From NCBI GenBank assembly GCA_963666365.2, contig CAXXNF010000002.1, forward strand, positions 1,024,001-1,088,000: 64,000 bases of DNA, in the 5' to 3' direction. The notes under the pieces are model-generated. The model worked only from the letters and a program-made list of their open reading frames with translations, made no database searches and was not told the DNA's origin. Position 1 is the first letter of the stretch. Every line of letters starts with the position of its first letter. The position numbers and the translations under genes are program-made. Below, piece after piece: positions 1 to 64,000 of this stretch. Source of the DNA: Syntrophales bacterium (lineage in GTDB: Bacteria; Desulfobacterota; Syntrophia; Syntrophales; UBA2210).

Positions 1-34
1 AAGTGTCCCTCCCAATCATAAAGGAGGGAATCGA

Positions 35-1207
35 ATGTACTGCTTTGAGTTATCCGAAGAAAGAACGCAATATCAGGCGCTTGCAAAAAAGTTCGCCGAG
101 GGGGAAGTCAAACCTTTCAATGACAAGTTCGACGACGATTGGAACAGCCATGTATTCATGTCGCTGGTGTTGAAAAAAGCCGCCGAGCTGGGTTTCATGG
201 GGCTTCCCATCGATCCGAAATACGGAGGTTCAGGTGCCGACGGCATGACGATTATGGCCGTGCTGGAAGAGCTTGCCGCGGTAAACGGCGGCGTCGCCTG
301 CGTGATCGGCGACACCTGGTTCGCCCAGACGCCTATAGTCATTGCCGCCAATGATGCACAGCGTGAGCGTTTCCTTCGTCCGCTCGCCTCCCGCGAAGAG
401 GCCAATCTGGGCTGCATCTGCATGACCGAACCGGCATCGGGCGCCGACATCGAAGATCCCCGCATGAAACTAAGGACCGTGAAAACCATTGTCACGGAAG
501 ACGGCGATCACTACATCATTAACGGAATTAAAATGTGGCCCAGCAATGCCGGCATTGCCTCTCACTATGTGGTGATCGCCACGACCGATCCCAAAGAAGA
601 GGAAAAAGGCTCCTGTATCCTGGTGGTCGAAGAGGGCACGCCGGGACTCTCCTTTGGAAAAATCGAACGGAAGATGGGAATGCCCGAAGACCAGAACAGA
701 GAAGTGATTTTTGAGAATGTGCGGGTACCGAAAGACAACCTTCTCGGTCAAATAGGCAACGGCCAGCGGATACTTCAGACCACGGTGACCTATAACCGCC
801 TCGGCGCCGGCATGATTTCAGTCGGTATGGCGCGAGGCGCCTTCGACTACGCACTGCAATATTGCAAGACCCGTGTTGTGGGCGGCAAAGCACTGATCAA
901 ACATAGCCTGATCTCGGCCAAATTCGCCGATATGGCTACCCGGATAGACGCCGCCCGCATGCTGGTCTACCGTGCCTCCTGGGCGCTGAAAAAACGCGAC
1001 CCCCGGAGGGCCCGTTATTCCGACATGGCGAAGGTGTACGCCACTAACGCGGCCATGAAAATTACCTCGGAATGCGTACAGTTCATGGGTTCGTACGGAT
1101 ACTCGCGGGAGTACCCCGTGGAAAAATACATGCGCGATGCGAAGATCGTCCAGATCTACCTTGGTCCCAACGAACTGGTGCAGCAGCTGATCGGGGAGAG
1201 TTTGTGA
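35..1207 (+). CDS. Acyl-CoA dehydrogenase (non-canonical active site)
   Basis: ACAD motifs TEPASGAD, NGIKMWPSN, KMG, GSYGYSREYPVEKYMRDAK; AAAGGAGG RBS upstream. Confidence 0.92.
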   Translation: MYCFELSEERTQYQALAKKFAEGEVKPFNDKFDDDWNSHVFMSLVLKKAAELGFMGLPIDPKYGGSGADGMTIMAVLEELAAVNGGVACVIGDTWFAQTPIVIAANDAQRERFLRPLASREEANLGCICMTEPASGADIEDPRMKLRTVKTIVTEDGDHYIINGIKMWPSNAGIASHYVVIATTDPKEEEKGSCILVVEEGTPGLSFGKIERKMGMPEDQNREVIFENVRVPKDNLLGQIGNGQRILQTTVTYNRLGAGMISVGMARGAFDYALQYCKTRVVGGKALIKHSLISAKFADMATRIDAARMLVYRASWALKKRDPRRARYSDMAKVYATNAAMKITSECVQFMGSYGYSREYPVEKYMRDAKIVQIYLGPNELVQQLIGESL

Positions 1208-1209
1208 AG

Positions 1210-1266
1210 TTTTTAGGGACACTTCCCCCTTTTTAAAATTTTTAAAAAGGGAGGTGTCCCTAAAAA
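1210..1266. repeat. Long imperfect palindrome (REP-like or bidirectional terminator)
   Basis: TTTTTAGGGACACTTCCC...GGGAGGTGTCCCTAAAAA between convergent genes. Confidence 0.7.
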
Positions 1267-1298
1267 AATAAGAGGGGGATTCTTACGAATCCCCCTCT
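1261..1298 (-). terminator. Intrinsic terminator of the minus-strand ACAD
   Basis: AGAGGGGGATTC-TTAC-GAATCCCCCTCT hairpin followed by a T-run on the minus strand. Confidence 0.8.
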
Positions 1299-1325
1299 GT
1301 GGTTAAAGAAACAGAACCGATATCA

Positions 1326-3182
1326 TCAAATGGTGAATGATTCTTCGAGCATTTCAACAGGAGTTTTGTCGGCCAGCTTGATCGATTTGCATCTCGCGTC
1401 TACTGTAGTAAGCATCGTCGTCGCAAAATATTTCGCGGATGCAAGTTTTCCCAGGTAGAAAGCAACATCAGCATTATTCTTCCCAAGTTCGCGCTGTTTT
1501 TCAGGCGTATCGGCACCTGCTTCTTTAAAGAGGGCATCCAGTTTACCACTGGCGATGGCAGCGGCATCCATCAGTCTCCAGCCGACTACCACATCGCCCA
1601 TGATCATCAGGAACGGCCTTGCATTGATGAGGGGTACAAAGAATTCACCGCCCTTCATCCAGTTGGCGCACTGCATGACCATATCGCCAAGCGCTGCAAG
1701 GGAATCACCCAGATACCCGGCATGTTCCTTGAGCCCTTCGATGGCCTTGCACTGCTCCACGGTTTTACTCACTTCGCCAATGAAGTTCATCATATTCTGT
1801 CCCTTGCGCTGTCCCAGTTTTCGGAACATCAGGTCAAGGGCCTGGATGGCATTGGTTCCCTCGTAGATGGGAGCGATTTTACAATCTCGCATATACTGTT
1901 CGATGGGATATTCCTGGCAGTACCCGTAGCCGCCGTAGCAATCCATGGCGAGCGAGCAGATCTCTACACCCTTGTCAGAGCAGTATGCCTTGACGATCGG
2001 GGTGAGCAGTTCGAGGTAGCCGTTATAGGTTTCGCGAACCTCTTCCGTTTCGCCGACTTCTTCCATGTCGATACAGTACCCGATCCAGTAGCAGAGAGAG
2101 CGCATACCTTCCACATGGGACTTCATCCACAGGAGCGACCGCCGAATATCGGGGTGTCTGATAATCGGCACACCCTCGGGCGATCCAGAGGTAAGGTCAC
2201 GACTCTGAATACGCTCTTTTGCATAGGCGACGGTATGTTCGTAGGCGGCGGACGCATGGTCCAGACCCTGCATACCCGTACCCAAGCGGGCTTCGTTCAT
2301 CATCTGAAACATGACCTTCATTCCGGAACGCTCTTCACCGAGCAGCTCGCCGATGCATTCTCCGTTTTCACCGAAGTTCAAAGTCGCCGTCGCCGAACCT
2401 TTGATACCCATTTTGTGTTCGATATTCCCGGTAATGACGTCGTTGGACTCGCCCAGGCTTCCATCGTCATTCACACGGATCTTCGGAACGATAAAGATCG
2501 AAATACCCTTTGTCCCGGGAGGATCTCCTTCGATTCTCGCCAGCACGGGGTGAATAATATTTTCTGTCAGATCGTGATCGCCGGAGGAAATGAAGCACTT
2601 GGTCCCAGTAATGCTGTAACGGCCGTCGGGCAGTCGTTTGGCCGAGGTTCTGAGGGCGCCCACGTCACTCCCCGCCCCCGGTTCAGTCAGACACATGGTG
2701 CCGCCCCATTGGCCTGCCAGCATCTTCTGCACATATTTTTCCTTCTGCTCTTCCGTCCCATAGTTCAGTATAAGACCGGCCGCACCGAGCGTCAGACCCA
2801 CATACATCATCATGGCGTAATTGGCGGATCCGAACATTTCGCTGTTGGCATTGGAAACCACCTTGGGCATTCCCTGCCCGCCATACTCGGGCGGAAACAT
2901 CGGAGCAAACCAGCCCGCTTCGCAATATTTCTTAAAGGGCGCGTGGAAGCATTTCGGCGCGTGCGCCTTGCCGTCCTTGAAAACCGCAGGGTCTTCCTTA
3001 TCGGCGGTTTCGTATGTTGGGACAATTTCTTCCAGGGCGAATTTTTCCGCCTCGGTGAGGATCATGTCGATCATGTCCATAGACCAGTCGGCATATTGCT
3101 CGGTCTCAAAAAGCTTCTCGATGCCGATCTGCTCGTAGAGGACAAAACGCTGATCCCTCGTGTTAACCAATAAATTGCTCAT
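1326..3182 (-). CDS. Long-type (about 600 aa) acyl-CoA dehydrogenase
   Basis: MCLTEPGAGSDVG, GTKCFIS, IEHKMGI, GGYGY, IYEGTN motifs plus C-terminal extension. Confidence 0.93.
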   Translation of the reverse strand: MSNLLVNTRDQRFVLYEQIGIEKLFETEQYADWSMDMIDMILTEAEKFALEEIVPTYETADKEDPAVFKDGKAHAPKCFHAPFKKYCEAGWFAPMFPPEYGGQGMPKVVSNANSEMFGSANYAMMMYVGLTLGAAGLILNYGTEEQKEKYVQKMLAGQWGGTMCLTEPGAGSDVGALRTSAKRLPDGRYSITGTKCFISSGDHDLTENIIHPVLARIEGDPPGTKGISIFIVPKIRVNDDGSLGESNDVITGNIEHKMGIKGSATATLNFGENGECIGELLGEERSGMKVMFQMMNEARLGTGMQGLDHASAAYEHTVAYAKERIQSRDLTSGSPEGVPIIRHPDIRRSLLWMKSHVEGMRSLCYWIGYCIDMEEVGETEEVRETYNGYLELLTPIVKAYCSDKGVEICSLAMDCYGGYGYCQEYPIEQYMRDCKIAPIYEGTNAIQALDLMFRKLGQRKGQNMMNFIGEVSKTVEQCKAIEGLKEHAGYLGDSLAALGDMVMQCANWMKGGEFFVPLINARPFLMIMGDVVVGWRLMDAAAIASGKLDALFKEAGADTPEKQRELGKNNADVAFYLGKLASAKYFATTMLTTVDARCKSIKLADKTPVEMLEESFTI

Positions 3183-3250
3183 TCCTACCTCCTCACGATA
3201 TGTAATTTATCCATTGTTTGCAGATGCTTTTATAAGTGCCACCCTTATCG

Positions 3251-3283
3251 AAAAAAAAAGGGGGGGTGCAGTGCCCCCCCCTT
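3251..3283 (-). terminator. Intrinsic terminator after thiolase
   Basis: G-run/C-run hairpin followed by T9 on the minus strand. Confidence 0.7.
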
Positions 3284-3288
3284 CACGG

Positions 3289-4473
3289 TTACTTCTTCAC
3301 ATTCTCCCACAGCGTGGCATTGGCATTGCCGAACCCGCCGCAGAGCATGGCGACGCCGTATTTGGCGTCCTTGAAATCAGTTTTCATGATACTGTTCAGC
3401 GTCACAATGATTCTCGCTCCCGACTCTCCCAGGGGATGACCGAGGGCAAGGGCACCGCCCCATACGTTGACATTTTCAAAGGGGGCATTCTGAGCGATGC
3501 CGAGTTCACGGACAACCGCCAGCGACTGGCTGCCGAAGGCTTCGTTGAGTTCCCACACACCGATGTCCTTGACCGTCATGTTGTATCGCTTAAGCAGTTT
3601 CTGTGCAGCCGGAATGGGACCGATTCCCATCATGGTGGGATCGCACCCTGCCATGGCGCCGCCCACAAATTTAATGTGGTAGTCGAGTCCCAACTCGTCG
3701 GCCTTTTCTCTGCTCATAAGCAGCAGCGCACAGGCGCCCGCGGTCAGCGGAGAGGACACCGCCGCCGTCACCACACCATTTTCCTTGAAGGGGGACTTCA
3801 TAGCCGCCATCGATTCCATGGATACGTCATCGCGGATCCACTGATCCTTATCAACCATGAACTTGGTGCCGTCTTCCTTTTCGCCCTCGACGGGGACGAT
3901 TTCATCGTCAAATTTGCCGGCATCCCGCGCCTCGGCGGCCTTTTTGTTGCTCCAGTAGGCCATGGTTTCCATATCTTTACGATTCACATTGTATTCTACC
4001 GCAACTTTCTCGGCGGTGGCGCCCATGGGAATTTCTTCCATTTTGTAACGTTCGAGAATTTTTGGACCGATATCCATGGCAAACATCATGGGAACTTTCT
4101 GCATATCCTCGACACCGGATGCAATGTAGATGTCGCCGTCGCCGCACATAATGGCATGGGCCGCATGTTCCACCGACGCCATACCTGAACAGCACTGCTG
4201 CTGCACGCCATTTGCCGCCACACTTTCGGGATAACCGCCGGCAAGCCATGCAATTCTTGCGATATCGTTCTGCATCCCCGCCTGGTTCGCCGTTCCGCAG
4301 AAGACCGCTTCCACGTCTTCCGGCTTGATTTTTGGATTTCGCTTGAACAGTTCCTGATATACGTTTATGAGCAAAATCTCCGGCCGTACATTTCTGAACC
4401 AGCCCTTCTCCTTGTGCGCCCGCGCATTCGCAGTTCTTATGCCATCAACAAGTACGCATTCCTTCATCTTCAC
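3289..4473 (-). CDS. Thiolase (acetyl-CoA C-acyltransferase)
   Basis: QQCCSGM, NEAF, GHPLG and LCGGFG thiolase motifs. Confidence 0.93.
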   Translation of the reverse strand: MKMKECVLVDGIRTANARAHKEKGWFRNVRPEILLINVYQELFKRNPKIKPEDVEAVFCGTANQAGMQNDIARIAWLAGGYPESVAANGVQQQCCSGMASVEHAAHAIMCGDGDIYIASGVEDMQKVPMMFAMDIGPKILERYKMEEIPMGATAEKVAVEYNVNRKDMETMAYWSNKKAAEARDAGKFDDEIVPVEGEKEDGTKFMVDKDQWIRDDVSMESMAAMKSPFKENGVVTAAVSSPLTAGACALLLMSREKADELGLDYHIKFVGGAMAGCDPTMMGIGPIPAAQKLLKRYNMTVKDIGVWELNEAFGSQSLAVVRELGIAQNAPFENVNVWGGALALGHPLGESGARIIVTLNSIMKTDFKDAKYGVAMLCGGFGNANATLWENVKK

Positions 4474-4588
4474 TACCTCCAGTTAATTATTGATTGTTGC
4501 AATTTCATTCACTCCATGGGTCGGAAACAAGTTCCCCGCCCCCCTTAGGCTGATTTTGCACCCATCTCCTAACACACCCTTCGTGTAA

Positions 4589-6451
4589 TTAAAATGCAAA
4601 AGATGCGTCGGCAATGTCGACGGGAAGCGTTTCGCCTTCCTTAATTATTTCGCATCGCGCCTTCACCGTGGGAAGTATCTCACAGGCAAAGAATTTCGCC
4701 GAAGCCACTTTACCCTGGTAATAGGCGACATCCGCATCATCATCGGCCAGCGCCTTCTGTTTTTCTGCCGTATCGGCACCCGCTTCTTTATACAGAACAT
4801 CCAGTTTTGCAAGCGCGATGTCCGCACCCTGAAGCAGGAGCCATCCGCAGAGCATGTCTCCCATAACCGCCAGGAATGGTTCGGCATTCTGGATAGGCAC
4901 CACCGGCTTGCCGGACTTGAAGAATTCTATAAACTTCAAGGGAAGTTCCGAAACGGCGCCGAAGGCTTCCTCAAGCTTCGCGGCAAAGGGCTTCAATTCT
5001 TCGACATCCTTTACCATGCCGATCGTTGCCGATATTTCTCCCAGGACCGTCATAAGATTCATGCCCTTGTTCTGCCCGAGCTTTCTGCCCACCAGGTCGA
5101 GCGCCTGGATCTGGTTTGTTCCCTCGTAAATCTGGGTGATTTTGCAATCTCTCATGTACTGCTCCACAGGGTACTCCTGACAGTAGCCGTACCCGCCGTA
5201 CACATCCATGGCCCTGGAGCAAATTTCCACGCCTCTATCCGACGAGAATGCTTTACAAATCGGGGTCATGATTTCCACTATACCGCTGTATTTTTTCCGT
5301 TCTTCTTCATCAGGAGTTGCATGGGACACATCGATGCAGAAGCCGGTATAGTAGTTGATCGCCCTGATGCCCTCAAGGTAGGCCTTCATCCACATGAGCA
5401 TCCGTCTGACCGGGGGGTGATTAATGATCGGAAGAGCCTGCGCGTCGGGATCCTTACCGGCAAGCACCGATTTGCTCTGAATGCGCTCTTTTGCATAGGC
5501 CACGGCATGTTCGTACGCCGCAGAAGCCGCACCCTGCCCCTGAAGACCCACGTCGAGACGGGCTTCATTCATCATCTGGAACATTATCTTCATGCCGGCG
5601 CGCTCTTCACCAAGCAGTTCGCCTATGCAGTTGCCGTTTTCACCGAAGTTCAATGTCGCCGTGGCGGAACCCTTGATACCCATTTTGTGTTCGATGTTGC
5701 CGGTAATGACGTCATTGGACTCTCCCAGACTTCCATCATCGTTCACACGGATTTTTGGAACGACGAAGATCGAGATGCCCTTGGTCCCGGCAGGATCGCC
5801 CTCGATTCTTGCCAAAACGGGGTGGACAATGTTCGGCGTCAGGTCGTGATCGCCCGACGAAATGAAACATTTGGTTCCAGTGATGCTGAAGGTGCCGTCG
5901 GGAAGCCGCTTCGCCGTGGTTCTGAGGGCGCCCACATCGCTTCCGGCGCCCGGTTCGGTCAGACACATGGTGCCGCCCCACTCGCCGGCGAACATCTTAT
6001 ACATATATTTGTTTTTCTGTTCTTCAGTGCCGAAGACGTTGATCAAGTTCGCCGCCCCGTGGGTCAGTCCGGGGTACATGGTGAACGACATGTTGGCGGC
6101 GGTGAACATCTCGCCGGCCGCGGTGCGAAGCATAATAGGCATGTTCTGACCGCCCACGTCGGCATCTTCCGTCGCACAGAGCCACCCGGCTTCACAATAG
6201 GTTTTAAAGGGTTCATGATAACATTTGGGGGCATAGGCTTGCCCATCTCTGAACTGGGCGCCCTCTTTGTCCCCTTCTTCAAGGGTTGGCGCTATTACTT
6301 CCACAGCCATTTTTTCCGCTTCGGTGAGCACCATGTCAACGACGTCCCTGGAATAATCGGCAAACCGTTCAAAACCAAAAAGCTTTTCGATGCCGATTTG
6401 TTCATAGAACAAAAACTTCTGATCTCTCGTATTTACCAATAAATTACTCAT
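4589..6451 (-). CDS. Long-type acyl-CoA dehydrogenase, paralogue of 1326..3182
   Basis: Same motifs; long identical peptide stretches shared with the 618-aa copy. Confidence 0.93.
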   Translation of the reverse strand: MSNLLVNTRDQKFLFYEQIGIEKLFGFERFADYSRDVVDMVLTEAEKMAVEVIAPTLEEGDKEGAQFRDGQAYAPKCYHEPFKTYCEAGWLCATEDADVGGQNMPIMLRTAAGEMFTAANMSFTMYPGLTHGAANLINVFGTEEQKNKYMYKMFAGEWGGTMCLTEPGAGSDVGALRTTAKRLPDGTFSITGTKCFISSGDHDLTPNIVHPVLARIEGDPAGTKGISIFVVPKIRVNDDGSLGESNDVITGNIEHKMGIKGSATATLNFGENGNCIGELLGEERAGMKIMFQMMNEARLDVGLQGQGAASAAYEHAVAYAKERIQSKSVLAGKDPDAQALPIINHPPVRRMLMWMKAYLEGIRAINYYTGFCIDVSHATPDEEERKKYSGIVEIMTPICKAFSSDRGVEICSRAMDVYGGYGYCQEYPVEQYMRDCKITQIYEGTNQIQALDLVGRKLGQNKGMNLMTVLGEISATIGMVKDVEELKPFAAKLEEAFGAVSELPLKFIEFFKSGKPVVPIQNAEPFLAVMGDMLCGWLLLQGADIALAKLDVLYKEAGADTAEKQKALADDDADVAYYQGKVASAKFFACEILPTVKARCEIIKEGETLPVDIADASFAF

Positions 6452-7103
6452 TGACTACCTCCTCTTTAGTGCTTGTCAATCCCTGTATTATTATTTCTAT
6501 GCCCTCTTTTACGTTAGAACGAATCCGCTGCTCTCTCATGGACTCGCTGCCTACAAAAAGGTGAAGAGATATGACGCCGTTGAGAAGGCCCCAAAGGGCA
6601 TTTCTCATTTTTCGCACATCACCTCTCGGAAGGTCGAGTTCTCCCGATTCAACGCCGAGCAGGAGAATTTTTTCGATGATTGAAATCGTGCGATTCATCT
6701 CCCGTATGATCTGTTTCCGAATCCTGTCCGAGAGTGTCAAATTATCGGCATTCAGCATGAAGTTCATGAGAATTCTGAACTGTTCACGCTGAGTCAAGAA
6801 GATGTCGATGTAGGCATTTGCGAAATCAAGCAGCACTTCCGATGGCCGCTGCATGGATTGAAAGATCAGAGAGATTTTTTTATGAAAGTTTTCGATATCC
6901 TGCAGCAGGATCTGCGCGTATATTTCTTCTTTACTGCTGAAATAAAGATAAATAGCCCCTTTGCTCAGTTCCGCTTTCTTTGCAATGCTGGCCACGGTAA
7001 CAGACTTGAACCCGTATTCAACGAACAGCTTCTTTGCGGCTTTGAGAATCGCCTTCTTTCTCTGTTCCTTTTCCCTCCGCCTCCGTTTTTCAGGACCAAC
7101 CAT
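6444..7103 (-). CDS. TetR/AcrR family regulator
   Basis: N-terminal HTH ILKAAKKLF...IAKKAELSKGAIYLYFSSKEEI. Confidence 0.92.
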   Translation of the reverse strand: MVGPEKRRRREKEQRKKAILKAAKKLFVEYGFKSVTVASIAKKAELSKGAIYLYFSSKEEIYAQILLQDIENFHKKISLIFQSMQRPSEVLLDFANAYIDIFLTQREQFRILMNFMLNADNLTLSDRIRKQIIREMNRTISIIEKILLLGVESGELDLPRGDVRKMRNALWGLLNGVISLHLFVGSESMREQRIRSNVKEGIEIIIQGLTSTKEEVVNE

Positions 7104-7171
7104 GCCTATTCCTTATGGATTATTATACACGCCGCCGATGCGGACTCATGATGTGAATTAAGGTCAGATTA

Positions 7172-7184
7172 TGACCAATGGTCA
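7172..7184. promoter_or_regulatory. Candidate TetR operator
   Basis: Perfect 6-1-6 palindrome TGACCAATGGTCA about 70 bp upstream of tetR. Confidence 0.5.
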
Positions 7185-7453
7185 CACTCCTATTAAGCAA
7201 GAAGAAACACAAAGTCAAGAAAAAAAATAACAATGCTAAGATTTATTTATCACAGCATTATCAGCGGCTCTGATCGACAAAAACGTTTGACATAGACAGT
7301 ACCATGTGATAGCAAGAAACGGCTTTTACCTTGTGCAAAATTACAGTAGTTTCAATGGAATCGGCACTGGCGAAAAGCGAAGAAAGAGTGAGCAAGGTCG
7401 TGTTCATAGGTTTTTGTTTCCATAACAATCGATTGCCATAAGGAGACATAAGG

Positions 7454-7828
7454 GTGACCCTTCGTGATATAGTTGAAATTCTCGACGCGAAAGTCCTTGT
7501 TGGTGAGAACCACTTAACTACAACGGTCAAGACAGCCTTTAGCGCCGATCTGATGAGTGATGTGCTGGCTTTCGCCAAATCGGGAAGTCTCATTATCACC
7601 GGTCTTACCACGCTCCAGGTAGTGCGAACCGCAAGTATACTGGACGCCGTAGGCCTGGTGATCGTTCGGGGCAAGATTCCCTCAAAAGAAACACTGGCGC
7701 TGGCCAAGGATCTGGACATCCCGATCATGTCCACACGTTATATTCTTTTTGAGACATCGGGACGTCTTTATGCGAACGGCATTGTCGGCTGTGTGGAAAA
7801 AATTGGTGGCATGAATTGCGGAAAGTAA
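7454..7828 (+). CDS. DRTGG-domain protein
   Basis: ADLMSDVLAF, LIITGL, IVRGK motifs; AGGAG RBS before GTG. Confidence 0.82.
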   Translation: MTLRDIVEILDAKVLVGENHLTTTVKTAFSADLMSDVLAFAKSGSLIITGLTTLQVVRTASILDAVGLVIVRGKIPSKETLALAKDLDIPIMSTRYILFETSGRLYANGIVGCVEKIGGMNCGK

Positions 7829-8286
7829 CTGACTACAGTTATGAGAACACCTTCACTGTTGAAGGCGGCGACTTCGAAAGTGCAGGGAAGGCTTCCATTG
7901 AGATAAAAAAAGTGCTGAAAGAACTTGCAGTGACGAATGAAACATTACGAAGAGCCGCGATTGCCGTCTACGAGTCTGAATTAAACATCATTTCCTACGC
8001 GAAGAACGGTATCATTAATCTTGCAGTCACCAACGACAAAATACTCATCTCCGTTGACGATGAAGGTCCGGGGATTGAAGATATAGAATTAGCCATGCAG
8101 GAGGGGTACTCAACCGCTACCGATCGCATTCGCGAAATGGGATTCGGCGCCGGCATGGGCCTTCACAACATAAAGAGCTGTGCCGACACGCTGGATATAT
8201 CGTCTGAAGTAAACAAGGGAACTCATCTTTCGATCGTCATCAACAGGGAGGGGAGTGGAAGCAATGAATCTGGCCTTTCTGGCTAA
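7816..8286 (+). CDS. Anti-sigma regulatory factor / RsbT-like Ser/Thr kinase (HATPase)
   Basis: YESELNI, DDEGPGIEDIELAMQEGYSTA, GFGAGMGL. Confidence 0.87.
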   Translation: MRKVTDYSYENTFTVEGGDFESAGKASIEIKKVLKELAVTNETLRRAAIAVYESELNIISYAKNGIINLAVTNDKILISVDDEGPGIEDIELAMQEGYSTATDRIREMGFGAGMGLHNIKSCADTLDISSEVNKGTHLSIVINREGSGSNESGLSG

Positions 8287-8602
8287 AGAACTTGATCTGA
8301 AGGTTGTATCGTGTGAAGACCAATTGATCCGGGAGGTAAAAGGTGGGTACGTGGGCGATCTCTTAAGTGATGTGATCGCCAACAGTAAACAGGGCGACGT
8401 GTGGATAACTCGGCAATCCCATCAAAATATTATCGCCGTGTCCGCCCTTCGGGAGCATGCGGGGATTATCCTGTCGCTCGGAACAGAGCCTGGCGATGAC
8501 ACGCTCGGCAAGGCATGTCATGAGGGCATCCCCGTGTTTATCACGGCCCTTCCCTCTTTTGAGATTGCAGGGAAAATATACGACCTCCTGGCAACGCACT
8601 AG
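8264..8602 (+). CDS. DRTGG / HPr-kinase-N-like protein
   Basis: GGYVGDLLSDVIA, VWITRQSHQNIIAV; start placed at ATG 8264. Confidence 0.8.
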   Translation: MNLAFLAKELDLKVVSCEDQLIREVKGGYVGDLLSDVIANSKQGDVWITRQSHQNIIAVSALREHAGIILSLGTEPGDDTLGKACHEGIPVFITALPSFEIAGKIYDLLATH

Positions 8603-8685
8603 CAGTATATACGCCTTTGTAAAAAGGTTTTTTTATATAATGGCGGCTAGAATGCCACGCTTTTCGATACCAAGGATTTTTTGTT

Positions 8686-9423
8686 ATGCTCAAGGAGTTC
8701 AGGTGTGACTTTCACATCCATTCATGCCTGTCCCCCTGCGCGGAACTGGAAATGTATCCTCGGGCCCTTGTAACCGAAGCACTTGCTCGCGGACTTGATG
8801 TGATCGGCATCTGCGATCACAACGCTTCGGAGAATGTTCGCTACATACTCAAGGCAGCCGCGGGAACACCGTTGACAGTGTTTCCGGGCATGGAAATCAC
8901 GACCAGAGAGGAAGTTCACATTCTCGGGCTCTTTGAAAGCATAGAATCCCTGTTGCAGCTACAGGACATTGTATATCAGGCGCTTTCGGGCCTTAACAAT
9001 GAAGATCTTTTCGGCTGCCAGGCAATCGTCAACGAAAACGATGAGGTGGAGGGTTTTAATGAGCGGCTGCTGATCGGGTCGACCACGCTGGACCTTCGCA
9101 GCTTAACGGAAATAATTAAAGATTTGGGGGGAATCGCTGTTGCCGCTCACATCGATCGTGAAAGTTTCGGGATATTGGGGCAATTAGGGTTTATTCCCGA
9201 AGATGTGCATTTTGACGCCCTCGAAGTTTCTTTCAGGACTGATATTTCCACAGCACGGGCCACATATTCCATACCGGATGACCAGGCGGTCATTCAATCC
9301 TCCGACGCGCATCGAATAGAGGAAATCGGCCGGGCATCAACCGCCATACGCCTCGAATCGCCGACTGTCGCCGAGTTGCAAATGGCCTTTACCGGCCGAG
9401 AGGGCAGACGGATTGTGGAATAG
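8686..9423 (+). CDS. PHP-domain metal-dependent phosphoesterase
   Basis: DFHIHSCLSPC, ICDHN, PGME, AAHIDR, SSDAH motifs. Confidence 0.9.
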   Translation: MLKEFRCDFHIHSCLSPCAELEMYPRALVTEALARGLDVIGICDHNASENVRYILKAAAGTPLTVFPGMEITTREEVHILGLFESIESLLQLQDIVYQALSGLNNEDLFGCQAIVNENDEVEGFNERLLIGSTTLDLRSLTEIIKDLGGIAVAAHIDRESFGILGQLGFIPEDVHFDALEVSFRTDISTARATYSIPDDQAVIQSSDAHRIEEIGRASTAIRLESPTVAELQMAFTGREGRRIVE

Positions 9424-9426
9424 CCT

Positions 9427-9975
9427 ATGGAAGAGCTTTCCATGCATATACTCGACATTGTGGAAAACTCAACCCGCGCAGGCGCGCAGCTCGTGCGAAT
9501 TGCAATAAGGGAAAGCAAAATTGAAGATCGCTTGACAATCACAATCGAGGATGACGGCGCCGGCATGAGCGCGGAAATGTGCACACGGGTGCTTGATCCC
9601 TTTTTTACGACAAAAACGGTGCGACGAGTGGGGTTGGGACTTCCCCTTATCGCACAGGCGGCAAGGGCCGCGGAAGGCGATTTTGCTGTCGAATCGCAAG
9701 AGGGGAAGGGAACCAGGATTACCGCCCTGTTTCGCCTGAGCCATATCGACAGACAGCCCCTCGGCCGGATGGCGGAAACCGTTGTTGCGATGATCGTCGG
9801 CAATCCCTCGGTCGATTTTTGCTATTCTCACGAGTCCGATCAGGGTAATTATTCTCTCGACACGCGGGAGATCAGGAAGGTTATGGGTGATGTTCCCCTG
9901 CACCACAATGAAGTGCTGACGTTTATTAAAAACAGCGTAAATGAAGGATTAACTGAGATTGGTGCGGAACCATAG
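9427..9975 (+). CDS. Stand-alone histidine-kinase-like ATPase (HATPase_c)
   Basis: ELSMHILDIVENS, DDGAGM, DPFFTTK, GLGL; no sensor domain seen. Confidence 0.85.
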   Translation: MEELSMHILDIVENSTRAGAQLVRIAIRESKIEDRLTITIEDDGAGMSAEMCTRVLDPFFTTKTVRRVGLGLPLIAQAARAAEGDFAVESQEGKGTRITALFRLSHIDRQPLGRMAETVVAMIVGNPSVDFCYSHESDQGNYSLDTREIRKVMGDVPLHHNEVLTFIKNSVNEGLTEIGAEP

Positions 9976-10027
9976 CGTTGTTTGCTTATAGTTATAAATG
10001 ATATGAGGCAGGAGGAGGAACTGTTTT

Positions 10028-10522
10028 ATGAAGTCTGACAATGACATGCTTTTGGAAGAGTTCATGCCGGAGCAAATCCAGCAGCTGGATGAAATCATCG
10101 ATGCCTATCGGGGCAAGCCGGGGGGACTGATTCCCGTTCTTGAAAAAGCGCAGGAGCTTTTGGGATTTTTACCCGTGTCTATCCAGCAGCGAATAGGAGA
10201 CGGATTGAATATTCCGCTCAGTCAGGTATACGGCGTGGTCACATTCTACTCGTTTTTTACGATGCAGCCACGAGGGAAACACACCGTGCGCGTGTGCCTC
10301 GGAACGGCCTGTTATGTGCGCGGAGGAAAGAAAATTGCTGAAAACATCGAAAAGCTGTTCGGAATAAAAGAAGGCGAAACAACTCCGGATCGCATGTTCA
10401 CTTACGAAACAGTTCGCTGTCTCGGCGCCTGTGGATTAGGCCCTGTGGTTGTAGTAGACGACGATGTCCACGGACGGGTAAAACCGGACAAGCTTAAATC
10501 AATCCTTGATCAATATAATTAA
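10028..10522 (+). CDS. NuoE/HydC-like 2Fe-2S subunit
   Basis: VVTFYSFF, VCLGTACYVRG, CLGACGLGP. Confidence 0.92.
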   Translation: MKSDNDMLLEEFMPEQIQQLDEIIDAYRGKPGGLIPVLEKAQELLGFLPVSIQQRIGDGLNIPLSQVYGVVTFYSFFTMQPRGKHTVRVCLGTACYVRGGKKIAENIEKLFGIKEGETTPDRMFTYETVRCLGACGLGPVVVVDDDVHGRVKPDKLKSILDQYN

Positions 10523-10532
10523 GGGGTGAATC

Positions 10533-10916
10533 ATGGCAAAATTGAAAATTGAAGATTTGAAAAAGATCAAAGAGAGGATTCATCAGGAAAACGCCCTCAG
10601 GGAAGGTGACAGGAGAGTGCGCGTAACCGTCCATATGGGTACCTGCGGCATCGCCGCCGGCGCCCGAGAGGTGATGAATTCGCTCATGAATGAAATTGAA
10701 GAAGCTGGGGTTTCCGATGTTGCAGTCACCACTTCCGGCTGCATGGGCCTTTGCAGCAGAGAGCCTGAAATTACTGTGGAAATTCTCGGAACGGACCCTA
10801 TCGTGTATGAGTATGTCAATCCGAATAAGATGCGCCAGATCTTTAAACGCCACATTTTGGAAGGCGAAATTCAGACGCCCTTTGTATTGGCACGAGGGAA
10901 AGAGCAGCAGGACTGA
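10533..10916 (+). CDS. Thioredoxin-like 2Fe-2S ferredoxin (HydD/HndB-like)
   Basis: VHMGTCGIAAGA and SGCMGLCSREP. Confidence 0.87.
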   Translation: MAKLKIEDLKKIKERIHQENALREGDRRVRVTVHMGTCGIAAGAREVMNSLMNEIEEAGVSDVAVTTSGCMGLCSREPEITVEILGTDPIVYEYVNPNKMRQIFKRHILEGEIQTPFVLARGKEQQD

Positions 10917-10966
10917 GGAATGAGCTGCGAAGCAATTAACATACTACAGGAGGAGGTTCATATCCG

Positions 10967-13900
10967 ATGAAGGTTTTTCGGTCTCATATACTTATCTGCG
11001 GCGGCACCGGCTGCCATGCCACAGGGAGCCTTGCGGTTAAACAGGCCCTGACGGCGGAATTGGCGACGCAGGGCCTTTCAGACGAAATTAAAATTATTGA
11101 AACGGGATGTAACGGTTTTTGCGCCATGGGCCCGGTCATGGTCGTATACCCCGACGGCATCATGTATGTGGAAGTGAAAACGGAAGACATCCCGGAACTG
11201 GTGGAAGAACATTTTCTTAAGGGAAGACCTTTAGAGAGGCTCTTCTACAAAGAGCCGACCACCGAGGAGCGAATCCCCGAAATGAGCGAAATTCCCTTCT
11301 TTGCCCATCAGAAACTTCGTGTCCTCAGAAATAAAGGCCTGATCGACCCGGAAGTGATTGACGAATACATCGCCCGCGACGGCTACGCGGGGATGGCTAA
11401 AGCCCTTACGGAAATGACGTCGGACGACATCGTGAAGGAACTGCTCGATTCCGGTCTCCGCGGCAGGGGCGGCGCGGGGTTCCCCACCGGCCTCAAATGG
11501 AAGTTTGCCTCTCAATCCAAAAGCGACATTAAATACGTGCTCTGCAACGCCGACGAGGGCGACCCCGGCGCGTTCATGGATCGAAGCGTGCTGGAAGCCG
11601 ACCCTCATGCCGTGCTCGAAGGCATGATCATTGCGGCTAAGGCGATCGGTTCCAGCAAAGGGTTCATCTATTGCCGCGCCGAATATCCTCTGGCCATTCG
11701 CCGACTCACCATCGCCATTGCGCAGGCGAAAGAGTACGGTCTTTTGGGAGAAAACATTCTGGACACAGGCTTTAATTTTGATATCGAGATTTATCAGGGT
11801 GCCGGCGCCTTCGTCTGCGGCGAAGAAACAGCCCTGATGACATCGATCGAAGGCAAGCGCGGCATGCCCCGTCCCCGTCCCCCCTTCCCCGCCGTGGCAG
11901 GTCTCTGGAAAAAACCCAGCATCTTGAACAACGTAGAGACATTAGCCAATGTAGGTCAGATTATCCACAAGGGAAGTGAATGGTTTGCCTCGGTAGGCAA
12001 TGACAAGAGCAAGGGAACGAAGGTCTTCGCCCTTACCGGCGACGTCAATAACGTGGGTCTCGTGGAAGTGCCCATGGGAACGCCGCTGGGAACGATCGTC
12101 TTTGACATCGGCGGCGGAATCCCCAGGGGGAAAAAGTACAAGGCGGCACAGCTGGGCGGTCCCTCGGGCGGCATGATCCCCATCCAGCACCTGAACGCAC
12201 CCGTTGATTTCGAAACGGTAGCCGAACTGGGCGCCATTATGGGATCGGGCGGCATGATCGTCATGAACGAGGATATGTGTCCCGTCGATATGGCCCGCTT
12301 TTTCATGGATTTCTGCCAGGATGAATCCTGCGGAAAATGCACCCCCTGCCGCGAAGGAACAAAGCGGATGCTCGAAATTCTGACCAATATCTGCGAGGGT
12401 AGAGGCAAGGAGGGCGACATCGAACTCCTGGAAGAAATGGCACAGGTCATCAAGGACTCCGCACTCTGCGGTCTCGGACAGACGGCGCCCAATCCCGTGC
12501 TGAGCACGATTCGCTACTTCAGGGATGAATACGAGGCGCATATCAGAGAGAAACACTGTCCCGCAGGCGTCTGCTCGGCCCTCTTCAAATCGCCCTGCCA
12601 GAACGCCTGTCCCATCGGCATGGACGTGCCCTCCTATCTCGCTCTGGTCCGGGCCGGCCGCTTTGACGACGCCTACAAGGTTCTTCTGAGAACCAATCCC
12701 TTCCCCGCCGCATGCGGCAGGGTCTGTGATCACCAATGTCAATCCAAGTGTCGTCGTTCAACACTCGATGAAGCACTTGCCATCAAGTTTGTCAAACGCT
12801 TCATTACGGACAACGCCGCAAAACCGAAGGTTGAAGCCGTTCCTGTCACCAGGAGCGAAAAGATCGCCGTTATCGGCGCCGGCCCCTCGGGACTCACGGC
12901 CGCAAAGGACCTTGCGCTTCGCGGCTATGGTGTAACGGTGTACGAAGAACTTCCCGAAGCCGGCGGCATGATGCGCTACGGAATTCCTTCCTACCGGCTT
13001 CCCCGCGAAATTCTCGCCGGTGAAGTGGAGGACATCAAGGCCCTTGGCGTCGAAATCATTTGCAATACCAGAGTGGGCCGCGATATTTCCTTCGGCACAA
13101 TCAATGAAGACTTCGACTATATTTACCTTGCCCCGGGTGCACACGAAAGTCAGCGGCTGGGCGTCGAGGGCGAAGAGGCCGCAGGCGTATACGGCGGCGT
13201 TGAATTCCTTCGCGACTTCAATATCAATGAAGATTCCTGGACAAAGGCTGAGAAATCTTTGGGTTCGAGGGTTGCCGTGATCGGCGGCGGAAACTCCGCA
13301 ATCGACGCAGCCCGCGTGGCCGTCCGTCTGGGCGCCGATGTCACGATCCTCTACCGGCGGACCCGCGAAGACATGCCGGCTGCCGAAGAAGAAATAGTGG
13401 CCGCTGAACATGAGGGCATCAAGATCGAATACTTTGTGGCCCCCACGAAGGTACTGAGCGAGGGCGGCAGGGTAACCGGCATTGCCTGTGAACGCATGCA
13501 GCCCGGCGATTTCGACCGCAGCGGTCGACGTCGGCCCGTGCCCGTCGAGGGATCGGAATTCACCCTAAGCGTGGATGCCGTCATCTCCGCGATAGGCCAG
13601 CAGCCCGATGTCGGTTTCGTTCCCGAAGACAGCGGCGTTTCCATCAACAAGTGGTCCTGTTTTGACCTGGCCGACGGGAAAAAGGCGGAGACGACCAATG
13701 CGAAATTCTACGCCGGTGGTGATGCCGTTACCGGACCCTGGACCGTGGTAGGCGCCATTCAGGCCGGACATGATGCCGCTGCCGAAATCGATGGCGCCAT
13801 TCGTGCGATAAGCGGCGAACCGGCCTGGGAAGCTCCGGCGGAACCGCACATTGAAATACCCTTTGAGATCGACGAAGAATCGGAAGAACAGCCCCAGGCG

Positions 13901-14023
13901 GCAATGCCGGAACTGGAAGCGGCCAAACGAAAGGTTAATTTCGTCGAAGTGGAGCTGGGGTTCTCCATTGAAACCGCAATCAAAGAGGCATCGCGATGTC
14001 TCAGGTGCGACGCCGAAATTTAA
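10967..14023 (+). CDS. NuoF/HydB-like FMN-NADH subunit fused to a GltD/NfnB-like FAD-NADPH domain
   Basis: N-terminal CGGTGC 2Fe-2S domain, GRGGAGFP, NADEGDPGAFMDR, CGKCTPCREG; then CQNACP, CGRVC, GAGPSG, GGGNSA..YRR, RCLRC. Confidence 0.9.
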   Translation: MKVFRSHILICGGTGCHATGSLAVKQALTAELATQGLSDEIKIIETGCNGFCAMGPVMVVYPDGIMYVEVKTEDIPELVEEHFLKGRPLERLFYKEPTTEERIPEMSEIPFFAHQKLRVLRNKGLIDPEVIDEYIARDGYAGMAKALTEMTSDDIVKELLDSGLRGRGGAGFPTGLKWKFASQSKSDIKYVLCNADEGDPGAFMDRSVLEADPHAVLEGMIIAAKAIGSSKGFIYCRAEYPLAIRRLTIAIAQAKEYGLLGENILDTGFNFDIEIYQGAGAFVCGEETALMTSIEGKRGMPRPRPPFPAVAGLWKKPSILNNVETLANVGQIIHKGSEWFASVGNDKSKGTKVFALTGDVNNVGLVEVPMGTPLGTIVFDIGGGIPRGKKYKAAQLGGPSGGMIPIQHLNAPVDFETVAELGAIMGSGGMIVMNEDMCPVDMARFFMDFCQDESCGKCTPCREGTKRMLEILTNICEGRGKEGDIELLEEMAQVIKDSALCGLGQTAPNPVLSTIRYFRDEYEAHIREKHCPAGVCSALFKSPCQNACPIGMDVPSYLALVRAGRFDDAYKVLLRTNPFPAACGRVCDHQCQSKCRRSTLDEALAIKFVKRFITDNAAKPKVEAVPVTRSEKIAVIGAGPSGLTAAKDLALRGYGVTVYEELPEAGGMMRYGIPSYRLPREILAGEVEDIKALGVEIICNTRVGRDISFGTINEDFDYIYLAPGAHESQRLGVEGEEAAGVYGGVEFLRDFNINEDSWTKAEKSLGSRVAVIGGGNSAIDAARVAVRLGADVTILYRRTREDMPAAEEEIVAAEHEGIKIEYFVAPTKVLSEGGRVTGIACERMQPGDFDRSGRRRPVPVEGSEFTLSVDAVISAIGQQPDVGFVPEDSGVSINKWSCFDLADGKKAETTNAKFYAGGDAVTGPWTVVGAIQAGHDAAAEIDGAIRAISGEPAWEAPAEPHIEIPFEIDEESEEQPQAAMPELEAAKRKVNFVEVELGFSIETAIKEASRCLRCDAEI

Positions 14024-14063
14024 CCCGATGATAGCGGCTCAATAGCATTGATCCAGATGAAAG

Positions 14064-14094
14064 AAGCCCCCTTCGATATCGAGGGGGGCTTTTT
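14064..14094 (+). terminator. Intrinsic terminator closing the oxidoreductase operon
   Basis: AAGCCCCCTTCGATATCGAGGGGGGCTTTTT. Confidence 0.8.
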
Positions 14095-14107
14095 GGTAGC
14101 ACTTTAC

Positions 14108-14785
14108 ATGACCGGCACTATTGTTAATACAGGGACAGTACTTTTGGGAAGCGCCATAGGCCTATCGGTCGGACGCTATCTTCCCGAACGCATAAAAACA
14201 ACGGCAATGCAGGCCCTGGGCCTCTCGGTGCTTCTTATCGGCATGCAAATGGCCCTCTCAGGCAAGGAAGTTATCGCCGTTATTGCCTGTCTGCTTCTTG
14301 GGGCAATTGCGGGTGAAGCGTTGAGAATAGAACAGGGAATAGCTCAGTGCGGCGCCTGGTTGAAAGGGAAAACCGGGTCTCAGTCAGGAACCTTTGTGGA
14401 AGGATTCGTTACCGCATCGGTGCTGTATTGCACGGGCGCCATGATGATCGTCGGTGCCATACAGGACGGGACCACCGGCGATGCCGGTACGCTGTACATA
14501 AAATCTATTCTGGACGGCGTCGCATCTGTCGCCTTGGCGTCCACATTAGGAATTGGGGTGGCCTTCTCAGCACTCTCCGTTTTCATTACCCAGGGCGCCA
14601 TAACAGTTCTTGCTTCAAAACTGCTTTTTCTCCAGGACCCCCGGGTTCTCGCCATGATCACCGCCACAGGCGGACTCATGATCCTCGGGATCGGGACCAA
14701 CATCCTCGGCCTCACGAAAATAAGGATCGGCAACCTGATTCCGGGACTTATCTTCGCAATCCTCTGGGCTGTTTTGCATGGATAG
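14108..14785 (+). CDS. DUF554-family membrane protein
   Basis: MTGTIVNT, GFVTASVLYCTGAM, KSILDG; start moved to ATG 14108, downstream of the terminator. Confidence 0.85.
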   Translation: MTGTIVNTGTVLLGSAIGLSVGRYLPERIKTTAMQALGLSVLLIGMQMALSGKEVIAVIACLLLGAIAGEALRIEQGIAQCGAWLKGKTGSQSGTFVEGFVTASVLYCTGAMMIVGAIQDGTTGDAGTLYIKSILDGVASVALASTLGIGVAFSALSVFITQGAITVLASKLLFLQDPRVLAMITATGGLMILGIGTNILGLTKIRIGNLIPGLIFAILWAVLHG

Positions 14786-15340
14786 GCATTTTTCGGCAAT
14801 CTCTTCCGCCAGCGCTACAATATCGTCGCCAATGTCCCATGGCTGATCAACGGATGCCGCCTGAATAATATAAATTTCACCAAATCCGAGCCTTTTGAAC
14901 AGCCCTTCATATCGCTCATATATGTCAGCATGCCAGTCTTTAGACCCACCTTGTGTCTGAATGAAGACCAGTGTTTTCCCGGCGGGCACTCGAGAAGGTT
15001 CGGGGTTTGTTTCATAATCCGGCTTAAGGAATGAAAACAGCCTGGATTCAAAAATGAACAGGTTCCCCGTCACATCTCCCTCATAGACCCCCGTGGAAAG
15101 AACAAGAATATCGCATGCCATGAGAGAATCGAATATTGTGGTGATATCGTCCCGGATTATGCACTTGTCGGTCGAGGTTTTGCAGGACATGCATTTTTTG
15201 CACCCGCTGATATGCATGCCTCCAAGGGTGAAGCTCTCTATCTCCGCACCAAGCCGGCCGCCTTTTTCAAGAAATCGCTTGGCAATAGCAGCGCTTGAAC
15301 CATTTACCATGCTTCCGTACACATTGAGAATCTTCATCAT
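14615..15340 (-). CDS. Iron-sulfur flavoprotein / flavodoxin-fold protein
   Basis: YGS..NGSS, GCKKCMSC....C, DDI, ACDILVLST; C-terminal tail overlaps DUF554. Confidence 0.8.
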   Translation of the reverse strand: MMKILNVYGSMVNGSSAAIAKRFLEKGGRLGAEIESFTLGGMHISGCKKCMSCKTSTDKCIIRDDITTIFDSLMACDILVLSTGVYEGDVTGNLFIFESRLFSFLKPDYETNPEPSRVPAGKTLVFIQTQGGSKDWHADIYERYEGLFKRLGFGEIYIIQAASVDQPWDIGDDIVALAEEIAEKCLSMQNSPEDCEDKSRNQVADPYFREAEDVGPDPEDHESACGGDHGENPGVLEKKQF

Positions 15341-15383
15341 GCACACCTCATGGATTCAAAAAACGTATACCATATTATAGTTC

Positions 15384-16676
15384 TTATTCGCCAATAGACT
15401 CTTCATCGGGTTCTCCCTCCCATCCAATTCCAGTAATGTGATCGTGAATAGTCCCGTCAACCTCGACAAACTTGCCGTTTATCGGAAGCTTGGTGATGTT
15501 GGAATATTTCGTGATGGGCCGTATATAGTTAAGCCAGGATTCAACGGCATATTCTTTAAGGAATTGTATGACTTGCTCCCGGCACATCCCGAGGGCAAAA
15601 AGACCGAATGAGATATTGCGCTGCTTCGCATCATCTATAAATTGCGATATCCAACCGATTCTAGTCCGCCGTATCCGTTCAGGGAAGGGATCCAGGTGCT
15701 GCCGGTCAAGGCTGATCCGGACCTCAGCATTCTTGCCGGTGAGCACTGCCAGATACTCCTGATAAAGCGGTGAACCGATGAACGTCCCGTTGCTTTCCAA
15801 TACAACGTGAATCCCTTTTTGTAACGCAGGGTGAATAAAATCCTCAATCAGGTTTTCGGTGAGCGTCGGTTCCCCACCACGCAGAGAGATCATTTCATCT
15901 TTTTGTACCGTTTCGATATGCTTCCTGAACACGGCGGGATCCATGTCGTCACCGGTTTTTAAAACATAACAGGCGGGACAATTAAAATTACATTTGCCGT
16001 TCACCTGAATGATGTACTTCGCTTGATCATAGGGCATCCTGTCTGGTTTCTCTTTCGTATAGAGTACCGTCCGAACCGCGTGCTCGGGGGTGGGATACCA
16101 TGACGGTGAGTAAAAGATGCTGAGGGGATAATAATCGCATGATTCCATTATTGCGTCGATGTCCAACATCCGCGCAGAATATGTTTTCACTGTTTTCATG
16201 AACTCGTTCTTCAGCTCAGGAAAACATGACGAGCTTGCTCTGATTTGTTCGGACGATAATTCAGGGTTTGATATGACGATGTAAGTGGGCGATTGTGAGG
16301 CCACCTTGCGCAGTACGGCCAGAGGATCATCAACCCACAACAGGGACAAGATCAAATACACCAGGTCAAATGACCGGTCTCCGAAATCAGCGGCTTCAAT
16401 GTTTCCCTCAAGAGTCTCGATCCGATCATCATGATACTCCTCAATAAACGCCCCGAGCATCTGACTATCCGGATCAACAATCAACGCCGTTTCAATACTT
16501 TTTGGAAAACAGATATTTTTTGAAACGCGCATGCCCGCCCCGACATCAAGTATATGCTGAACTGGCAGATCCTTAAGGAGTTCTTTTACATGCCAGAGAA
16601 GGCACATGTTGTCCCGACCGAACGTATCGTAAAACATGTCACGTAAGCTACTACGTGTTGCATCAATCACCATCAC
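15384..16676 (-). CDS. Class I SAM methyltransferase fused to a radical SAM domain
   Basis: ILDVGAG and SFDLV in the N-half; CNFNCPAC, GGEPTL, ESNGT, ISLD in the C-half. Confidence 0.85.
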   Translation of the reverse strand: MMVIDATRSSLRDMFYDTFGRDNMCLLWHVKELLKDLPVQHILDVGAGMRVSKNICFPKSIETALIVDPDSQMLGAFIEEYHDDRIETLEGNIEAADFGDRSFDLVYLILSLLWVDDPLAVLRKVASQSPTYIVISNPELSSEQIRASSSCFPELKNEFMKTVKTYSARMLDIDAIMESCDYYPLSIFYSPSWYPTPEHAVRTVLYTKEKPDRMPYDQAKYIIQVNGKCNFNCPACYVLKTGDDMDPAVFRKHIETVQKDEMISLRGGEPTLTENLIEDFIHPALQKGIHVVLESNGTFIGSPLYQEYLAVLTGKNAEVRISLDRQHLDPFPERIRRTRIGWISQFIDDAKQRNISFGLFALGMCREQVIQFLKEYAVESWLNYIRPITKYSNITKLPINGKFVEVDGTIHDHITGIGWEGEPDEESIGE

Positions 16677-16816
16677 GATCTCCCCTTGAGATACAAGAAT
16701 TCTGCTTTGTAGTGCTCCCCCTGCTTAGGAAATTTCACTGCACAGCATATTTGAGGAAATCCAGACCCGGCACTGCCGGCGGCCATTGCCATGGTTGCCC
16801 CCCCCTGGTTATACAT
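16673..16816 (-). CDS. Unannotated small peptide ORF (47 aa, or 39 aa from ATG 16792)
   Basis: Translated by hand: MYNQGGATMAMAAGSAGSGFPQICCAVKFPKQGEHYKAEFLYLKGRS; fills the whole gap; TGATG overlap with the next gene. Confidence 0.4.
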   Translation of the reverse strand: MYNQGGATMAMAAGSAGSGFPQICCAVKFPKQGEHYKAEFLYLKGRS

Positions 16817-16818
16817 TC

Positions 16819-18300
16819 TTACCTGATATATTGCCTGTCCCTAATCACGGCAACCATAATCAGGGCGCTCAATCCGATAATGCACAGCCACGCGAAGGCG
16901 TCCCCGATTAGCGAATAAATTGTAAAAACTGATTTCACCGGCATATCGACCAACATGATCCTCTCGTGCGACGTAGCATAATCCTGTTTGGCTATAACCC
17001 TCCCGCAATGGTCAGCCGCTATTGAAAGTCCTTCACCGGTGGGCTTGAGTATGGAATAACCGTTTTCAATACCCCGGAAAACGGCCATGCGCGAATGCAC
17101 GGGGGTGAGCGTTTCACCGTCGAATGCAGGGATCAGAAAAAGGCCGATACCGTGCCCCGCTGATCGTACATACCCGGGGTGATCAAAATCGAAACAGGTG
17201 ACCGAGGCAATTTTTCCAACCGGGGTATCCAATACGGGAATTATTTTATCACCTTTTTTAAAGAAAGGTTTTTCTATTATCGGCACCAGATAGCTTTTTA
17301 AATATTTCCATGCAATCTCCCCAGCAGGATCAATAAGTACTATAACATTTTCGCCTTTCTCTTTTTGCATGCTATCCAATAGACCGACGTCCATGAGTAA
17401 ATAGATCTTTTTATCGGCGGCAATTCTTTGCCCACTTTTGACAAATGTGTCCATGTCTTCGGTGGAGATCAAATCACCGTATTCCTTCCAGGCGATGATC
17501 TGTGCGCCGGCATCCGCTGCCTTCACAGTCTGCGATTCCAGTATCATCACTGATTTTTGCAAATGAAACGGCGATATTCCCGAAAACGCTCCCATGATTC
17601 TTGCGACGATATCCGAAGGTGTTGTCACTGCCGCCACACGGACAGATGTTTCCGAGGGTTTGATCACGATCAGCCGCGCACCGCCATAGAGTATGACGAC
17701 CGCGAACACGCACAAATAAATTCCTGCGGTCTTCCCGATTTTTTTCCAGGCGAAGCCATTTTCCCAGCAGTAGTTGATGGTCGATGCGAACCAGGCTATC
17801 AAAAAGACAATCCCCCAGATGCCCGTTATGGATACAATCTGTATCAGGGGCAGATTCCCGAATTGTGAATAGGCGAGGGAGCCATAGGTTCCACTACCGG
17901 GACGAAACGACATGACATATTCCATGACCGTTACCGCTATCGGAAATATCAATGTCGACAGAAAACCGGGCAGGCGTCGGGCAATCAGCCTGTCGGCAAG
18001 GTACGGTATGGCCACGAATAAGGCCGGTATGAGATTAAACAAGACCCACATCGACAATGGCAGCGGAAACAGCCCGTACCAAATTATTGATGACGATATG
18101 GTTATCACCACGACGGTGAACAGATAACCGACCAGCGGCTTTTGACATCGGACGAAGCGAAGGAGCAGAGGCAGAGCGAGCCAGGGGGCACCGGCATAAG
18201 CCCACCGGCCACCTGAAAATATCAGAAAAACAAGAGAAAGAATCAGCCAGAGGTACGACCAGCCGCCTGCCGCGAAGCGAGACTTTGATTGTTGTTCCAT
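16819..18300 (-). CDS. Membrane-bound CN-hydrolase, apolipoprotein N-acyltransferase-like
   Basis: Multi-TM N-terminus, SLAYSQ, QIVSITGIWG; E-K-C triad in AWKE, YLKSYLVP, TCFD. Confidence 0.82.
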   Translation of the reverse strand: MEQQSKSRFAAGGWSYLWLILSLVFLIFSGGRWAYAGAPWLALPLLLRFVRCQKPLVGYLFTVVVITISSSIIWYGLFPLPLSMWVLFNLIPALFVAIPYLADRLIARRLPGFLSTLIFPIAVTVMEYVMSFRPGSGTYGSLAYSQFGNLPLIQIVSITGIWGIVFLIAWFASTINYCWENGFAWKKIGKTAGIYLCVFAVVILYGGARLIVIKPSETSVRVAAVTTPSDIVARIMGAFSGISPFHLQKSVMILESQTVKAADAGAQIIAWKEYGDLISTEDMDTFVKSGQRIAADKKIYLLMDVGLLDSMQKEKGENVIVLIDPAGEIAWKYLKSYLVPIIEKPFFKKGDKIIPVLDTPVGKIASVTCFDFDHPGYVRSAGHGIGLFLIPAFDGETLTPVHSRMAVFRGIENGYSILKPTGEGLSIAADHCGRVIAKQDYATSHERIMLVDMPVKSVFTIYSLIGDAFAWLCIIGLSALIMVAVIRDRQYIR

Positions 18301-18456
18301 AACTCAAATCTCCTTTCTCGTGACAAATTGTATCGCTCTTGTGCCGTATTGTACCCGATAGGGAGGTTAATGCTTGCCAGCCAATGCTCTTTTTGTTTCA
18401 AATCTTGCTATTCTGTTACGGGAGGGGGTGGTTCCGGAACGGAAAGAGACAGGGAT

Positions 18457-19443
18457 TCATCCCCTGTGGAGAGTTGAGATCGGGAGGCAGATATCGATAA
18501 TCCATGACCCGGACGGGTGTCTATCGGGACTGTTGTAATATATTTCATAGAGGGGACGGCGCGTGCGCGGAAAATAACTCGACATCCACCAACCGAGAGT
18601 CAGCATCCTCCATGCCTCGACAATCTCGTCCATTGTTTGAAATTTCCCATGATACACGCCGTATTCCCCGGCAGGCAGACATTGGATGCGAATGCCGCTG
18701 GCCTCATCGGCTTCCATCCCTTCAGGGACCGAGAGGGACGCGTCATAGATGATCCGCCCCTCCGGGCCGGGGATAATCCCGACGGCTCCCAGCAGCAGGG
18801 AATTCCCCGTGAAAAGCCCTTTGGGCGCAGCCCACAGGGTCAATCTGCTCATGGCCTGGAAGAGCGGCTGAGAACCGGGATAGGCCACGGCCCTCACAGA
18901 GGCGACCTTTAGAGAGGGCATATCGACGACTCCCAGTTCCTGAAATGAATCCCCTCTCCCTTTTCTTTCTTTCCATGCGGGGATCTTGATAAACACGCCG
19001 TCCGCTCTGACTTCCCTCGGCAAGAGGTATCTCCACCCGTAGTTGCCTTCCATGTTTTGCATTTTCTTCGAAAAGGCAAAGTGGGTGTCAAGGTCGGCTC
19101 CGACCCGGTTGGGGGATAGGCCAAAATGAGTCTTAAATGCACGGGTGAACGACTGTGAACTCGAAAATCCGCAGGTGTACGCCACATCCGTAATGGAAGC
19201 ATACTCGCCGAATATAAGCATGCACGCAGATTGTTCCAAGCGTATGCGTCTGATGTGATCCCGCGGCGTTTCGCCGAAGGTCGCCCGGAACAGGCGGTGG
19301 AAGTGGAATTTTGAAAATCCAGCCATTGCGGCGAGTTCCGCGATGCGCATCTCTTCCGTATAATGATCCCTAACGTATGCTCGAATGTGCTCTAATCCGC
19401 TCTGATTTTGGTGGTTTGTGATTTCATGTGAAGTCGGCTGCAT
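18457..19443 (-). CDS. AraC regulator with GyrI-like effector domain
   Basis: FSKFHFHRLF, CGFSSSQSFTRAFK; C-terminal LPAGEY, YEIYYN, DICLP. Confidence 0.88.
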   Translation of the reverse strand: MQPTSHEITNHQNQSGLEHIRAYVRDHYTEEMRIAELAAMAGFSKFHFHRLFRATFGETPRDHIRRIRLEQSACMLIFGEYASITDVAYTCGFSSSQSFTRAFKTHFGLSPNRVGADLDTHFAFSKKMQNMEGNYGWRYLLPREVRADGVFIKIPAWKERKGRGDSFQELGVVDMPSLKVASVRAVAYPGSQPLFQAMSRLTLWAAPKGLFTGNSLLLGAVGIIPGPEGRIIYDASLSVPEGMEADEASGIRIQCLPAGEYGVYHGKFQTMDEIVEAWRMLTLGWWMSSYFPRTRRPLYEIYYNSPDRHPSGSWIIDICLPISTLHRG

Positions 19444-19462
19444 AGAATACGAATCTCAAGGG

Positions 19463-20389
19463 TTATAGTTTTATTGGCAGGCATACATCCACAATAGCCA
19501 GCTTCCGGGGGTTCATATCAGGATTGTTATAGCACTTAAAGAAAAAGGGTCTTTTGTCCCGCCGGAAACCACTGAGCGGCAGCCACTCATAGAAAAGACG
19601 GTTGCTTTCCCAAAAAAGTCGTTCCCAACTGCATTCACAACGCAGGATGGCGAACGCTCCACCAGGGAGGTGTTGTATGCGAATCTCCCCGTCGCCTTTA
19701 ATGTTTACTGAAACAGGGATGCACGCATCGAAGATGCAATCATCAGGAGATGTTGTTGCAGGATCACTCCAGCCAACAGCAATGGGGATCGCGGATGGGT
19801 CGGTGGCCGCTCCTGCAGCAACGGCCCATTGCATAAGTCGGAGAAAGGCATCTCTGTTTGATTCCGACCAATAGGGGCCGACATCCCGGATGTAAGCCAC
19901 GCGATAGGAGGGCAACTCCTGTATCTCAACATTGAGCGGCGCCTGGTCGGGATCCCCGTCTTTGCGGTCTTCCGCTATGCCGGTTATGTGCCGATCTGGA
20001 TTATTGCGCGCCGAAGTTGGAGATACCCCAAAATGCGCTTTAAAGGCCCTGGCAAAATTCTGAGAACTGGAGAACCCGCACGTCTCTGCAATCTGTGCAA
20101 TGGAGGCATTTAAATCCGTCGTGAGCAGACGGGCGGCATGTTCAAGGCGCACGCGACGTACATAGTCATGCACTGTCTCCTTAAAGTATTCGTGAAACAA
20201 CCGGTGAAAATGATATTTGGAAAAATGGGCAACCGCTGCCAGTTTTTCGAGGCTTAAGTCTTCAGGGTAATGACGATTAATGTATTCCGTAACGCGATTA
20301 AGATGTGATTGACTGGCCTCTTTTGGACTAGTGTCGAAATTATCAGCCACAGAACTAATCCTTCTTGCTGCCGATTCGGAACGGGTCAC
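19463..20389 (-). CDS. AraC regulator with GyrI-like effector domain (paralogue)
   Basis: FSKYHFHRLF, CGFSSSQNFARAFK, VAYIRDVGPY, EWLPLSG. Confidence 0.88.
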   Translation of the reverse strand: MTRSESAARRISSVADNFDTSPKEASQSHLNRVTEYINRHYPEDLSLEKLAAVAHFSKYHFHRLFHEYFKETVHDYVRRVRLEHAARLLTTDLNASIAQIAETCGFSSSQNFARAFKAHFGVSPTSARNNPDRHITGIAEDRKDGDPDQAPLNVEIQELPSYRVAYIRDVGPYWSESNRDAFLRLMQWAVAAGAATDPSAIPIAVGWSDPATTSPDDCIFDACIPVSVNIKGDGEIRIQHLPGGAFAILRCECSWERLFWESNRLFYEWLPLSGFRRDKRPFFFKCYNNPDMNPRKLAIVDVCLPIKL

Positions 20390-20404
20390 AACCCAAACAT
20401 GTCC

Positions 20405-22045
20405 CTAGCTGCCATATTTTTCCGTATACCGTTTCACCAGCTTGTATTTCTGTACTTTCCCGCTTGCCGTCATGGGGATGTCCTCGGTAATTTCCCAGTA
20501 GAGGGGGACTTTGTGGCGCGCGATACGCCCCCTTGAGTATTCAACAAGCTCTTCTGGCGTAATTTCAACATCCTTTTCAGACACAACGACGGCAAGAATC
20601 TGTTCGCCATATTTTTTGTCGGGAATGCCCACCACATACACGTCCTGTACTTTTGGATGGGTGTGAAGAAATTCTTCTATCTCCCGTGGATAGATATTTT
20701 CCCCTCCGCGAATGATCATGTCCTTGATTCTACCGCTCACGATAAAATATCCTTCGTCGTCCACCGACCCCAGATCGCCGGTGTGAAGCCACCCCTCATC
20801 ATCGATGGCCTCTGTCGTTTCTTCGGGCATCTTGTAATAGCCCTTCATGACACAGGGACTCCGTGTTATTATTTCTCCCTGATGTCCGGCAGGCAGGTCC
20901 TCCCTTGTCTCCGGGTCTATTATCTTTGCCTCGACGCCATCGAAGAGCCTTCCTACCGTGGCTACCCGCTTTTCGATGGGATCATCGCGTCGCGTCATCG
21001 TCATCACGGGAGAACTCTCCGTCAAGCCATAGGCAATGACGATCTCCGGACAATGCATGTCTTTCATGACCCGTTTCATCGATTCTATGGGACAGGGCGC
21101 TCCGGCCATGATGCCCGTTCGCAGCGACAAAAGGTTGTACTTTCTGAACTCAGGATGACTCATTATGGCGATAAACATGGTAGGGACGCCATTGACAGCA
21201 GTGCACTTTTCCGCCTCTATCGCTTTCAAGGACTCCAATGGATCAAAGTATTCCATAAGCACCATGGTCGATCCGTAATAGACACAGTTGAGTGTACTCA
21301 TTACACAGCCGAAACAGTGGAAAAGGGGAACCTGAATCAAAAGCCGATCCCTTTCGGACATGCCCATGACTTCGCCCACCATGCGCGCGTTATTGACGAT
21401 ATTGTAATGGGTCAGCATCACCCCCTTGGGAAAACCTGTCGTACCGGAGGTGTACTGCATATTAACGACGTCATGACAACTCACCGATTCTTCTCGAAGC
21501 GCCAGCGCTTCATCCGAAATCAACGTTCCCGCCTCAATCACCTCTTCAAAGCGCAGCATACCGGGAACTTTCTCTCTCTTTCCGATGTAGACGACATTAT
21601 TGAGACAGGGAAGTTGCTCTACCGCAGTCGAACCCGGCTCCGATCGATCCAGATCGGGAATCACCTCTCGCACCGTTTCATAGTAATTGGTATCTCGATA
21701 TTCTTCGATAAGAACGAGCGTGGTTGTATCGGATTGCCGTAAAATATACTCCAGTTCATGGGACTTGTAGTTTGTATTGACCGTCACCAACACCGCCCCG
21801 ATCATGCCGAGACCGAATTGCATGTACACCCATTCGGGTACGTTGGTGGCCCAGACTGAAACCTTGTCCCCCGGTTCAACGCCCACAGCCATGAACCCCT
21901 TGGCGACCCGGACACAGGCATCATGAAATTCCTCATAGGTTTGACGGATACCGAATCCGGGACAGATAAGGGCCTCCCGGGCGGCATATTTTTGCGCAGT
22001 CTTTCGCAACAGACGACCGATAGTAAGATCCTGAAACTCTCCCAT
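20405..22045 (-). CDS. AMP-dependent acyl-CoA synthetase
   Basis: YTSGTTGFPKG, AYGLTE, WLHTGD, GRIKDMIIRGGEN, SGKVQK. Confidence 0.93.
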   Translation of the reverse strand: MGEFQDLTIGRLLRKTAQKYAAREALICPGFGIRQTYEEFHDACVRVAKGFMAVGVEPGDKVSVWATNVPEWVYMQFGLGMIGAVLVTVNTNYKSHELEYILRQSDTTTLVLIEEYRDTNYYETVREVIPDLDRSEPGSTAVEQLPCLNNVVYIGKREKVPGMLRFEEVIEAGTLISDEALALREESVSCHDVVNMQYTSGTTGFPKGVMLTHYNIVNNARMVGEVMGMSERDRLLIQVPLFHCFGCVMSTLNCVYYGSTMVLMEYFDPLESLKAIEAEKCTAVNGVPTMFIAIMSHPEFRKYNLLSLRTGIMAGAPCPIESMKRVMKDMHCPEIVIAYGLTESSPVMTMTRRDDPIEKRVATVGRLFDGVEAKIIDPETREDLPAGHQGEIITRSPCVMKGYYKMPEETTEAIDDEGWLHTGDLGSVDDEGYFIVSGRIKDMIIRGGENIYPREIEEFLHTHPKVQDVYVVGIPDKKYGEQILAVVVSEKDVEITPEELVEYSRGRIARHKVPLYWEITEDIPMTASGKVQKYKLVKRYTEKYGS

Positions 22046-22291
22046 AACCCCACCCCCTGCTGTCAGTATGTAATCGGTATCGCTCCTGTGATAGTGTTTT
22101 CTTATTGTCTATGTCAAGAGAAAGTTCGCCTATTCCATGCAGGATGATGTCATGGGTTACAGACACAATATATAGTAGCATTGTTATTCACCACTACATT
22201 CTGTTGTGTTTTTTCTTTACATTACACATTTATTCTGGTAGATTCGCCAAAAGTTTGATTTTGGCAGAGCAACCTCACGGGAAATCCCTTT

Positions 22292-25200
22292 ATGAAGCTG
22301 AAAACGATTAGTATTCTGGGTTTTAAATCATTCAGAGATAAAACGTCTCTCAGTTTTTCACCCGGAATCAGTGCCATTGTGGGTCCGAACGGATGCGGAA
22401 AAAGTAATGTCGTTGATGCGATCCGCTGGGTAATGGGGGAACAGCGAATCACTCTGCTGCGCGGGAAAAAAATGGAAGATGTGATTTTCAATGGAAGCGA
22501 AGACGCCCTGCCCGTCAGCATGGCCGAAGTCGCCATCACACTCGAAAACGACGACAAGAAAATACAAAACAAATATTCCGATTGCACGGAAGTCACCGTG
22601 GCAAGAAAAATCTTTCGCGACGGCGAAAGCGAATACACCATAAACAACGTTCCCTGCCGCCTCCTCGATGTCCGCGAATTCTTTATGGATGCAGGAGTTG
22701 GGTCCCGGACGTATTCGATTGTTGAGCAGGAAAAAGTCTCCCGTCTTATTGAAGCGAAACCTGATGAACGGCGCCAGTTTATCGAAGAGGCGGCAGGGAT
22801 CATCAAATACAAATCCCGCAAAGAATCGGCCACCCGCAAGATGGAAGCCACCCGCCAGAATATGCTACGTCTTAACGACATTGCCGGCGAAGTAAAAACA
22901 CAACTTAACGCCACCTCCAGACAGGCAAAAAAGGCAGAGCGATTCAAAACCCTGAAACAGGAAGTAAGGGAAGCGCAGATCTCCCTTTCTCTGCAGCTCT
23001 TCGGCGATCTCATCAGTAAACGTGAAGCCCTGGAGAAAGACAATCAGGCACTGGAATCCAGACGCATCGAAGCGGAAACTTCCGCACACACACTGGAAGC
23101 ATCCATAGAAGAGCTCAAGGCAACGCTTGCTGAAAACGAAACGGCAGCGGCCGCCTTTCAGGAACGGTTTTACGCGCTGAAAAATGAAATCAGCATTAAG
23201 GAACAAAGGATAGATTTCTCAAAAAAAACGATCGCCGATCTTCAAAACAAAGAAACCAATGATGTTGCAGAAATAGCGGAACTGAAGCGACGTCGTGAAG
23301 CAATTGAAAACGAAATCGTAACGCTGGAACGTTCGCTCGCCGAGTCTGAAGGCAATATCGCCGAGGCTCGTGAAGCGATTGCCGTACAACAGGGAATCGT
23401 GGACGGACTCAAGGAGCGGGAACTTGAGACCCGTGAGGAACTTGATACCTTGAAGACGGGACATATCGCGGTAATAACGGAAAGCGGCCGTCTCAAAAAT
23501 CTGCTGTCATCGATTGAAAAAGAAATCGAAAATCTCACTCGAAAGGCGGCGCGTGAAACCGAAGAAATAAATGACCACAACAAAAAAGTTGCGCTGCTGA
23601 AACAGACATTGGCTGCTCAGAAAGCCAATCTTGCATCGTCGGAACGCCGCATCGCCGAGCTCAAGGAAAGGGAAGCGACCTACAGGGAAGAACTGGCAGT
23701 CTTAAGTGAACAGTTTGACATTGTGGGCGGCACTGTCGAAGATCTCAAGGAGCAGATCGGCATGAAGGCCTCCCGTCTCGCCTCCTTGCGACAGTTACAG
23801 GAAAGCTTCGAATGGTGCACCGAAGGGACACGGTGCATACTGAAGGAATCGCGGCAATCCTCATGGACGGCGGGACAGATACACGGTCTTGTAGCCGATT
23901 ACATGGAGGTGCCCAAAGAATATGAAACGGCCGTTGAAGCGGCCCTCGGCGAGAAACTCCAGTACATCGTAGTGGACAACCAGGATGACGGGATCAGGGC
24001 TATCGACTTTCTAAAACAGCGTTCCTTCGGAAGGGGAAGCTTTGTGCCTCTCAGGACCGACTGCGCCCCTTCAAAACAGGCACTCCCCCACTACCTGGAA
24101 GAAACTGTAAAGCTCACCGACGTGGTTGGCGTGCGCGGCACTGACATGAACAGGTTCGTGGATATGCTTCTCGGCGACGTGCTTTTGATCCCCGACCTTC
24201 CCACAGGCAAAGACCTGTGGAAAAGAAACGGGTTTACCGGAACTTTCGTCACTCCGGAAGGTGATATTATAAGCCACGAGGGAATCCTCACCGGAGGGAG
24301 CGCCGGCGGCAACGGCCACTCGCTGCTTCGTAACAAACGTGAGATCGCAGAGCTTGATCGAGAGATTGAAGGACTCACAAGAAATCTGGGAGAAGAGCGG
24401 AATCGCAAAGAGGAAATCGCCTTTTCCATCGAAGAACGGAGAGGCGAACTGGAAAATATCAGAAAGGGCATTCATGAAGCAGATCTCTCCATCAACGGTG
24501 CGCGGAAAGATGTAGAACGCACCGAAGGCGAAATATCATGGATAGATCAGCGCATCAGGGTGTTGAACTTCAATAAAGAGAATGTCGAACGGGAAGAACG
24601 GGATTCTAAAGGCCGGATCGATGAACTGAAGCAGTCCCTGGCCGCCAACGAGGCGACGCTCACCCGAGACAACGACACAATCGCTCACATGCAGGAACAG
24701 TGGCGGGTCATCACTGGAGAACTGGAAGAACAGGAATCCCGACTGATCGACCGGAAGATCGCTCTTACCACGCGCGAGGAAAGAACGTCCTCAAGCGTGC
24801 GTTCCCTTCAAAATCTCCGCACCACTCTTCGGGAAATGGAAGACCGCATTGCCTCAAACAGTCGCGACATCAGTGAATTCAAGACAAAAATACAGGATTT
24901 GACCGAGGAAATCATGACCACTGAGGAGGGACTTCATACTCTTTACGACAACTATGAAAATGTGGAAAAGGAGCTTGGAGAAACGCGAGAGCGGCACAAT
25001 GCCCTGGAAACCCTGCGGAGGACACGCGAAGGGGAATATCAAACAGCAAAAAAGGTCTGCGACGGAATACTCAAGGACATCGGCCGGCTCGCCTTGGAAA
25101 TCAAGGAAGCAACCATGCAGACCGAGGCGCTTTCAGAGGGGGTTGACGACAAGTACCAGGTTCAGTTGGCGGCCTTGCTACCCGAATTTACCCCTCTCGA

Positions 25201-25855
25201 TGAGGAACAAAGACACGCCCTCGAAGAGCGCCTTAAAGAGGGAAAACGGCGCCTTGAAGATTTCGGAGAAGTGAATCTACTGGCCCTGAGCGAGCATGAA
25301 GAACTGAAAGAGCGGCATGAGTTTCTGACAACACAGTTGAACGATCTTGCCACCTCTCTCGAAACGCTTCAGAAAACCATTTCCCGGATCAATCAGATCA
25401 CAAGAAAGCGATTTTCAGATACCTTCGAGGCGGTTAACGACAACTTCAAGAAGGTTTTCCCCAGATTGTTCCCCGGCGGCCGCGGATCGCTCCAATTGAC
25501 CGATGAAACGGACATGCTGGAAACGGGCGTGGACATCGAAATTCAAATACCGGGGAAAAAGCGTCAAAATCTGTCGCTTCTTTCCGGCGGAGAAAAGGCC
25601 CTTGCGGCCGTTTCACTGATCTTTGCCATCCTGATGCACAGACCCACGCCATTCCTCATTCTTGATGAGGCTGACGCTCCCCTTGACGACACCAACGTCA
25701 CGCTTTTCACTCGGCTGATTGAAGAAATCGCCCGAGAATCCCAAATTATCTATATCACCCACAACAAACGAACCATGGAGGCCGCCGACAATCTTGTCGG
25801 GGTTACCATGCAAAAGAGCGGCATTTCATCCATCGTCTCCGTCAACATGAACTGA
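22292..25855 (+). CDS. smc: Chromosome segregation protein SMC
   Basis: GFKSF, Walker A GPNGCGKSN, coiled coils and hinge, LSGGEK, LILDE. Confidence 0.96.
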   Translation: MKLKTISILGFKSFRDKTSLSFSPGISAIVGPNGCGKSNVVDAIRWVMGEQRITLLRGKKMEDVIFNGSEDALPVSMAEVAITLENDDKKIQNKYSDCTEVTVARKIFRDGESEYTINNVPCRLLDVREFFMDAGVGSRTYSIVEQEKVSRLIEAKPDERRQFIEEAAGIIKYKSRKESATRKMEATRQNMLRLNDIAGEVKTQLNATSRQAKKAERFKTLKQEVREAQISLSLQLFGDLISKREALEKDNQALESRRIEAETSAHTLEASIEELKATLAENETAAAAFQERFYALKNEISIKEQRIDFSKKTIADLQNKETNDVAEIAELKRRREAIENEIVTLERSLAESEGNIAEAREAIAVQQGIVDGLKERELETREELDTLKTGHIAVITESGRLKNLLSSIEKEIENLTRKAARETEEINDHNKKVALLKQTLAAQKANLASSERRIAELKEREATYREELAVLSEQFDIVGGTVEDLKEQIGMKASRLASLRQLQESFEWCTEGTRCILKESRQSSWTAGQIHGLVADYMEVPKEYETAVEAALGEKLQYIVVDNQDDGIRAIDFLKQRSFGRGSFVPLRTDCAPSKQALPHYLEETVKLTDVVGVRGTDMNRFVDMLLGDVLLIPDLPTGKDLWKRNGFTGTFVTPEGDIISHEGILTGGSAGGNGHSLLRNKREIAELDREIEGLTRNLGEERNRKEEIAFSIEERRGELENIRKGIHEADLSINGARKDVERTEGEISWIDQRIRVLNFNKENVEREERDSKGRIDELKQSLAANEATLTRDNDTIAHMQEQWRVITGELEEQESRLIDRKIALTTREERTSSSVRSLQNLRTTLREMEDRIASNSRDISEFKTKIQDLTEEIMTTEEGLHTLYDNYENVEKELGETRERHNALETLRRTREGEYQTAKKVCDGILKDIGRLALEIKEATMQTEALSEGVDDKYQVQLAALLPEFTPLDEEQRHALEERLKEGKRRLEDFGEVNLLALSEHEELKERHEFLTTQLNDLATSLETLQKTISRINQITRKRFSDTFEAVNDNFKKVFPRLFPGGRGSLQLTDETDMLETGVDIEIQIPGKKRQNLSLLSGGEKALAAVSLIFAILMHRPTPFLILDEADAPLDDTNVTLFTRLIEEIARESQIIYITHNKRTMEAADNLVGVTMQKSGISSIVSVNMN

Positions 25856-26012
25856 CAGAACCTCTCCCGTTTTACCGCACCGGCGTTCACAAAATCGGCA
25901 TTCTGCCTATCCACTTGCGCCTTTACATATTCAGCCAAACAGGGTAGAAGACAGAAATTGTCAAACCGGCTCAGGTTATATTCGCATACACAAAGGAGCA
26001 TATTACATAATC

Positions 26013-26951
26013 ATGGCATCAGGTGAAACAAAGCAGGGTTTTTTTTCAAGGCTGAAATCGGGACTTTCCAAGTCAAGCAAATTTCTTGTCAGAAACATCG
26101 ACGAAATGATATCAGGCGAAAAGATAGTCTCCCGGGACATCTTTGAGGATCTCGAAGAAATACTTATTGCCGCCGATCTGGGACCGTCCTTTACCTATAA
26201 CCTCATCGAAGAAATGAGAGAACGGGCAAGGCGAAAAGAGCTGCAAAGCCCTGAAGCGCTGAAAAAAATCATGATGAACAACATGGCGGCTATCCTGAGG
26301 GAGAGCGAGGCCCCTCTTAAAATACCGAAAAACTCACTCTTTACCATCATGGTAGTAGGCGTGAACGGGACAGGAAAAACGACGACCATAGGGAAACTCG
26401 CCTCTTATTTTACACAACAGGGCCTGAACGTGATGCTTGCCGCTGCCGACACGTTCCGCGCCGCTGCAATCGAACAGCTTGAGATCTGGGGTACGCGCAC
26501 CAAATCGCCCATTATCAAGCAGAGCATGGGCGCCGACCCCTCCGCCGTGGTCTTCGATGCCATCAAGGCGGCAAAGGCCAGAGGGACGAACGTGCTCATA
26601 ATTGATACGGCAGGAAGACTTCACACCAAAACAAACCTCATGGACGAACTTAAAAAAATACAACGCATCATGGGACGGGAGCTGCCCGGGGCGCCCCACG
26701 AGACACTGCTCGTGCTCGATGCCACCACGGGACAGAATGCGCTGGTGCAGGCCCAGATGTTCAATGCCGAAATCGGCATCACGGGCCTTGTCCTTACAAA
26801 ACTTGACGGAACGGCAAAAGGCGGCATCGTGATACGCATTGCCGACGAAATGAGGGTTCCCATCCGCTACATCGGCATAGGTGAAAAGGTGGACGATCTG
26901 CGCCCCTTCAACGGCACGGATTTTGTGAAAGCCCTCCTTGCCGAGGATTAA
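26013..26951 (+). CDS. ftsY: SRP receptor FtsY
   Basis: GVNGTGKTTTIGKLA, DTFRAAA, DTAGR, TKLDGTAKGG. Confidence 0.96.
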   Translation: MASGETKQGFFSRLKSGLSKSSKFLVRNIDEMISGEKIVSRDIFEDLEEILIAADLGPSFTYNLIEEMRERARRKELQSPEALKKIMMNNMAAILRESEAPLKIPKNSLFTIMVVGVNGTGKTTTIGKLASYFTQQGLNVMLAAADTFRAAAIEQLEIWGTRTKSPIIKQSMGADPSAVVFDAIKAAKARGTNVLIIDTAGRLHTKTNLMDELKKIQRIMGRELPGAPHETLLVLDATTGQNALVQAQMFNAEIGITGLVLTKLDGTAKGGIVIRIADEMRVPIRYIGIGEKVDDLRPFNGTDFVKALLAED

Positions 26952-27039
26952 TGCGCCAAATCGCTGATGGGGCGCGAACAGAGGATACGACCAAGGAAGA
27001 ATTCGATTCCTGCAGAGATACCGCCTGCGATGAGAGAAA

Positions 27040-27684
27040 ATGATGGACCGGATATTTGCCATCGGAGATATTCACGGCTGCATCGACAAGCTCGAAATTC
27101 TCATTCGCCGCATACCCATCGACGGTGACAGGGACACCCTTCTATTCATCGGAGATTACATCGATCGAGGCCCCGACTCGAAAAAGGTCGTAGAGTGTGT
27201 GCTTGACCTGAGGAGGCAGCTCAACAAGGTAATCTGCCTTATGGGAAATCACGAGGATATGCTCCTGAACTATGTCCTGCACCATAAAGACGGCGCCATG
27301 TACCTTTCAAACGGAGGCGAGGCAACGGCCGCCTCATACGGATATCGACATACAGAGCGAGGACGAACAATTGACATTCCCTCTCACCACATGGAATTTT
27401 TTACCACCCTTCTCCCCTATTACGAAACGGAGGATTTTATTTTCGTGCATGCCGGTCTCAGACCGAAAATTCCTATAGGGGAACAAAGCGCCCATGATAT
27501 GCTGTGGATACGTCACGAATTCATACTGTCGGACTGGAATTTCGGGAAAACCGTCGTCTTCGGCCATACGCCGCGAGACGTACCCATTCTGGAGCCCGAC
27601 AAGATCGGAATCGACACGGGTGCGGTCTATGGAGGAAATCTCACCTGCATTGAACTGCCGGAACGAATAATCCACCAGGCATAA
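27040..27684 (+). CDS. Metallophosphoesterase (Ser/Thr phosphatase family)
   Basis: GDIHG, GDYIDRG, GNHE, HAG, FGHTP. Confidence 0.92.
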   Translation: MMDRIFAIGDIHGCIDKLEILIRRIPIDGDRDTLLFIGDYIDRGPDSKKVVECVLDLRRQLNKVICLMGNHEDMLLNYVLHHKDGAMYLSNGGEATAASYGYRHTERGRTIDIPSHHMEFFTTLLPYYETEDFIFVHAGLRPKIPIGEQSAHDMLWIRHEFILSDWNFGKTVVFGHTPRDVPILEPDKIGIDTGAVYGGNLTCIELPERIIHQA

Positions 27685-27689
27685 CACAC

Positions 27690-28577
27690 ATGAAAACCAT
27701 TGAATGTATACCGAATTTCAGCGAGGGGAAAAACAGGCAGGTGGTGGAAGCCATAGTCGAGGCCTGTGCAACCGTGCCGGGGGTCAAAATTCTCGATTAC
27801 AGCATGGACTGCGATCACCATAGAAGCGTTCTCACATTCATCGGCTCTCCCGAAGCGGTGGAGGCAGGAGCGGCAGCGGCCTGCGACAGGGCCTTGGAGC
27901 TGATCGACATGGGCGTCCACACCGGCATTCACCCTCGCATCGGCGCCGTTGACGTAGTGCCCTTCGTGCCCTTGCGTGGTGCGACAATGGATGATGCCGT
28001 GAAAGCAGCGCACAGTTTCGGTACGGCTTTTGCCGAACGAAACAGCGTGCCCGTCTATTTTTACGGAGCGGCGGCACTCTCTCCTGAACGAAGGATACTC
28101 TCTGCCGTCAGAAAGGGACAATACGAAAAACTCGAGGAAAAAATCGCCGATCCCGCATGGCGTCCCGATGCGGGGCCGGCACGATTTAATACAAAATGCG
28201 GCGCCACTGCAGTAGGCGCCCGCAAGCCTCTGATCGCCTTCAACATCAACCTCAACTGCAACGATCTCCGCATCGCACAGGACATAGCCCGAGCGATCCG
28301 CCAGTCAGACGGCGGGCTTCCGCACGTACAGGCATTGGGACTTCGGTTACAAAGCCGCGGCATAGTCCAGGTTTCCATGAACCTGATTGATTACGAAGAA
28401 ACCTCACTCTGCACGGTCTTTGATACTGTAAAGGCAAAAGCAGCCGCCGCAGGCATCGACATTCTCGAATCTGAACTGATCGGCCTCATTCCGGAAGCGG
28501 CCCTGGAAGGCGCCACCGCCAAACACCTTCAGCTCTGCGACTTTTGCGAAGCACGGATTATCGAGAATCACCTTTAA
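27690..28577 (+). CDS. ftcD: Glutamate formimidoyltransferase
   Basis: IECIPNFSEG, DHHRSV, HPRIGAVDVVPFVP, QVSMNL. Confidence 0.9.
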   Translation: MKTIECIPNFSEGKNRQVVEAIVEACATVPGVKILDYSMDCDHHRSVLTFIGSPEAVEAGAAAACDRALELIDMGVHTGIHPRIGAVDVVPFVPLRGATMDDAVKAAHSFGTAFAERNSVPVYFYGAAALSPERRILSAVRKGQYEKLEEKIADPAWRPDAGPARFNTKCGATAVGARKPLIAFNINLNCNDLRIAQDIARAIRQSDGGLPHVQALGLRLQSRGIVQVSMNLIDYEETSLCTVFDTVKAKAAAAGIDILESELIGLIPEAALEGATAKHLQLCDFCEARIIENHL

Positions 28578-28685
28578 ATGACACCGCTCCTGAAACACAG
28601 CGAGGGCCGCAGAGACAACCATGCCTGTCGAGAAGTCGAGATGAGGTAAGAAAATATGGATCTGAGGAAAGCGGGAAAGTCAATA

Positions 28686-28714
28686 TTGACAGCACCTACA
28701 AATAATGATAGACA
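28686..28714 (+). promoter_or_regulatory. Sigma70-type promoter of the tRNA
   Basis: TTGACA-N17-TAGACA about 20 bp before the tRNA. Confidence 0.5.
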
Positions 28715-28735
28715 GCACCATTCCTCACCATAAAT

Positions 28736-28812
28736 GCCCCCGTAGCTCAGTAGGATAGAGCAACGGATTCCTAATCCGTGTGCCGTGTGTTCGAATCACA
28801 CCGGGGGCACCA
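28736..28812 (+). tRNA. tRNA-Arg (anticodon CCT)
   Basis: Cloverleaf: GCCCCCG/CGGGGGC acceptor stem, ACGGA-TTCCTAA-TCCGT anticodon arm, TTCGAAT T-loop, encoded CCA. Confidence 0.95.
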
Positions 28813-28814
28813 TA

Positions 28815-28858
28815 AAATCAAGGCCTTACGTCACTGTTCGATGTAAGGCCTTTTTGAT
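28815..28858 (+). terminator. Hairpin/terminator after the tRNA
   Basis: AAGGCCTTAC...GTAAGGCCTTTTT. Confidence 0.7.
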
Positions 28859-28925
28859 ATGGGCTTCATGTCGCCACCATGTAGCCACTACCGACGCGTA
28901 TATTAAGGGGACACAACACTTAATT

Positions 28926-29612
28926 CTATTTTTCTTTTCTCTTCGGCCCGGGTTTTTGCCGTTGCAGTATGCGTCCTGTCAGTTTCTCTATTTTCTTCAC
29001 AAAATCTAAATCACCTGCCGGACGTCCTGTTCTTGTAGATTTTCTCACTATATCTATGTCATCATTTCCATCAATACGCTCATCCAAATATTGTCGCCAA
29101 TCCTCTACCAGTCCATATAAATCCCGGCATTTTACGAGAACATCGTGCGTAGTATCGCCAACGTGGTATGCGGCACTAGACCACGCATACTCCCACGCAT
29201 GCACAACCATACCTGCAGCGACGGGATTATTCTCGACATAACGCACCGCAGCCAGCAAATGACGCTCATCAAGCACACAGGAAGCAAAACGCCCCTGGAA
29301 TAAATATCCCTTAACATTATCGCCAAAATTCTTCATACGAGTATACCGCTTGTGGGCTTCACCGAATCCCCTGGCAAGAGAAGTTTCCCTGCGCGGCACC
29401 GCTATGAAATGAACGTGATTGGTCATCAGACACCAGGCAAGAACGTCCACCTCAAACCTCAGGTGCTCCTCTTTTATAAACCTTAAATACCGGCCCCGAT
29501 CATGGTCGCTATGAAAAATATCCAAAGATCGAACACCACGCTGGGTAATATGATGTGGATGATCTACAGCAACAATTCTTGACATTCTAGGCATATAAGT
29601 TCCTTCCGCCAA
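28926..29612 (-). mobile_element. Y1 (IS200-like / RAYT-type) HUH transposase
   Basis: HHITQRG, WCLMTNHVH, LFQGRF, RYVENNPV, WSS; flanked by inverted GGGGACA..TAATT motifs. Confidence 0.87.
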
Positions 29613-29673
29613 TAGCTTACAGAATTATGTATCATGGATGTCCCCTTTGGCAAATGATCCGTTCCGGCTCTGA

Positions 29674-30870
29674 TCAAAGCCCGTTCTGGCTGCTTTTATC
29701 CGGGAATATTCTGTTTTGCCCCAGTATCATGGTGATGAGAAGAGCGGACGCGATACCGATCGTGCCTCCAAAAACAAAAGGTGCGGCGGAATTGATCTTC
29801 GTCCACAGCAGACCGGCAATGATCGACGATAAAAGCAGGCCGATGCCCTGGAGCATGCCGTAAATCCCGAGTACCGTCCCTTTCATCCTGGAGGGCGCAT
29901 TTTCGGCGATGAACGCGCGTTCCGCTGCACTGATGAAAGCATTGTAAGCGCCGTACGCTGCAAACAGAAAAGCGATGCCCGCCTTCGCGCTCAGGAAAGC
30001 AAATCCCAGATAGACAAGCCCATAAATCAGATAGCCCGGTACCAGGATGCTGCTTCTTCCAAACCGGTCGGACAGCCTGCCTGCCGGGACGGCGAGCGCG
30101 GACGACGACAGGTTAAAAACCAGGTATAGCAGGATGACCTGGGCTGCCGAAAAGCCGCTTTCCTGCGCCTTCAGAAGCAGAAAGGCGTTGGACGAATTCC
30201 CGAGGCAAAAAAGGAAAATGACGGCAAGATAAAATTTCAGTCTGCCGTGGAGCTTCAGATCCAGGAAGGTGAGTTTTTCGCAGACCATGTTTGGGGTTTT
30301 GTCTTCCCGGATGGCTGGGATAATTGCCAGCCCGATAACCGCCGGGATAATGGCAAACAAGAATGCCTTCTGAAAACTGAAGCCGATGGCGACAAAAACA
30401 AACGCAAGCACCACACCCAGCGAGGAGCCCAACATATCCAGCATCTTGTGCAGACCGAAAGATCCACCCAGATTGCTTTCACTGCACGACTCGGCAACCA
30501 GCGCGTCGCGCGGAGCTGTCCGGATACCCTTGCCCACCCGGTCAATGACTCTTGCCGCAAGAACACCTGGCCAGGATATTGAGAAAATCAGCATGATTTT
30601 GTAAATCACCGATGCCGCGTATCCGGCAAAGGCAAGTCTTTTTTTATTCCGGCGGACATCGCCGATGTATCCGCTCAATACCCTCAACACAGAAGCAATG
30701 CTCTCGGCAATCCCTTCGATGATGCCGATGATCAGAGGCGTTGCGCCCAGCGTGGCCGTTAGAAACAGAGGCACCAGCGGATAGACCATTTCGGTGCTCA
30801 TATCCACAAACAGGCTGACCAGCCCGATCAGAGCGACATTGGAGAAGACTCTTTTTTTCTTCATTTCCAT
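29674..30870 (-). CDS. MFS transporter
   Basis: About 12 hydrophobic segments, GKGIRTAPRDAL, GRLSDRFGR; start estimated. Confidence 0.88.
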   Translation of the reverse strand: MEMKKKRVFSNVALIGLVSLFVDMSTEMVYPLVPLFLTATLGATPLIIGIIEGIAESIASVLRVLSGYIGDVRRNKKRLAFAGYAASVIYKIMLIFSISWPGVLAARVIDRVGKGIRTAPRDALVAESCSESNLGGSFGLHKMLDMLGSSLGVVLAFVFVAIGFSFQKAFLFAIIPAVIGLAIIPAIREDKTPNMVCEKLTFLDLKLHGRLKFYLAVIFLFCLGNSSNAFLLLKAQESGFSAAQVILLYLVFNLSSSALAVPAGRLSDRFGRSSILVPGYLIYGLVYLGFAFLSAKAGIAFLFAAYGAYNAFISAAERAFIAENAPSRMKGTVLGIYGMLQGIGLLLSSIIAGLLWTKINSAAPFVFGGTIGIASALLITMILGQNRIFPDKSSQNGL

Positions 30871-31323
30871 TTTTGAGCTTGTTTCCGGTTCCGCGCTTCC
30901 ACGTTCTTTAGCATGATCGATCGGAGCAAAGCGCTGTGCCGGATGAGTCAGGTGGAAAGACAATTTTTCCAGCCCGGAATTAAAACAACACGTTTATTTC
31001 CTTCCAGCGCCGTGAGAGACTGAGTTACAACGTCATCGGCCGTCATTCACAGGGCGGCCGGAACAACGTTTCTGTCGAAGTCTTTGAAATCACCTACTTC
31101 AGCTGACGCTGAACACTGTTAACTTATTACCTGAATCCTGCACGCCATAGTCTTAATTCCGGGGACAGCATACGTAATTCTGGCTTTCCCTTCAGCCCGG
31201 GAACAACATCCCGCGCAATGTGCATCCCTAGTTACGATGCTTATTCTTCCGCATTCCCCGTGATATCGTCAATCAATCATACTGTCCCGGGGTACTTTTT
31301 CACGATGCTCCTGTCTTCTTTTA

Positions 31324-32514
31324 TCAGCCGGCAATCAGTCCGGCCGCGTGCCGGAGCGCTTCCACCCGGTCTGTCTTTTCCCAGGGGAAGCCGTCTCGGC
31401 CAAAGTGGCCGTAATTGCAGCTTTTGCGATAGCTCCAGCCTTGCGGCGTCGTAAGCCCTAAATCCTTGATCATCATCGCGGGACGGAAGTCAAATATCTT
31501 GTCTTCCATCAAGATGCGGGCAATTCTTTCCTCATCGATCTTCGCTGTTCCATAAGTACTGATGTTGATACTGAGTGGTTTGGCGATGCCTATTGCATAG
31601 GCAACCTGGATTTCGCATTTGTCGGCAAGTCCTGCGGCAACGATGTTTTTGGCGACATAGCGGGCATAATAGGCAGCTGAACGGTCTACTTTCGACGGGT
31701 CTTTGCCTGAAAATGCGCCGCCGCCATGTGATCCGACGCCGCCATAGGAATCAGCGATTATCTTGCGCCCGGTAACGCCGGAATCTCCGCATGGTCCGCC
31801 GATTACAAATCTGCCGGTCGGGTTGATGAGAAACTCGGTTCGTTGAGTCAATAATCCGGTTTTGTCGAGCACTTCATGGGCAACCGCCGTCAGATCTTTG
31901 CGAATTCGCTCCATCGGTACGTCGCGGGTTTGATGTGAAATCACCACTGTGGTAATTTCTATCGCCTTTCCATTCTCATGGAGCACACTCACCTGCGCTT
32001 TGGAATCGGGCCGGAGATATTCAATCACCTTCTCTTTGCGGAGACGGGTGAGTTCTTCCAGCAAGCTATGGGAAAACATGATTGGGGCAGGCATCATATG
32101 AGGAGTTGCACAGGATGCATAGCCGAACATCATCCCCTGATCGCCTGCTCCCTGGCTCTCGAAATATTCACGATCCACGCCCATCTTAATATCCCGGGAC
32201 TGTCCATGAATGGCACTGATATAGTTAAACGTGTCGTAGCTGAACCCTTCAGAGGGATCGTCATATCCGATGTCCTTTACAACTTCACGCGCGATTTCCT
32301 GTGCATTTATTTTATCCCAGTTATTACAGGATATTTCGCCGAGATTGACGACAAGGTTTGGGCCGACAGCGGTCTCGCAACCAACGTGCGCCCTGGGATC
32401 CTGGGCCAGACATTCATCCAGAATTGCGTCAGAGATCTGATCGCATACTTTATCGGGGTGTCCCTCAGAAACAGATTCCGAGGAGTAAATGTGGCGTGTC
32501 GCTAATTTGCTCAT
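31324..32514 (-). CDS. metK: S-adenosylmethionine synthetase
   Basis: SESVSEGHPDK, GAGDQG, GGGAFSGKDPSKVDRS. Confidence 0.96.
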   Translation of the reverse strand: MSKLATRHIYSSESVSEGHPDKVCDQISDAILDECLAQDPRAHVGCETAVGPNLVVNLGEISCNNWDKINAQEIAREVVKDIGYDDPSEGFSYDTFNYISAIHGQSRDIKMGVDREYFESQGAGDQGMMFGYASCATPHMMPAPIMFSHSLLEELTRLRKEKVIEYLRPDSKAQVSVLHENGKAIEITTVVISHQTRDVPMERIRKDLTAVAHEVLDKTGLLTQRTEFLINPTGRFVIGGPCGDSGVTGRKIIADSYGGVGSHGGGAFSGKDPSKVDRSAAYYARYVAKNIVAAGLADKCEIQVAYAIGIAKPLSINISTYGTAKIDEERIARILMEDKIFDFRPAMMIKDLGLTTPQGWSYRKSCNYGHFGRDGFPWEKTDRVEALRHAAGLIAG

Positions 32515-32572
32515 GTCATTTTTCCTTTGCTGGTAGTGTGTGTAACATCAATCTTGCGTTCCCGTTTTGCGC

Positions 32573-32604
32573 AAAAAAAAGCCCGCGCCAAAAGGCAACG
32601 GGCT
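32573..32604 (-). terminator. Leader terminator upstream of metK
   Basis: AGCCCGTTGCCTTTTGGCGCGGGC followed by T8 on the minus strand. Confidence 0.8.
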
Positions 32605-32620
32605 CATTATCAAAATGCCG

Positions 32621-32674
32621 CCGGCCTTTAGCACATTTATTAAGCGGAGCAATTAACCTTGTAAATCACCGCAT
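32621..32674 (-). ncRNA. SAM-II-like riboswitch aptamer
   Basis: GCGG-TGATTT-ACAAGGTTAATTGCT-CCGC-TTAATAAAT-GTGCTAAA-GGCC fits the SAM-II pattern; lies upstream of metK. Confidence 0.75.
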
Positions 32675-32770
32675 ATGGGGCCTATATACGAATGTAGTAT
32701 AAAAAGTCAATACTTTTATTGTACAGGCAAAGAAAACGGGACCGTCTTCCCCTGCACCGTCTAAAGCGGC

Positions 32771-32807
32771 AAATAAAGAGTCCCTCCTTCGGAACAAAGG
32801 AGGGACT
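32771..32807 (-). terminator. Terminator after the small membrane protein
   Basis: AGTCCCTCCTT...AAGGAGGGACT followed by CTTTATTT. Confidence 0.65.
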
Positions 32808-32888
32808 ATTGTCTTGATGTACCTTGTAGGTGAAGCCGGCGCCGCCGGCAGGGTCTAGTATTTTCCCCGTCTCATCCAGACTTTCTCT

Positions 32889-33164
32889 CTAGCTGACCAG
32901 GGCCTTCAGCGCATCCACCACCGGGGCCGTGAAGAGCGCCACCAGCACCGCGTAGAGCGCGAAGGAACCGACGGCTTCGCTCATGTAGATCTTGGAGTAT
33001 TTATGCTTCAGCGAGGTGATGATCAGACCGCCCACCACCAGGCAGCCCAGCTGGAAGTAGGGGAAGTTCCCCGCCGTCGATGCCACATACTCGGCAAAGC
33101 TGAAGGATGCCGTAATCAGAACCACGAAGACCGCCATGATCAGTGTCTGAAGTGTCCGTTTCAT
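32889..33164 (-). CDS. Small membrane protein of unknown function
   Basis: Strong AAAGGAGG RBS, three hydrophobic segments, GC3-rich codons, own terminator. Confidence 0.75.
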   Translation of the reverse strand: MKRTLQTLIMAVFVVLITASFSFAEYVASTAGNFPYFQLGCLVVGGLIITSLKHKYSKIYMSEAVGSFALYAVLVALFTAPVVDALKALVS

Positions 33165-33211
33165 ATCCTTTTCCTCCTTTTGGTGTGTTCGTTTGTCTTT
33201 GCCTTATGATA

Positions 33212-33228
33212 TAGGAAGAACCGTGCCA
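33212..33228 (-). promoter_or_regulatory. Sigma54-like promoter
   Basis: TGGCACGGTTCTTCCTA with an AT-rich tract upstream; the -12 box deviates from TTGC. Confidence 0.5.
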
Positions 33229-33420
33229 AAGCGGGCATCCGTTCATAATATTTTTTATATGCTCGTTATTATTGATGATATTTGATTAAACCGGAACGGG
33301 GACGGACGCAAACTCGGGAGCGTTGCACACCCCCATTCGATGAAATGTGAAACACCGTTGAACGAAATGTCCAGAGGAAACCCTTCATTTTTTCACTCGC
33401 AGCATCATCGGCGACTGCCC

Positions 33421-34647
33421 CTACTGTGATTCCTTTCTTTTCTTCAGTTCCAGGGCGGACTTGAGCCCTTTTTGTCGTATCACTTTGATCTTCTGCCGCG
33501 TTTCATTGAGTTTGAAGAACCTCTTTCCGTATTTGCGAAGCAGCTTCTTGTTGATTTCAAATCCCAGGCCGGGTCTGGTGAACGGCGCGAGCATTGCGTT
33601 TTTATCCGGAAGAATCGGGTCGATGATCCCCTCTCGCTGTTCGGGCACCCAGGACGGCTCCTCCAGAGGGTACTCCAGTGGAAGCTGATTGCCCCGGTCG
33701 GCCAGTACCATGTTCCAGTTGATGTAAAACCCGATGCCGTTGGTCCACGTGTGGGGTGAGTATTCCCGGCCGTAGGCGTGACAGGCGTCAATCACCTTCT
33801 TCACCTGCGCGATCCCCCCGGCAAAGGTTGCATCCGGTTGATAAATGTGGAAGCAGTCCTTCTCCAGCATGATCTTTATTTCGTCCCACCCGTAGTTGAG
33901 CTCGGCGCCGGAGATCTTGACCTGCGAAAGTTTTTTCAACGCGGCGTTGCCGTCGTAGTCACGCGAATCCAGCGGTTCCTCAAGCCAGGCGATATTGTTT
34001 GCGGCGCAGACCCGGGCAAACTCACTGGCACGATTGAGATCCCATGGGGGGATTTTATCGACAATGGTCACCAGCCATCCCTGATTTGCGTCCATCCCCA
34101 GAGTGAGCGCGTCCCCCATCCCCTTTTTGATCACCTCGATATGACGAATGTCATCGGCAAGGGCCCGATTTTTCACCCGCAGCTTCGCCGTGCGGAATCC
34201 GCGCTCCTTCATTGCCAACAGTTCCTCCACTCGTTTTTCCGGCTCGTGCATCTCCCCGGTGGAGCAGTACACCTCGATGGTCTTGGCTTCACCGCCCAGG
34301 AGTTCGTACACGGGCTTGCCCTTGCTCTTGCCAATGATGTCCCAGCAGGCGGGTTCGATCCAGAAATTGCGCCATCCCAGGATGCCGGCCTGTCTGAGCA
34401 GATTCTGAACGGACTCGATATCCGTCGGATCCGCTCCCAGAAGGTACCCGCCGATCAGATCGCCCAGCCCCTCCCTCTCGAAACCGAGTGCGGTGCCCGC
34501 CGAATAGCCTTCAATCCCGTCATCAGTAACCAGCTTGATGAGTGTGAAACCGTTGTGGGTCTGAGGATAGCCGGGAATCCAGGTGGGCCAGAACGTCTGT
34601 TTTAATGGAACCTGTACGTGATAAAGTTCGATGGTTGAAATTTTCAT
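33421..34647 (-). CDS. Mandelate racemase/muconate lactonizing enzyme (enolase superfamily)
   Basis: WDIIGK..GKPVYELLGG, KLR, DANQG, LEEP, GAE, QPD, PHTW; AAGGAG RBS before ATG 34647. Confidence 0.88.
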   Translation of the reverse strand: MKISTIELYHVQVPLKQTFWPTWIPGYPQTHNGFTLIKLVTDDGIEGYSAGTALGFEREGLGDLIGGYLLGADPTDIESVQNLLRQAGILGWRNFWIEPACWDIIGKSKGKPVYELLGGEAKTIEVYCSTGEMHEPEKRVEELLAMKERGFRTAKLRVKNRALADDIRHIEVIKKGMGDALTLGMDANQGWLVTIVDKIPPWDLNRASEFARVCAANNIAWLEEPLDSRDYDGNAALKKLSQVKISGAELNYGWDEIKIMLEKDCFHIYQPDATFAGGIAQVKKVIDACHAYGREYSPHTWTNGIGFYINWNMVLADRGNQLPLEYPLEEPSWVPEQREGIIDPILPDKNAMLAPFTRPGLGFEINKKLLRKYGKRFFKLNETRQKIKVIRQKGLKSALELKKRKESQ

Positions 34648-34819
34648 GAGCATGCTCCTTTCATTGACGTAACTCAGCCGCGACCGGAAGCGCATGAATA
34701 ACTTCGGCGATATCGACATGGCCGTCACCGTTGATATCCATTACCGATTCAATCCCGACGGAATTCAATCTTGCCGTCGCCTGCAATGCGACTATGGTTT
34801 TGGCATGTCTCTTGACTAA

Positions 34820-35125
34820 TCATTCTATATTAGATTTTGCAGTTTTAACAGCGAGATCTCTGTCTTTAGTATACATCCACCATTGTGGTTGTGTCGTGTG
34901 CGGACCTGTCTCTTTTTTCTGCCCTCGACAATAATACCAATCGCCGAATCTCTCGACAGTAGCAAACGGGTGTTGGCCGGTGCAGATAATGCTGCATGTT
35001 CGAATCTGCTTGAAAAAAATTGTTTCTGCAGGATCTTCCTCGCTTGTCAGCTCATCGGGCACGACAATGTGTGAAACATCAATGCCTTCCGCTTCCTTAT
35101 CATCCAGCCATTCTGAAATCGTCAT
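34820..35125 (-). CDS. Hypothetical protein with Cys/His cluster
   Basis: G-rich RBS; CSIICTGQH, YYC, PH residues. Confidence 0.6.
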   Translation of the reverse strand: MTISEWLDDKEAEGIDVSHIVVPDELTSEEDPAETIFFKQIRTCSIICTGQHPFATVERFGDWYYCRGQKKETGPHTTQPQWWMYTKDRDLAVKTAKSNIE

Positions 35126-35232
35126 TTATCCGTTCCCCCCTTCAGTGTTCCGCATTTTATTCCGATACCTACTATAGAACATTACAGGATAAAGTTTAAG
35201 TTTTGCTGGATTTCAGGACGATGACAGCAAAA

Positions 35233-38200
35233 CTACACTGGACTAAGCCGAATTGGCGCCACGATCACCTCTACGAAATGTTCGCTATGATCATCCACCA
35301 GAGGAATCGTATGCTCCCTTTGCACAACCCCGTCGAGGGTCATACTCCTCTCATCTTTGCCCACCTGTCCCTGCACAATCTTTATATGGTAGATGGTTTC
35401 TCGGTATCGGTAGTGCATTGTGTAGCCCTCCCAATCGGCAGGGAGACAGGGTTCGATATGCAGTGTATCTACTTCGAGCTTCAGCCCCAGAAGTGATTCC
35501 ACGATCAGCCGGTACATCCACCCGGCTGCTCCCGTGTACCACGTCCATCCGCCACGACCCATGTGGGGCGGGACTGCATAGACGTCAGCCGCAACAACGT
35601 AGGGCTCGACTTTGTACGTTCCCATACCTTTAGCTGATCCCCCATGATTCACAGGGTTTATCATGGTGAGGAGTTCCCATGACCGTCTGCTGTCACCCAT
35701 GGCAGCAAAAGCCATGGCGGCCCAGATGGCCCCATGGGTGTACTGCCCGCCGTTTTCCCGAACCCCGGGAACGTACCCCTTAATATAACCGGGATCTAAA
35801 TCCGACTTGTCGAAGGGCGGGTCAAGAAGCTGGATCAACTTGTAGTCCCTCCGCACGAGGTGCCTATCCACTGCGTCCATTGCCCGTTGTGAGCGCGTAA
35901 GACTCCCCGCCCCCGACAGAACAGACCAGCTTTGCGCAATAGAATCGACACGGCATTCAGGATTGACCGCTGAACCGAGGGGCGTGCCGTCATCGAAGAA
36001 GGCCCGGAGGTACCATTCACCATCCCAGCCATTTTTCTCGATGTTCCGCCTCAGGTTGCCTGCTTCTTTCTCACATCGCTCGGCGAAGGACGGATCTCCA
36101 TGCATACGTGCGATCTCAATGAATCTCATGAGCACTTCATAGAGAAAAAATGCGAGCCAGACACTTTCGCCTTTGCCGTCTTTACCCACCATGTTCATGC
36201 CGTCGTTCCAGTCCCCGGAACCGATGAGCGGCAGGCCATGTTCGCCAAATCTGAGGCCCCTCAGGATAGCCCGGACACAGTGATCGTAGAGACTTGCCGT
36301 TTCTTCAGAGCTGCCCGGCAGATCGTAATAGGAGTCCTCATCTGCGTTGACCGGACGTCCCTTAATGAAGTGGACGGGTTCGTCCAGCACCCCTTTATCT
36401 CCGCTGATCAGAACGTAGCGGTATGTCGCCAAAGGCAGCCAGAGAAAATCATCCGAGCAATGGGTGCGCACGCCCCGGCCCGAAGGTGGATGCCACCAAT
36501 GCTGGACATCTCCTTCAGGGAACTGGCGGGATGCACTGAGGAGGAGATGCTCCCGTACCAGGCGCGGTTCGGTATGGATGAGGGCCATCACATCCTGCAA
36601 CTGGTCACGGAAGCCGAAGGCGCCTCCTGACTGGTAGTAACCGCTTCGCCCCCAAAGACGGCACGCCAGAGTTTGATATAAAAGCCAGCCATTGGCCAGG
36701 ACATTAATTGACTGATCCGGCGTTGCCACCTGGACTGCGCCGAGGGTGTGATTCCAATACTCCCATACTGCCTCAAGCGCTTCGCGGGCCGCAGCAGGCC
36801 CCCGGAAGCGGTATGCCAGGTTGACGGCGTCATCTGCATCCCGGCCTGCACCCAAGGTGAAGACGATCTCGCGCTCTTCCCCTTCCGCCAGCTCAAAGGC
36901 CACCTGTAGTGCTCCGCATGGATCCAACGCGGCCCCCACCTTGCCGGAAAGCTTTGACCTCGCCATGGCAGCGGGATTGGCCAACGTTCCGTTGCGCCCG
37001 AGGAATTCCGTCCGGTCGCCGGTTATCGTCCGGGTTGCGTCGTCCACATTAAAAAAGGCCGTTCGGTTGCCGAACTCAGCGTGGTAAGGATTACGTGCAA
37101 AGAGGGCACCGCTTCGAGGGTTAATCTCGGTAATGACGTGCATGGCCGATTTGGGCCTCAAATCTCCCAGCACCCATTCCGCATATCCCGTGGCAGAGAG
37201 TTGTCGTGACCGGCCTGACTGATTACGGACTTTCAGCACCGTAAACTTGACGGCAGCGTCCAAGGCCACGTATACCCACACCTCTGTACTGATACCGCGC
37301 TCGGTGTGTTCGAAGACGCTGTAGCCGAATCCGTGACGGGTGACGTAGGGTGTGGGTCCGCGGCTTGGCAGCGGCATGGGAGACCAGTAGTGGCCGCGCT
37401 CTTCATCGCGAATATATAATGCTTCCCCGCGCGAGTCGCTGACAGGGTCGTTGTGCCAGGGAGTGAGGCGAAACTCGTGGGCATTTTCGCTCCAGGTATA
37501 GGCACAACCGCTCTCTGAGACAACGGTTCCGAAAAACCGGTTTGCAATCACATTCACCCATGGCGCCGGCGTCACCTGCCCTCGGGCGGTTGAAATGACG
37601 TACTCCCGGCCATCAGGAGTGAATCCTCCCAAGCCGTTCCCAAATATCAGATCCTTGCGAGGCTGTGCCGCTATTGCCGGGACATCGCCTCGTGTGGTCC
37701 TGGGTGGCACAGGGGCCGGCACCATTCCTTCCGTAAGGCCCTGCTGCTTAAATTGATCAGCGAGCGTTCCCCTTCGGTCCGTGATGATGACGCGAGCAAC
37801 CGCCTGGAACATGACGCGGTCCTCCTTCGATATCTGGTCGGAAGTTCTTACGAAAATTCCTCCCGGGCGATCGGTCACGTTGGCTTCCGTACCTGCCGCG
37901 ATGAGCCCCATGATCTGATCGTGCAGAAGTTGACGGTACCCGGCGTGGTCTTCGTTCCAGATTACCAGGTCAACCGCCAGTCCTTTGAGACGCCAGTACG
38001 CGTGAGCCTGAACGAGTTGCCGCACCAGGTTGATGTTGGCCGGATCTTCAATCTGCAGCAGCACGATAGGGAGATCGCCTGAAATCGAGTAGCCCCAGAG
38101 GCCGGATTGACCGCGACGGTTCTTGCTGAGGGTCCCCGGACCGGCACGCAGCGACGAATTCGCGTATATGATGGAGGCGGCAAGACGTCCATAAAGCTGG

Positions 38201-41200
38201 GCATCGGCTTCCGTGGCATTGATCTGCTGCAGCAGCACCTGGCTATGTGTCCACGCCAGATCAAAGACACGCTCGGCGATATGCCGGTCCTGGTATTTTC
38301 CGACAAGGTCCATGCAGGCATCGCGGGTTTCGGTGATACCGGTGACGACAATGATGGTTGCCGATTTTTCAGGATCGAGGGTTATGTGATATCGGATCGC
38401 TGCAATCGGATCGAGCACCGAGCCCTCACTGCCCGAGAGCCTAGTTGAACCGTTCATCGCTTCCGGATCGGCAATAGTGTTCCCTCTGCCGATGAACCGC
38501 ATCCGGTCAGTCTCGTAGGTTACCTCACCGATCTTGGCCCCGTGTACAGCCATGAGATGAAGCATCCATGGTGCTTGTTCTTCAAGGGAGCGGGGGCGTC
38601 GTGTGCAGAGTATTGCACTGCGCTCGCTGATGATCTCGGTCTGGACAAAGAGATTGCTGAAGGCCGGGTGCAGAACCTCTTGAGCGAGCGGTGCAAGAAC
38701 AACTTCGACGTAACTCGTCAGCTCGATCGTTCTACTCGTCTGCGCCTGGTTGGTGATAGTAATTCGGCGCAGTTCGATGTCATCCTCAGATGAAACCGCA
38801 ATTTCTGTATGGGTGTCGAAGTCCTGATCCCGGCGGCGAAACTCTGCCCGTCCTTCAGAGAAAATTGCCTCGTACTGCATCGAAGCCTTGAGTGTGGGTT
38901 GGTATGCCGTTGACCAGAAAGCACCTGTTGCGGGGTCTCGGATATAACAGAATGTGCCCCAGTTATCGCATGTGCTGTCTTCCCGCCACCGCGTCACCGC
39001 CAATTCTTTCCAGTGGGAGTAACCGCCGCCTGCATGTGTGATCATCACGTGGTATCTGCCGTTCGATAACAACTGTACTTCCGGCATGGGTGTGTCGGGC
39101 CTTGCATAGACGCGTATCGGCATCTCTTCTAAGGCATTTAAGACTGTATGAACATCGGCAAGATCGGTCGTGTGCGAATAGAAGGCCGTGGCCTTTGGCA
39201 CCCGCTCCTGAAGCAAAAGCATAATTGCCTGAAACGAGGGGTCAGACTCGAAGCGCCGCTGCATGGGGCGGTTGAGGAGCAAAGAAGCCAGAGCGAGGAG
39301 GCTCATGCCTTGATGATGGGCCATGAATGAACGAACCACCGCACTTGATTGACCGCGGGGCAGATGTGAAGGGGTGTAATCAATGGCTTCATAAAACCCA
39401 TATTTCCCCTCAAAGCCCTGAGCGGAAAGTTCCTCGAGATTTAGACAGGCCTCTTCAGGCGCCACCATGAGCGCCAGCGTCGAGGCATAGGGGGCTACAA
39501 CCAGATCCCCGGCGAGCCCCCGTTTAAGTCCCAGGCCGGGCACGCCGAAGGGGCCGTACTGGTAATTGAGGTGGCCGTCAATCGTGTTATGCCCTGATTC
39601 CGAAACGCCCCAGGGCACACCCCGCTTTTTTCCATATTCGATCTGTCGCGCCACCGCCGCCTTATAGGTCTCGTCGAGCAGCGTATGCTCATAGGTGGGC
39701 ATGACGAGGAGAGGCATGAGGTATTCGAACATGGAGCCGCTCCAGGAAAGGAGAATCGGCTCTCCGGCGATGGACGTAAGGAGTCGTCCCAAGGCAAACC
39801 AGCTTTCCTGCGGCAATTGTCCCTGAGCAATGGCGACAAAACTGGAGAGTCTCGCCTCAGATGCCAGCAAATCATAGTAACTCGCGTCCCGTCGGTTTTC
39901 GCTGACACTGTAGCCGATAGCCAATAGATGGCGGGTCTCGTCATAGAGGAAGTCATACTCGCTACGGGCAAGTTCACCGGATTGCGATACAAGGTCTTCA
40001 ATAACTCCGATTCTCGCCCTGGCACGGATGCGTGCCTCTGTAATGGCCCCGCGGAACTCGTCGAGCTGCCTTTGCTCCTCCGGCGACCCGTCGCGCGGCT
40101 CTGCCGCTTCAGTCAAGAACTCATTGTCAATATCGGCTAATGTGCGCAGCGTCGGCATTTCTCCTAGAATCGGGATGTTGTCCTGCGCCTTGCGAGAAAA
40201 CGGACACACGGTCCAGGGCGCCAGAAAGGTCAACTCATCGAGGGCGGCCCGGCACTGGCCGACAAAGGCCCGCGCCCACCATGCGGCCTGGCTTTCGGGA
40301 TCGGCGTCAACAACATAAAATCCCTGAACCATTTCCAGGGCAGACGTGGCGAGGTTGCTCAGGCTCGCCTGTGCAACCTCGAGCGTGGCCGGCTGGGAAA
40401 CACACAAAGACGCCAAATCGTCCTGCAATTGAATGAGCCGGACTGGGGCAGTTTCTCCGGCAACGTCCATGAGAACCCTCAGCGTATCGAGGAGGCCGTC
40501 AAATACCTTGGACCCCATTATTTTCTCGTCGGGGAGTGAGGTGAGCCCTGCCCGCAATGTCAACAGATGTGCCGCAAGATTTCCGCTGTCCACCGTCGAA
40601 ACATACATGGGCAGCAGCGGTTTCAGAGATTCCGTATCATACCAGTTATAGAAGTGTCCCTTGTGGCGCTCCATGGCGGCCATCGAACGGAAGGCGCTCG
40701 CCGTACGATCGAGAAGTTGTCCTGCTGAAATGTAGCCGAAATCCCAGGCTGATAAATTGGCAAGGAGTGCAAGCCCCATGTTGGTCGGCGACGTACGATG
40801 CCCAATTTTGGCAAGGGGATGTTCCTGAAAATTATCGGGCGGCAGCCAGTGATCCTCAGGACCGACGAAAGCCTCGAAGAAACTCCAGGTCTTTCGGGAA
40901 ATCTTTCTTAGAAAGGTGATCTGGTCTGAGCTGAGCCTGGCTTCGCGACTCGTAAGCGGTTCGCTGATCCACCACGCTATTAATGGGGAGATAATCCAGA
41001 GGCAGAGAACCGGCAGTGCAACAGCCAAAGTCTCAGGCCTTGAAAGTGCCAGATCTGTCGCCGTTGCAACGGCAATGACCGGGGATATCCACATGGTCCG
41101 GCAGGTACCGGCCAGACCTTTACGCCTTGAGCGATCGGAGTCGCCCGACGGGTTCCATTCGAGAAGCCGCTTGTTCCCGACGAGCATTCGCCAGAGGGTA

Positions 41201-44010
41201 CGGAGAATTGCGTCGGAGCTGAAAAATGCCTCATAGGGGAGACAGATGAGGGTAAATACACTCTGGCCAAGGCTCCTGCCGCTCCCCCGCAAAGCGGCAC
41301 GCACATGCTGACTGGGAAGGACATTGCCCGGCTTCTGAAAAAGATCCAGGAATGAGATAATCAGGGAAGGGATCAGGAGGACCCCCATCACCGACAGGGT
41401 CCAGAACCAGGGTGTGGGCAAAACCGTCCAACCCAGAAAGAGCAGCAGGGTCAACGCCAAAGGCGAGAGGCTGCGCCGCAGGTTGTCGAAAAGCTTCCAC
41501 CGGGAAAGCGGTGAGAGGGAATTCTTCTGAAATCGTGCATCCAGGCCGGGGACCCACGGAAGCACCCATCTGAGAATCTGCCAGTCCCCGCGAATCCAGC
41601 GGTGCCGTCGGCTTACGTCTGCGCTGTAGCGAGAGGGGTACTCCTCATATAGCTGCACATCGCTCAAAAAACCTGACCGTGCATAGCACCCTTCGATGAG
41701 GTCGTGACTTAAGATCCGGTTCTCAGGGAAGCGTCCCTTGAGGGCTCGCTCGAACGCATCAATCTCATAGATGCCCTTGCCGATAAAAGAACCTTCTCCG
41801 AAGAGGTCCTGGTATACATCCGAGATAACACGGGTATAGGGATCTATGCCTGCATCACTTCCCCACATGCGGGCATATCGTGACTTGTTCGTCCCCGGCA
41901 AACTGACGGCCACGCGGGGCTGAAGGATGCCGTACCCTGACGAGACACGACCCTTTTTTCCATCATAGTGCGGACAATTCAGCGGGTGTGCCATGGCTCC
42001 CACAAGCTGCCATGCCGCATCACGGGGGAGCTGTGTATCAGTGTCAAGAGTAATGACGTATTTCACCTTCTCTAATGCTTCCGTATTGCCGACTATGAGT
42101 GAGAAGGACTCTCTTCCGTCCCCACGGAGAAAAGAATTCAGCGCCGCAAGCTTTCCCCGCTTACGTTCATAACCCATCCAGACATGGTCCAGGAGATTGA
42201 AGCGGCGTGGACGATGGAAAAGGAAAAAGGGGTCGTTTTTTGAAGTTCTGTATTTTTCATTAAGCGCTTCGATTCTTCGCCGGGCCGTCAACAACAGCAG
42301 TGCATCATCGGGCAGTGTTTCCTCGCCGGCGTCCCGAAAATCAGTGATCAGGGCAAAACGAAGGTTTTCGTCTCTATTTGCGAGAAACCTGATCTCCAGC
42401 GCATCCATCAAATGCTCGATGTTTTCAGTGTCGCTGAGCATAGTAGGAACCACGACCAGAGTAAGCGATTCCGGAGGAATCCCTTTGGAAAAGTCCATTC
42501 TGGGGAGGGGGCGGGGTGTCACAAGTCGCGTTGTAAGCCAGTTCGTCAGAGCTATCGATAGCTGGCTTACACAGAGAAGCGAGAGTATGCCGATAAGCCA
42601 CAGCCAGGGGCCGTGCAACCCACTGGAATGGGCCTCTGCAAGCAACCACCCGGTAAAGATTACCGTCATCATACAGATCGTGCCAAGATAGAAGGACAGA
42701 GGAAATCGGTGAATTGCCCTTTGGACCCTCTCTGTGGAAGATACATGCACGCCGGCAAGCCCTTCGAGCTGAATCAGCCCCTTGTCCAGAAGGTAGAAGC
42801 CGACATGTTTTGCCCGATTATCGTCGTCATCCATGCTGCCTGCGCTCTCCCCGGCAAGGCGGATCGCCTCGCGTGCCACTTCGTCTTCGGATAATCGGCT
42901 GCTCTTCGCTATCTTCTCCACGACGTGACGGTATTGATCACGAGTCGCAAAATCCATTTTACCGTACACATCACTGGGGTCCTCGCAGAGAGTTTTTTCG
43001 ACAGCACTCATGGTTTCGACGAATTTACGCCAGTCCATGGCGCCCAGGAAACGGAGGCTGCCGATGCTGTTGCTTATGGAAAGCTGATCCGCCGCCTGTT
43101 GCTGGTTTTCCGACTGCACTAATTGTTCAATCGTCAGGCTTGACTCGGACAGTTGCTGCTCAATCCAGGTGAGCGGTAATGCGAGAGCAGAACCTCGGCC
43201 CTTCAGACGGCGCGTAAGCTCTGCAACAAAGGAACTGACCATGGGAGGCTTTGAGCGTGCCATGTCGGCGATGACCAGAATTAAATCCTTCGGGTTTTTC
43301 CCGGCGGTCTCAGTAATCCGGTCCCCCCAATAATCGGCATGGTTACGGTCGATCCTGCGGGCAGCAATCCGCGTTGCAATGCGCCGGAGATTCTCGATCA
43401 GTGCCAGGCGCAGCATGATGGGGATAGCCCATAATTCACCCAGTTGCAGCACGGTGACTGTCTGATAGGCTGCGACGAAATTGGTGAGACTCTCAGTATC
43501 CACCCAGCCATCGCCGTGAGAGATCGTCTCCAATGCAATGTCGTACACACGTGGAATCCCTTTTGAGGGATTCTTTTTCAAGCGGGGCAGCCCCCTGCTG
43601 TATCCCTTTGGCAGGTGTCTCTTGGCAGTGAGAATTTGTTCTTCCACGAGATAGAAGTTATCAAGGAGCCATTCTCCTGCAGGTGTAATCCTCCGGTTCC
43701 CTTTAACGGCCTCTTGGAGCAGGTCGCGAACTTCATGGAGGACGCCTTCATTCTCACTGAGCCGCGTCAGCAGTTGTTCGCGCGTATGGCCTGAGCTCAA
43801 AGTGTGGGCTTCGGCAAGGGCCTTGCCGTGGTGCTCCATCCGGGAGGCGCTGAACAACTCCGCTCGGAGGGGCGGCTCGTCGCCGGTGGGTATGCGCGCG
43901 GGACTCTTTCCACGGAGGCGCGCACGCAATTGGTGAAGGCCCCCGTTAATGGTTTCCAGGTTTATCATTTTCATCTGTATCAGTGGTGACGATTTGCCAA
44001 TACGACTCAT
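35233..44010 (-). CDS. ndvB: Cyclic beta-1,2-glucan synthase (NdvB/ChvB-like, glycosyltransferase plus GH94 phosphorylase)
   Basis: About 2900 aa; WLLDNFY, ITLDTDT, LSHDL, RHRWIRGDWQ, YDLLASEAR, GAFGFRDQLQD, GDWNDG, ENGGQYTH; exact start uncertain. Confidence 0.9.
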   Translation of the reverse strand: MSRIGKSSPLIQMKMINLETINGGLHQLRARLRGKSPARIPTGDEPPLRAELFSASRMEHHGKALAEAHTLSSGHTREQLLTRLSENEGVLHEVRDLLQEAVKGNRRITPAGEWLLDNFYLVEEQILTAKRHLPKGYSRGLPRLKKNPSKGIPRVYDIALETISHGDGWVDTESLTNFVAAYQTVTVLQLGELWAIPIMLRLALIENLRRIATRIAARRIDRNHADYWGDRITETAGKNPKDLILVIADMARSKPPMVSSFVAELTRRLKGRGSALALPLTWIEQQLSESSLTIEQLVQSENQQQAADQLSISNSIGSLRFLGAMDWRKFVETMSAVEKTLCEDPSDVYGKMDFATRDQYRHVVEKIAKSSRLSEDEVAREAIRLAGESAGSMDDDDNRAKHVGFYLLDKGLIQLEGLAGVHVSSTERVQRAIHRFPLSFYLGTICMMTVIFTGWLLAEAHSSGLHGPWLWLIGILSLLCVSQLSIALTNWLTTRLVTPRPLPRMDFSKGIPPESLTLVVVPTMLSDTENIEHLMDALEIRFLANRDENLRFALITDFRDAGEETLPDDALLLLTARRRIEALNEKYRTSKNDPFFLFHRPRRFNLLDHVWMGYERKRGKLAALNSFLRGDGRESFSLIVGNTEALEKVKYVITLDTDTQLPRDAAWQLVGAMAHPLNCPHYDGKKGRVSSGYGILQPRVAVSLPGTNKSRYARMWGSDAGIDPYTRVISDVYQDLFGEGSFIGKGIYEIDAFERALKGRFPENRILSHDLIEGCYARSGFLSDVQLYEEYPSRYSADVSRRHRWIRGDWQILRWVLPWVPGLDARFQKNSLSPLSRWKLFDNLRRSLSPLALTLLLFLGWTVLPTPWFWTLSVMGVLLIPSLIISFLDLFQKPGNVLPSQHVRAALRGSGRSLGQSVFTLICLPYEAFFSSDAILRTLWRMLVGNKRLLEWNPSGDSDRSRRKGLAGTCRTMWISPVIAVATATDLALSRPETLAVALPVLCLWIISPLIAWWISEPLTSREARLSSDQITFLRKISRKTWSFFEAFVGPEDHWLPPDNFQEHPLAKIGHRTSPTNMGLALLANLSAWDFGYISAGQLLDRTASAFRSMAAMERHKGHFYNWYDTESLKPLLPMYVSTVDSGNLAAHLLTLRAGLTSLPDEKIMGSKVFDGLLDTLRVLMDVAGETAPVRLIQLQDDLASLCVSQPATLEVAQASLSNLATSALEMVQGFYVVDADPESQAAWWARAFVGQCRAALDELTFLAPWTVCPFSRKAQDNIPILGEMPTLRTLADIDNEFLTEAAEPRDGSPEEQRQLDEFRGAITEARIRARARIGVIEDLVSQSGELARSEYDFLYDETRHLLAIGYSVSENRRDASYYDLLASEARLSSFVAIAQGQLPQESWFALGRLLTSIAGEPILLSWSGSMFEYLMPLLVMPTYEHTLLDETYKAAVARQIEYGKKRGVPWGVSESGHNTIDGHLNYQYGPFGVPGLGLKRGLAGDLVVAPYASTLALMVAPEEACLNLEELSAQGFEGKYGFYEAIDYTPSHLPRGQSSAVVRSFMAHHQGMSLLALASLLLNRPMQRRFESDPSFQAIMLLLQERVPKATAFYSHTTDLADVHTVLNALEEMPIRVYARPDTPMPEVQLLSNGRYHVMITHAGGGYSHWKELAVTRWREDSTCDNWGTFCYIRDPATGAFWSTAYQPTLKASMQYEAIFSEGRAEFRRRDQDFDTHTEIAVSSEDDIELRRITITNQAQTSRTIELTSYVEVVLAPLAQEVLHPAFSNLFVQTEIISERSAILCTRRPRSLEEQAPWMLHLMAVHGAKIGEVTYETDRMRFIGRGNTIADPEAMNGSTRLSGSEGSVLDPIAAIRYHITLDPEKSATIIVVTGITETRDACMDLVGKYQDRHIAERVFDLAWTHSQVLLQQINATEADAQLYGRLAASIIYANSSLRAGPGTLSKNRRGQSGLWGYSISGDLPIVLLQIEDPANINLVRQLVQAHAYWRLKGLAVDLVIWNEDHAGYRQLLHDQIMGLIAAGTEANVTDRPGGIFVRTSDQISKEDRVMFQAVARVIITDRRGTLADQFKQQGLTEGMVPAPVPPRTTRGDVPAIAAQPRKDLIFGNGLGGFTPDGREYVISTARGQVTPAPWVNVIANRFFGTVVSESGCAYTWSENAHEFRLTPWHNDPVSDSRGEALYIRDEERGHYWSPMPLPSRGPTPYVTRHGFGYSVFEHTERGISTEVWVYVALDAAVKFTVLKVRNQSGRSRQLSATGYAEWVLGDLRPKSAMHVITEINPRSGALFARNPYHAEFGNRTAFFNVDDATRTITGDRTEFLGRNGTLANPAAMARSKLSGKVGAALDPCGALQVAFELAEGEEREIVFTLGAGRDADDAVNLAYRFRGPAAAREALEAVWEYWNHTLGAVQVATPDQSINVLANGWLLYQTLACRLWGRSGYYQSGGAFGFRDQLQDVMALIHTEPRLVREHLLLSASRQFPEGDVQHWWHPPSGRGVRTHCSDDFLWLPLATYRYVLISGDKGVLDEPVHFIKGRPVNADEDSYYDLPGSSEETASLYDHCVRAILRGLRFGEHGLPLIGSGDWNDGMNMVGKDGKGESVWLAFFLYEVLMRFIEIARMHGDPSFAERCEKEAGNLRRNIEKNGWDGEWYLRAFFDDGTPLGSAVNPECRVDSIAQSWSVLSGAGSLTRSQRAMDAVDRHLVRRDYKLIQLLDPPFDKSDLDPGYIKGYVPGVRENGGQYTHGAIWAAMAFAAMGDSRRSWELLTMINPVNHGGSAKGMGTYKVEPYVVAADVYAVPPHMGRGGWTWYTGAAGWMYRLIVESLLGLKLEVDTLHIEPCLPADWEGYTMHYRYRETIYHIKIVQGQVGKDERSMTLDGVVQREHTIPLVDDHSEHFVEVIVAPIRLSPV

Positions 44011-44034
44011 CCAGCCGTTATTCAGAAATTTTAC

Positions 44035-44050
44035 TTCAATCTTCATGCCA
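44035..44050 (-). promoter_or_regulatory. Sigma54 promoter of the glucan synthase
   Basis: TGGCATGAAGATTGAA; near-identical to 59762..59777. Confidence 0.7.
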
Positions 44051-44149
44051 GTTTTTTAACGCTCGTCATCATGGCTTCATTGGTCTGTTTTTTCAGGATT
44101 AATCGGCAGAACGAAACGTACGAGGAACCCATTGGCGACCCATTAAAAA

Positions 44150-44180
44150 GGTCATATGCACCCAGTGGTCATATATGGCC
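44150..44180. promoter_or_regulatory. Tandem enhancer (UAS) palindromes
   Basis: GGTCATATGCACCC and GGTCATATATGGCC, starts 17 bp apart. Confidence 0.65.
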
Positions 44181-44245
44181 CTTTTTGCGTTTTTCTACGC
44201 GCTGGAGGCAGTGAAGATACACGCGGCTTGAAATCGGAATGAGAT

Positions 44246-45664
44246 TTACGGTTTGTGGATATTGAGTTTGCGCATGCGGGCGCGCAAGGTGCTGCGGTCG
44301 AGGCCCAGGATTTCAGCCGCACTGTTTTTACCGCTTACTTTCCAGTCGGTCTGTTCAAGCACTTGCCTGATATAGTCTCGTTCGACATTCTCCAGGGTTT
44401 GTACGGATTTTGCGAGATTCTTGTACGGCTTTTTCAGTTCATCCACCAACCGCAGCTTGGGGCCCGAGGAGTTGATCACCGCACGTTCGAGTACATTTTC
44501 CAGTTCGCGCACATTGCCGGGCCAATGGTACTGTTGCAGTGCGTCCATCACGCCCACCGGAACCGTCTTGGTGTCTTTACCCAGTCTTCGTGAAATCCGG
44601 TTAATATAAAAATTGACCAGCAACGGTATGTCGTCCAGACGATCGCGCAGGGGCGGCATGGTTATCGGAAAGATATTCAGCCGGTACCACAAATCCTCCC
44701 GGAAAACGCCTTTTTGGACATCGGCTTGCAAATCGCGGTTGGTGGCGGCAATGATGCGCACATCCACTTTTCTGGTTTCCGAACTGCCCAGGCGTTCGAA
44801 CTCTCCGTCTTCTATCACCCGGAGCAGCTTGGGTTGCAGTTCCAGTGGCAATTCGCCGATTTCGTCCAAAAAAAGGGTTGCGCCGTCGGCAACTTCAAAG
44901 CGACCCAGCCGCCTGGATTGCGCTCCTGTGAAGGCGCCTTTCTCATGGCCGAAGAGTTCGCTTTCAATCAGGTTCGATGGCAGGGCGGCGCAATTTATTT
45001 TGACCAGGGCGCGATGCTTGCGCAGGCTTGTGCTATGGACGGCACGGGCAATCAATTCCTTGCCGGTTCCGGTTTCTCCGAGAATCAACACATTGTTGTC
45101 GGTGTCGGCGATTTGTTCCACCTTGAAAAACACATAATTGATGGCATCGCTCTTTCCGACGATGTTCTCGTGGTTGTAGACCAGTTTGATTTCTTCCTGA
45201 AGATAGGCTCTCTCGGCTTCGAGCTGCTCCTTGAGTGTTTTGATTTCGGCCGTTCGTTTTTCAACCAGCTCCTCAAGGTGCTTTTTGTAATATTCGCGCT
45301 CGGTCACATCCTCAATGGCCAATAGAATCAATCGGGTTTGGTTGCCTTGGTCGTAGATCCGCCGGGCATTCAGGTGCATGACTTTGCGGCCGATAGTTTC
45401 AAAGTCATGTTCCACCTCAAAATCGTGAAAATCGGTATTTTGAGGAAGGATATCTTCCAGCAGTTTTCTTAAGTCGGGGATGTCCCATTGCCGGTTGCCC
45501 AGATCGTATATCAGCGCGCCCTCGGTTTCGGCGGGCTTGACATTAAATGTCCGGTAAAAAGAAGTATTGGCCGTTACGACTTTCAAGTCCGAATCCAGAA
45601 GGATCAAGGGTTCGCGAATCGACCCAAGGATGCTGTTGTGAATATCCAGAAAGTTCTTGTTCAT
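44246..45664 (-). CDS. PAS-domain sigma54-dependent activator (bEBP)
   Basis: N-terminal PAS-like region, GETGTGKE, GAFTGA, LFLDE, WPGNVREL, Fis-type HTH. Confidence 0.93.
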   Translation of the reverse strand: MNKNFLDIHNSILGSIREPLILLDSDLKVVTANTSFYRTFNVKPAETEGALIYDLGNRQWDIPDLRKLLEDILPQNTDFHDFEVEHDFETIGRKVMHLNARRIYDQGNQTRLILLAIEDVTEREYYKKHLEELVEKRTAEIKTLKEQLEAERAYLQEEIKLVYNHENIVGKSDAINYVFFKVEQIADTDNNVLILGETGTGKELIARAVHSTSLRKHRALVKINCAALPSNLIESELFGHEKGAFTGAQSRRLGRFEVADGATLFLDEIGELPLELQPKLLRVIEDGEFERLGSSETRKVDVRIIAATNRDLQADVQKGVFREDLWYRLNIFPITMPPLRDRLDDIPLLVNFYINRISRRLGKDTKTVPVGVMDALQQYHWPGNVRELENVLERAVINSSGPKLRLVDELKKPYKNLAKSVQTLENVERDYIRQVLEQTDWKVSGKNSAAEILGLDRSTLRARMRKLNIHKP

Positions 45665-45779
45665 TTGGTGATTCCATGTGAGTTGAGGTAAGGTCTCAAA
45701 CTGCTGTTACACTAACATATAATTCGGACGGCATCAATTTTTTTGGCGAAAAGGAACAGCATGGCCAGTCTTGATGTAC

Positions 45780-45871
45780 CCCCATTCATCCCGACCGCAG
45801 ACGGTCGGGATGAATGGGGCCGCGCCTATCGCCGCGTGCCGCCGCCTGTGGCGGATGAACACGCGGCCCCA
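45780..45871. repeat. Cluster of nested GC-rich palindromes
   Basis: CCCCATTCATCCCGACCG-CAGA-CGGTCGGGATGAATGGGG; GGGGCCGCG...CGCGGCCCC; CCGCCTGTGGCGG. Confidence 0.7.
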
Positions 45872-47198
45872 ATAAGCGGAGGCGCTCGAGTCAATTGATT
45901 TTTCATTGTCTTACTCCCTTGCTTTTTCGTTTCCCGCTGTTTCACGCCGGGCACGTGTTATGAAACTGCGGCCTTCCGGAAAAGGTTCATGAAAGGGAAC
46001 CTCCGCTTTTCTCCGGTCGCTCGGCGCATCAGACGATAAACTTTCTGTTCTGTTGCTCGGAATAAACCCGTGCCGGGGGCATTTGTCTCCGCACGCCGGG
46101 CGTGTGGGCCTATTGTGCAATTATTTCAAAAAGAACCCGCATGTTCGCCTTTGCTTCCTTTGAGTATATGTTCTCCGGAATGGGCTCATACATGGCCGGC
46201 CGCTTCTCGCCATATCCGACTCTGGTCAGTTGTTTTGCCGGACTCAGTCCTTCATTTGCGAGGTAGTCATAGACAGCCTTTGCTCGTCTTTCGCTCAACT
46301 TCTGGTTGTATTCTTCAGTGCCTTTAGCAGAGGTATATCCGGCTATACGGATTGTGGCTTTTGGGTTGTCTTCCAGAAGCTGGATCCTCCTTTTCAGTTT
46401 CGCCTGCGCTTCTTTTGTAAGGGTGGACTTATCGAAATCAAAATGTACGTCCTCAAACGCAAGGACAACTATCTTTCTTTCAGCCGGCGACTCATCCGCA
46501 ATGGTCTTTACCATCTCTTCGACCTTCGGTTCGGTCATGGGGACAAGGACTATTGCCTTTTCTTCAACTTTGGCACCAGATTTAGGTTCATACTTTATGC
46601 CCTGGGCCTTTGCTGGCTTTGCCTTGCCGCCGAACGAAAAGACGATTCCGAAGGTAGCTACAAGATTGTGGAAGGTCTCATCAAAAACCATATTATCCCT
46701 GAGATCCAGTCTTAAGCCGAAATTGTCGGTCAACCAGTATTTCGCGCCTACGCCAAAACTAACAAACGCCATGTCATGGTCGTTTATCTTCGGATCATAG
46801 TGGGCGAATCCATAACCGGCAGCAACGAAGGGGTTAAATTTTTTCTCGGGCATAAAGTGATAGAGAAGATCGAGATGATAAAAGGTAATATCAAATACAG
46901 GATTAGTCCCGAGTCGAGGAACGAGCGCTCGGAACTAATCCATGGTTCAAGAAGCCGCGGGCTATAGGGGAAAAGGTTCGATAATCCTGGGATGGTTTTG
47001 AAGATTGAATCAGGTAAAAGACCGGAAGAAGATCTTTGAAAACATGGTCAATCGAAAGTAAAGGGATTCATCGTCATGAGAAATCCTGATTAAAAGGGTT
47101 AAAAGCCTGCCTTTGGGCAGACGGGTGCTATAGAGCATTCCCTAGTATAGATCATCTCTCGTGGCCTGAAAAAAATCATTGTCTTGCAGATATATTTT

Positions 47199-48293
47199 CT
47201 ATCCCGAAGGACCCCATCGGGGCATAGGACTTACAAAGGCAATAAACCTTAACGCCTGTCCACAGCAGGGACATTTAATCCCTTCCCCTTTATGTTCGGG
47301 TGTGTTGGGTAAGAGATCACGGATGACATCGTGGATTAATGAAATGAGTTCACGCAGCTGTTCGATTGAGAAGGAACTGTTTGAATTGAGAAAGCCGTAG
47401 TATCGTATTTTCATAAGCCCTTTCGGCAGGACATGCTGAAGAAATCTTCGGATAAACTCCACGGCATCAAGCTTCATGGTTTTCCATGTCTTCTTCCGAC
47501 GATCTTTATATCGAAATGTAATGACGCCGTTTTCAATATTTTTAATGCGGTTATTAGAGATGGCGACGCGGAAGACATACCGTGAAAGGTAGCGCAGAGA
47601 GTTTTGCCCCGTTCCCACGGCCTGACTATCGACAACCCATTGTTGCGTCCAGAGGTCGGGATGAATGGTATCAAAGAGTCTGGCCTTTTTCATTGCATCC
47701 CGGAACTTGGCCCGAAAGATGATTGCCAGGGGTTGTGTGTGCACAAAGAGATCTTGTCTTGAGGATACCCATTGATCTCCTTTTTCGGATACTGCGCCGC
47801 CCGGAATAACCAGATGGAGATGAGGGTGATACTGAAGCATGTTTCCCCAGGTATGGAGCACGGCCAGATAACCGATTCGTGTTGAGCCGACAAACCGCTT
47901 GTCTTTCGCTAATTTCCTTAGCGCTGCATGAGCGCATGAGAACATGGCCGCATAAACGATCTTTTGATGGGATCTGGCAACTTCCCGAAGGCCTTGCGGC
48001 AGCGTTATGGTTAAGAGGAAATAATGGGTGGGCAAAAGCTGTTCCATCTGTTTGTGAAGCCATTGATCCCTTTTATCATGCTGACAGTTCGGACAGTGGC
48101 GATTCCCGCAGCAACAGGGAATGGAGTGTATGGCGCCACAGTCATGACAGCCATACACAATCGTTCCGAAAGAACCACTGCGGCAATCAGTGATATCCTG
48201 CATGGCTTTTTTATGAATGTGCGGCATTCGGTCGCCATGCAGCGCCAGATAGTGCGGCCCATATATCTGGAAGATTTTTTGAATAGCGCTCAT
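47199..48293 (-). CDS. IS91-family rolling-circle (Y2) transposase
   Basis: Zn motif CHDC..CGNRHCPNC, HTWG..YHPHLH, YLSRY, RYYG. Confidence 0.92.
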   Translation of the reverse strand: MSAIQKIFQIYGPHYLALHGDRMPHIHKKAMQDITDCRSGSFGTIVYGCHDCGAIHSIPCCCGNRHCPNCQHDKRDQWLHKQMEQLLPTHYFLLTITLPQGLREVARSHQKIVYAAMFSCAHAALRKLAKDKRFVGSTRIGYLAVLHTWGNMLQYHPHLHLVIPGGAVSEKGDQWVSSRQDLFVHTQPLAIIFRAKFRDAMKKARLFDTIHPDLWTQQWVVDSQAVGTGQNSLRYLSRYVFRVAISNNRIKNIENGVITFRYKDRRKKTWKTMKLDAVEFIRRFLQHVLPKGLMKIRYYGFLNSNSSFSIEQLRELISLIHDVIRDLLPNTPEHKGEGIKCPCCGQALRFIAFVSPMPRWGPSG

Positions 48294-49165
48294 GACAACA
48301 CCCCCTGCATCACCTGTGAGACCCTAGTATGGGAATCGGTTTGGGCCTGAGTGGTCACATGCAGATACACCATGGTGCTTTGCAACGTTTTGTGGCCCAA
48401 TATTTTTTGGACATGCCGTATGGGGATATTGGCTTCCAGCAGGTGCGTTGCATAGGCATTGCGAAAGACATGGGGATGAATATGTTTTTTAAACCCCAGA
48501 CGCTTCAATGTGCGTTGCAGAACCCCTTGGACGCCGCTGTCGCTGACATGTGCATTTGCAAATTGAGCATCTTTGCCTCCGTTGTGACCCAGGGCGGGAA
48601 AGATCCATTTTGGATTGCGGTGGCTTTTATAGTACTCACGTAAAGCCAAGAGGGTGATTTTCGGTAAGGGGACTGTCCGATCCAGTGCCCCTTTCCCCGC
48701 ATGGATGTGAACCAGACCCCGATCGGAGAGAATGTCCCCGACTTGCAGCGTCGTTGCTTCCCTGAGACGAAGTCCCAGGGAATATAAGGTCAGGTAAAAG
48801 GTATGACTCTGTAACGTGGGAAGGGCATAAATGATCTTTCTCACTTCCTGAAGGCTTAAGATAGTGGGAAGCGTCTGGTCACGCTTCCACTTGATTTCAT
48901 TGAAAATGTTCCAGGACCGGACAAGCGTCCTGGTGAAAAAATGCTGGATTCCGGCGTAACTGATTCGTAACGATGCAGCGCTCCAGCCGAATTCACTTTG
49001 GCAACAAAGCCAATATTGACGCAGTTCCTCTTCGGTGATATCTTCTAGCGGCTTGTTGTAAAAGCGTTGCAAGCGCAATACGGAACTTACATACGACTGA
49101 ATACTTCTTTTTGCATAACCGGCTAACTGGAGATCCTCCTTGAAACGTTTGATCACATGGCTCAT
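48290..49165 (-). CDS. Tyrosine recombinase/integrase
   Basis: GLRLRE, GKG, HVFR, ILGH, TMVYLH; start at ATG 49165. Confidence 0.9.
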   Translation of the reverse strand: MSHVIKRFKEDLQLAGYAKRSIQSYVSSVLRLQRFYNKPLEDITEEELRQYWLCCQSEFGWSAASLRISYAGIQHFFTRTLVRSWNIFNEIKWKRDQTLPTILSLQEVRKIIYALPTLQSHTFYLTLYSLGLRLREATTLQVGDILSDRGLVHIHAGKGALDRTVPLPKITLLALREYYKSHRNPKWIFPALGHNGGKDAQFANAHVSDSGVQGVLQRTLKRLGFKKHIHPHVFRNAYATHLLEANIPIRHVQKILGHKTLQSTMVYLHVTTQAQTDSHTRVSQVMQGVLS

Positions 49166-49721
49166 GGTATCTTCCTTTCTTCTTTTAACCTTGTCGGGTA
49201 GAAGATACCGACCTGCAAGCCGGTATGAAGATACCATGACTTATTTGATCAAACAATGATGGTTGAAAATCATTAATCTGCCGCGTAGCGGCTTACTTGA
49301 ACCACATCATCAATGGGACTTGTGAACTGCCCTTCTTTGGTCCACGGTATTGCGGTGTTATCGACACTTGTTTTGATATGTTCTCCAACGACTTCAATCC
49401 CGAGATTGCGGGTAAAATTATAGCCAAACCGTCCGCCGAATATGAAATCGTCTTCCAGATTCTGGTCGCGTTCGAAGAAATTGTATCCCGCGAACGGGCT
49501 CACCTCAAAGCTTCCTGCTCTTATCTGTGAGTGGGCAGGCAAGGGCAGGAGCAAAGTAAGGGCGAACAACACCATTGCTGTTTTTATAACAGGGATCATT
49601 AAAAAATTTTTTTTCATCTGAAATCTCCTTTTTCATAATAACTGTACCTTCACTCCTATATTGTGACCTTCCCCCGTGCTTAGCAGGGGAAGGTCGCCTT
49701 TTGAACCGCATAGTGCATTCT

Positions 49722-51574
49722 TTACGGCGCAGGCACGTTAATGAGGGTGTCCACCATGGTAACCGAAGCGTACAGGCCCAAGGCTCAACCGTCCAGCGTT
49801 GTTGTTCCCAGTGCGCCGGAAGTCGAGATCGTAACACCGGCGCTGGCAATGATGGTTCCCACCATGTGGCATTGATTTTCAATGCGCGCGGCGCTCCCCA
49901 CGTACCATAAGACGTTCTTGGCCTGGGCGCCGTTGATCAGGGTAATTCTGCGGACGTCTCCCGGGGCGCCGATAGTGAGTGACGCCGGCGCCTGGAAGAT
50001 CCAGACCGCATTCGCATCGCCCTGACCGTCGAGTGTCAGATCCGATCCCGTCAGGAGATAGTTGCCGGCCCCCGGTGCCAGGTAGATGCCCGGGGCAACC
50101 GTGAGCCCGCCCAGATTGTTGCCGATACTCGCACCTCCCGGCAGCGATCCGGGAGAGAGATTATTAAACGCAATGAGCGCATCGGCAGCGGCAGCGTCCG
50201 CAATTGTCTTTGTGACCGCATTTCCGCCCACAGCCGCGCCCCCCGGAGGCGGGGCATCCGTGTAGATCCTGCCGTTCACCATTCCGTCATTGAACGGCGT
50301 TGTCGTATAGATGTCGCCTACCGAATCCTGAAATCCGGTTACCGTAGTCGAAACACCTGTGGTCCCGAGATCCCCATTTACGATGGTAAGAATCCCCTGG
50401 TTGGTAACACCGGCCCCGCCTCCGAAACCTCCGAACGGTTGGCCCGCGCCGAGGGCTACCGGCTCGGCACATATCGTTGCGCCTGTCGTAAAGGTCCATA
50501 CTTTTTTAACTGCCAGGGCACTGCCGGCCAAATCTTTTGCCCCGGTGGTGATCGTGGCGGTATAGGAGGTATTACCCGCAAGATCGAAGGTCCGGTTAAG
50601 GGTCGCAACATTCGTCACCGGATCATAGGCGACCGTCCCTACCAATACCGGACCCAACGGGGGACCGCTTGCTTGCAGCGTAAAGATGGCATTGTTGAGC
50701 GTGAACGGATCCATCGGCTCGCTGAAGGTGGCGTTGATGGTCTTGTTGATACACACACCTGCGTCAAGATTAGCAGGGTTCGTCGAAATCACTGTGGGAG
50801 GGGTGCTGTCTGGGGCCGCACCGTGTCAAAGGTCCATACATAGTTCGTTGCCAATGCATTTCCGGCCAGATCCGTTGCCCCGGTGGTGATCGTGGCGGTA
50901 AATGTGGTAAAGCCCGCAAGACCAAGAACGCTCGCAGGCGTGAAGGTCGCGGTAGCGCCGGCGTAAACCACTGTGCCTGCCACGGGCGTTATGCCGGGTC
51001 CTGTCACCGTAAAGGATGTCGTGCTGATCGTTAAGGGGTCCATCGCTTCACTGAAGGTTGCGCTGATTTTCTTGTTGGTCGCGATACCAGTGGCAGCATT
51101 CGCAGGGTCTGTGAAAGTCACCGCGGGTGCGGTGATGTCTGGGGCCGCACCGGTGGTAAAGGTCCAGACATAGTCCGTTGCCAGTGGATTGCCGTACAGG
51201 TTTTTGGCCCCGGTCGTGATCGTGGCGGTATAGGGGGTGAGGGGTGCGAGAGCGATTAGCGGTGTAAAGACCGCAGTTACGCTGGAGTAGGCCACTGTGC
51301 CTGAAACAGGCGCTGCCCCTTGATATAAGGTAAACGTTGTCGTGTTGATCGTCGCGGGGTCCATCGCCCCACTAAAGGTTGCGGTGAGTTTGTTGCCGAT
51401 CGGCACACCTACGGCGCCATTAACAGGGACTGTTGAACTTACCGAGTCTACGACGGGTACGAAGGGTGTATTCCAAGTCCCTCATCCTCCGTCGCCTCCG
51501 CATCCTGTAACTAAAAAACCACCCAGAAGTAAGATAAATACAAGATACATTTTTTGAGCCTTAAGCTTTTTCAT
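49722..51574 (-). pseudogene. Lipoprotein with three Ig-like (Big_5) repeats and a DUF3494 ice-binding-like domain, triply inactivated
   Basis: Lipobox LVTG-C; in-frame TGA at 51482-51484; 1-nt frameshift near 50823; in-frame TGA at 49785-49787; APGIY, LTLDGQGDANAVWIFQ, GAQAKNVLW. Confidence 0.85.
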
Positions 51575-51720
51575 AACTGCTCCTCCCTCTATACTTCAAT
51601 CTTTTGTTATTACTGCTATTGTTTTTAAAACCTAAACTAACCTTACCAAAGGTTCTTTTAAAAATCAGGGGTTCGGGTCTACGGCCGTCGCCGTAGACCA
51701 TTTGTGGGGGATAACGGCAC

Positions 51721-52038
51721 CTATTTTTTCACATTGAGATTATTCTTTACAGAATTGACGCCTCCGACGCTTCTTGCAATTTTAACCGCATTATCAACGG
51801 CCTTTTGGGAATCAACAAACCCGCTCAGCTGCACGACGCCCTTGTAAGTTTCCACCCCGATCTCGAATGACTTGAGAAAATCATCGGCGGCCAGCAGAGA
51901 CTTGACCTTGGTCGTGATGACCGAATCGTCGACATATTCCCCGGTGCTCGACTGTTTGGATGTCGATGCGCAGCTCACGAAGGTGAGCAGGGCGATGATA
52001 AGAACCAAACTTCCAATAATCATATGTTTCGTTTTCAT
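51721..52038 (-). CDS. BON-domain (OsmY-like) lipoprotein
   Basis: Lipobox FVSC, DDSVITTKVKS, GVVQLSGFV, GVNSVKNNL. Confidence 0.9.
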   Translation of the reverse strand: MKTKHMIIGSLVLIIALLTFVSCASTSKQSSTGEYVDDSVITTKVKSLLAADDFLKSFEIGVETYKGVVQLSGFVDSQKAVDNAVKIARSVGGVNSVKNNLNVKK

Positions 52039-52096
52039 GATTTATAGTCCTTTCTTTTTTAAGATGCGTAATTTTGAATGGCTTCGTATCGGCGGA

Positions 52097-52246
52097 TCAC
52101 ACCTGCCGGCGGCCTTGAATAACCTGGATCAGCACCACGATGATGGCAATCACCAGCAGGGCGTGAATGACGCCGCCCAGCGTGTAGCCGGTCATCAGTC
52201 CCAGGCCCCATAGAATCAAAAGTATCACGAATATTGTCCAAAGCAT
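52097..52246 (-). CDS. Lmo0937-family small membrane protein (not in the ORF track)
   Basis: MLWTIFVILLILWGLGLMTGYTLGGVIHALLVIAIIVVLIQVIQGRRQV; AAAGGAGG RBS. Confidence 0.85.
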   Translation of the reverse strand: MLWTIFVILLILWGLGLMTGYTLGGVIHALLVIAIIVVLIQVIQGRRQV

Positions 52247-52288
52247 GTTGACCTCCTTTGAGACGCCTTCAATTGTTGGCGTCTTTGA

Positions 52289-52468
52289 TTACTTATCGAA
52301 AACTTTCTCGATATCGCCGGCCTTCTCTTGAACTTTGCCGCCTGTGTTTTCATCTTTTCCTTCGGTTTCCAGTTCGGGACTATCGGTTATCTTGCCGACG
52401 ACCTCCTTGATCTTTCCCTTGAATTGGTGAAGCTTGCCTTGCACTTTGTCTCTTGTGCTTGATTTCAT
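52289..52468 (-). CDS. CsbD-family stress protein (not in the ORF track)
   Basis: MKSSTRDKVQGKLHQFKGKIKEVVGKITDSPELETEGKDE...; AAGGAGA RBS. Confidence 0.87.
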   Translation of the reverse strand: MKSSTRDKVQGKLHQFKGKIKEVVGKITDSPELETEGKDENTGGKVQEKAGDIEKVFDK

Positions 52469-52487
52469 GGCATGTCTCCTTCTGACA

Positions 52488-52953
52488 TTAGGGTTTGTCG
52501 AATTCGGCTACCGCATTATTGTAGGCGCCGGCCAAATCCTTCATTGCGGCATCAATACCTGATTTAAATTGGTCCCATGCACTTCCACCGGAAGCACCCA
52601 GCTCCTTCATCTTTTCGGACACCGCGTCGCGTTTCTGGCGCAATGCGGCCAGTTGCTGCTCGGCCTTCACTTGAGCATCGCCGCCCAGCTTTTCAGCGCG
52701 TTCCTGCAGGTGATCAATTTTTTTGTCATACTCCCCGAGCCTGGTCTCCATGGCCTGCCGGAAGGCCTGAACCTGCTCCTGGGTGTAGGCCTTGGTGGCT
52801 TCATAGGCCTCCTTGGTCTCCTGTGTGACATCCTCCCTGGACACGCCTTCCGCCGCGCTCTGAGGCTTTTCTTTCTCACCACACCCGGTGACGGCTACCA
52901 AGGCCGCCATCAACAGAACTATCAATAATCTTTTTACACACATTTGTTTGATA

Positions 52954-52961
<8 letters not shown>
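52488..52961 (-). CDS. Coiled-coil lipoprotein of unknown function
   Basis: GGAGGT RBS before ATG 52961, lipobox VTG-C, helical charged body. Confidence 0.75.
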
Positions 52962-54900
<1,939 letters not shown>

Positions 54901-54959
54901 GTTCTATCCTTTTCAACAAATTCTATCGATTTGGGTGTGCGTAAACTTAAAACACCGAC

Positions 54960-55310
54960 TCATTTTTTGATAAGAAGCTCAAGTCCATCGCAACATGCTC
55001 GTTTCACGGCATAGTCAGCCTCCTTTTGCCCGGGCATTTTATCCCATCCCCCTTTTTCGATGAATTCAGCTCTCTTCCATGAATCTATTGCTTTGAATTC
55101 CTTGAGTTTCTCTTCATGGTTCGGCTGCCTCATAAATTGGGCGACGCAGATTGCCGCCTGACTTGCCAAAACCGCTTCTTCGGTCATCGTTTTGGTCGTG
55201 GCGGACGTTGTCCAGCCTCCCCAGGCAAAACCGATGATCATTACGATGACGGCCCCGCAAATAAGACCCCAAACCCCATACTTAACTTTTCCCGCATTTT
55301 CCGGTTTCAT
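54960..55310 (-). CDS. Membrane-anchored hypothetical protein
   Basis: GGAGGT RBS before ATG 55310; TM segment then GFAWGGW. Confidence 0.7.
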   Translation of the reverse strand: MKPENAGKVKYGVWGLICGAVIVMIIGFAWGGWTTSATTKTMTEEAVLASQAAICVAQFMRQPNHEEKLKEFKAIDSWKRAEFIEKGGWDKMPGQKEADYAVKRACCDGLELLIKK

Positions 55311-55482
55311 TGATACTACCTCCGTGAATGATGTTGTGATATTTTTACCTGTGATGACCCCGTGACCCATAAATGAGATGTGGTCATCGCCCCTGCCTGC
55401 ACATTTGTTTTCTTTTTAACCATCACCGTTATTTTCCCCCGAGACCGCTTTAACGCCCTGTTTCCGCGATCCGGCCCTCTTG

Positions 55483-56463
55483 TTAATCTACCGCCACTGG
55501 CATCTGCGCCTGGTTTGGATTCGCGTTCTTGATGTATCGATAAAAGTCGCTGTCCGTGGTCAGGATCAACACCGAGTTCATGTTGGTCTTCTCCTTGTAG
55601 CTTTCAAGGGTGCGTAAAAAGGCATAGAATTCCGGATTTTTATTGTACGCTCGGCCGTATATGCGCGTAGCCTCGGCGTCGGCTCTACCCTGGACCTCCT
55701 GCACCTTGCGGTAAGCGGTTGAGCGGATCTGGCGCAGCTCTTTTTCCATTGTGCCCAGGATCTCTGCGCTGCGTCCCTCCCCTTCGGAGCGGAACTGCGC
55801 GGCGATGCGCTTGCGCTCGGAAATCATGCGCTCATAGACCTTTTCGCGGACGCTTTCCACGTAGTCGAGGCGCTTGATACGCACATCCACCAGTTCGATG
55901 CCGTATTGCGGAATGATCTTCTGTGCCTCAGTCAGTATCGTGCGGGTGATCTCCTCCCTGCCGCGGGCAATCTCCCTTTTAAGCTCTTCTTCGCGCTCCT
56001 TTGGGACCTCCTTCAAGGCCTCGTCCTCGGGCACTTCCCACGAGGCGCTGCGCACGAGCTCCACGAGTTCACTGCTCGACACCTGATCGCGCACCACTGA
56101 ATCAAGGATATCGTTCAAGCGTGACTGAGCGCCTTCTTCGCTGGCCACGTTCTCCAGGAATTTTTTCGCGTCGGCAATTCGCCATCTGGCGGTGGTGTCC
56201 ACCCAGATGAACTCGCGTCCCTTGGTGGGAACCTGATTCGGATCACCATCCCAGACCAGCAAGCGCTTTTCAAACCCGCGGACCTCCTGCACAAAGGGCA
56301 GTTTCATATGCAAGCCCGCCTCGGTTATCGGTTCCCCGACGGGACGGCCGAACTGCACGACGATCGCCTGCATTCCTTCTTCCAGAGTGTAAAGCGCGCT
56401 ATTGAGCACGATAATAACCACCACCGTCAGGCCGATGATCGCTGCTTTCAAGGTAAACTTCAT
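55483..56463 (-). CDS. hflC: FtsH modulator HflC
   Basis: SPFH domain, VYERMISER, RSEGEG, FYAFLRTLESY. Confidence 0.92.
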   Translation of the reverse strand: MKFTLKAAIIGLTVVVIIVLNSALYTLEEGMQAIVVQFGRPVGEPITEAGLHMKLPFVQEVRGFEKRLLVWDGDPNQVPTKGREFIWVDTTARWRIADAKKFLENVASEEGAQSRLNDILDSVVRDQVSSSELVELVRSASWEVPEDEALKEVPKEREEELKREIARGREEITRTILTEAQKIIPQYGIELVDVRIKRLDYVESVREKVYERMISERKRIAAQFRSEGEGRSAEILGTMEKELRQIRSTAYRKVQEVQGRADAEATRIYGRAYNKNPEFYAFLRTLESYKEKTNMNSVLILTTDSDFYRYIKNANPNQAQMPVAVD

Positions 56464-57506
56464 GGCTTCCTCCCTTCCACTGATCGCTGCGCCCCGGATT
56501 CCAGTGAGAACCAGGGGACCATGGCCTGCTGATCTTTGTCCACGATATAGAGCCCTTTTATATCCGACAACAAACCGGTCATGGCCTCCAGGTACAGCCG
56601 CCGGCGTGTGACCTGTGGCGCTTCCAGATATTGTTTTAAAATGGACTCAAACCGGGTGGCCTCCCCTTCGGCCCGGTTTACGCGCTCCAGGGCATAGCCT
56701 TCGGCCTCACTGATGCTTTGCGCCGCTACGCCCCTTGCTTTGGGAATTTCGCGGTTGGCCTGCTCCTGAGCTTTATTGATGGTACGCTCTTTGTCCTGGC
56801 GCGACTCATTGACTTCATTGAAAGCCGGCTTGACCGTGTCCGGCGGGGTGACGTCCTGAAGTTCCACGGTCACCAGACGCACGCCGGTTTCATAGGCAGT
56901 CAGAATTTTCTGGATTTCGGTTTTGGCTTCACTGGCCACCGCCACTCGCCCTGTGGTCAGCACATCGCTGCCCAGACGGTTACCGACGGCGCGGCGCATC
57001 ACCGCCTCTGTGGTGTCGCGGATGGTTTTCGATGTATCGCGGACCTGAAACAGATAACGGATCGGGTCTTCTATGCGGTATTGGATAATCCACTGGACAT
57101 CGATGACGTTCAGGTCTCCGGTAAGCATGAGTGACTCATCCTTGTAGCCGCCGCGCGTATCATAACGGGTTTTTTCGCCGGGGACGGCGGACACCGTTCG
57201 AAAGCCAAATTCCTCTTTGAGTACACGGGCCGTGGGCAGCAAACGGACCTTTTCGATGCCGTAGGGCAATTTAAAATGCAGCCCCGGACCGGCCGTGCGC
57301 ATGACCCTGCCGAAGCGTTGCACGATACCCGTCTCCTCGGGTTGAACGGTGAACCATGCGGTCCATAAAACCACCACCGCCACCAACACCACGGCGAGAA
57401 TCAGGACCGGCCCGCCTTTAAATTTTTTAAATTGCTGCCGAACTATCTCCAACACTTCTTCCAGCGTCGGCGGCGCCCCCCCCGGGGGTTGATTCCATTC
57501 AGTCAT
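56460..57506 (-). CDS. hflK: FtsH modulator HflK
   Basis: SPFH domain, ESLMLTGD, VKPAFNEV, VTRRRLYLE. Confidence 0.92.
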   Translation of the reverse strand: MTEWNQPPGGAPPTLEEVLEIVRQQFKKFKGGPVLILAVVLVAVVVLWTAWFTVQPEETGIVQRFGRVMRTAGPGLHFKLPYGIEKVRLLPTARVLKEEFGFRTVSAVPGEKTRYDTRGGYKDESLMLTGDLNVIDVQWIIQYRIEDPIRYLFQVRDTSKTIRDTTEAVMRRAVGNRLGSDVLTTGRVAVASEAKTEIQKILTAYETGVRLVTVELQDVTPPDTVKPAFNEVNESRQDKERTINKAQEQANREIPKARGVAAQSISEAEGYALERVNRAEGEATRFESILKQYLEAPQVTRRRLYLEAMTGLLSDIKGLYIVDKDQQAMVPWFSLESGAQRSVEGRKP

Positions 57507-57590
57507 AACGTACCTCCTGATAATTTAGATCGATACTTGCGTGTTTAAAGTGAAGGTCATTCAGTCTCATTGAATTTTTACTCCCTTTGC

Positions 57591-59069
57591 TCAAAGAATA
57601 TGCAGCTCGCATACCCTCCGGTAATGGTAGCCGTAGATAGCCAGGGTAACCGCCAGGGGAAGCATCCTGGGCCTGCGCGCCAGGGTCCATGCCAACAGCC
57701 CCCAGTAGTAGAGTCTTTCCTTGCCCAGAATGCCCAGCCGCAGGCTTGCCCGCCAGAACGCGAGGATGCGCTGCCAATCAACGGGAGTGGTCGCCGCCGG
57801 CATCTTGAGTTCCTCCAAAATACGTCTGACGCGCTGGTAGTATTGGCGCGGCGAATAGATCTGTTGCATAACGGCGCGATACCCATCGATCAGCTTGTCC
57901 ATTCCCATGGCCGGGATAATATTGGTGCGGCCGTCCACGTTGTCGCCGGAAAACTCCTCCGATACGCGATGCTCTGATGCAAGGCGTTTGAACAAGCGGG
58001 TGCCCGGAGGGGCCTGAAGCATGCCCACCATGGCCGTCACGATGCCGCTTTGCTGAATGAAATCGATCTGACGCTGAAAAATCGAGGGCGGATCGCTGTC
58101 GAAGCCCACGATAAAGCCGCCCATCACCTGCAATCCGTAGCGGTGTATTTTTTTGATATCCTGGAGCAGATCCCTGTTTTTATTATGCGTCTTGCCGCAT
58201 TCAGTGAGACTGTTTGCATCCGGCGTCTCGATGCCGATAAAAACGGAATCGAAGCCGGCCGCGGCCATCATGTCCATGAGTTCAGGATCATCGGCGAGGT
58301 TGATCGATGCTTCCGTAAAAAATACGCATCCTTTTTTATCCTTGCGCCAGTGGATCAGGGCCGGCAGCAAATGCTCCTTAAGGGCTCGTTTGTTGCCGAT
58401 AAAATTGTCGTCCACAAAAAAGATATTGCCGTGCCAGCCTGTCTGGTACATTGCGTCCAGTTCAGCGACTATTTGCCGCGGCGTCTTGATGCGCGGCGTG
58501 CGTCCGAAAAGCGCCGTGATGTTGCAGAACTCACAATTGAAAGGACATCCTCTGGAGTACTGAATGTTCAACGAGGCATAGCGACGGGTATCGATCAAGC
58601 CCCACAACGGGATCGGGCTCTGGTGGATGTCGGGATATTCGTCGGCCTTGTACATTCTTTTGGGGCATCCCTTGGCCAAATCGGCGATAAAGTCCGGCAG
58701 CGTGGCCTCGGCTTCGTCTAAAACCAAGTGATCCACCTGCTCGAAATCATGGGGCTGCGCCGTGAAAAGCGGCCCCCCGGCCACAACTTTCAGGCCCCTG
58801 CCTTTGCACCGGTCGATGATATGAACGGCCGATGTACGCTGAACCGCCATTGCGCTGACAAAGGCCATGTCGGCCCATGCAAGATCGTCGTCGCCAAGAG
58901 TCTCCACGTTCAGGTCGACAAGGCGGATTTGAAATTGTTTCGGCAACATGGCCGCAACAGTAATCAGGCCCAGCGGCGGAAAGGCCGCTTTCTTTCCAAT
59001 GAAAGGCAGCGCATGCGAAAAGGACCAAAACGTATCGGGAAACTTTGGGTACGCAAGCAGAACGTTCAT
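57591..59069 (-). CDS. B12-binding radical SAM protein (DUF4070/HpnP-like family)
   Basis: PPLGLITVAA, VVAGGP, SRGCPFNCEFC, FFVDDNF; ATGA overlap with the upstream gene. Confidence 0.88.
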   Translation of the reverse strand: MNVLLAYPKFPDTFWSFSHALPFIGKKAAFPPLGLITVAAMLPKQFQIRLVDLNVETLGDDDLAWADMAFVSAMAVQRTSAVHIIDRCKGRGLKVVAGGPLFTAQPHDFEQVDHLVLDEAEATLPDFIADLAKGCPKRMYKADEYPDIHQSPIPLWGLIDTRRYASLNIQYSRGCPFNCEFCNITALFGRTPRIKTPRQIVAELDAMYQTGWHGNIFFVDDNFIGNKRALKEHLLPALIHWRKDKKGCVFFTEASINLADDPELMDMMAAAGFDSVFIGIETPDANSLTECGKTHNKNRDLLQDIKKIHRYGLQVMGGFIVGFDSDPPSIFQRQIDFIQQSGIVTAMVGMLQAPPGTRLFKRLASEHRVSEEFSGDNVDGRTNIIPAMGMDKLIDGYRAVMQQIYSPRQYYQRVRRILEELKMPAATTPVDWQRILAFWRASLRLGILGKERLYYWGLLAWTLARRPRMLPLAVTLAIYGYHYRRVCELHIL

Positions 59070-59434
59070 TTGACAAGCCTCCATTGTTCATCGATCGGGA
59101 ATAGCGTTGCGTTTTTCCCCCTGGCCACATGAATGGCATCCATTCCCTCCGAATGAGAAACCGTGTGAATCTGAATTTCCAATGGAGCTCTTAAAAGGGC
59201 CTTTGTTCCTAACAGGATGCCAAAACGATGAGATGCGATATGATGATCCAGATCTTTACGGGTTTTCCACTCCTCCAGCAGGCAAAAACGGTTTTTATCT
59301 TCGATATCGGCAAAAATGCTATAACTTATGCACCCCGTCTCCTTTGCCGTCGGCTCGATCAAGGCGATAAGTGTTTGCATCATTTCCAGGTGCTTGCCCG
59401 GAATTACGTTCATGGTGATTTTCATGGCGATCAT
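59066..59434 (-). CDS. ABM (antibiotic biosynthesis monooxygenase)-fold protein
   Basis: ETGCISY, LLEEW, HIASHRF. Confidence 0.8.
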   Translation of the reverse strand: MIAMKITMNVIPGKHLEMMQTLIALIEPTAKETGCISYSIFADIEDKNRFCLLEEWKTRKDLDHHIASHRFGILLGTKALLRAPLEIQIHTVSHSEGMDAIHVARGKNATLFPIDEQWRLVK

Positions 59435-59559
59435 TATGATACCCTCCCCGAAATGCCGGCATTTTCCATTAACTCACGATTGCGACCAAGGTTCGTTTCT
59501 TTTCCCTGGCCGAAAGGGCGTTCAACAGGGTCCGCAACGCACCGGCTGCTCGGCCCTGC

Positions 59560-59673
59560 TTACCGTTGACCTTGCCGATATCTGCTTTTATGAATGACGG
59601 TCCTTACATACAATCTATACCGAAGCCGACGCATACTGTTGGCCAGCTTCTGTGGAAATTTATTATCTCTCAT
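59560..59673 (-). CDS. Arg-rich 37-aa small protein
   Basis: AAAAGGAGA RBS before ATG 59673; first ORF after the sigma54 promoter. Confidence 0.4.
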   Translation of the reverse strand: MRDNKFPQKLANSMRRLRYRLYVRTVIHKSRYRQGQR

Positions 59674-59761
59674 GTCTAATTCTCCTTTTTCCCTGCAAAC
59701 GATCGCCTGGGTGAAAGCTATCCCAGGAAAAAAATTGGGGCTTCTATATGGTACTGTTAAG

Positions 59762-59777
59762 ATCAAACTTCATGCCA
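59762..59777 (-). promoter_or_regulatory. Sigma54 promoter of the long stress operon
   Basis: TGGCATGAAGTTTGAT. Confidence 0.7.
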
Positions 59778-59874
59778 GATCTTAACTATTGGATATTTTT
59801 TGCATCATGCTGATTTATAAGGGGAACACGCAGAAAGAAGACTCACGGGCTGTTATAAACACTCATGGAAACTG

Positions 59875-59905
59875 TGTCACATTTAACCAATGGTCATATA
59901 TGACC
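59875..59905. promoter_or_regulatory. Tandem enhancer (UAS) palindromes
   Basis: TGTCACATTTAACC and perfect GGTCATATATGACC, starts 17 bp apart. Confidence 0.68.
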
Positions 59906-60176
59906 CTTCCCCAAAGAATTTCGAGGCGGGATAAAAAGACAACAGCATAAAAGAAACAAACGTCCACAAGCGTTCGTTTTCCCGGGTACGCGCACCTTTC
60001 ATACCGTACTCAATGGTTTTGCCCAAATGGTCGTGGTGCACATTGGTTTTTGTAATTAATGAATGCGAGCCATTTACATCGAAAGGGGAGATGCTCCATG
60101 GCAGCGATTGTATATCAGACCAGGAAGCAGACGGAAATTACCTGTGCCTATGAATCGCTATCCTAAGAGTGATGCT

Positions 60177-60524
60177 TCATTTAGCATTGTCTCTTATAAA
60201 TTTTTTTTGTTCCATGGGCGTTCCAGAATCTTCTTCATCTTCCGGAACATATTTGCCCCAGAGCGGGTCATTACCGTATTGCCGCCACCACCATCTGTCA
60301 AATTCGGTCCAGGGATCGCGCACACCGAACTCTTCTTTCATTAAAAACGTATAGGCCTTGTTTATATCCTGCATCTTGATATGGGCTTCCTGATCGGGAT
60401 TGACATCGGGATGCCACATTTTTGCGAGTTCCCGATATTTAATCTTGGCATCTTCGGCTGTTGCATGCCTGGAAATGCCCAATATTTTTCTTGCCCTCTC
60501 TACTTTAAGATTCCGATTTTCCAC
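60177..60524 (-). CDS. Small J-domain (DnaJ-like) protein
   Basis: ILGI, YRELAKMWHPD, INKAY. Confidence 0.85.
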   Translation of the reverse strand: MENRNLKVERARKILGISRHATAEDAKIKYRELAKMWHPDVNPDQEAHIKMQDINKAYTFLMKEEFGVRDPWTEFDRWWWRQYGNDPLWGKYVPEDEEDSGTPMEQKKFIRDNAK

Positions 60525-60621
60525 TTTAACTCATTTCTCTCTCAATTCTTTTTTTCACCAATAGAGGAATCGGGATTTTTTGATCGTTCTTTATAAAATG
60601 CTGACTGTGGAAGGATAGATT

Positions 60622-61071
60622 TCATATTTTTCGTGCTCGTGCACCTACATCAGGGTTATTTTCACCAAAATCCTCCAGAAGAATAGCCACGACATTCTCC
60701 CTGGCATTGCCCTGTTCTTCCTGTGATTTAATCAATTGGTAGGCGGCAAACAGCGATGACGGTCCAATTTCAGACGCGAAATGGCCGGCGCCCTGATTCC
60801 AGACGAAAAGACTGAAGAGTTCGTCGAGTTCACGCACTGTTGTGCCTGCCGCATATGCTTTTACCAGTTCCCTCGTTGCCTGTCTGTATCGACCTCCGCC
60901 GACGGCATTGGCAAGTGAAAGAAGGTACTTCGTTTTCTGATCAATAGCCGGATTGTCGTTCCCCCAGATTAGATTCCAAAAATTACCAATAATATTTGAA
61001 AGTCGGCTGTCGGTCTTTCTAAAATTTACAAGGGCCATTGGTTTCAATGGCGGACTGTCTTCTCGTTTCAT
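60622..61071 (-). CDS. Hypothetical protein, AhpD/carboxymuconolactone decarboxylase-like
   Basis: AIDQKTKYLLSLA..., AYAAGTTVREL helical motif; fold is inference. Confidence 0.6.
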   Translation of the reverse strand: MKREDSPPLKPMALVNFRKTDSRLSNIIGNFWNLIWGNDNPAIDQKTKYLLSLANAVGGGRYRQATRELVKAYAAGTTVRELDELFSLFVWNQGAGHFASEIGPSSLFAAYQLIKSQEEQGNARENVVAILLEDFGENNPDVGARARKI

Positions 61072-61280
61072 TTCGGGTGCCCTTTCTTATGCACTACCCT
61101 GCTGATTGCAGTGACAAGATCGTTCAGATTGATGCCGTAGAGCTTGGCCGCATCTTCCAGTGTGTGAAAGGATTCCGCCGGACACCCAACGCAGAGCATC
61201 CTGCGCTTGATAAAAACGCCGGTCGCCTGCGGGCGCCGTTCCAACAGCTCTTTGATTGTCATTTTTGTATCCGCGTTCAT
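61068..61280 (-). CDS. DUF1858-domain small protein
   Basis: TIKELL..PQ..VF...MLCVGC....TLEDAA..YGI. Confidence 0.8.
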   Translation of the reverse strand: MNADTKMTIKELLERRPQATGVFIKRRMLCVGCPAESFHTLEDAAKLYGINLNDLVTAISRVVHKKGHPK

Positions 61281-61314
61281 TGTGTGCACACACCACCATC
61301 TTTACAATACATTG

Positions 61315-61334
61315 TCTTTGCGCCGGCGCAAAGA
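61315..61334. promoter_or_regulatory. Crp/Fnr (NnrR-type) operator
   Basis: Perfect 20-bp palindrome TCTTTGCGCCGGCGCAAAGA. Confidence 0.72.
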
Positions 61335-61472
61335 TAACGGCGGAACTTATAGATTCTCCAAAAAAATAACCAGGGCGTGGGGATCGGTGATAATAATCCG
61401 CTCACGTGTAGATTTTACCCAACCCTTTTTTTCCCAGGCGCTCAGCGTGCGGCTCACAGTATAAAGGGTAGT

Positions 61473-62871
61473 TGACAAGTGTCAGGACATAGGTAACCCA
61501 GTCTTAAAAGTAAAAAGTGTCATGACATAGGTTACCCACGGCCACATCGCGTGCCTAATCTTTAGGCATTTGATAATCAAAAACGTGCACACATTCATCA
61601 CCCAAATATACCTGGATGCGATGAATCGCCGTTACAATAGCTGCTCTCACGTATGAGTACACAAGCTCTTTGGAAAGCTCAAATTTTTCACCAAAGATGT
61701 CGAGCATCCGGTCACTGCGGATAAACCTGACGATGTGAATCGTCCCGTCAGGAATCCCATTGATCTTCGGCAGCTTGGTATTGGCTCCCAAGGTCACGGG
61801 TACAAAATTTTCGTCTGATATCATCTCTTCGAGCGTCTTTCCTTTGAGACAACTGTATCGGTGATGCTTGTTGTGAAAGCGCTGAAAATGTTTGCTCTGC
61901 TCTTTCAATGCGCCGTAACTGGCAAACCATTGTCTGCGAAAGAACTTTTTGTTGTAGGTGTCGTTAAAATTTTCTACGACGCCATTGCGCCACGGTTCGC
62001 CGATCGGAATAAACACCGGCTGTACTCCGTAGTGTAAACACAGTTTCAGCACAATTCCCAATGAGCGAGGATAGCGGTTGCTCCCACGGAAACTGAGCGC
62101 ATTATCAAACTGTAGAAAATCCGGCAGTCCAAGCGTCTTCCAGACCCTCATCAGGTTGGACGCCACCTGGCCGTCCTCTTTCGTTCTTTGAGATTCTATA
62201 CGTACCTTGTGACTGTAAATGTCGATCACGTTCATGGAGTAAAATTTGCCGTCTCCTTTGATATAGCGCGGTCCGACAAGATCCATCTGGTGTATGTTGT
62301 TGCAGCAGAGCGCCTCCCGGAAGTACGGATATTCGACATCTTTGGGAACGTAGGCAGTTTTTTTTAACGAGACCTTCTTGCGTGATTATTCGGGTAATTG
62401 TTCTATCAGATGGAAATTCTACCCCCAGTTTCGTCATCTCCCATTTGATCGCCGATACGCCAATCTGAGCGTAACGTTCGGATTCCAAACGTTTTCTGAT
62501 GGATACAATAAGCTCTCGTTCTTCTTCCCTCGTCTTGGTCGGCGTGGTAAGCGGAGACCTGGATCTGTCTTTGTACCAATCCTTGTCTCCAGAGTGATAC
62601 CGCTTCAACCATTTGAAAAACCACTTTTTTGAGCGCTTGATCTCTCGGTAAATTGCCTTCGGCTCTTCTCCTCCTGTGACGTGACGAAGTATCGCTTGTT
62701 TTCTGAGCTCTTCCTCCATCATTCAGTTCCATCTCCTTTCTTGTTTTTAAAAGGAGATACAGTATATAAAAAATAATCGTTCAGGGTAACCTATGTCCTG
62801 ACACCAAAATCGGCTTTAAAAGTAACCCATGTCATGACACTTTTGGGTAACCTATGTTATGACCTTTGACA
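61473..62871 (-). mobile_element. IS481-like insertion sequence
   Basis: TG..CA ends, about 27-bp imperfect IRs, 6-bp target duplication GGTAGT (61467-61472 and 62872-62877), repeated GTCATGACATAGGTTACCC-like motifs. Confidence 0.87.
61555..62722 (-). CDS. DDE transposase in two frames joined at an A8 run
   Basis: HTH ORF 62105..62722 and rve ORF (QMD, QFDN, NGVVENFN); a -1 shift at 62358-62365 fuses them. Confidence 0.82.
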
Positions 62872-63607
62872 GGTAGTGCCTGTATAATCGGCCAGTTCTT
62901 GACTAGAAATCGGAAAATCAATAAGGAGCTCATCGCCTGAACGTCTACCCGATTGTTTCATAATCCTGAGCAGGGATCGCGCAATCCTCCGCTCCACCTG
63001 CTCGGCATACAGTTCCAAATATCTGTTTTGGAGATCTTCTAAGCGATAGAGCGAGTTACGGAGCATATTGCGATGAACCTCGGGATGCTCAGCCATAAGA
63101 GCGCACATCGCCGCCTTGTCCCAGCCGACGACCCTGGTTGTGCTTACCGCTTCAGCCGTAACGGGGTATTCCCGGTCATGCAACACCGCAATCATTACCG
63201 TCAGTTCGCCGGGGCCAATATAGCGGATCAAGACCTCCTTGCCCTGTTCGTGGAGTTTCCCGAGCTTAAGCCGTCCTTCCAGCACGAAAAACAAGCGCCG
63301 TGCCTGATCGCCTTGACGGAAAAGCACCACACCGGATTTTAAATCGCGCACAGTCCCTCGATTAACGATCTGATCACCCTGCTCTCCGGAAAGGCCGCGT
63401 AAAAAATCTGCCCTGAGGCTATCCCCTGTATCGATGAAACCATTATGTTCCAAGAGTCCCTGTCCCACTGTGCTCGGCTTTTCACCGCCATTCGGATGGA
63501 CATTCAATATTTTCAGCTTGATATCGCTACAATACATGAAGCATCGGAGTCTTTGCAAGCACCAATTCCGATGAATTTTGCGACAGCATTTCTTAAGATC
63601 CGTTCAG

Positions 63608-63841
63608 CTAATATCCAGCGGCTACACTCACCAGTTCGTCCGGTGTGAACTGGTGGTCGGGATCTGTGGCAAGGACGCAAAGCGGATAATTTCTGCCCGC
63701 ATATGAGGGTGACACGCAGGGAGCCGGCATCGTGTCGTAATTGTCGACGTCATAGACCCCCGCAGTGTGAGAAAGGAGCTGCCTGATGGCAATGATGATA
63801 ATGACAACCGGAAGAATGTGTAAATATTTGCTGATACGCAT
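63608..63841 (-). CDS. Short hypothetical ORF or gene remnant with an N-terminal hydrophobic segment
   Basis: 77 aa, no recognised motif. Confidence 0.3.
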   Translation of the reverse strand: MRISKYLHILPVVIIIIAIRQLLSHTAGVYDVDNYDTMPAPCVSPSYAGRNYPLCVLATDPDHQFTPDELVSVAAGY

Positions 63842-63929
63842 AGGACATCTTCTTAAACAGGATCATCGGCAGGTATTGTGGTGCGGGATCAGAACCTGCG
63901 CCTAACGCATATATCATACACCTGCTGCT

Positions 63930-64000
63930 TCATTCAGCATGTTCTCGTGGTAATTTTTTTTGTTTCACGGGCATTTCAGAATCTTCTTCATCTTCAGGAA
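63930..64000 (-). CDS. 3' end of a probable second small DnaJ-like gene (truncated by the window)
   Basis: PEDEEDSEMPVKQKKLPREHAE* aligns with PEDEEDSGTPMEQKKFIRDNAK* of 60177..60524. Confidence 0.7.
   Translation of the reverse strand, partial: PEDEEDSEMPVKQKKLPREHAE

Follow-up and report, generated by a model that had tools for sequence, protein, structure and literature searches.

Regulatory architecture of the two promoters

The 64-kb Syntrophales stretch analysed here (the window) contains two promoter regions, P1 and P2, with a gene for a PAS-AAA+-Fis protein between them, which raises the question of whether both belong to one regulon and which protein acts on them. We consider it likely that they are two promoters of a conserved Desulfobacterota sigma-54 stress-protection regulon, and that the protein encoded between them is the cognate bEBP. 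The coordinates and strings recorded in the initial annotation for promoters, palindromes and gaps proved exact when the sequence was re-read (Table 1).

Table 1. Features of the P1 and P2 units in the window, in the direction of transcription.
Feature	Coordinates	Strand	Remarks
P2 UAS, distal half: GGTCATATATGACC (perfect palindrome)	59905-59892	(-)	centre about -147.5 from predicted TSS
P2 proximal UAS half GGTTAAATGTGACA	59888-59875	(-)	centre about -130; start 17 bp past distal start
P2 IHF-like box AATCAGCATGATG	59803..59815	(-)	within conserved block TTATAAATCAGCATGATG
P2 sigma-54-type promoter TGGCATGAAGTTTGAT	59777-59762	(-)	24.0 bits; GG at 59776-59775; -12 element TTGA; TSS predicted ~59751
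P2 leader	59475..59673	(-)	37-aa ORF 59673-59560, good Shine-Dalgarno site
KH-domain gene remnant in P2 leader	59588-59475	(-)	
ABM-domain protein	59066..59434	(-)	PF03992
B12-binding radical SAM protein with DUF4070	57591..59084	(-)	no NCBIfam equivalog at cut-off
HflK	56460..57506	(-)	TIGR01933, 272.8 bits against cut-off 159.4
HflC	55483..56463	(-)	query for related loci
136-aa membrane protein	54960..55370	(-)	no family found (Pfam, NCBIfam)
FtsH paralogue	52954..54900	(-)	TIGR01241, 813.9 bits
Lipoprotein, sll1863 stress-response family	52488..52952	(-)	
CsbD-like protein	52289..52468	(-)	
Lmo0937-family / DUF5670 membrane protein	52097..52246	(-)	
BON-domain (OsmY-like) lipoprotein	51721..52038	(-)	
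Big_5 / ice-binding-like lipoprotein gene, disrupted	49785..51574	(-)	in-frame TGA 51484-51482; frameshift near 50792
OmpA-like gene, split	46110..49617	(-)	N-part 49617-49273, C-part 46853-46110
Insertion in OmpA-like gene		(-)	tyrosine recombinase 49237-48290; IS91 transposase 48293-47199
Hairpin, 17-bp stem, in gap between OmpA-like and activator genes	45781..45818	(-)	-39.5 kcal/mol, z-score -6.1
bEBP, 472 aa: PAS, coiled-coil linker, AAA+ (GAFTGA), Fis-type HTH	44246..45664	(-)	
P1 tandem UAS GGCCATATATGACC-ACT-GGGTGCATATGACC	44150..44180	(-)	starts 66 bp past activator stop codon
P1 distal UAS half GGCCATATATGACC	44180-44167	(-)	centre about -149
P1 proximal UAS half GGGTGCATATGACC	44163-44150	(-)	centre about -132; start 17 bp past distal start
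P1 degenerate IHF-like box AAACAGACCAATG	44078..44090	(-)	L052 and L038 carry ATAAATCAGAATAATG there
P1 sigma-54-type promoter TGGCATGAAGATTGAA	44050-44035	(-)	24.1 bits; TSS predicted ~44024
Cyclic beta-1,2-glucan synthase (Cgs/NdvB)	35233..43974	(-)	8rf0/8rf9, 2039 bits; GH94 domains

Both regions may be read as a succession of three blocks. The first is an upstream activator site (UAS) in which two 14-bp GGTCATATATGACC-type palindromes follow one another at a start-to-start distance of 17 bp. An A/T-rich, IHF-site-like box near -66 forms the second, and the third is a putative -24/-12 promoter, TGGCAYRAAGnTTGM, in which A replaces the canonical C at -12 at both P1 and P2 in this genome. The GG-N10-G(C/A) spacing is matched exactly, and the 15-mer TGGCATGAAGWTTGA occurs in exact form only at P1 and P2, the four other matches in the window having three mismatches each. 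Palindromes with at most one mismatch are likewise confined to P1 and P2, where the end of the distal palindrome lies 117 bp and 115 bp, respectively, from the start of the promoter. At up to three mismatches six palindromes were counted in the window against 1.88 expected, a number reached in none of 100 shuffles. The proximal sites are weak palindromes, with four mismatches each relative to GGTCATATATGACC, and that of P2 fits the conserved proximal consensus GGTyAwATrTGACC. PWMs built solely from other genomes score the UAS at 45.5 bits (P2) and 39.9 bits (P1) and the promoters at 24.0 and 24.1 bits, respectively, and they detect no further tandem site of at least 8 bits across the whole 64 kb.

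The long form of the Cgs ORF begins at ATG 44046, which lies inside the P1 promoter and is therefore excluded as the start codon. Translation likely starts at ATG 43974 (MKMINLE...); homologues can be aligned from residue 13-28 onward.

Conservation of the architecture in related loci

Using the HflC protein of the operon as query, we retrieved 80 related loci (1,276,376 bp), many of which belong to metagenome-assembled genomes that contain frameshifts and whose taxon labels are uncertain. The architecture recurs in these homologous loci, with 61 composite UAS-plus-promoter sites spread over 50 of the 80, a count that is partly circular because the PWMs derive from instances picked by pattern in those loci, the window's own sites being excluded. 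The block-shuffled control, which is independent, gave two UAS matches and no composites in three rounds. In 58 of the 61 composites the promoter begins 128-134 bp after the distal site. The region upstream of the HflK operon could be evaluated in 66 loci, 46 of which carry the motif there by strict criteria; seven more have a UAS with a weak or unscored promoter, and the 13 with no motif upstream of HflK include loci that bear the labels Fuerstiella, Rubrivivax and Polaromonas.

Up to three composite promoters are found within 21 kb in L002, L033 and L053, and genes under the motif in relatives (GroES/EL, GrpE, Hsp20, a KH protein, a RelA/SpoT-like protein and others) are absent from the window. 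The window therefore shows only part of a larger regulon, and its initial description as a self-contained regulon of two promoters is not supported.

The IHF-like box near -66 is a third conserved block, which had been overlooked earlier. A ATAAATCA...ATG block is kept at -69..-55 among 58 non-redundant promoters, and matches to [AT]ATCA[AGT]N4[AT]T[AG] begin between -72 and -60 in 42 of the 61 composites (40 at -67/-66 and two at -65), with just two more found elsewhere in the -170..+59 intervals of these composites.

The -12 element of the 61 composite promoters is TTGA in 36 and TTGC in 15, and three others also end in GC (CTGC, GTGC, ATGC). Canonical promoters precede the ABM-rSAM-HflKC operon in, for example, L019 (TGGCATGAAGGTTGC), L034 (TGGCATGAAGCTTGC) and L057 (TGGCACAAAGATTGC). 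The presence of both forms at equivalent promoters therefore argues that these are sigma-54 promoters in which A at -12 is tolerated. It seems highly improbable that TGGCATGAAGWTTGA is instead the site of another factor or promoter class, as GA in place of GC might suggest. The sequence does depart from the consensus TGGCAC-N5-7-TTGCT given in the available text of PMC12316311, and the departing form is in the majority, but canonical TGGCAC-N5-TTGC occurs at equivalent positions elsewhere, the promoter keeps a fixed distance from both the UAS and the IHF-like box, a GAFTGA-bearing bEBP adjoins, and a scan of both sites found no sigma-70-like promoter on the coding strand. The initial reading of P1 and P2 as sigma-54 promoters sharing a UAS is borne out, and the whole architecture is kept in related genomes.

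Some parts of the locus have decayed. Pfam and NCBIfam uphold the gene list of the 13.5-kb operon that had been proposed downstream of P2, but its distal part contains an IS91/integrase insertion of ~2.4 kb in the OmpA-like gene and an ice-binding-like gene with a stop codon and a frameshift. In addition, the P2 leader falls ~520 bp short of its length in L017 and L039 and is without two genes of relatives, and the P1 IHF-like box differs by four substitutions from that of L052 and L038. These features would fit a decaying regulon in which P1 and P2 are non-functional remnants of a promoter cassette that had been duplicated or was mobile. We regard this as quite unlikely, given that the UAS and promoter scores equal those of the best sites of other genomes, that the frames of the activator, HflKC, FtsH and Cgs are intact, and that the short P2 leader is also found in L016. 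Moreover, P1 and P2 share no conserved sequence in the intervals between the blocks, which indicates selection on the blocks themselves.

The PAS-AAA+-Fis protein as candidate activator

The gene between the two units, separated from the P2 operon by a strong hairpin that is a probable insulator or terminator, encodes a bona fide bEBP with a GAFTGA loop, as initially proposed. GAFTGA and Walker motifs are visible in its translation, and Pfam matches comprise PF00158 (2.2e-71), the AAA lid, HTH_8 and PAS. The protein is 77-98% identical across more than 120 protein clusters and reaches no named equivalog cut-off in NCBIfam, including those of FhlA, NifA, NorR, PspF and PrdR. Matches to its PAS model are confined to generic PAS/LOV/heme-PAS folds and range from 12% to 20% identity.

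At least one composite site is present in 23 of the 25 loci that contain the 3' end of an activator orthologue. The UAS starts within 320 nt past the activator stop codon in 12 of these loci, accompanied by a promoter in 11, and the window repeats this arrangement. The 3' end of the activator gene, UAS, box, promoter and ~45 nt of leader can be aligned among the window, L052 and L038, past which the three diverge into different downstream genes. The recognition helix RSTLRARMRKL, unchanged in 24 of 25 aligned orthologues including that of the window, corresponds to the invariant TGACC half-sites; L014 and L061 each have one conservative substitution in the adjoining stretch.

A regulator encoded elsewhere, either another bEBP or a repressor, might bind the palindromes of genuine sigma-54 promoters while the PAS-bEBP merely travels with them. 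Desulfobacteria encode dozens of bEBPs per genome, with a maximum of 69 (PMC12316311, available text), and strict criteria reveal no UAS immediately past the gene in 13 of the 25 loci with the activator 3' end. This explanation is nevertheless unlikely, because no DNA-binding regulator other than the PAS-AAA+-Fis protein repeatedly adjoins the motif in related loci, where composite sites nearly always accompany the gene for this protein, because activator, UAS and promoter are kept as one block upstream of varying genes, and because the conserved helix matches the half-site.

If the 472-aa PAS-coiled-coil-AAA+-Fis protein is the cognate bEBP, its invariant HTH would bind the tandem palindromes, and a signal sensed or relayed through the PAS domain and coiled-coil linker would lead to assembly of an active AAA+ ring. 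Helped by IHF-type bending, this ring would then reach the closed complex of the sigma-54 holoenzyme and open the promoter by means of its GAFTGA loops. The predicted output comprises membrane-protein quality control (HflK/HflC and the FtsH paralogue), small general-stress proteins (sll1863-family lipoprotein, CsbD, Lmo0937 and BON/OsmY-like), the ABM protein and the B12-radical-SAM enzyme, with Cgs expected from the second promoter in this genome and GroES/EL, GrpE, Hsp20 and others in relatives. Cgs recurs in 11 of the 80 HflC-anchored neighbourhoods, in the same direction in eight. Taken across the compared loci, the gene content suggests general proteostasis together with envelope stress as the scope of the programme, for which the earlier label "envelope/osmotic" is too narrow.

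Relation to known systems

Sigma-54-dependent envelope or heat-shock protection is known from the PspF-pspA phage-shock system and from HsfA/HsfB-lonD of Myxococcus xanthus. PspF has no sensor domain and is restrained by PspA, and HsfA is a response regulator, whereas the protein described here combines a PAS sensor and a coiled-coil linker, and the set of genes involved is considerably wider. The output also overlaps with that of the sigma-32 heat-shock regulon of Proteobacteria (FtsH, HflK/HflC, GroES/EL, GrpE and small heat-shock proteins), but the sigma factor differs and the mechanism here would be activator-dependent. One could conceive of a homeostatic loop acting through FtsH or chaperones.

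NifA-nifH, NtrC-glnAp2 and XylR-Pu are the classical units of bEBP, UAS, IHF and sigma-54 promoter. Together with the orp operons of Desulfovibrio vulgaris, controlled by OrpR and IHF (PMC8359166, PMC3897727, in their available parts), they have in common with the present unit a one-component PAS-AAA+-Fis activator, a -24/-12 promoter and tandem dyads more than 100 bp upstream with an IHF-type box between. Unlike in the classical units, the majority -12 element here is TTGA and the output consists of stress proteins rather than nitrogen or carbon metabolism. The PAS domain of the window activator is free of cysteine, so an OrpR-like Fe-S sensor is not possible.

For Desulfovibrio vulgaris Hildenborough, from the same phylum, the sigma-54 regulome was studied with a shared approach, the mapping of bEBP motifs through comparative genomics (Kazakov et al. 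2015, PMC4641369). As presented in the accessible part of that paper, none of the 36 regulons contains HflK, HflC, FtsH, CsbD, BON or glucan genes, and this organism appears to be without the present stress unit. A cluster of proteostasis genes known from other phyla likewise has small heat-shock proteins and an additional FtsH, with a distribution that suggests lateral transfer; its gene set and host phyla differ, and the available text does not mention sigma-54/bEBP control. The present unit, too, may have been transferred laterally; close plasmid copies were not found, the 25 matching records all having less than 60% identity.

The literature searched yielded neither the palindrome string nor a description of this stress-protection gene set, which is common to many sulfate-reducer genomes.

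Two matched promoters and their upstream sites

The two predicted sigma-54 promoters, the shared enhancer and the activator gene between the two units were found as the initial annotation had described them, and all coordinates and sequence strings proved exact (see table). P1 precedes the gene for a cyclic beta-1,2-glucan synthase (Cgs), and P2 precedes an operon encoding an ABM-domain protein, a B12-binding radical SAM enzyme and HflKC (ABM-rSAM-HflKC operon). In the promoter string TGGCATGAAG(A/T)TTGA, G2G3 and G14 place the -24 GG exactly 10 bp from the -12 G. The 15-mer has exact matches in the 64-kb window only at P1 and P2, and no sigma-70-like promoters were found on the coding (minus) strand at either place. 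A GC at -12 (TTGC) is absent from both promoters, which read TTGA; by sequence, the predicted -12 element is a variant that retains the G but has A in place of the C. A third -24/-12-like string with TTGA, on the plus strand, scored 10.4 bits and was set aside as probably due to chance, having neither an upstream activator site (UAS) nor an obvious downstream gene.

The UAS, a tandem pair of 14-bp palindromes, stands at a fixed distance upstream of the predicted sigma-54 promoters. With at most one mismatch, the palindrome occurs in the 64-kb window only at P1 and P2; with up to three mismatches there are six matches against 1.88 expected, a number reached in none of 100 shuffles. Each second site has four mismatches relative to a perfect palindrome, so that the tandem pair consists of one strong and one weak site. 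In a local alignment of the regions upstream of P1 and P2, identity falls mainly in two blocks and is poor between them. Upstream of the P2 UAS there is a hairpin resembling a terminator. The P1 distal palindrome was rejected as a terminator, since it was flagged on the plus strand only, where no gene ends.

Features of the window; genes between P2 and the activator are in the order in which they follow P2
Feature	Position (strand)	Sequence or remark
rve-integrase-core transposase	61555-62722 (-)	two overlapping ORFs; HTH N-terminal part
P2 distal palindrome	59905-59892	GGTCATATATGACC
P2 second site		GGTTAAATGTGACA; starts 17 bp after distal site
P2 IHF-like box	59815-59803	present
P2 promoter	59777-59762 (-)	TGGCATGAAGTTTGAT; predicted TSS ~59751
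P2 leader	59475-59766 (-)	
37-aa ORF		
ABM-domain protein		
B12-binding radical SAM enzyme		with DUF4070
HflK		TIGR01933, 272.8 (cut-off 159.4)
HflC		TIGR01932, 271.9 (cut-off 134.4)
136-aa membrane protein		
FtsH paralogue		TIGR01241, 813.9 (cut-off 600)
sll1863-family lipoprotein		
CsbD		
Lmo0937/DUF5670 membrane protein		
BON/OsmY-like lipoprotein		
Big_5/ice-binding-like lipoprotein	49785-51574 (-)	in-frame TGA 51484-51482; frameshift near 50792
OmpA-like protein	46110-49617 (-)	split gene
OmpA-like, beta-barrel N-terminal part	49617-49273	114-aa ORF
Tyrosine recombinase	49237-48290	
IS91-family transposase	48293-47199	
OmpA-like, C-terminal part	46853-46110	247-aa ORF
Hairpin	45781-45818 (-)	between OmpA-like and activator genes
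Activator (bEBP)	45664-44246 (-)	472 aa
P1 distal palindrome	44180-44167	GGCCATATATGACC
P1 second site		GGGTGCATATGACC; starts 17 bp after distal site
P1 promoter	44050-44035 (-)	TGGCATGAAGATTGAA; predicted TSS ~44024
Cgs, most likely start	43974	ATG
Third -24/-12-like string	34801-34815 (+)	TGGCATGTCTCTTGA
IS200-like Y1 transposase	28926-29612 (-)	

A three-block arrangement in related loci

Related loci were retrieved with the HflC protein of the operon as query, because its gene sits between both promoters; HflC shows 84-93% identity, is as conserved as the activator, and several contigs appear in both match lists. The resulting set (L001-L080) represents 80 of 267 HflC relatives, carrying the labels Desulfobacterales, Desulfobulbales, Desulfovibrionales, Syntrophales, Desulfarculaceae, Desulfohalobiaceae and Geopsychrobacter, with a few loci from MAGs labelled Opitutales, Planctomycetota, Gammaproteobacteria or Burkholderiales. 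HflC is 76-92% identical on these oddly labelled contigs (L010, L012, L020, L027, L074 and L077-L080), which reflect either lateral transfer or misbinning. The UAS and promoter are also present in L010 and L027 and neither was found in L074, L077, L078 and L080, while L012, L020 and L079 are too short to tell. Complete genomes carrying the unit include Desulfosarcina variabilis (NZ_CP159846.1), D. alkanivorans (NZ_AP021874.1) and Desulfopila sp. (NZ_CP050700.1).

We scanned the loci by pattern and then with position weight matrices (PWMs) built from 51 non-identical instances, leaving out the sites of the window. There are 70 distinct tandem UAS in 55 loci, of which 62 are flanked by a promoter scoring 8 bits or more, three of them on both sides; stricter scores give 61 composites (a UAS and a -24/-12 promoter at fixed distance) in 50 loci, all these counts being partly circular in that the PWMs derive from pattern-selected sites of the same loci. 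Non-circular evidence is provided by columns that were not selected, namely the proximal site, the AA after TGGCAYR and a box at -66, and by a control in which block shuffling (300 nt, three rounds, all loci, both strands) yielded two UAS matches and no composites. The motif search in homologous loci thus bears out the arrangement first proposed for the window.

The start of the distal site precedes the start of the promoter by 128-134 bp in 58 of the 61 composites, and the 10-bp GG-to-G spacing is kept in all 61; in Desulfobulbales loci the two sites are spaced by 18 bp instead of 17 bp. Upstream of HflK, 66 loci were evaluable (the remaining 14 of the 80 hold too little sequence there), and a strict same-strand composite is present in 46 of them; in seven the UAS is accompanied by a weak or unscored promoter, and 13 show no motif. 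Some true promoters were tallied as weak because one promoter sub-type, YGGCACGGAWTRTGY, seen in L007, L023, L032, L040 and L075, has a low PWM score. In three loci (L051 at ~6358, L056 at ~13187 and L053 at ~17931) one tandem UAS is accompanied by two divergent sigma-54-type promoters, each ~130 bp away, a layout suggestive of a bidirectional enhancer.

Among the 61 composites the -12 tetramer is TTGA in 36, TTGC in 15 and another sequence in 10; the -24 pentamer is TGGCA in 45 and CGGCA in 12. Because equivalent promoters of the same ABM-rSAM-HflKC operon read canonical TTGC (L019, L034, L057, L061, L008, L009 and others), the TTGA of these predicted promoters is a tolerated variant of the sigma-54 -12 element, and it is the majority form in this putative regulon.

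When 58 non-redundant promoters were anchored on the predicted transcription start site (TSS), a third conserved block, tTATAAATCAgcAtGATG, emerged at -69 to -55, which the cis-architecture as first described had overlooked. In 40 of the 61 composites the pattern [AT]ATCA[AGT]N4[AT]T[AG] begins at -67 or -66, and in two more at -65, making 42 of 61 within -72 to -60, and only two matches to it occur elsewhere in the windows from -170 to +59. We liken this putative IHF box to the WATCAR core of WATCAR-N4-TTR, its 3' part being mostly ATG and not TTR; the block lies where IHF sites occur in sigma-54 promoters. The box is degenerate at P1 (AAACAGACCAATG), and L052 and L038 read ATAAATCAGAATAATG at that place.

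The activator and its linkage to the motif

The activator contains PAS, Sigma54_activat (PF00158, 2.2e-71), AAA-lid and HTH_8 (PF02954, 7.3e-11, residues 423-467) domains. Its motifs GETGTGKE, DEIGEL and EKGAFTGAQ are intact, so that an AAA+ domain with GAFTGA loop and Walker A/B motifs is combined with a C-terminal Fis-type HTH, as in bacterial enhancer-binding proteins (bEBPs) of the NtrC/NifA class; its best solved relatives are NifA, ZraR and FleQ. All 25 models listed for named NCBIfam bEBP equivalogs (FhlA, NifA, NorR, PrdR, RtcR, NtrC, PspF and others) remained below cut-off, the top match being FhlA with 389 bits vs a cut-off of 830. Full-length identities of 77-98% link the protein to more than 120 protein clusters, whose sources include Desulfatibacillum, Desulfatitalea, Desulfosarcina, Desulfocurvus and Geoalkalibacter.

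In an AlphaFold model (residues 1-170, pLDDT 82.6) a canonical PAS fold leads into a single long helix (121-169). The structures matched in a fold search with the PAS model were all generic (PAS, LOV and heme-PAS, 12-20% identity) and allowed no ligand or cofactor to be assigned, and the domain contains no cysteine. Kinship of this PAS domain with the CheB-CheR-PAS protein encoded under a UAS in L053 was rejected, as BLASTP found no significant similarity. An alignment of orthologues revealed an indel in the helix linking PAS and AAA+ domains (L004, L018, L046, L050, L061, L064, L070 and L021). It spans 21 residues (14 in L021 and L046) and gives rise to 472-aa and 493-aa forms; since these are whole heptads, the coiled-coil register is kept, which fits a signalling helix. 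Of 25 aligned orthologues, 24 share an identical recognition helix, RSTLRARMRKL, and L014 and L061 each have one nearby substitution; the helix is essentially invariant, leaving nothing in the HTH to covary with the half-site variants (GATC vs GGTC).

Activator orthologues of at least 65% identity are encoded in 24 loci, and partial copies in three more. At least one composite is present in 23 of the 25 loci that hold the 3' end of the activator gene. In 12 of the 25 a UAS starts on the same strand no more than 320 nt past the activator stop, in 11 cases together with a promoter, and at least two further activator-adjoining UAS (L064, L070; 18-bp spacing) were missed by the strict score. The activator gene stands at the end of the regulated operon in L001, L003, L004, L046 and L073, and is convergent with the operon in Desulfovibrionaceae loci. 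The window, L052 and L038 can be aligned from the activator 3' end through the UAS, box and promoter to a leader of ~45 nt, after which they diverge; the cassette is followed by the Cgs gene in the window, by one for a GT4 glycosyltransferase in L038 and by an unassigned ORF in L052. In the window the activator gene is probably transcribed on its own, because a hairpin with a perfect 17-bp stem, a 4-nt loop and no U-tract (-39.5 kcal/mol, z-score -6.1) divides it from the operon.

We suggest that the activator would bind the tandem dyads, centred at ~-149 and ~-132 at P1, with the PAS domain and coiled-coil linker controlling how the AAA+ ring assembles; DNA bending of the IHF type at -66 would carry the ring to the closed sigma-54 complex, where ATP hydrolysis would lead to promoter opening. 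This cis-logic is textbook in kind, and the system is a widely conserved member of that kind for which no earlier description turned up in openly accessible literature.

Gene content and meaning of the candidate regulon

Between 59.7 kb and 35.2 kb every gene is encoded on the minus strand. The members listed in the initial annotation were recovered, and two damaged genes among them had escaped notice. The OmpA-like gene is split in its beta-barrel part by an insertion comprising a tyrosine recombinase and an adjoining IS91-family transposase, and the Big_5/ice-binding-like gene, with an in-frame stop codon just after the lipoprotein signal peptide/lipobox and a frameshift, is either a pseudogene or affected by sequencing errors. 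Further mobile genes are an rve-integrase-core and an IS200-like Y1 transposase, and this region is rich in insertion sequences. Base composition was uninformative as to foreign origin, the 47-58% GC of the island (2-kb bins) falling within the 46-58% range of the window (52% overall). Together with gene content and the best matches, the GC content assigns the window to Desulfobacterota, near relatives of Desulfatitalea and Desulfosarcina. A plasmid origin was also dismissed: tblastn of HflC against PLSDB returned 25 records, all below 60% identity, with no close copy on known plasmids.

Two genes found intact in L017, L024 and L039, a ~113-126-aa ORF without family and a KhpA-like KH-domain gene, survive only as remnants in the P2 leader, where ~520 bp are missing; L016 has the same short form. 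Known RNA elements gave no matches between 33000 and 64000 (Rfam at gathering thresholds). Cgs is full-length, in line with the ~2,800-2,900 aa expected of cyclic beta-1,2-glucan synthases, is related to the solved enzymes 8rf0 and 8rf9 (E = 0, 2039 bits, two stretches) and has GH94 supersandwich and catalytic domains. The first ATG of its long ORF falls inside the -24 element and homologues align only from residue 13-28 on; the ATG given in the table, most likely the true start, would leave a leader of ~50 nt after the predicted TSS.

Related loci encode the KH (KhpA-like) protein, ABM, B12-radical SAM, HflK, HflC, small membrane proteins and FtsH, and additionally the chaperones GroES/GroEL (L070), GroEL alone (L001), GrpE (L021) and Hsp20 (L035), the small proteins BON, CsbD, Lmo0937/DUF5670 and DUF3309, receiver domains and PAS histidine kinases, as well as aldehyde:ferredoxin oxidoreductase, RelA/SpoT-like, NhaA, phospholipase-D-type and DUF2254 proteins. 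Units of CsbD-Lmo0937-BON have a composite promoter of their own in L002, L027, L033, L053, L055 and L062. Cgs relatives are present in 11 of the 80 loci, three on the opposite strand and eight in the direction of the operon; seven of these eight lie downstream of HflC, and L070 shows only the 3' end, upstream. The claim of a self-contained regulon is not supported, and an envelope/osmotic physiology is too narrow a description, given the chaperones among the relatives' genes. The proteins made would safeguard membrane and periplasm, with the cytoplasmic proteome also covered in relatives.

Outside Desulfovibrio, hardly any of the stress regulation of Desulfobacterota has, to our knowledge, been mapped. 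It is conceivable, if rather doubtful, that the PAS-bEBP is the master general stress regulator of sulfate-reducing Desulfobacterota, in the role of RpoS or sigma-B, and that activator, enhancer, IHF box, A-at-minus-12 promoter and variable downstream genes form a module portable across orders and even phyla, needing only host sigma-54 and IHF; on this view the A at -12 might tune basal leakiness. As far as its open text goes, the sigma-54 regulome of D. vulgaris comprises 36 regulons, none with these genes (PMC4641369). HflK, HflC, FtsH, CsbD and glucan are not among the text matches in a 2025 cross-phylum survey, according to which promoters off the TGGCAC-N5-7-TTGCT consensus escape its method (PMC12316311). 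No description of the regulon or motif, including both palindrome strings, was found in the main texts of openly accessible papers, and titles and abstracts yielded no stress link between cyclic glucan (ndvB) and sigma-54 (RpoN).

The analysis yields a candidate regulator, an exactly specified cis code of three blocks and a delimited set of genes (HflKC-FtsH, chaperones, BON/CsbD/Lmo0937 proteins and cyclic glucan), and the candidate regulon is directly testable in cultivated Desulfosarcina, Desulfatibacillum and Desulfopila. It points to a whole predicted promoter family with TTGA at -12, which consensus-based sigma-54 surveys are likely to overlook, and ties cyclic beta-1,2-glucan synthesis to a predicted sigma-54 stress circuit. 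The activator-UAS-promoter cassette, with its swappable downstream genes, could find use as a module for inducible gene expression in these organisms, in which genetic manipulation is difficult.
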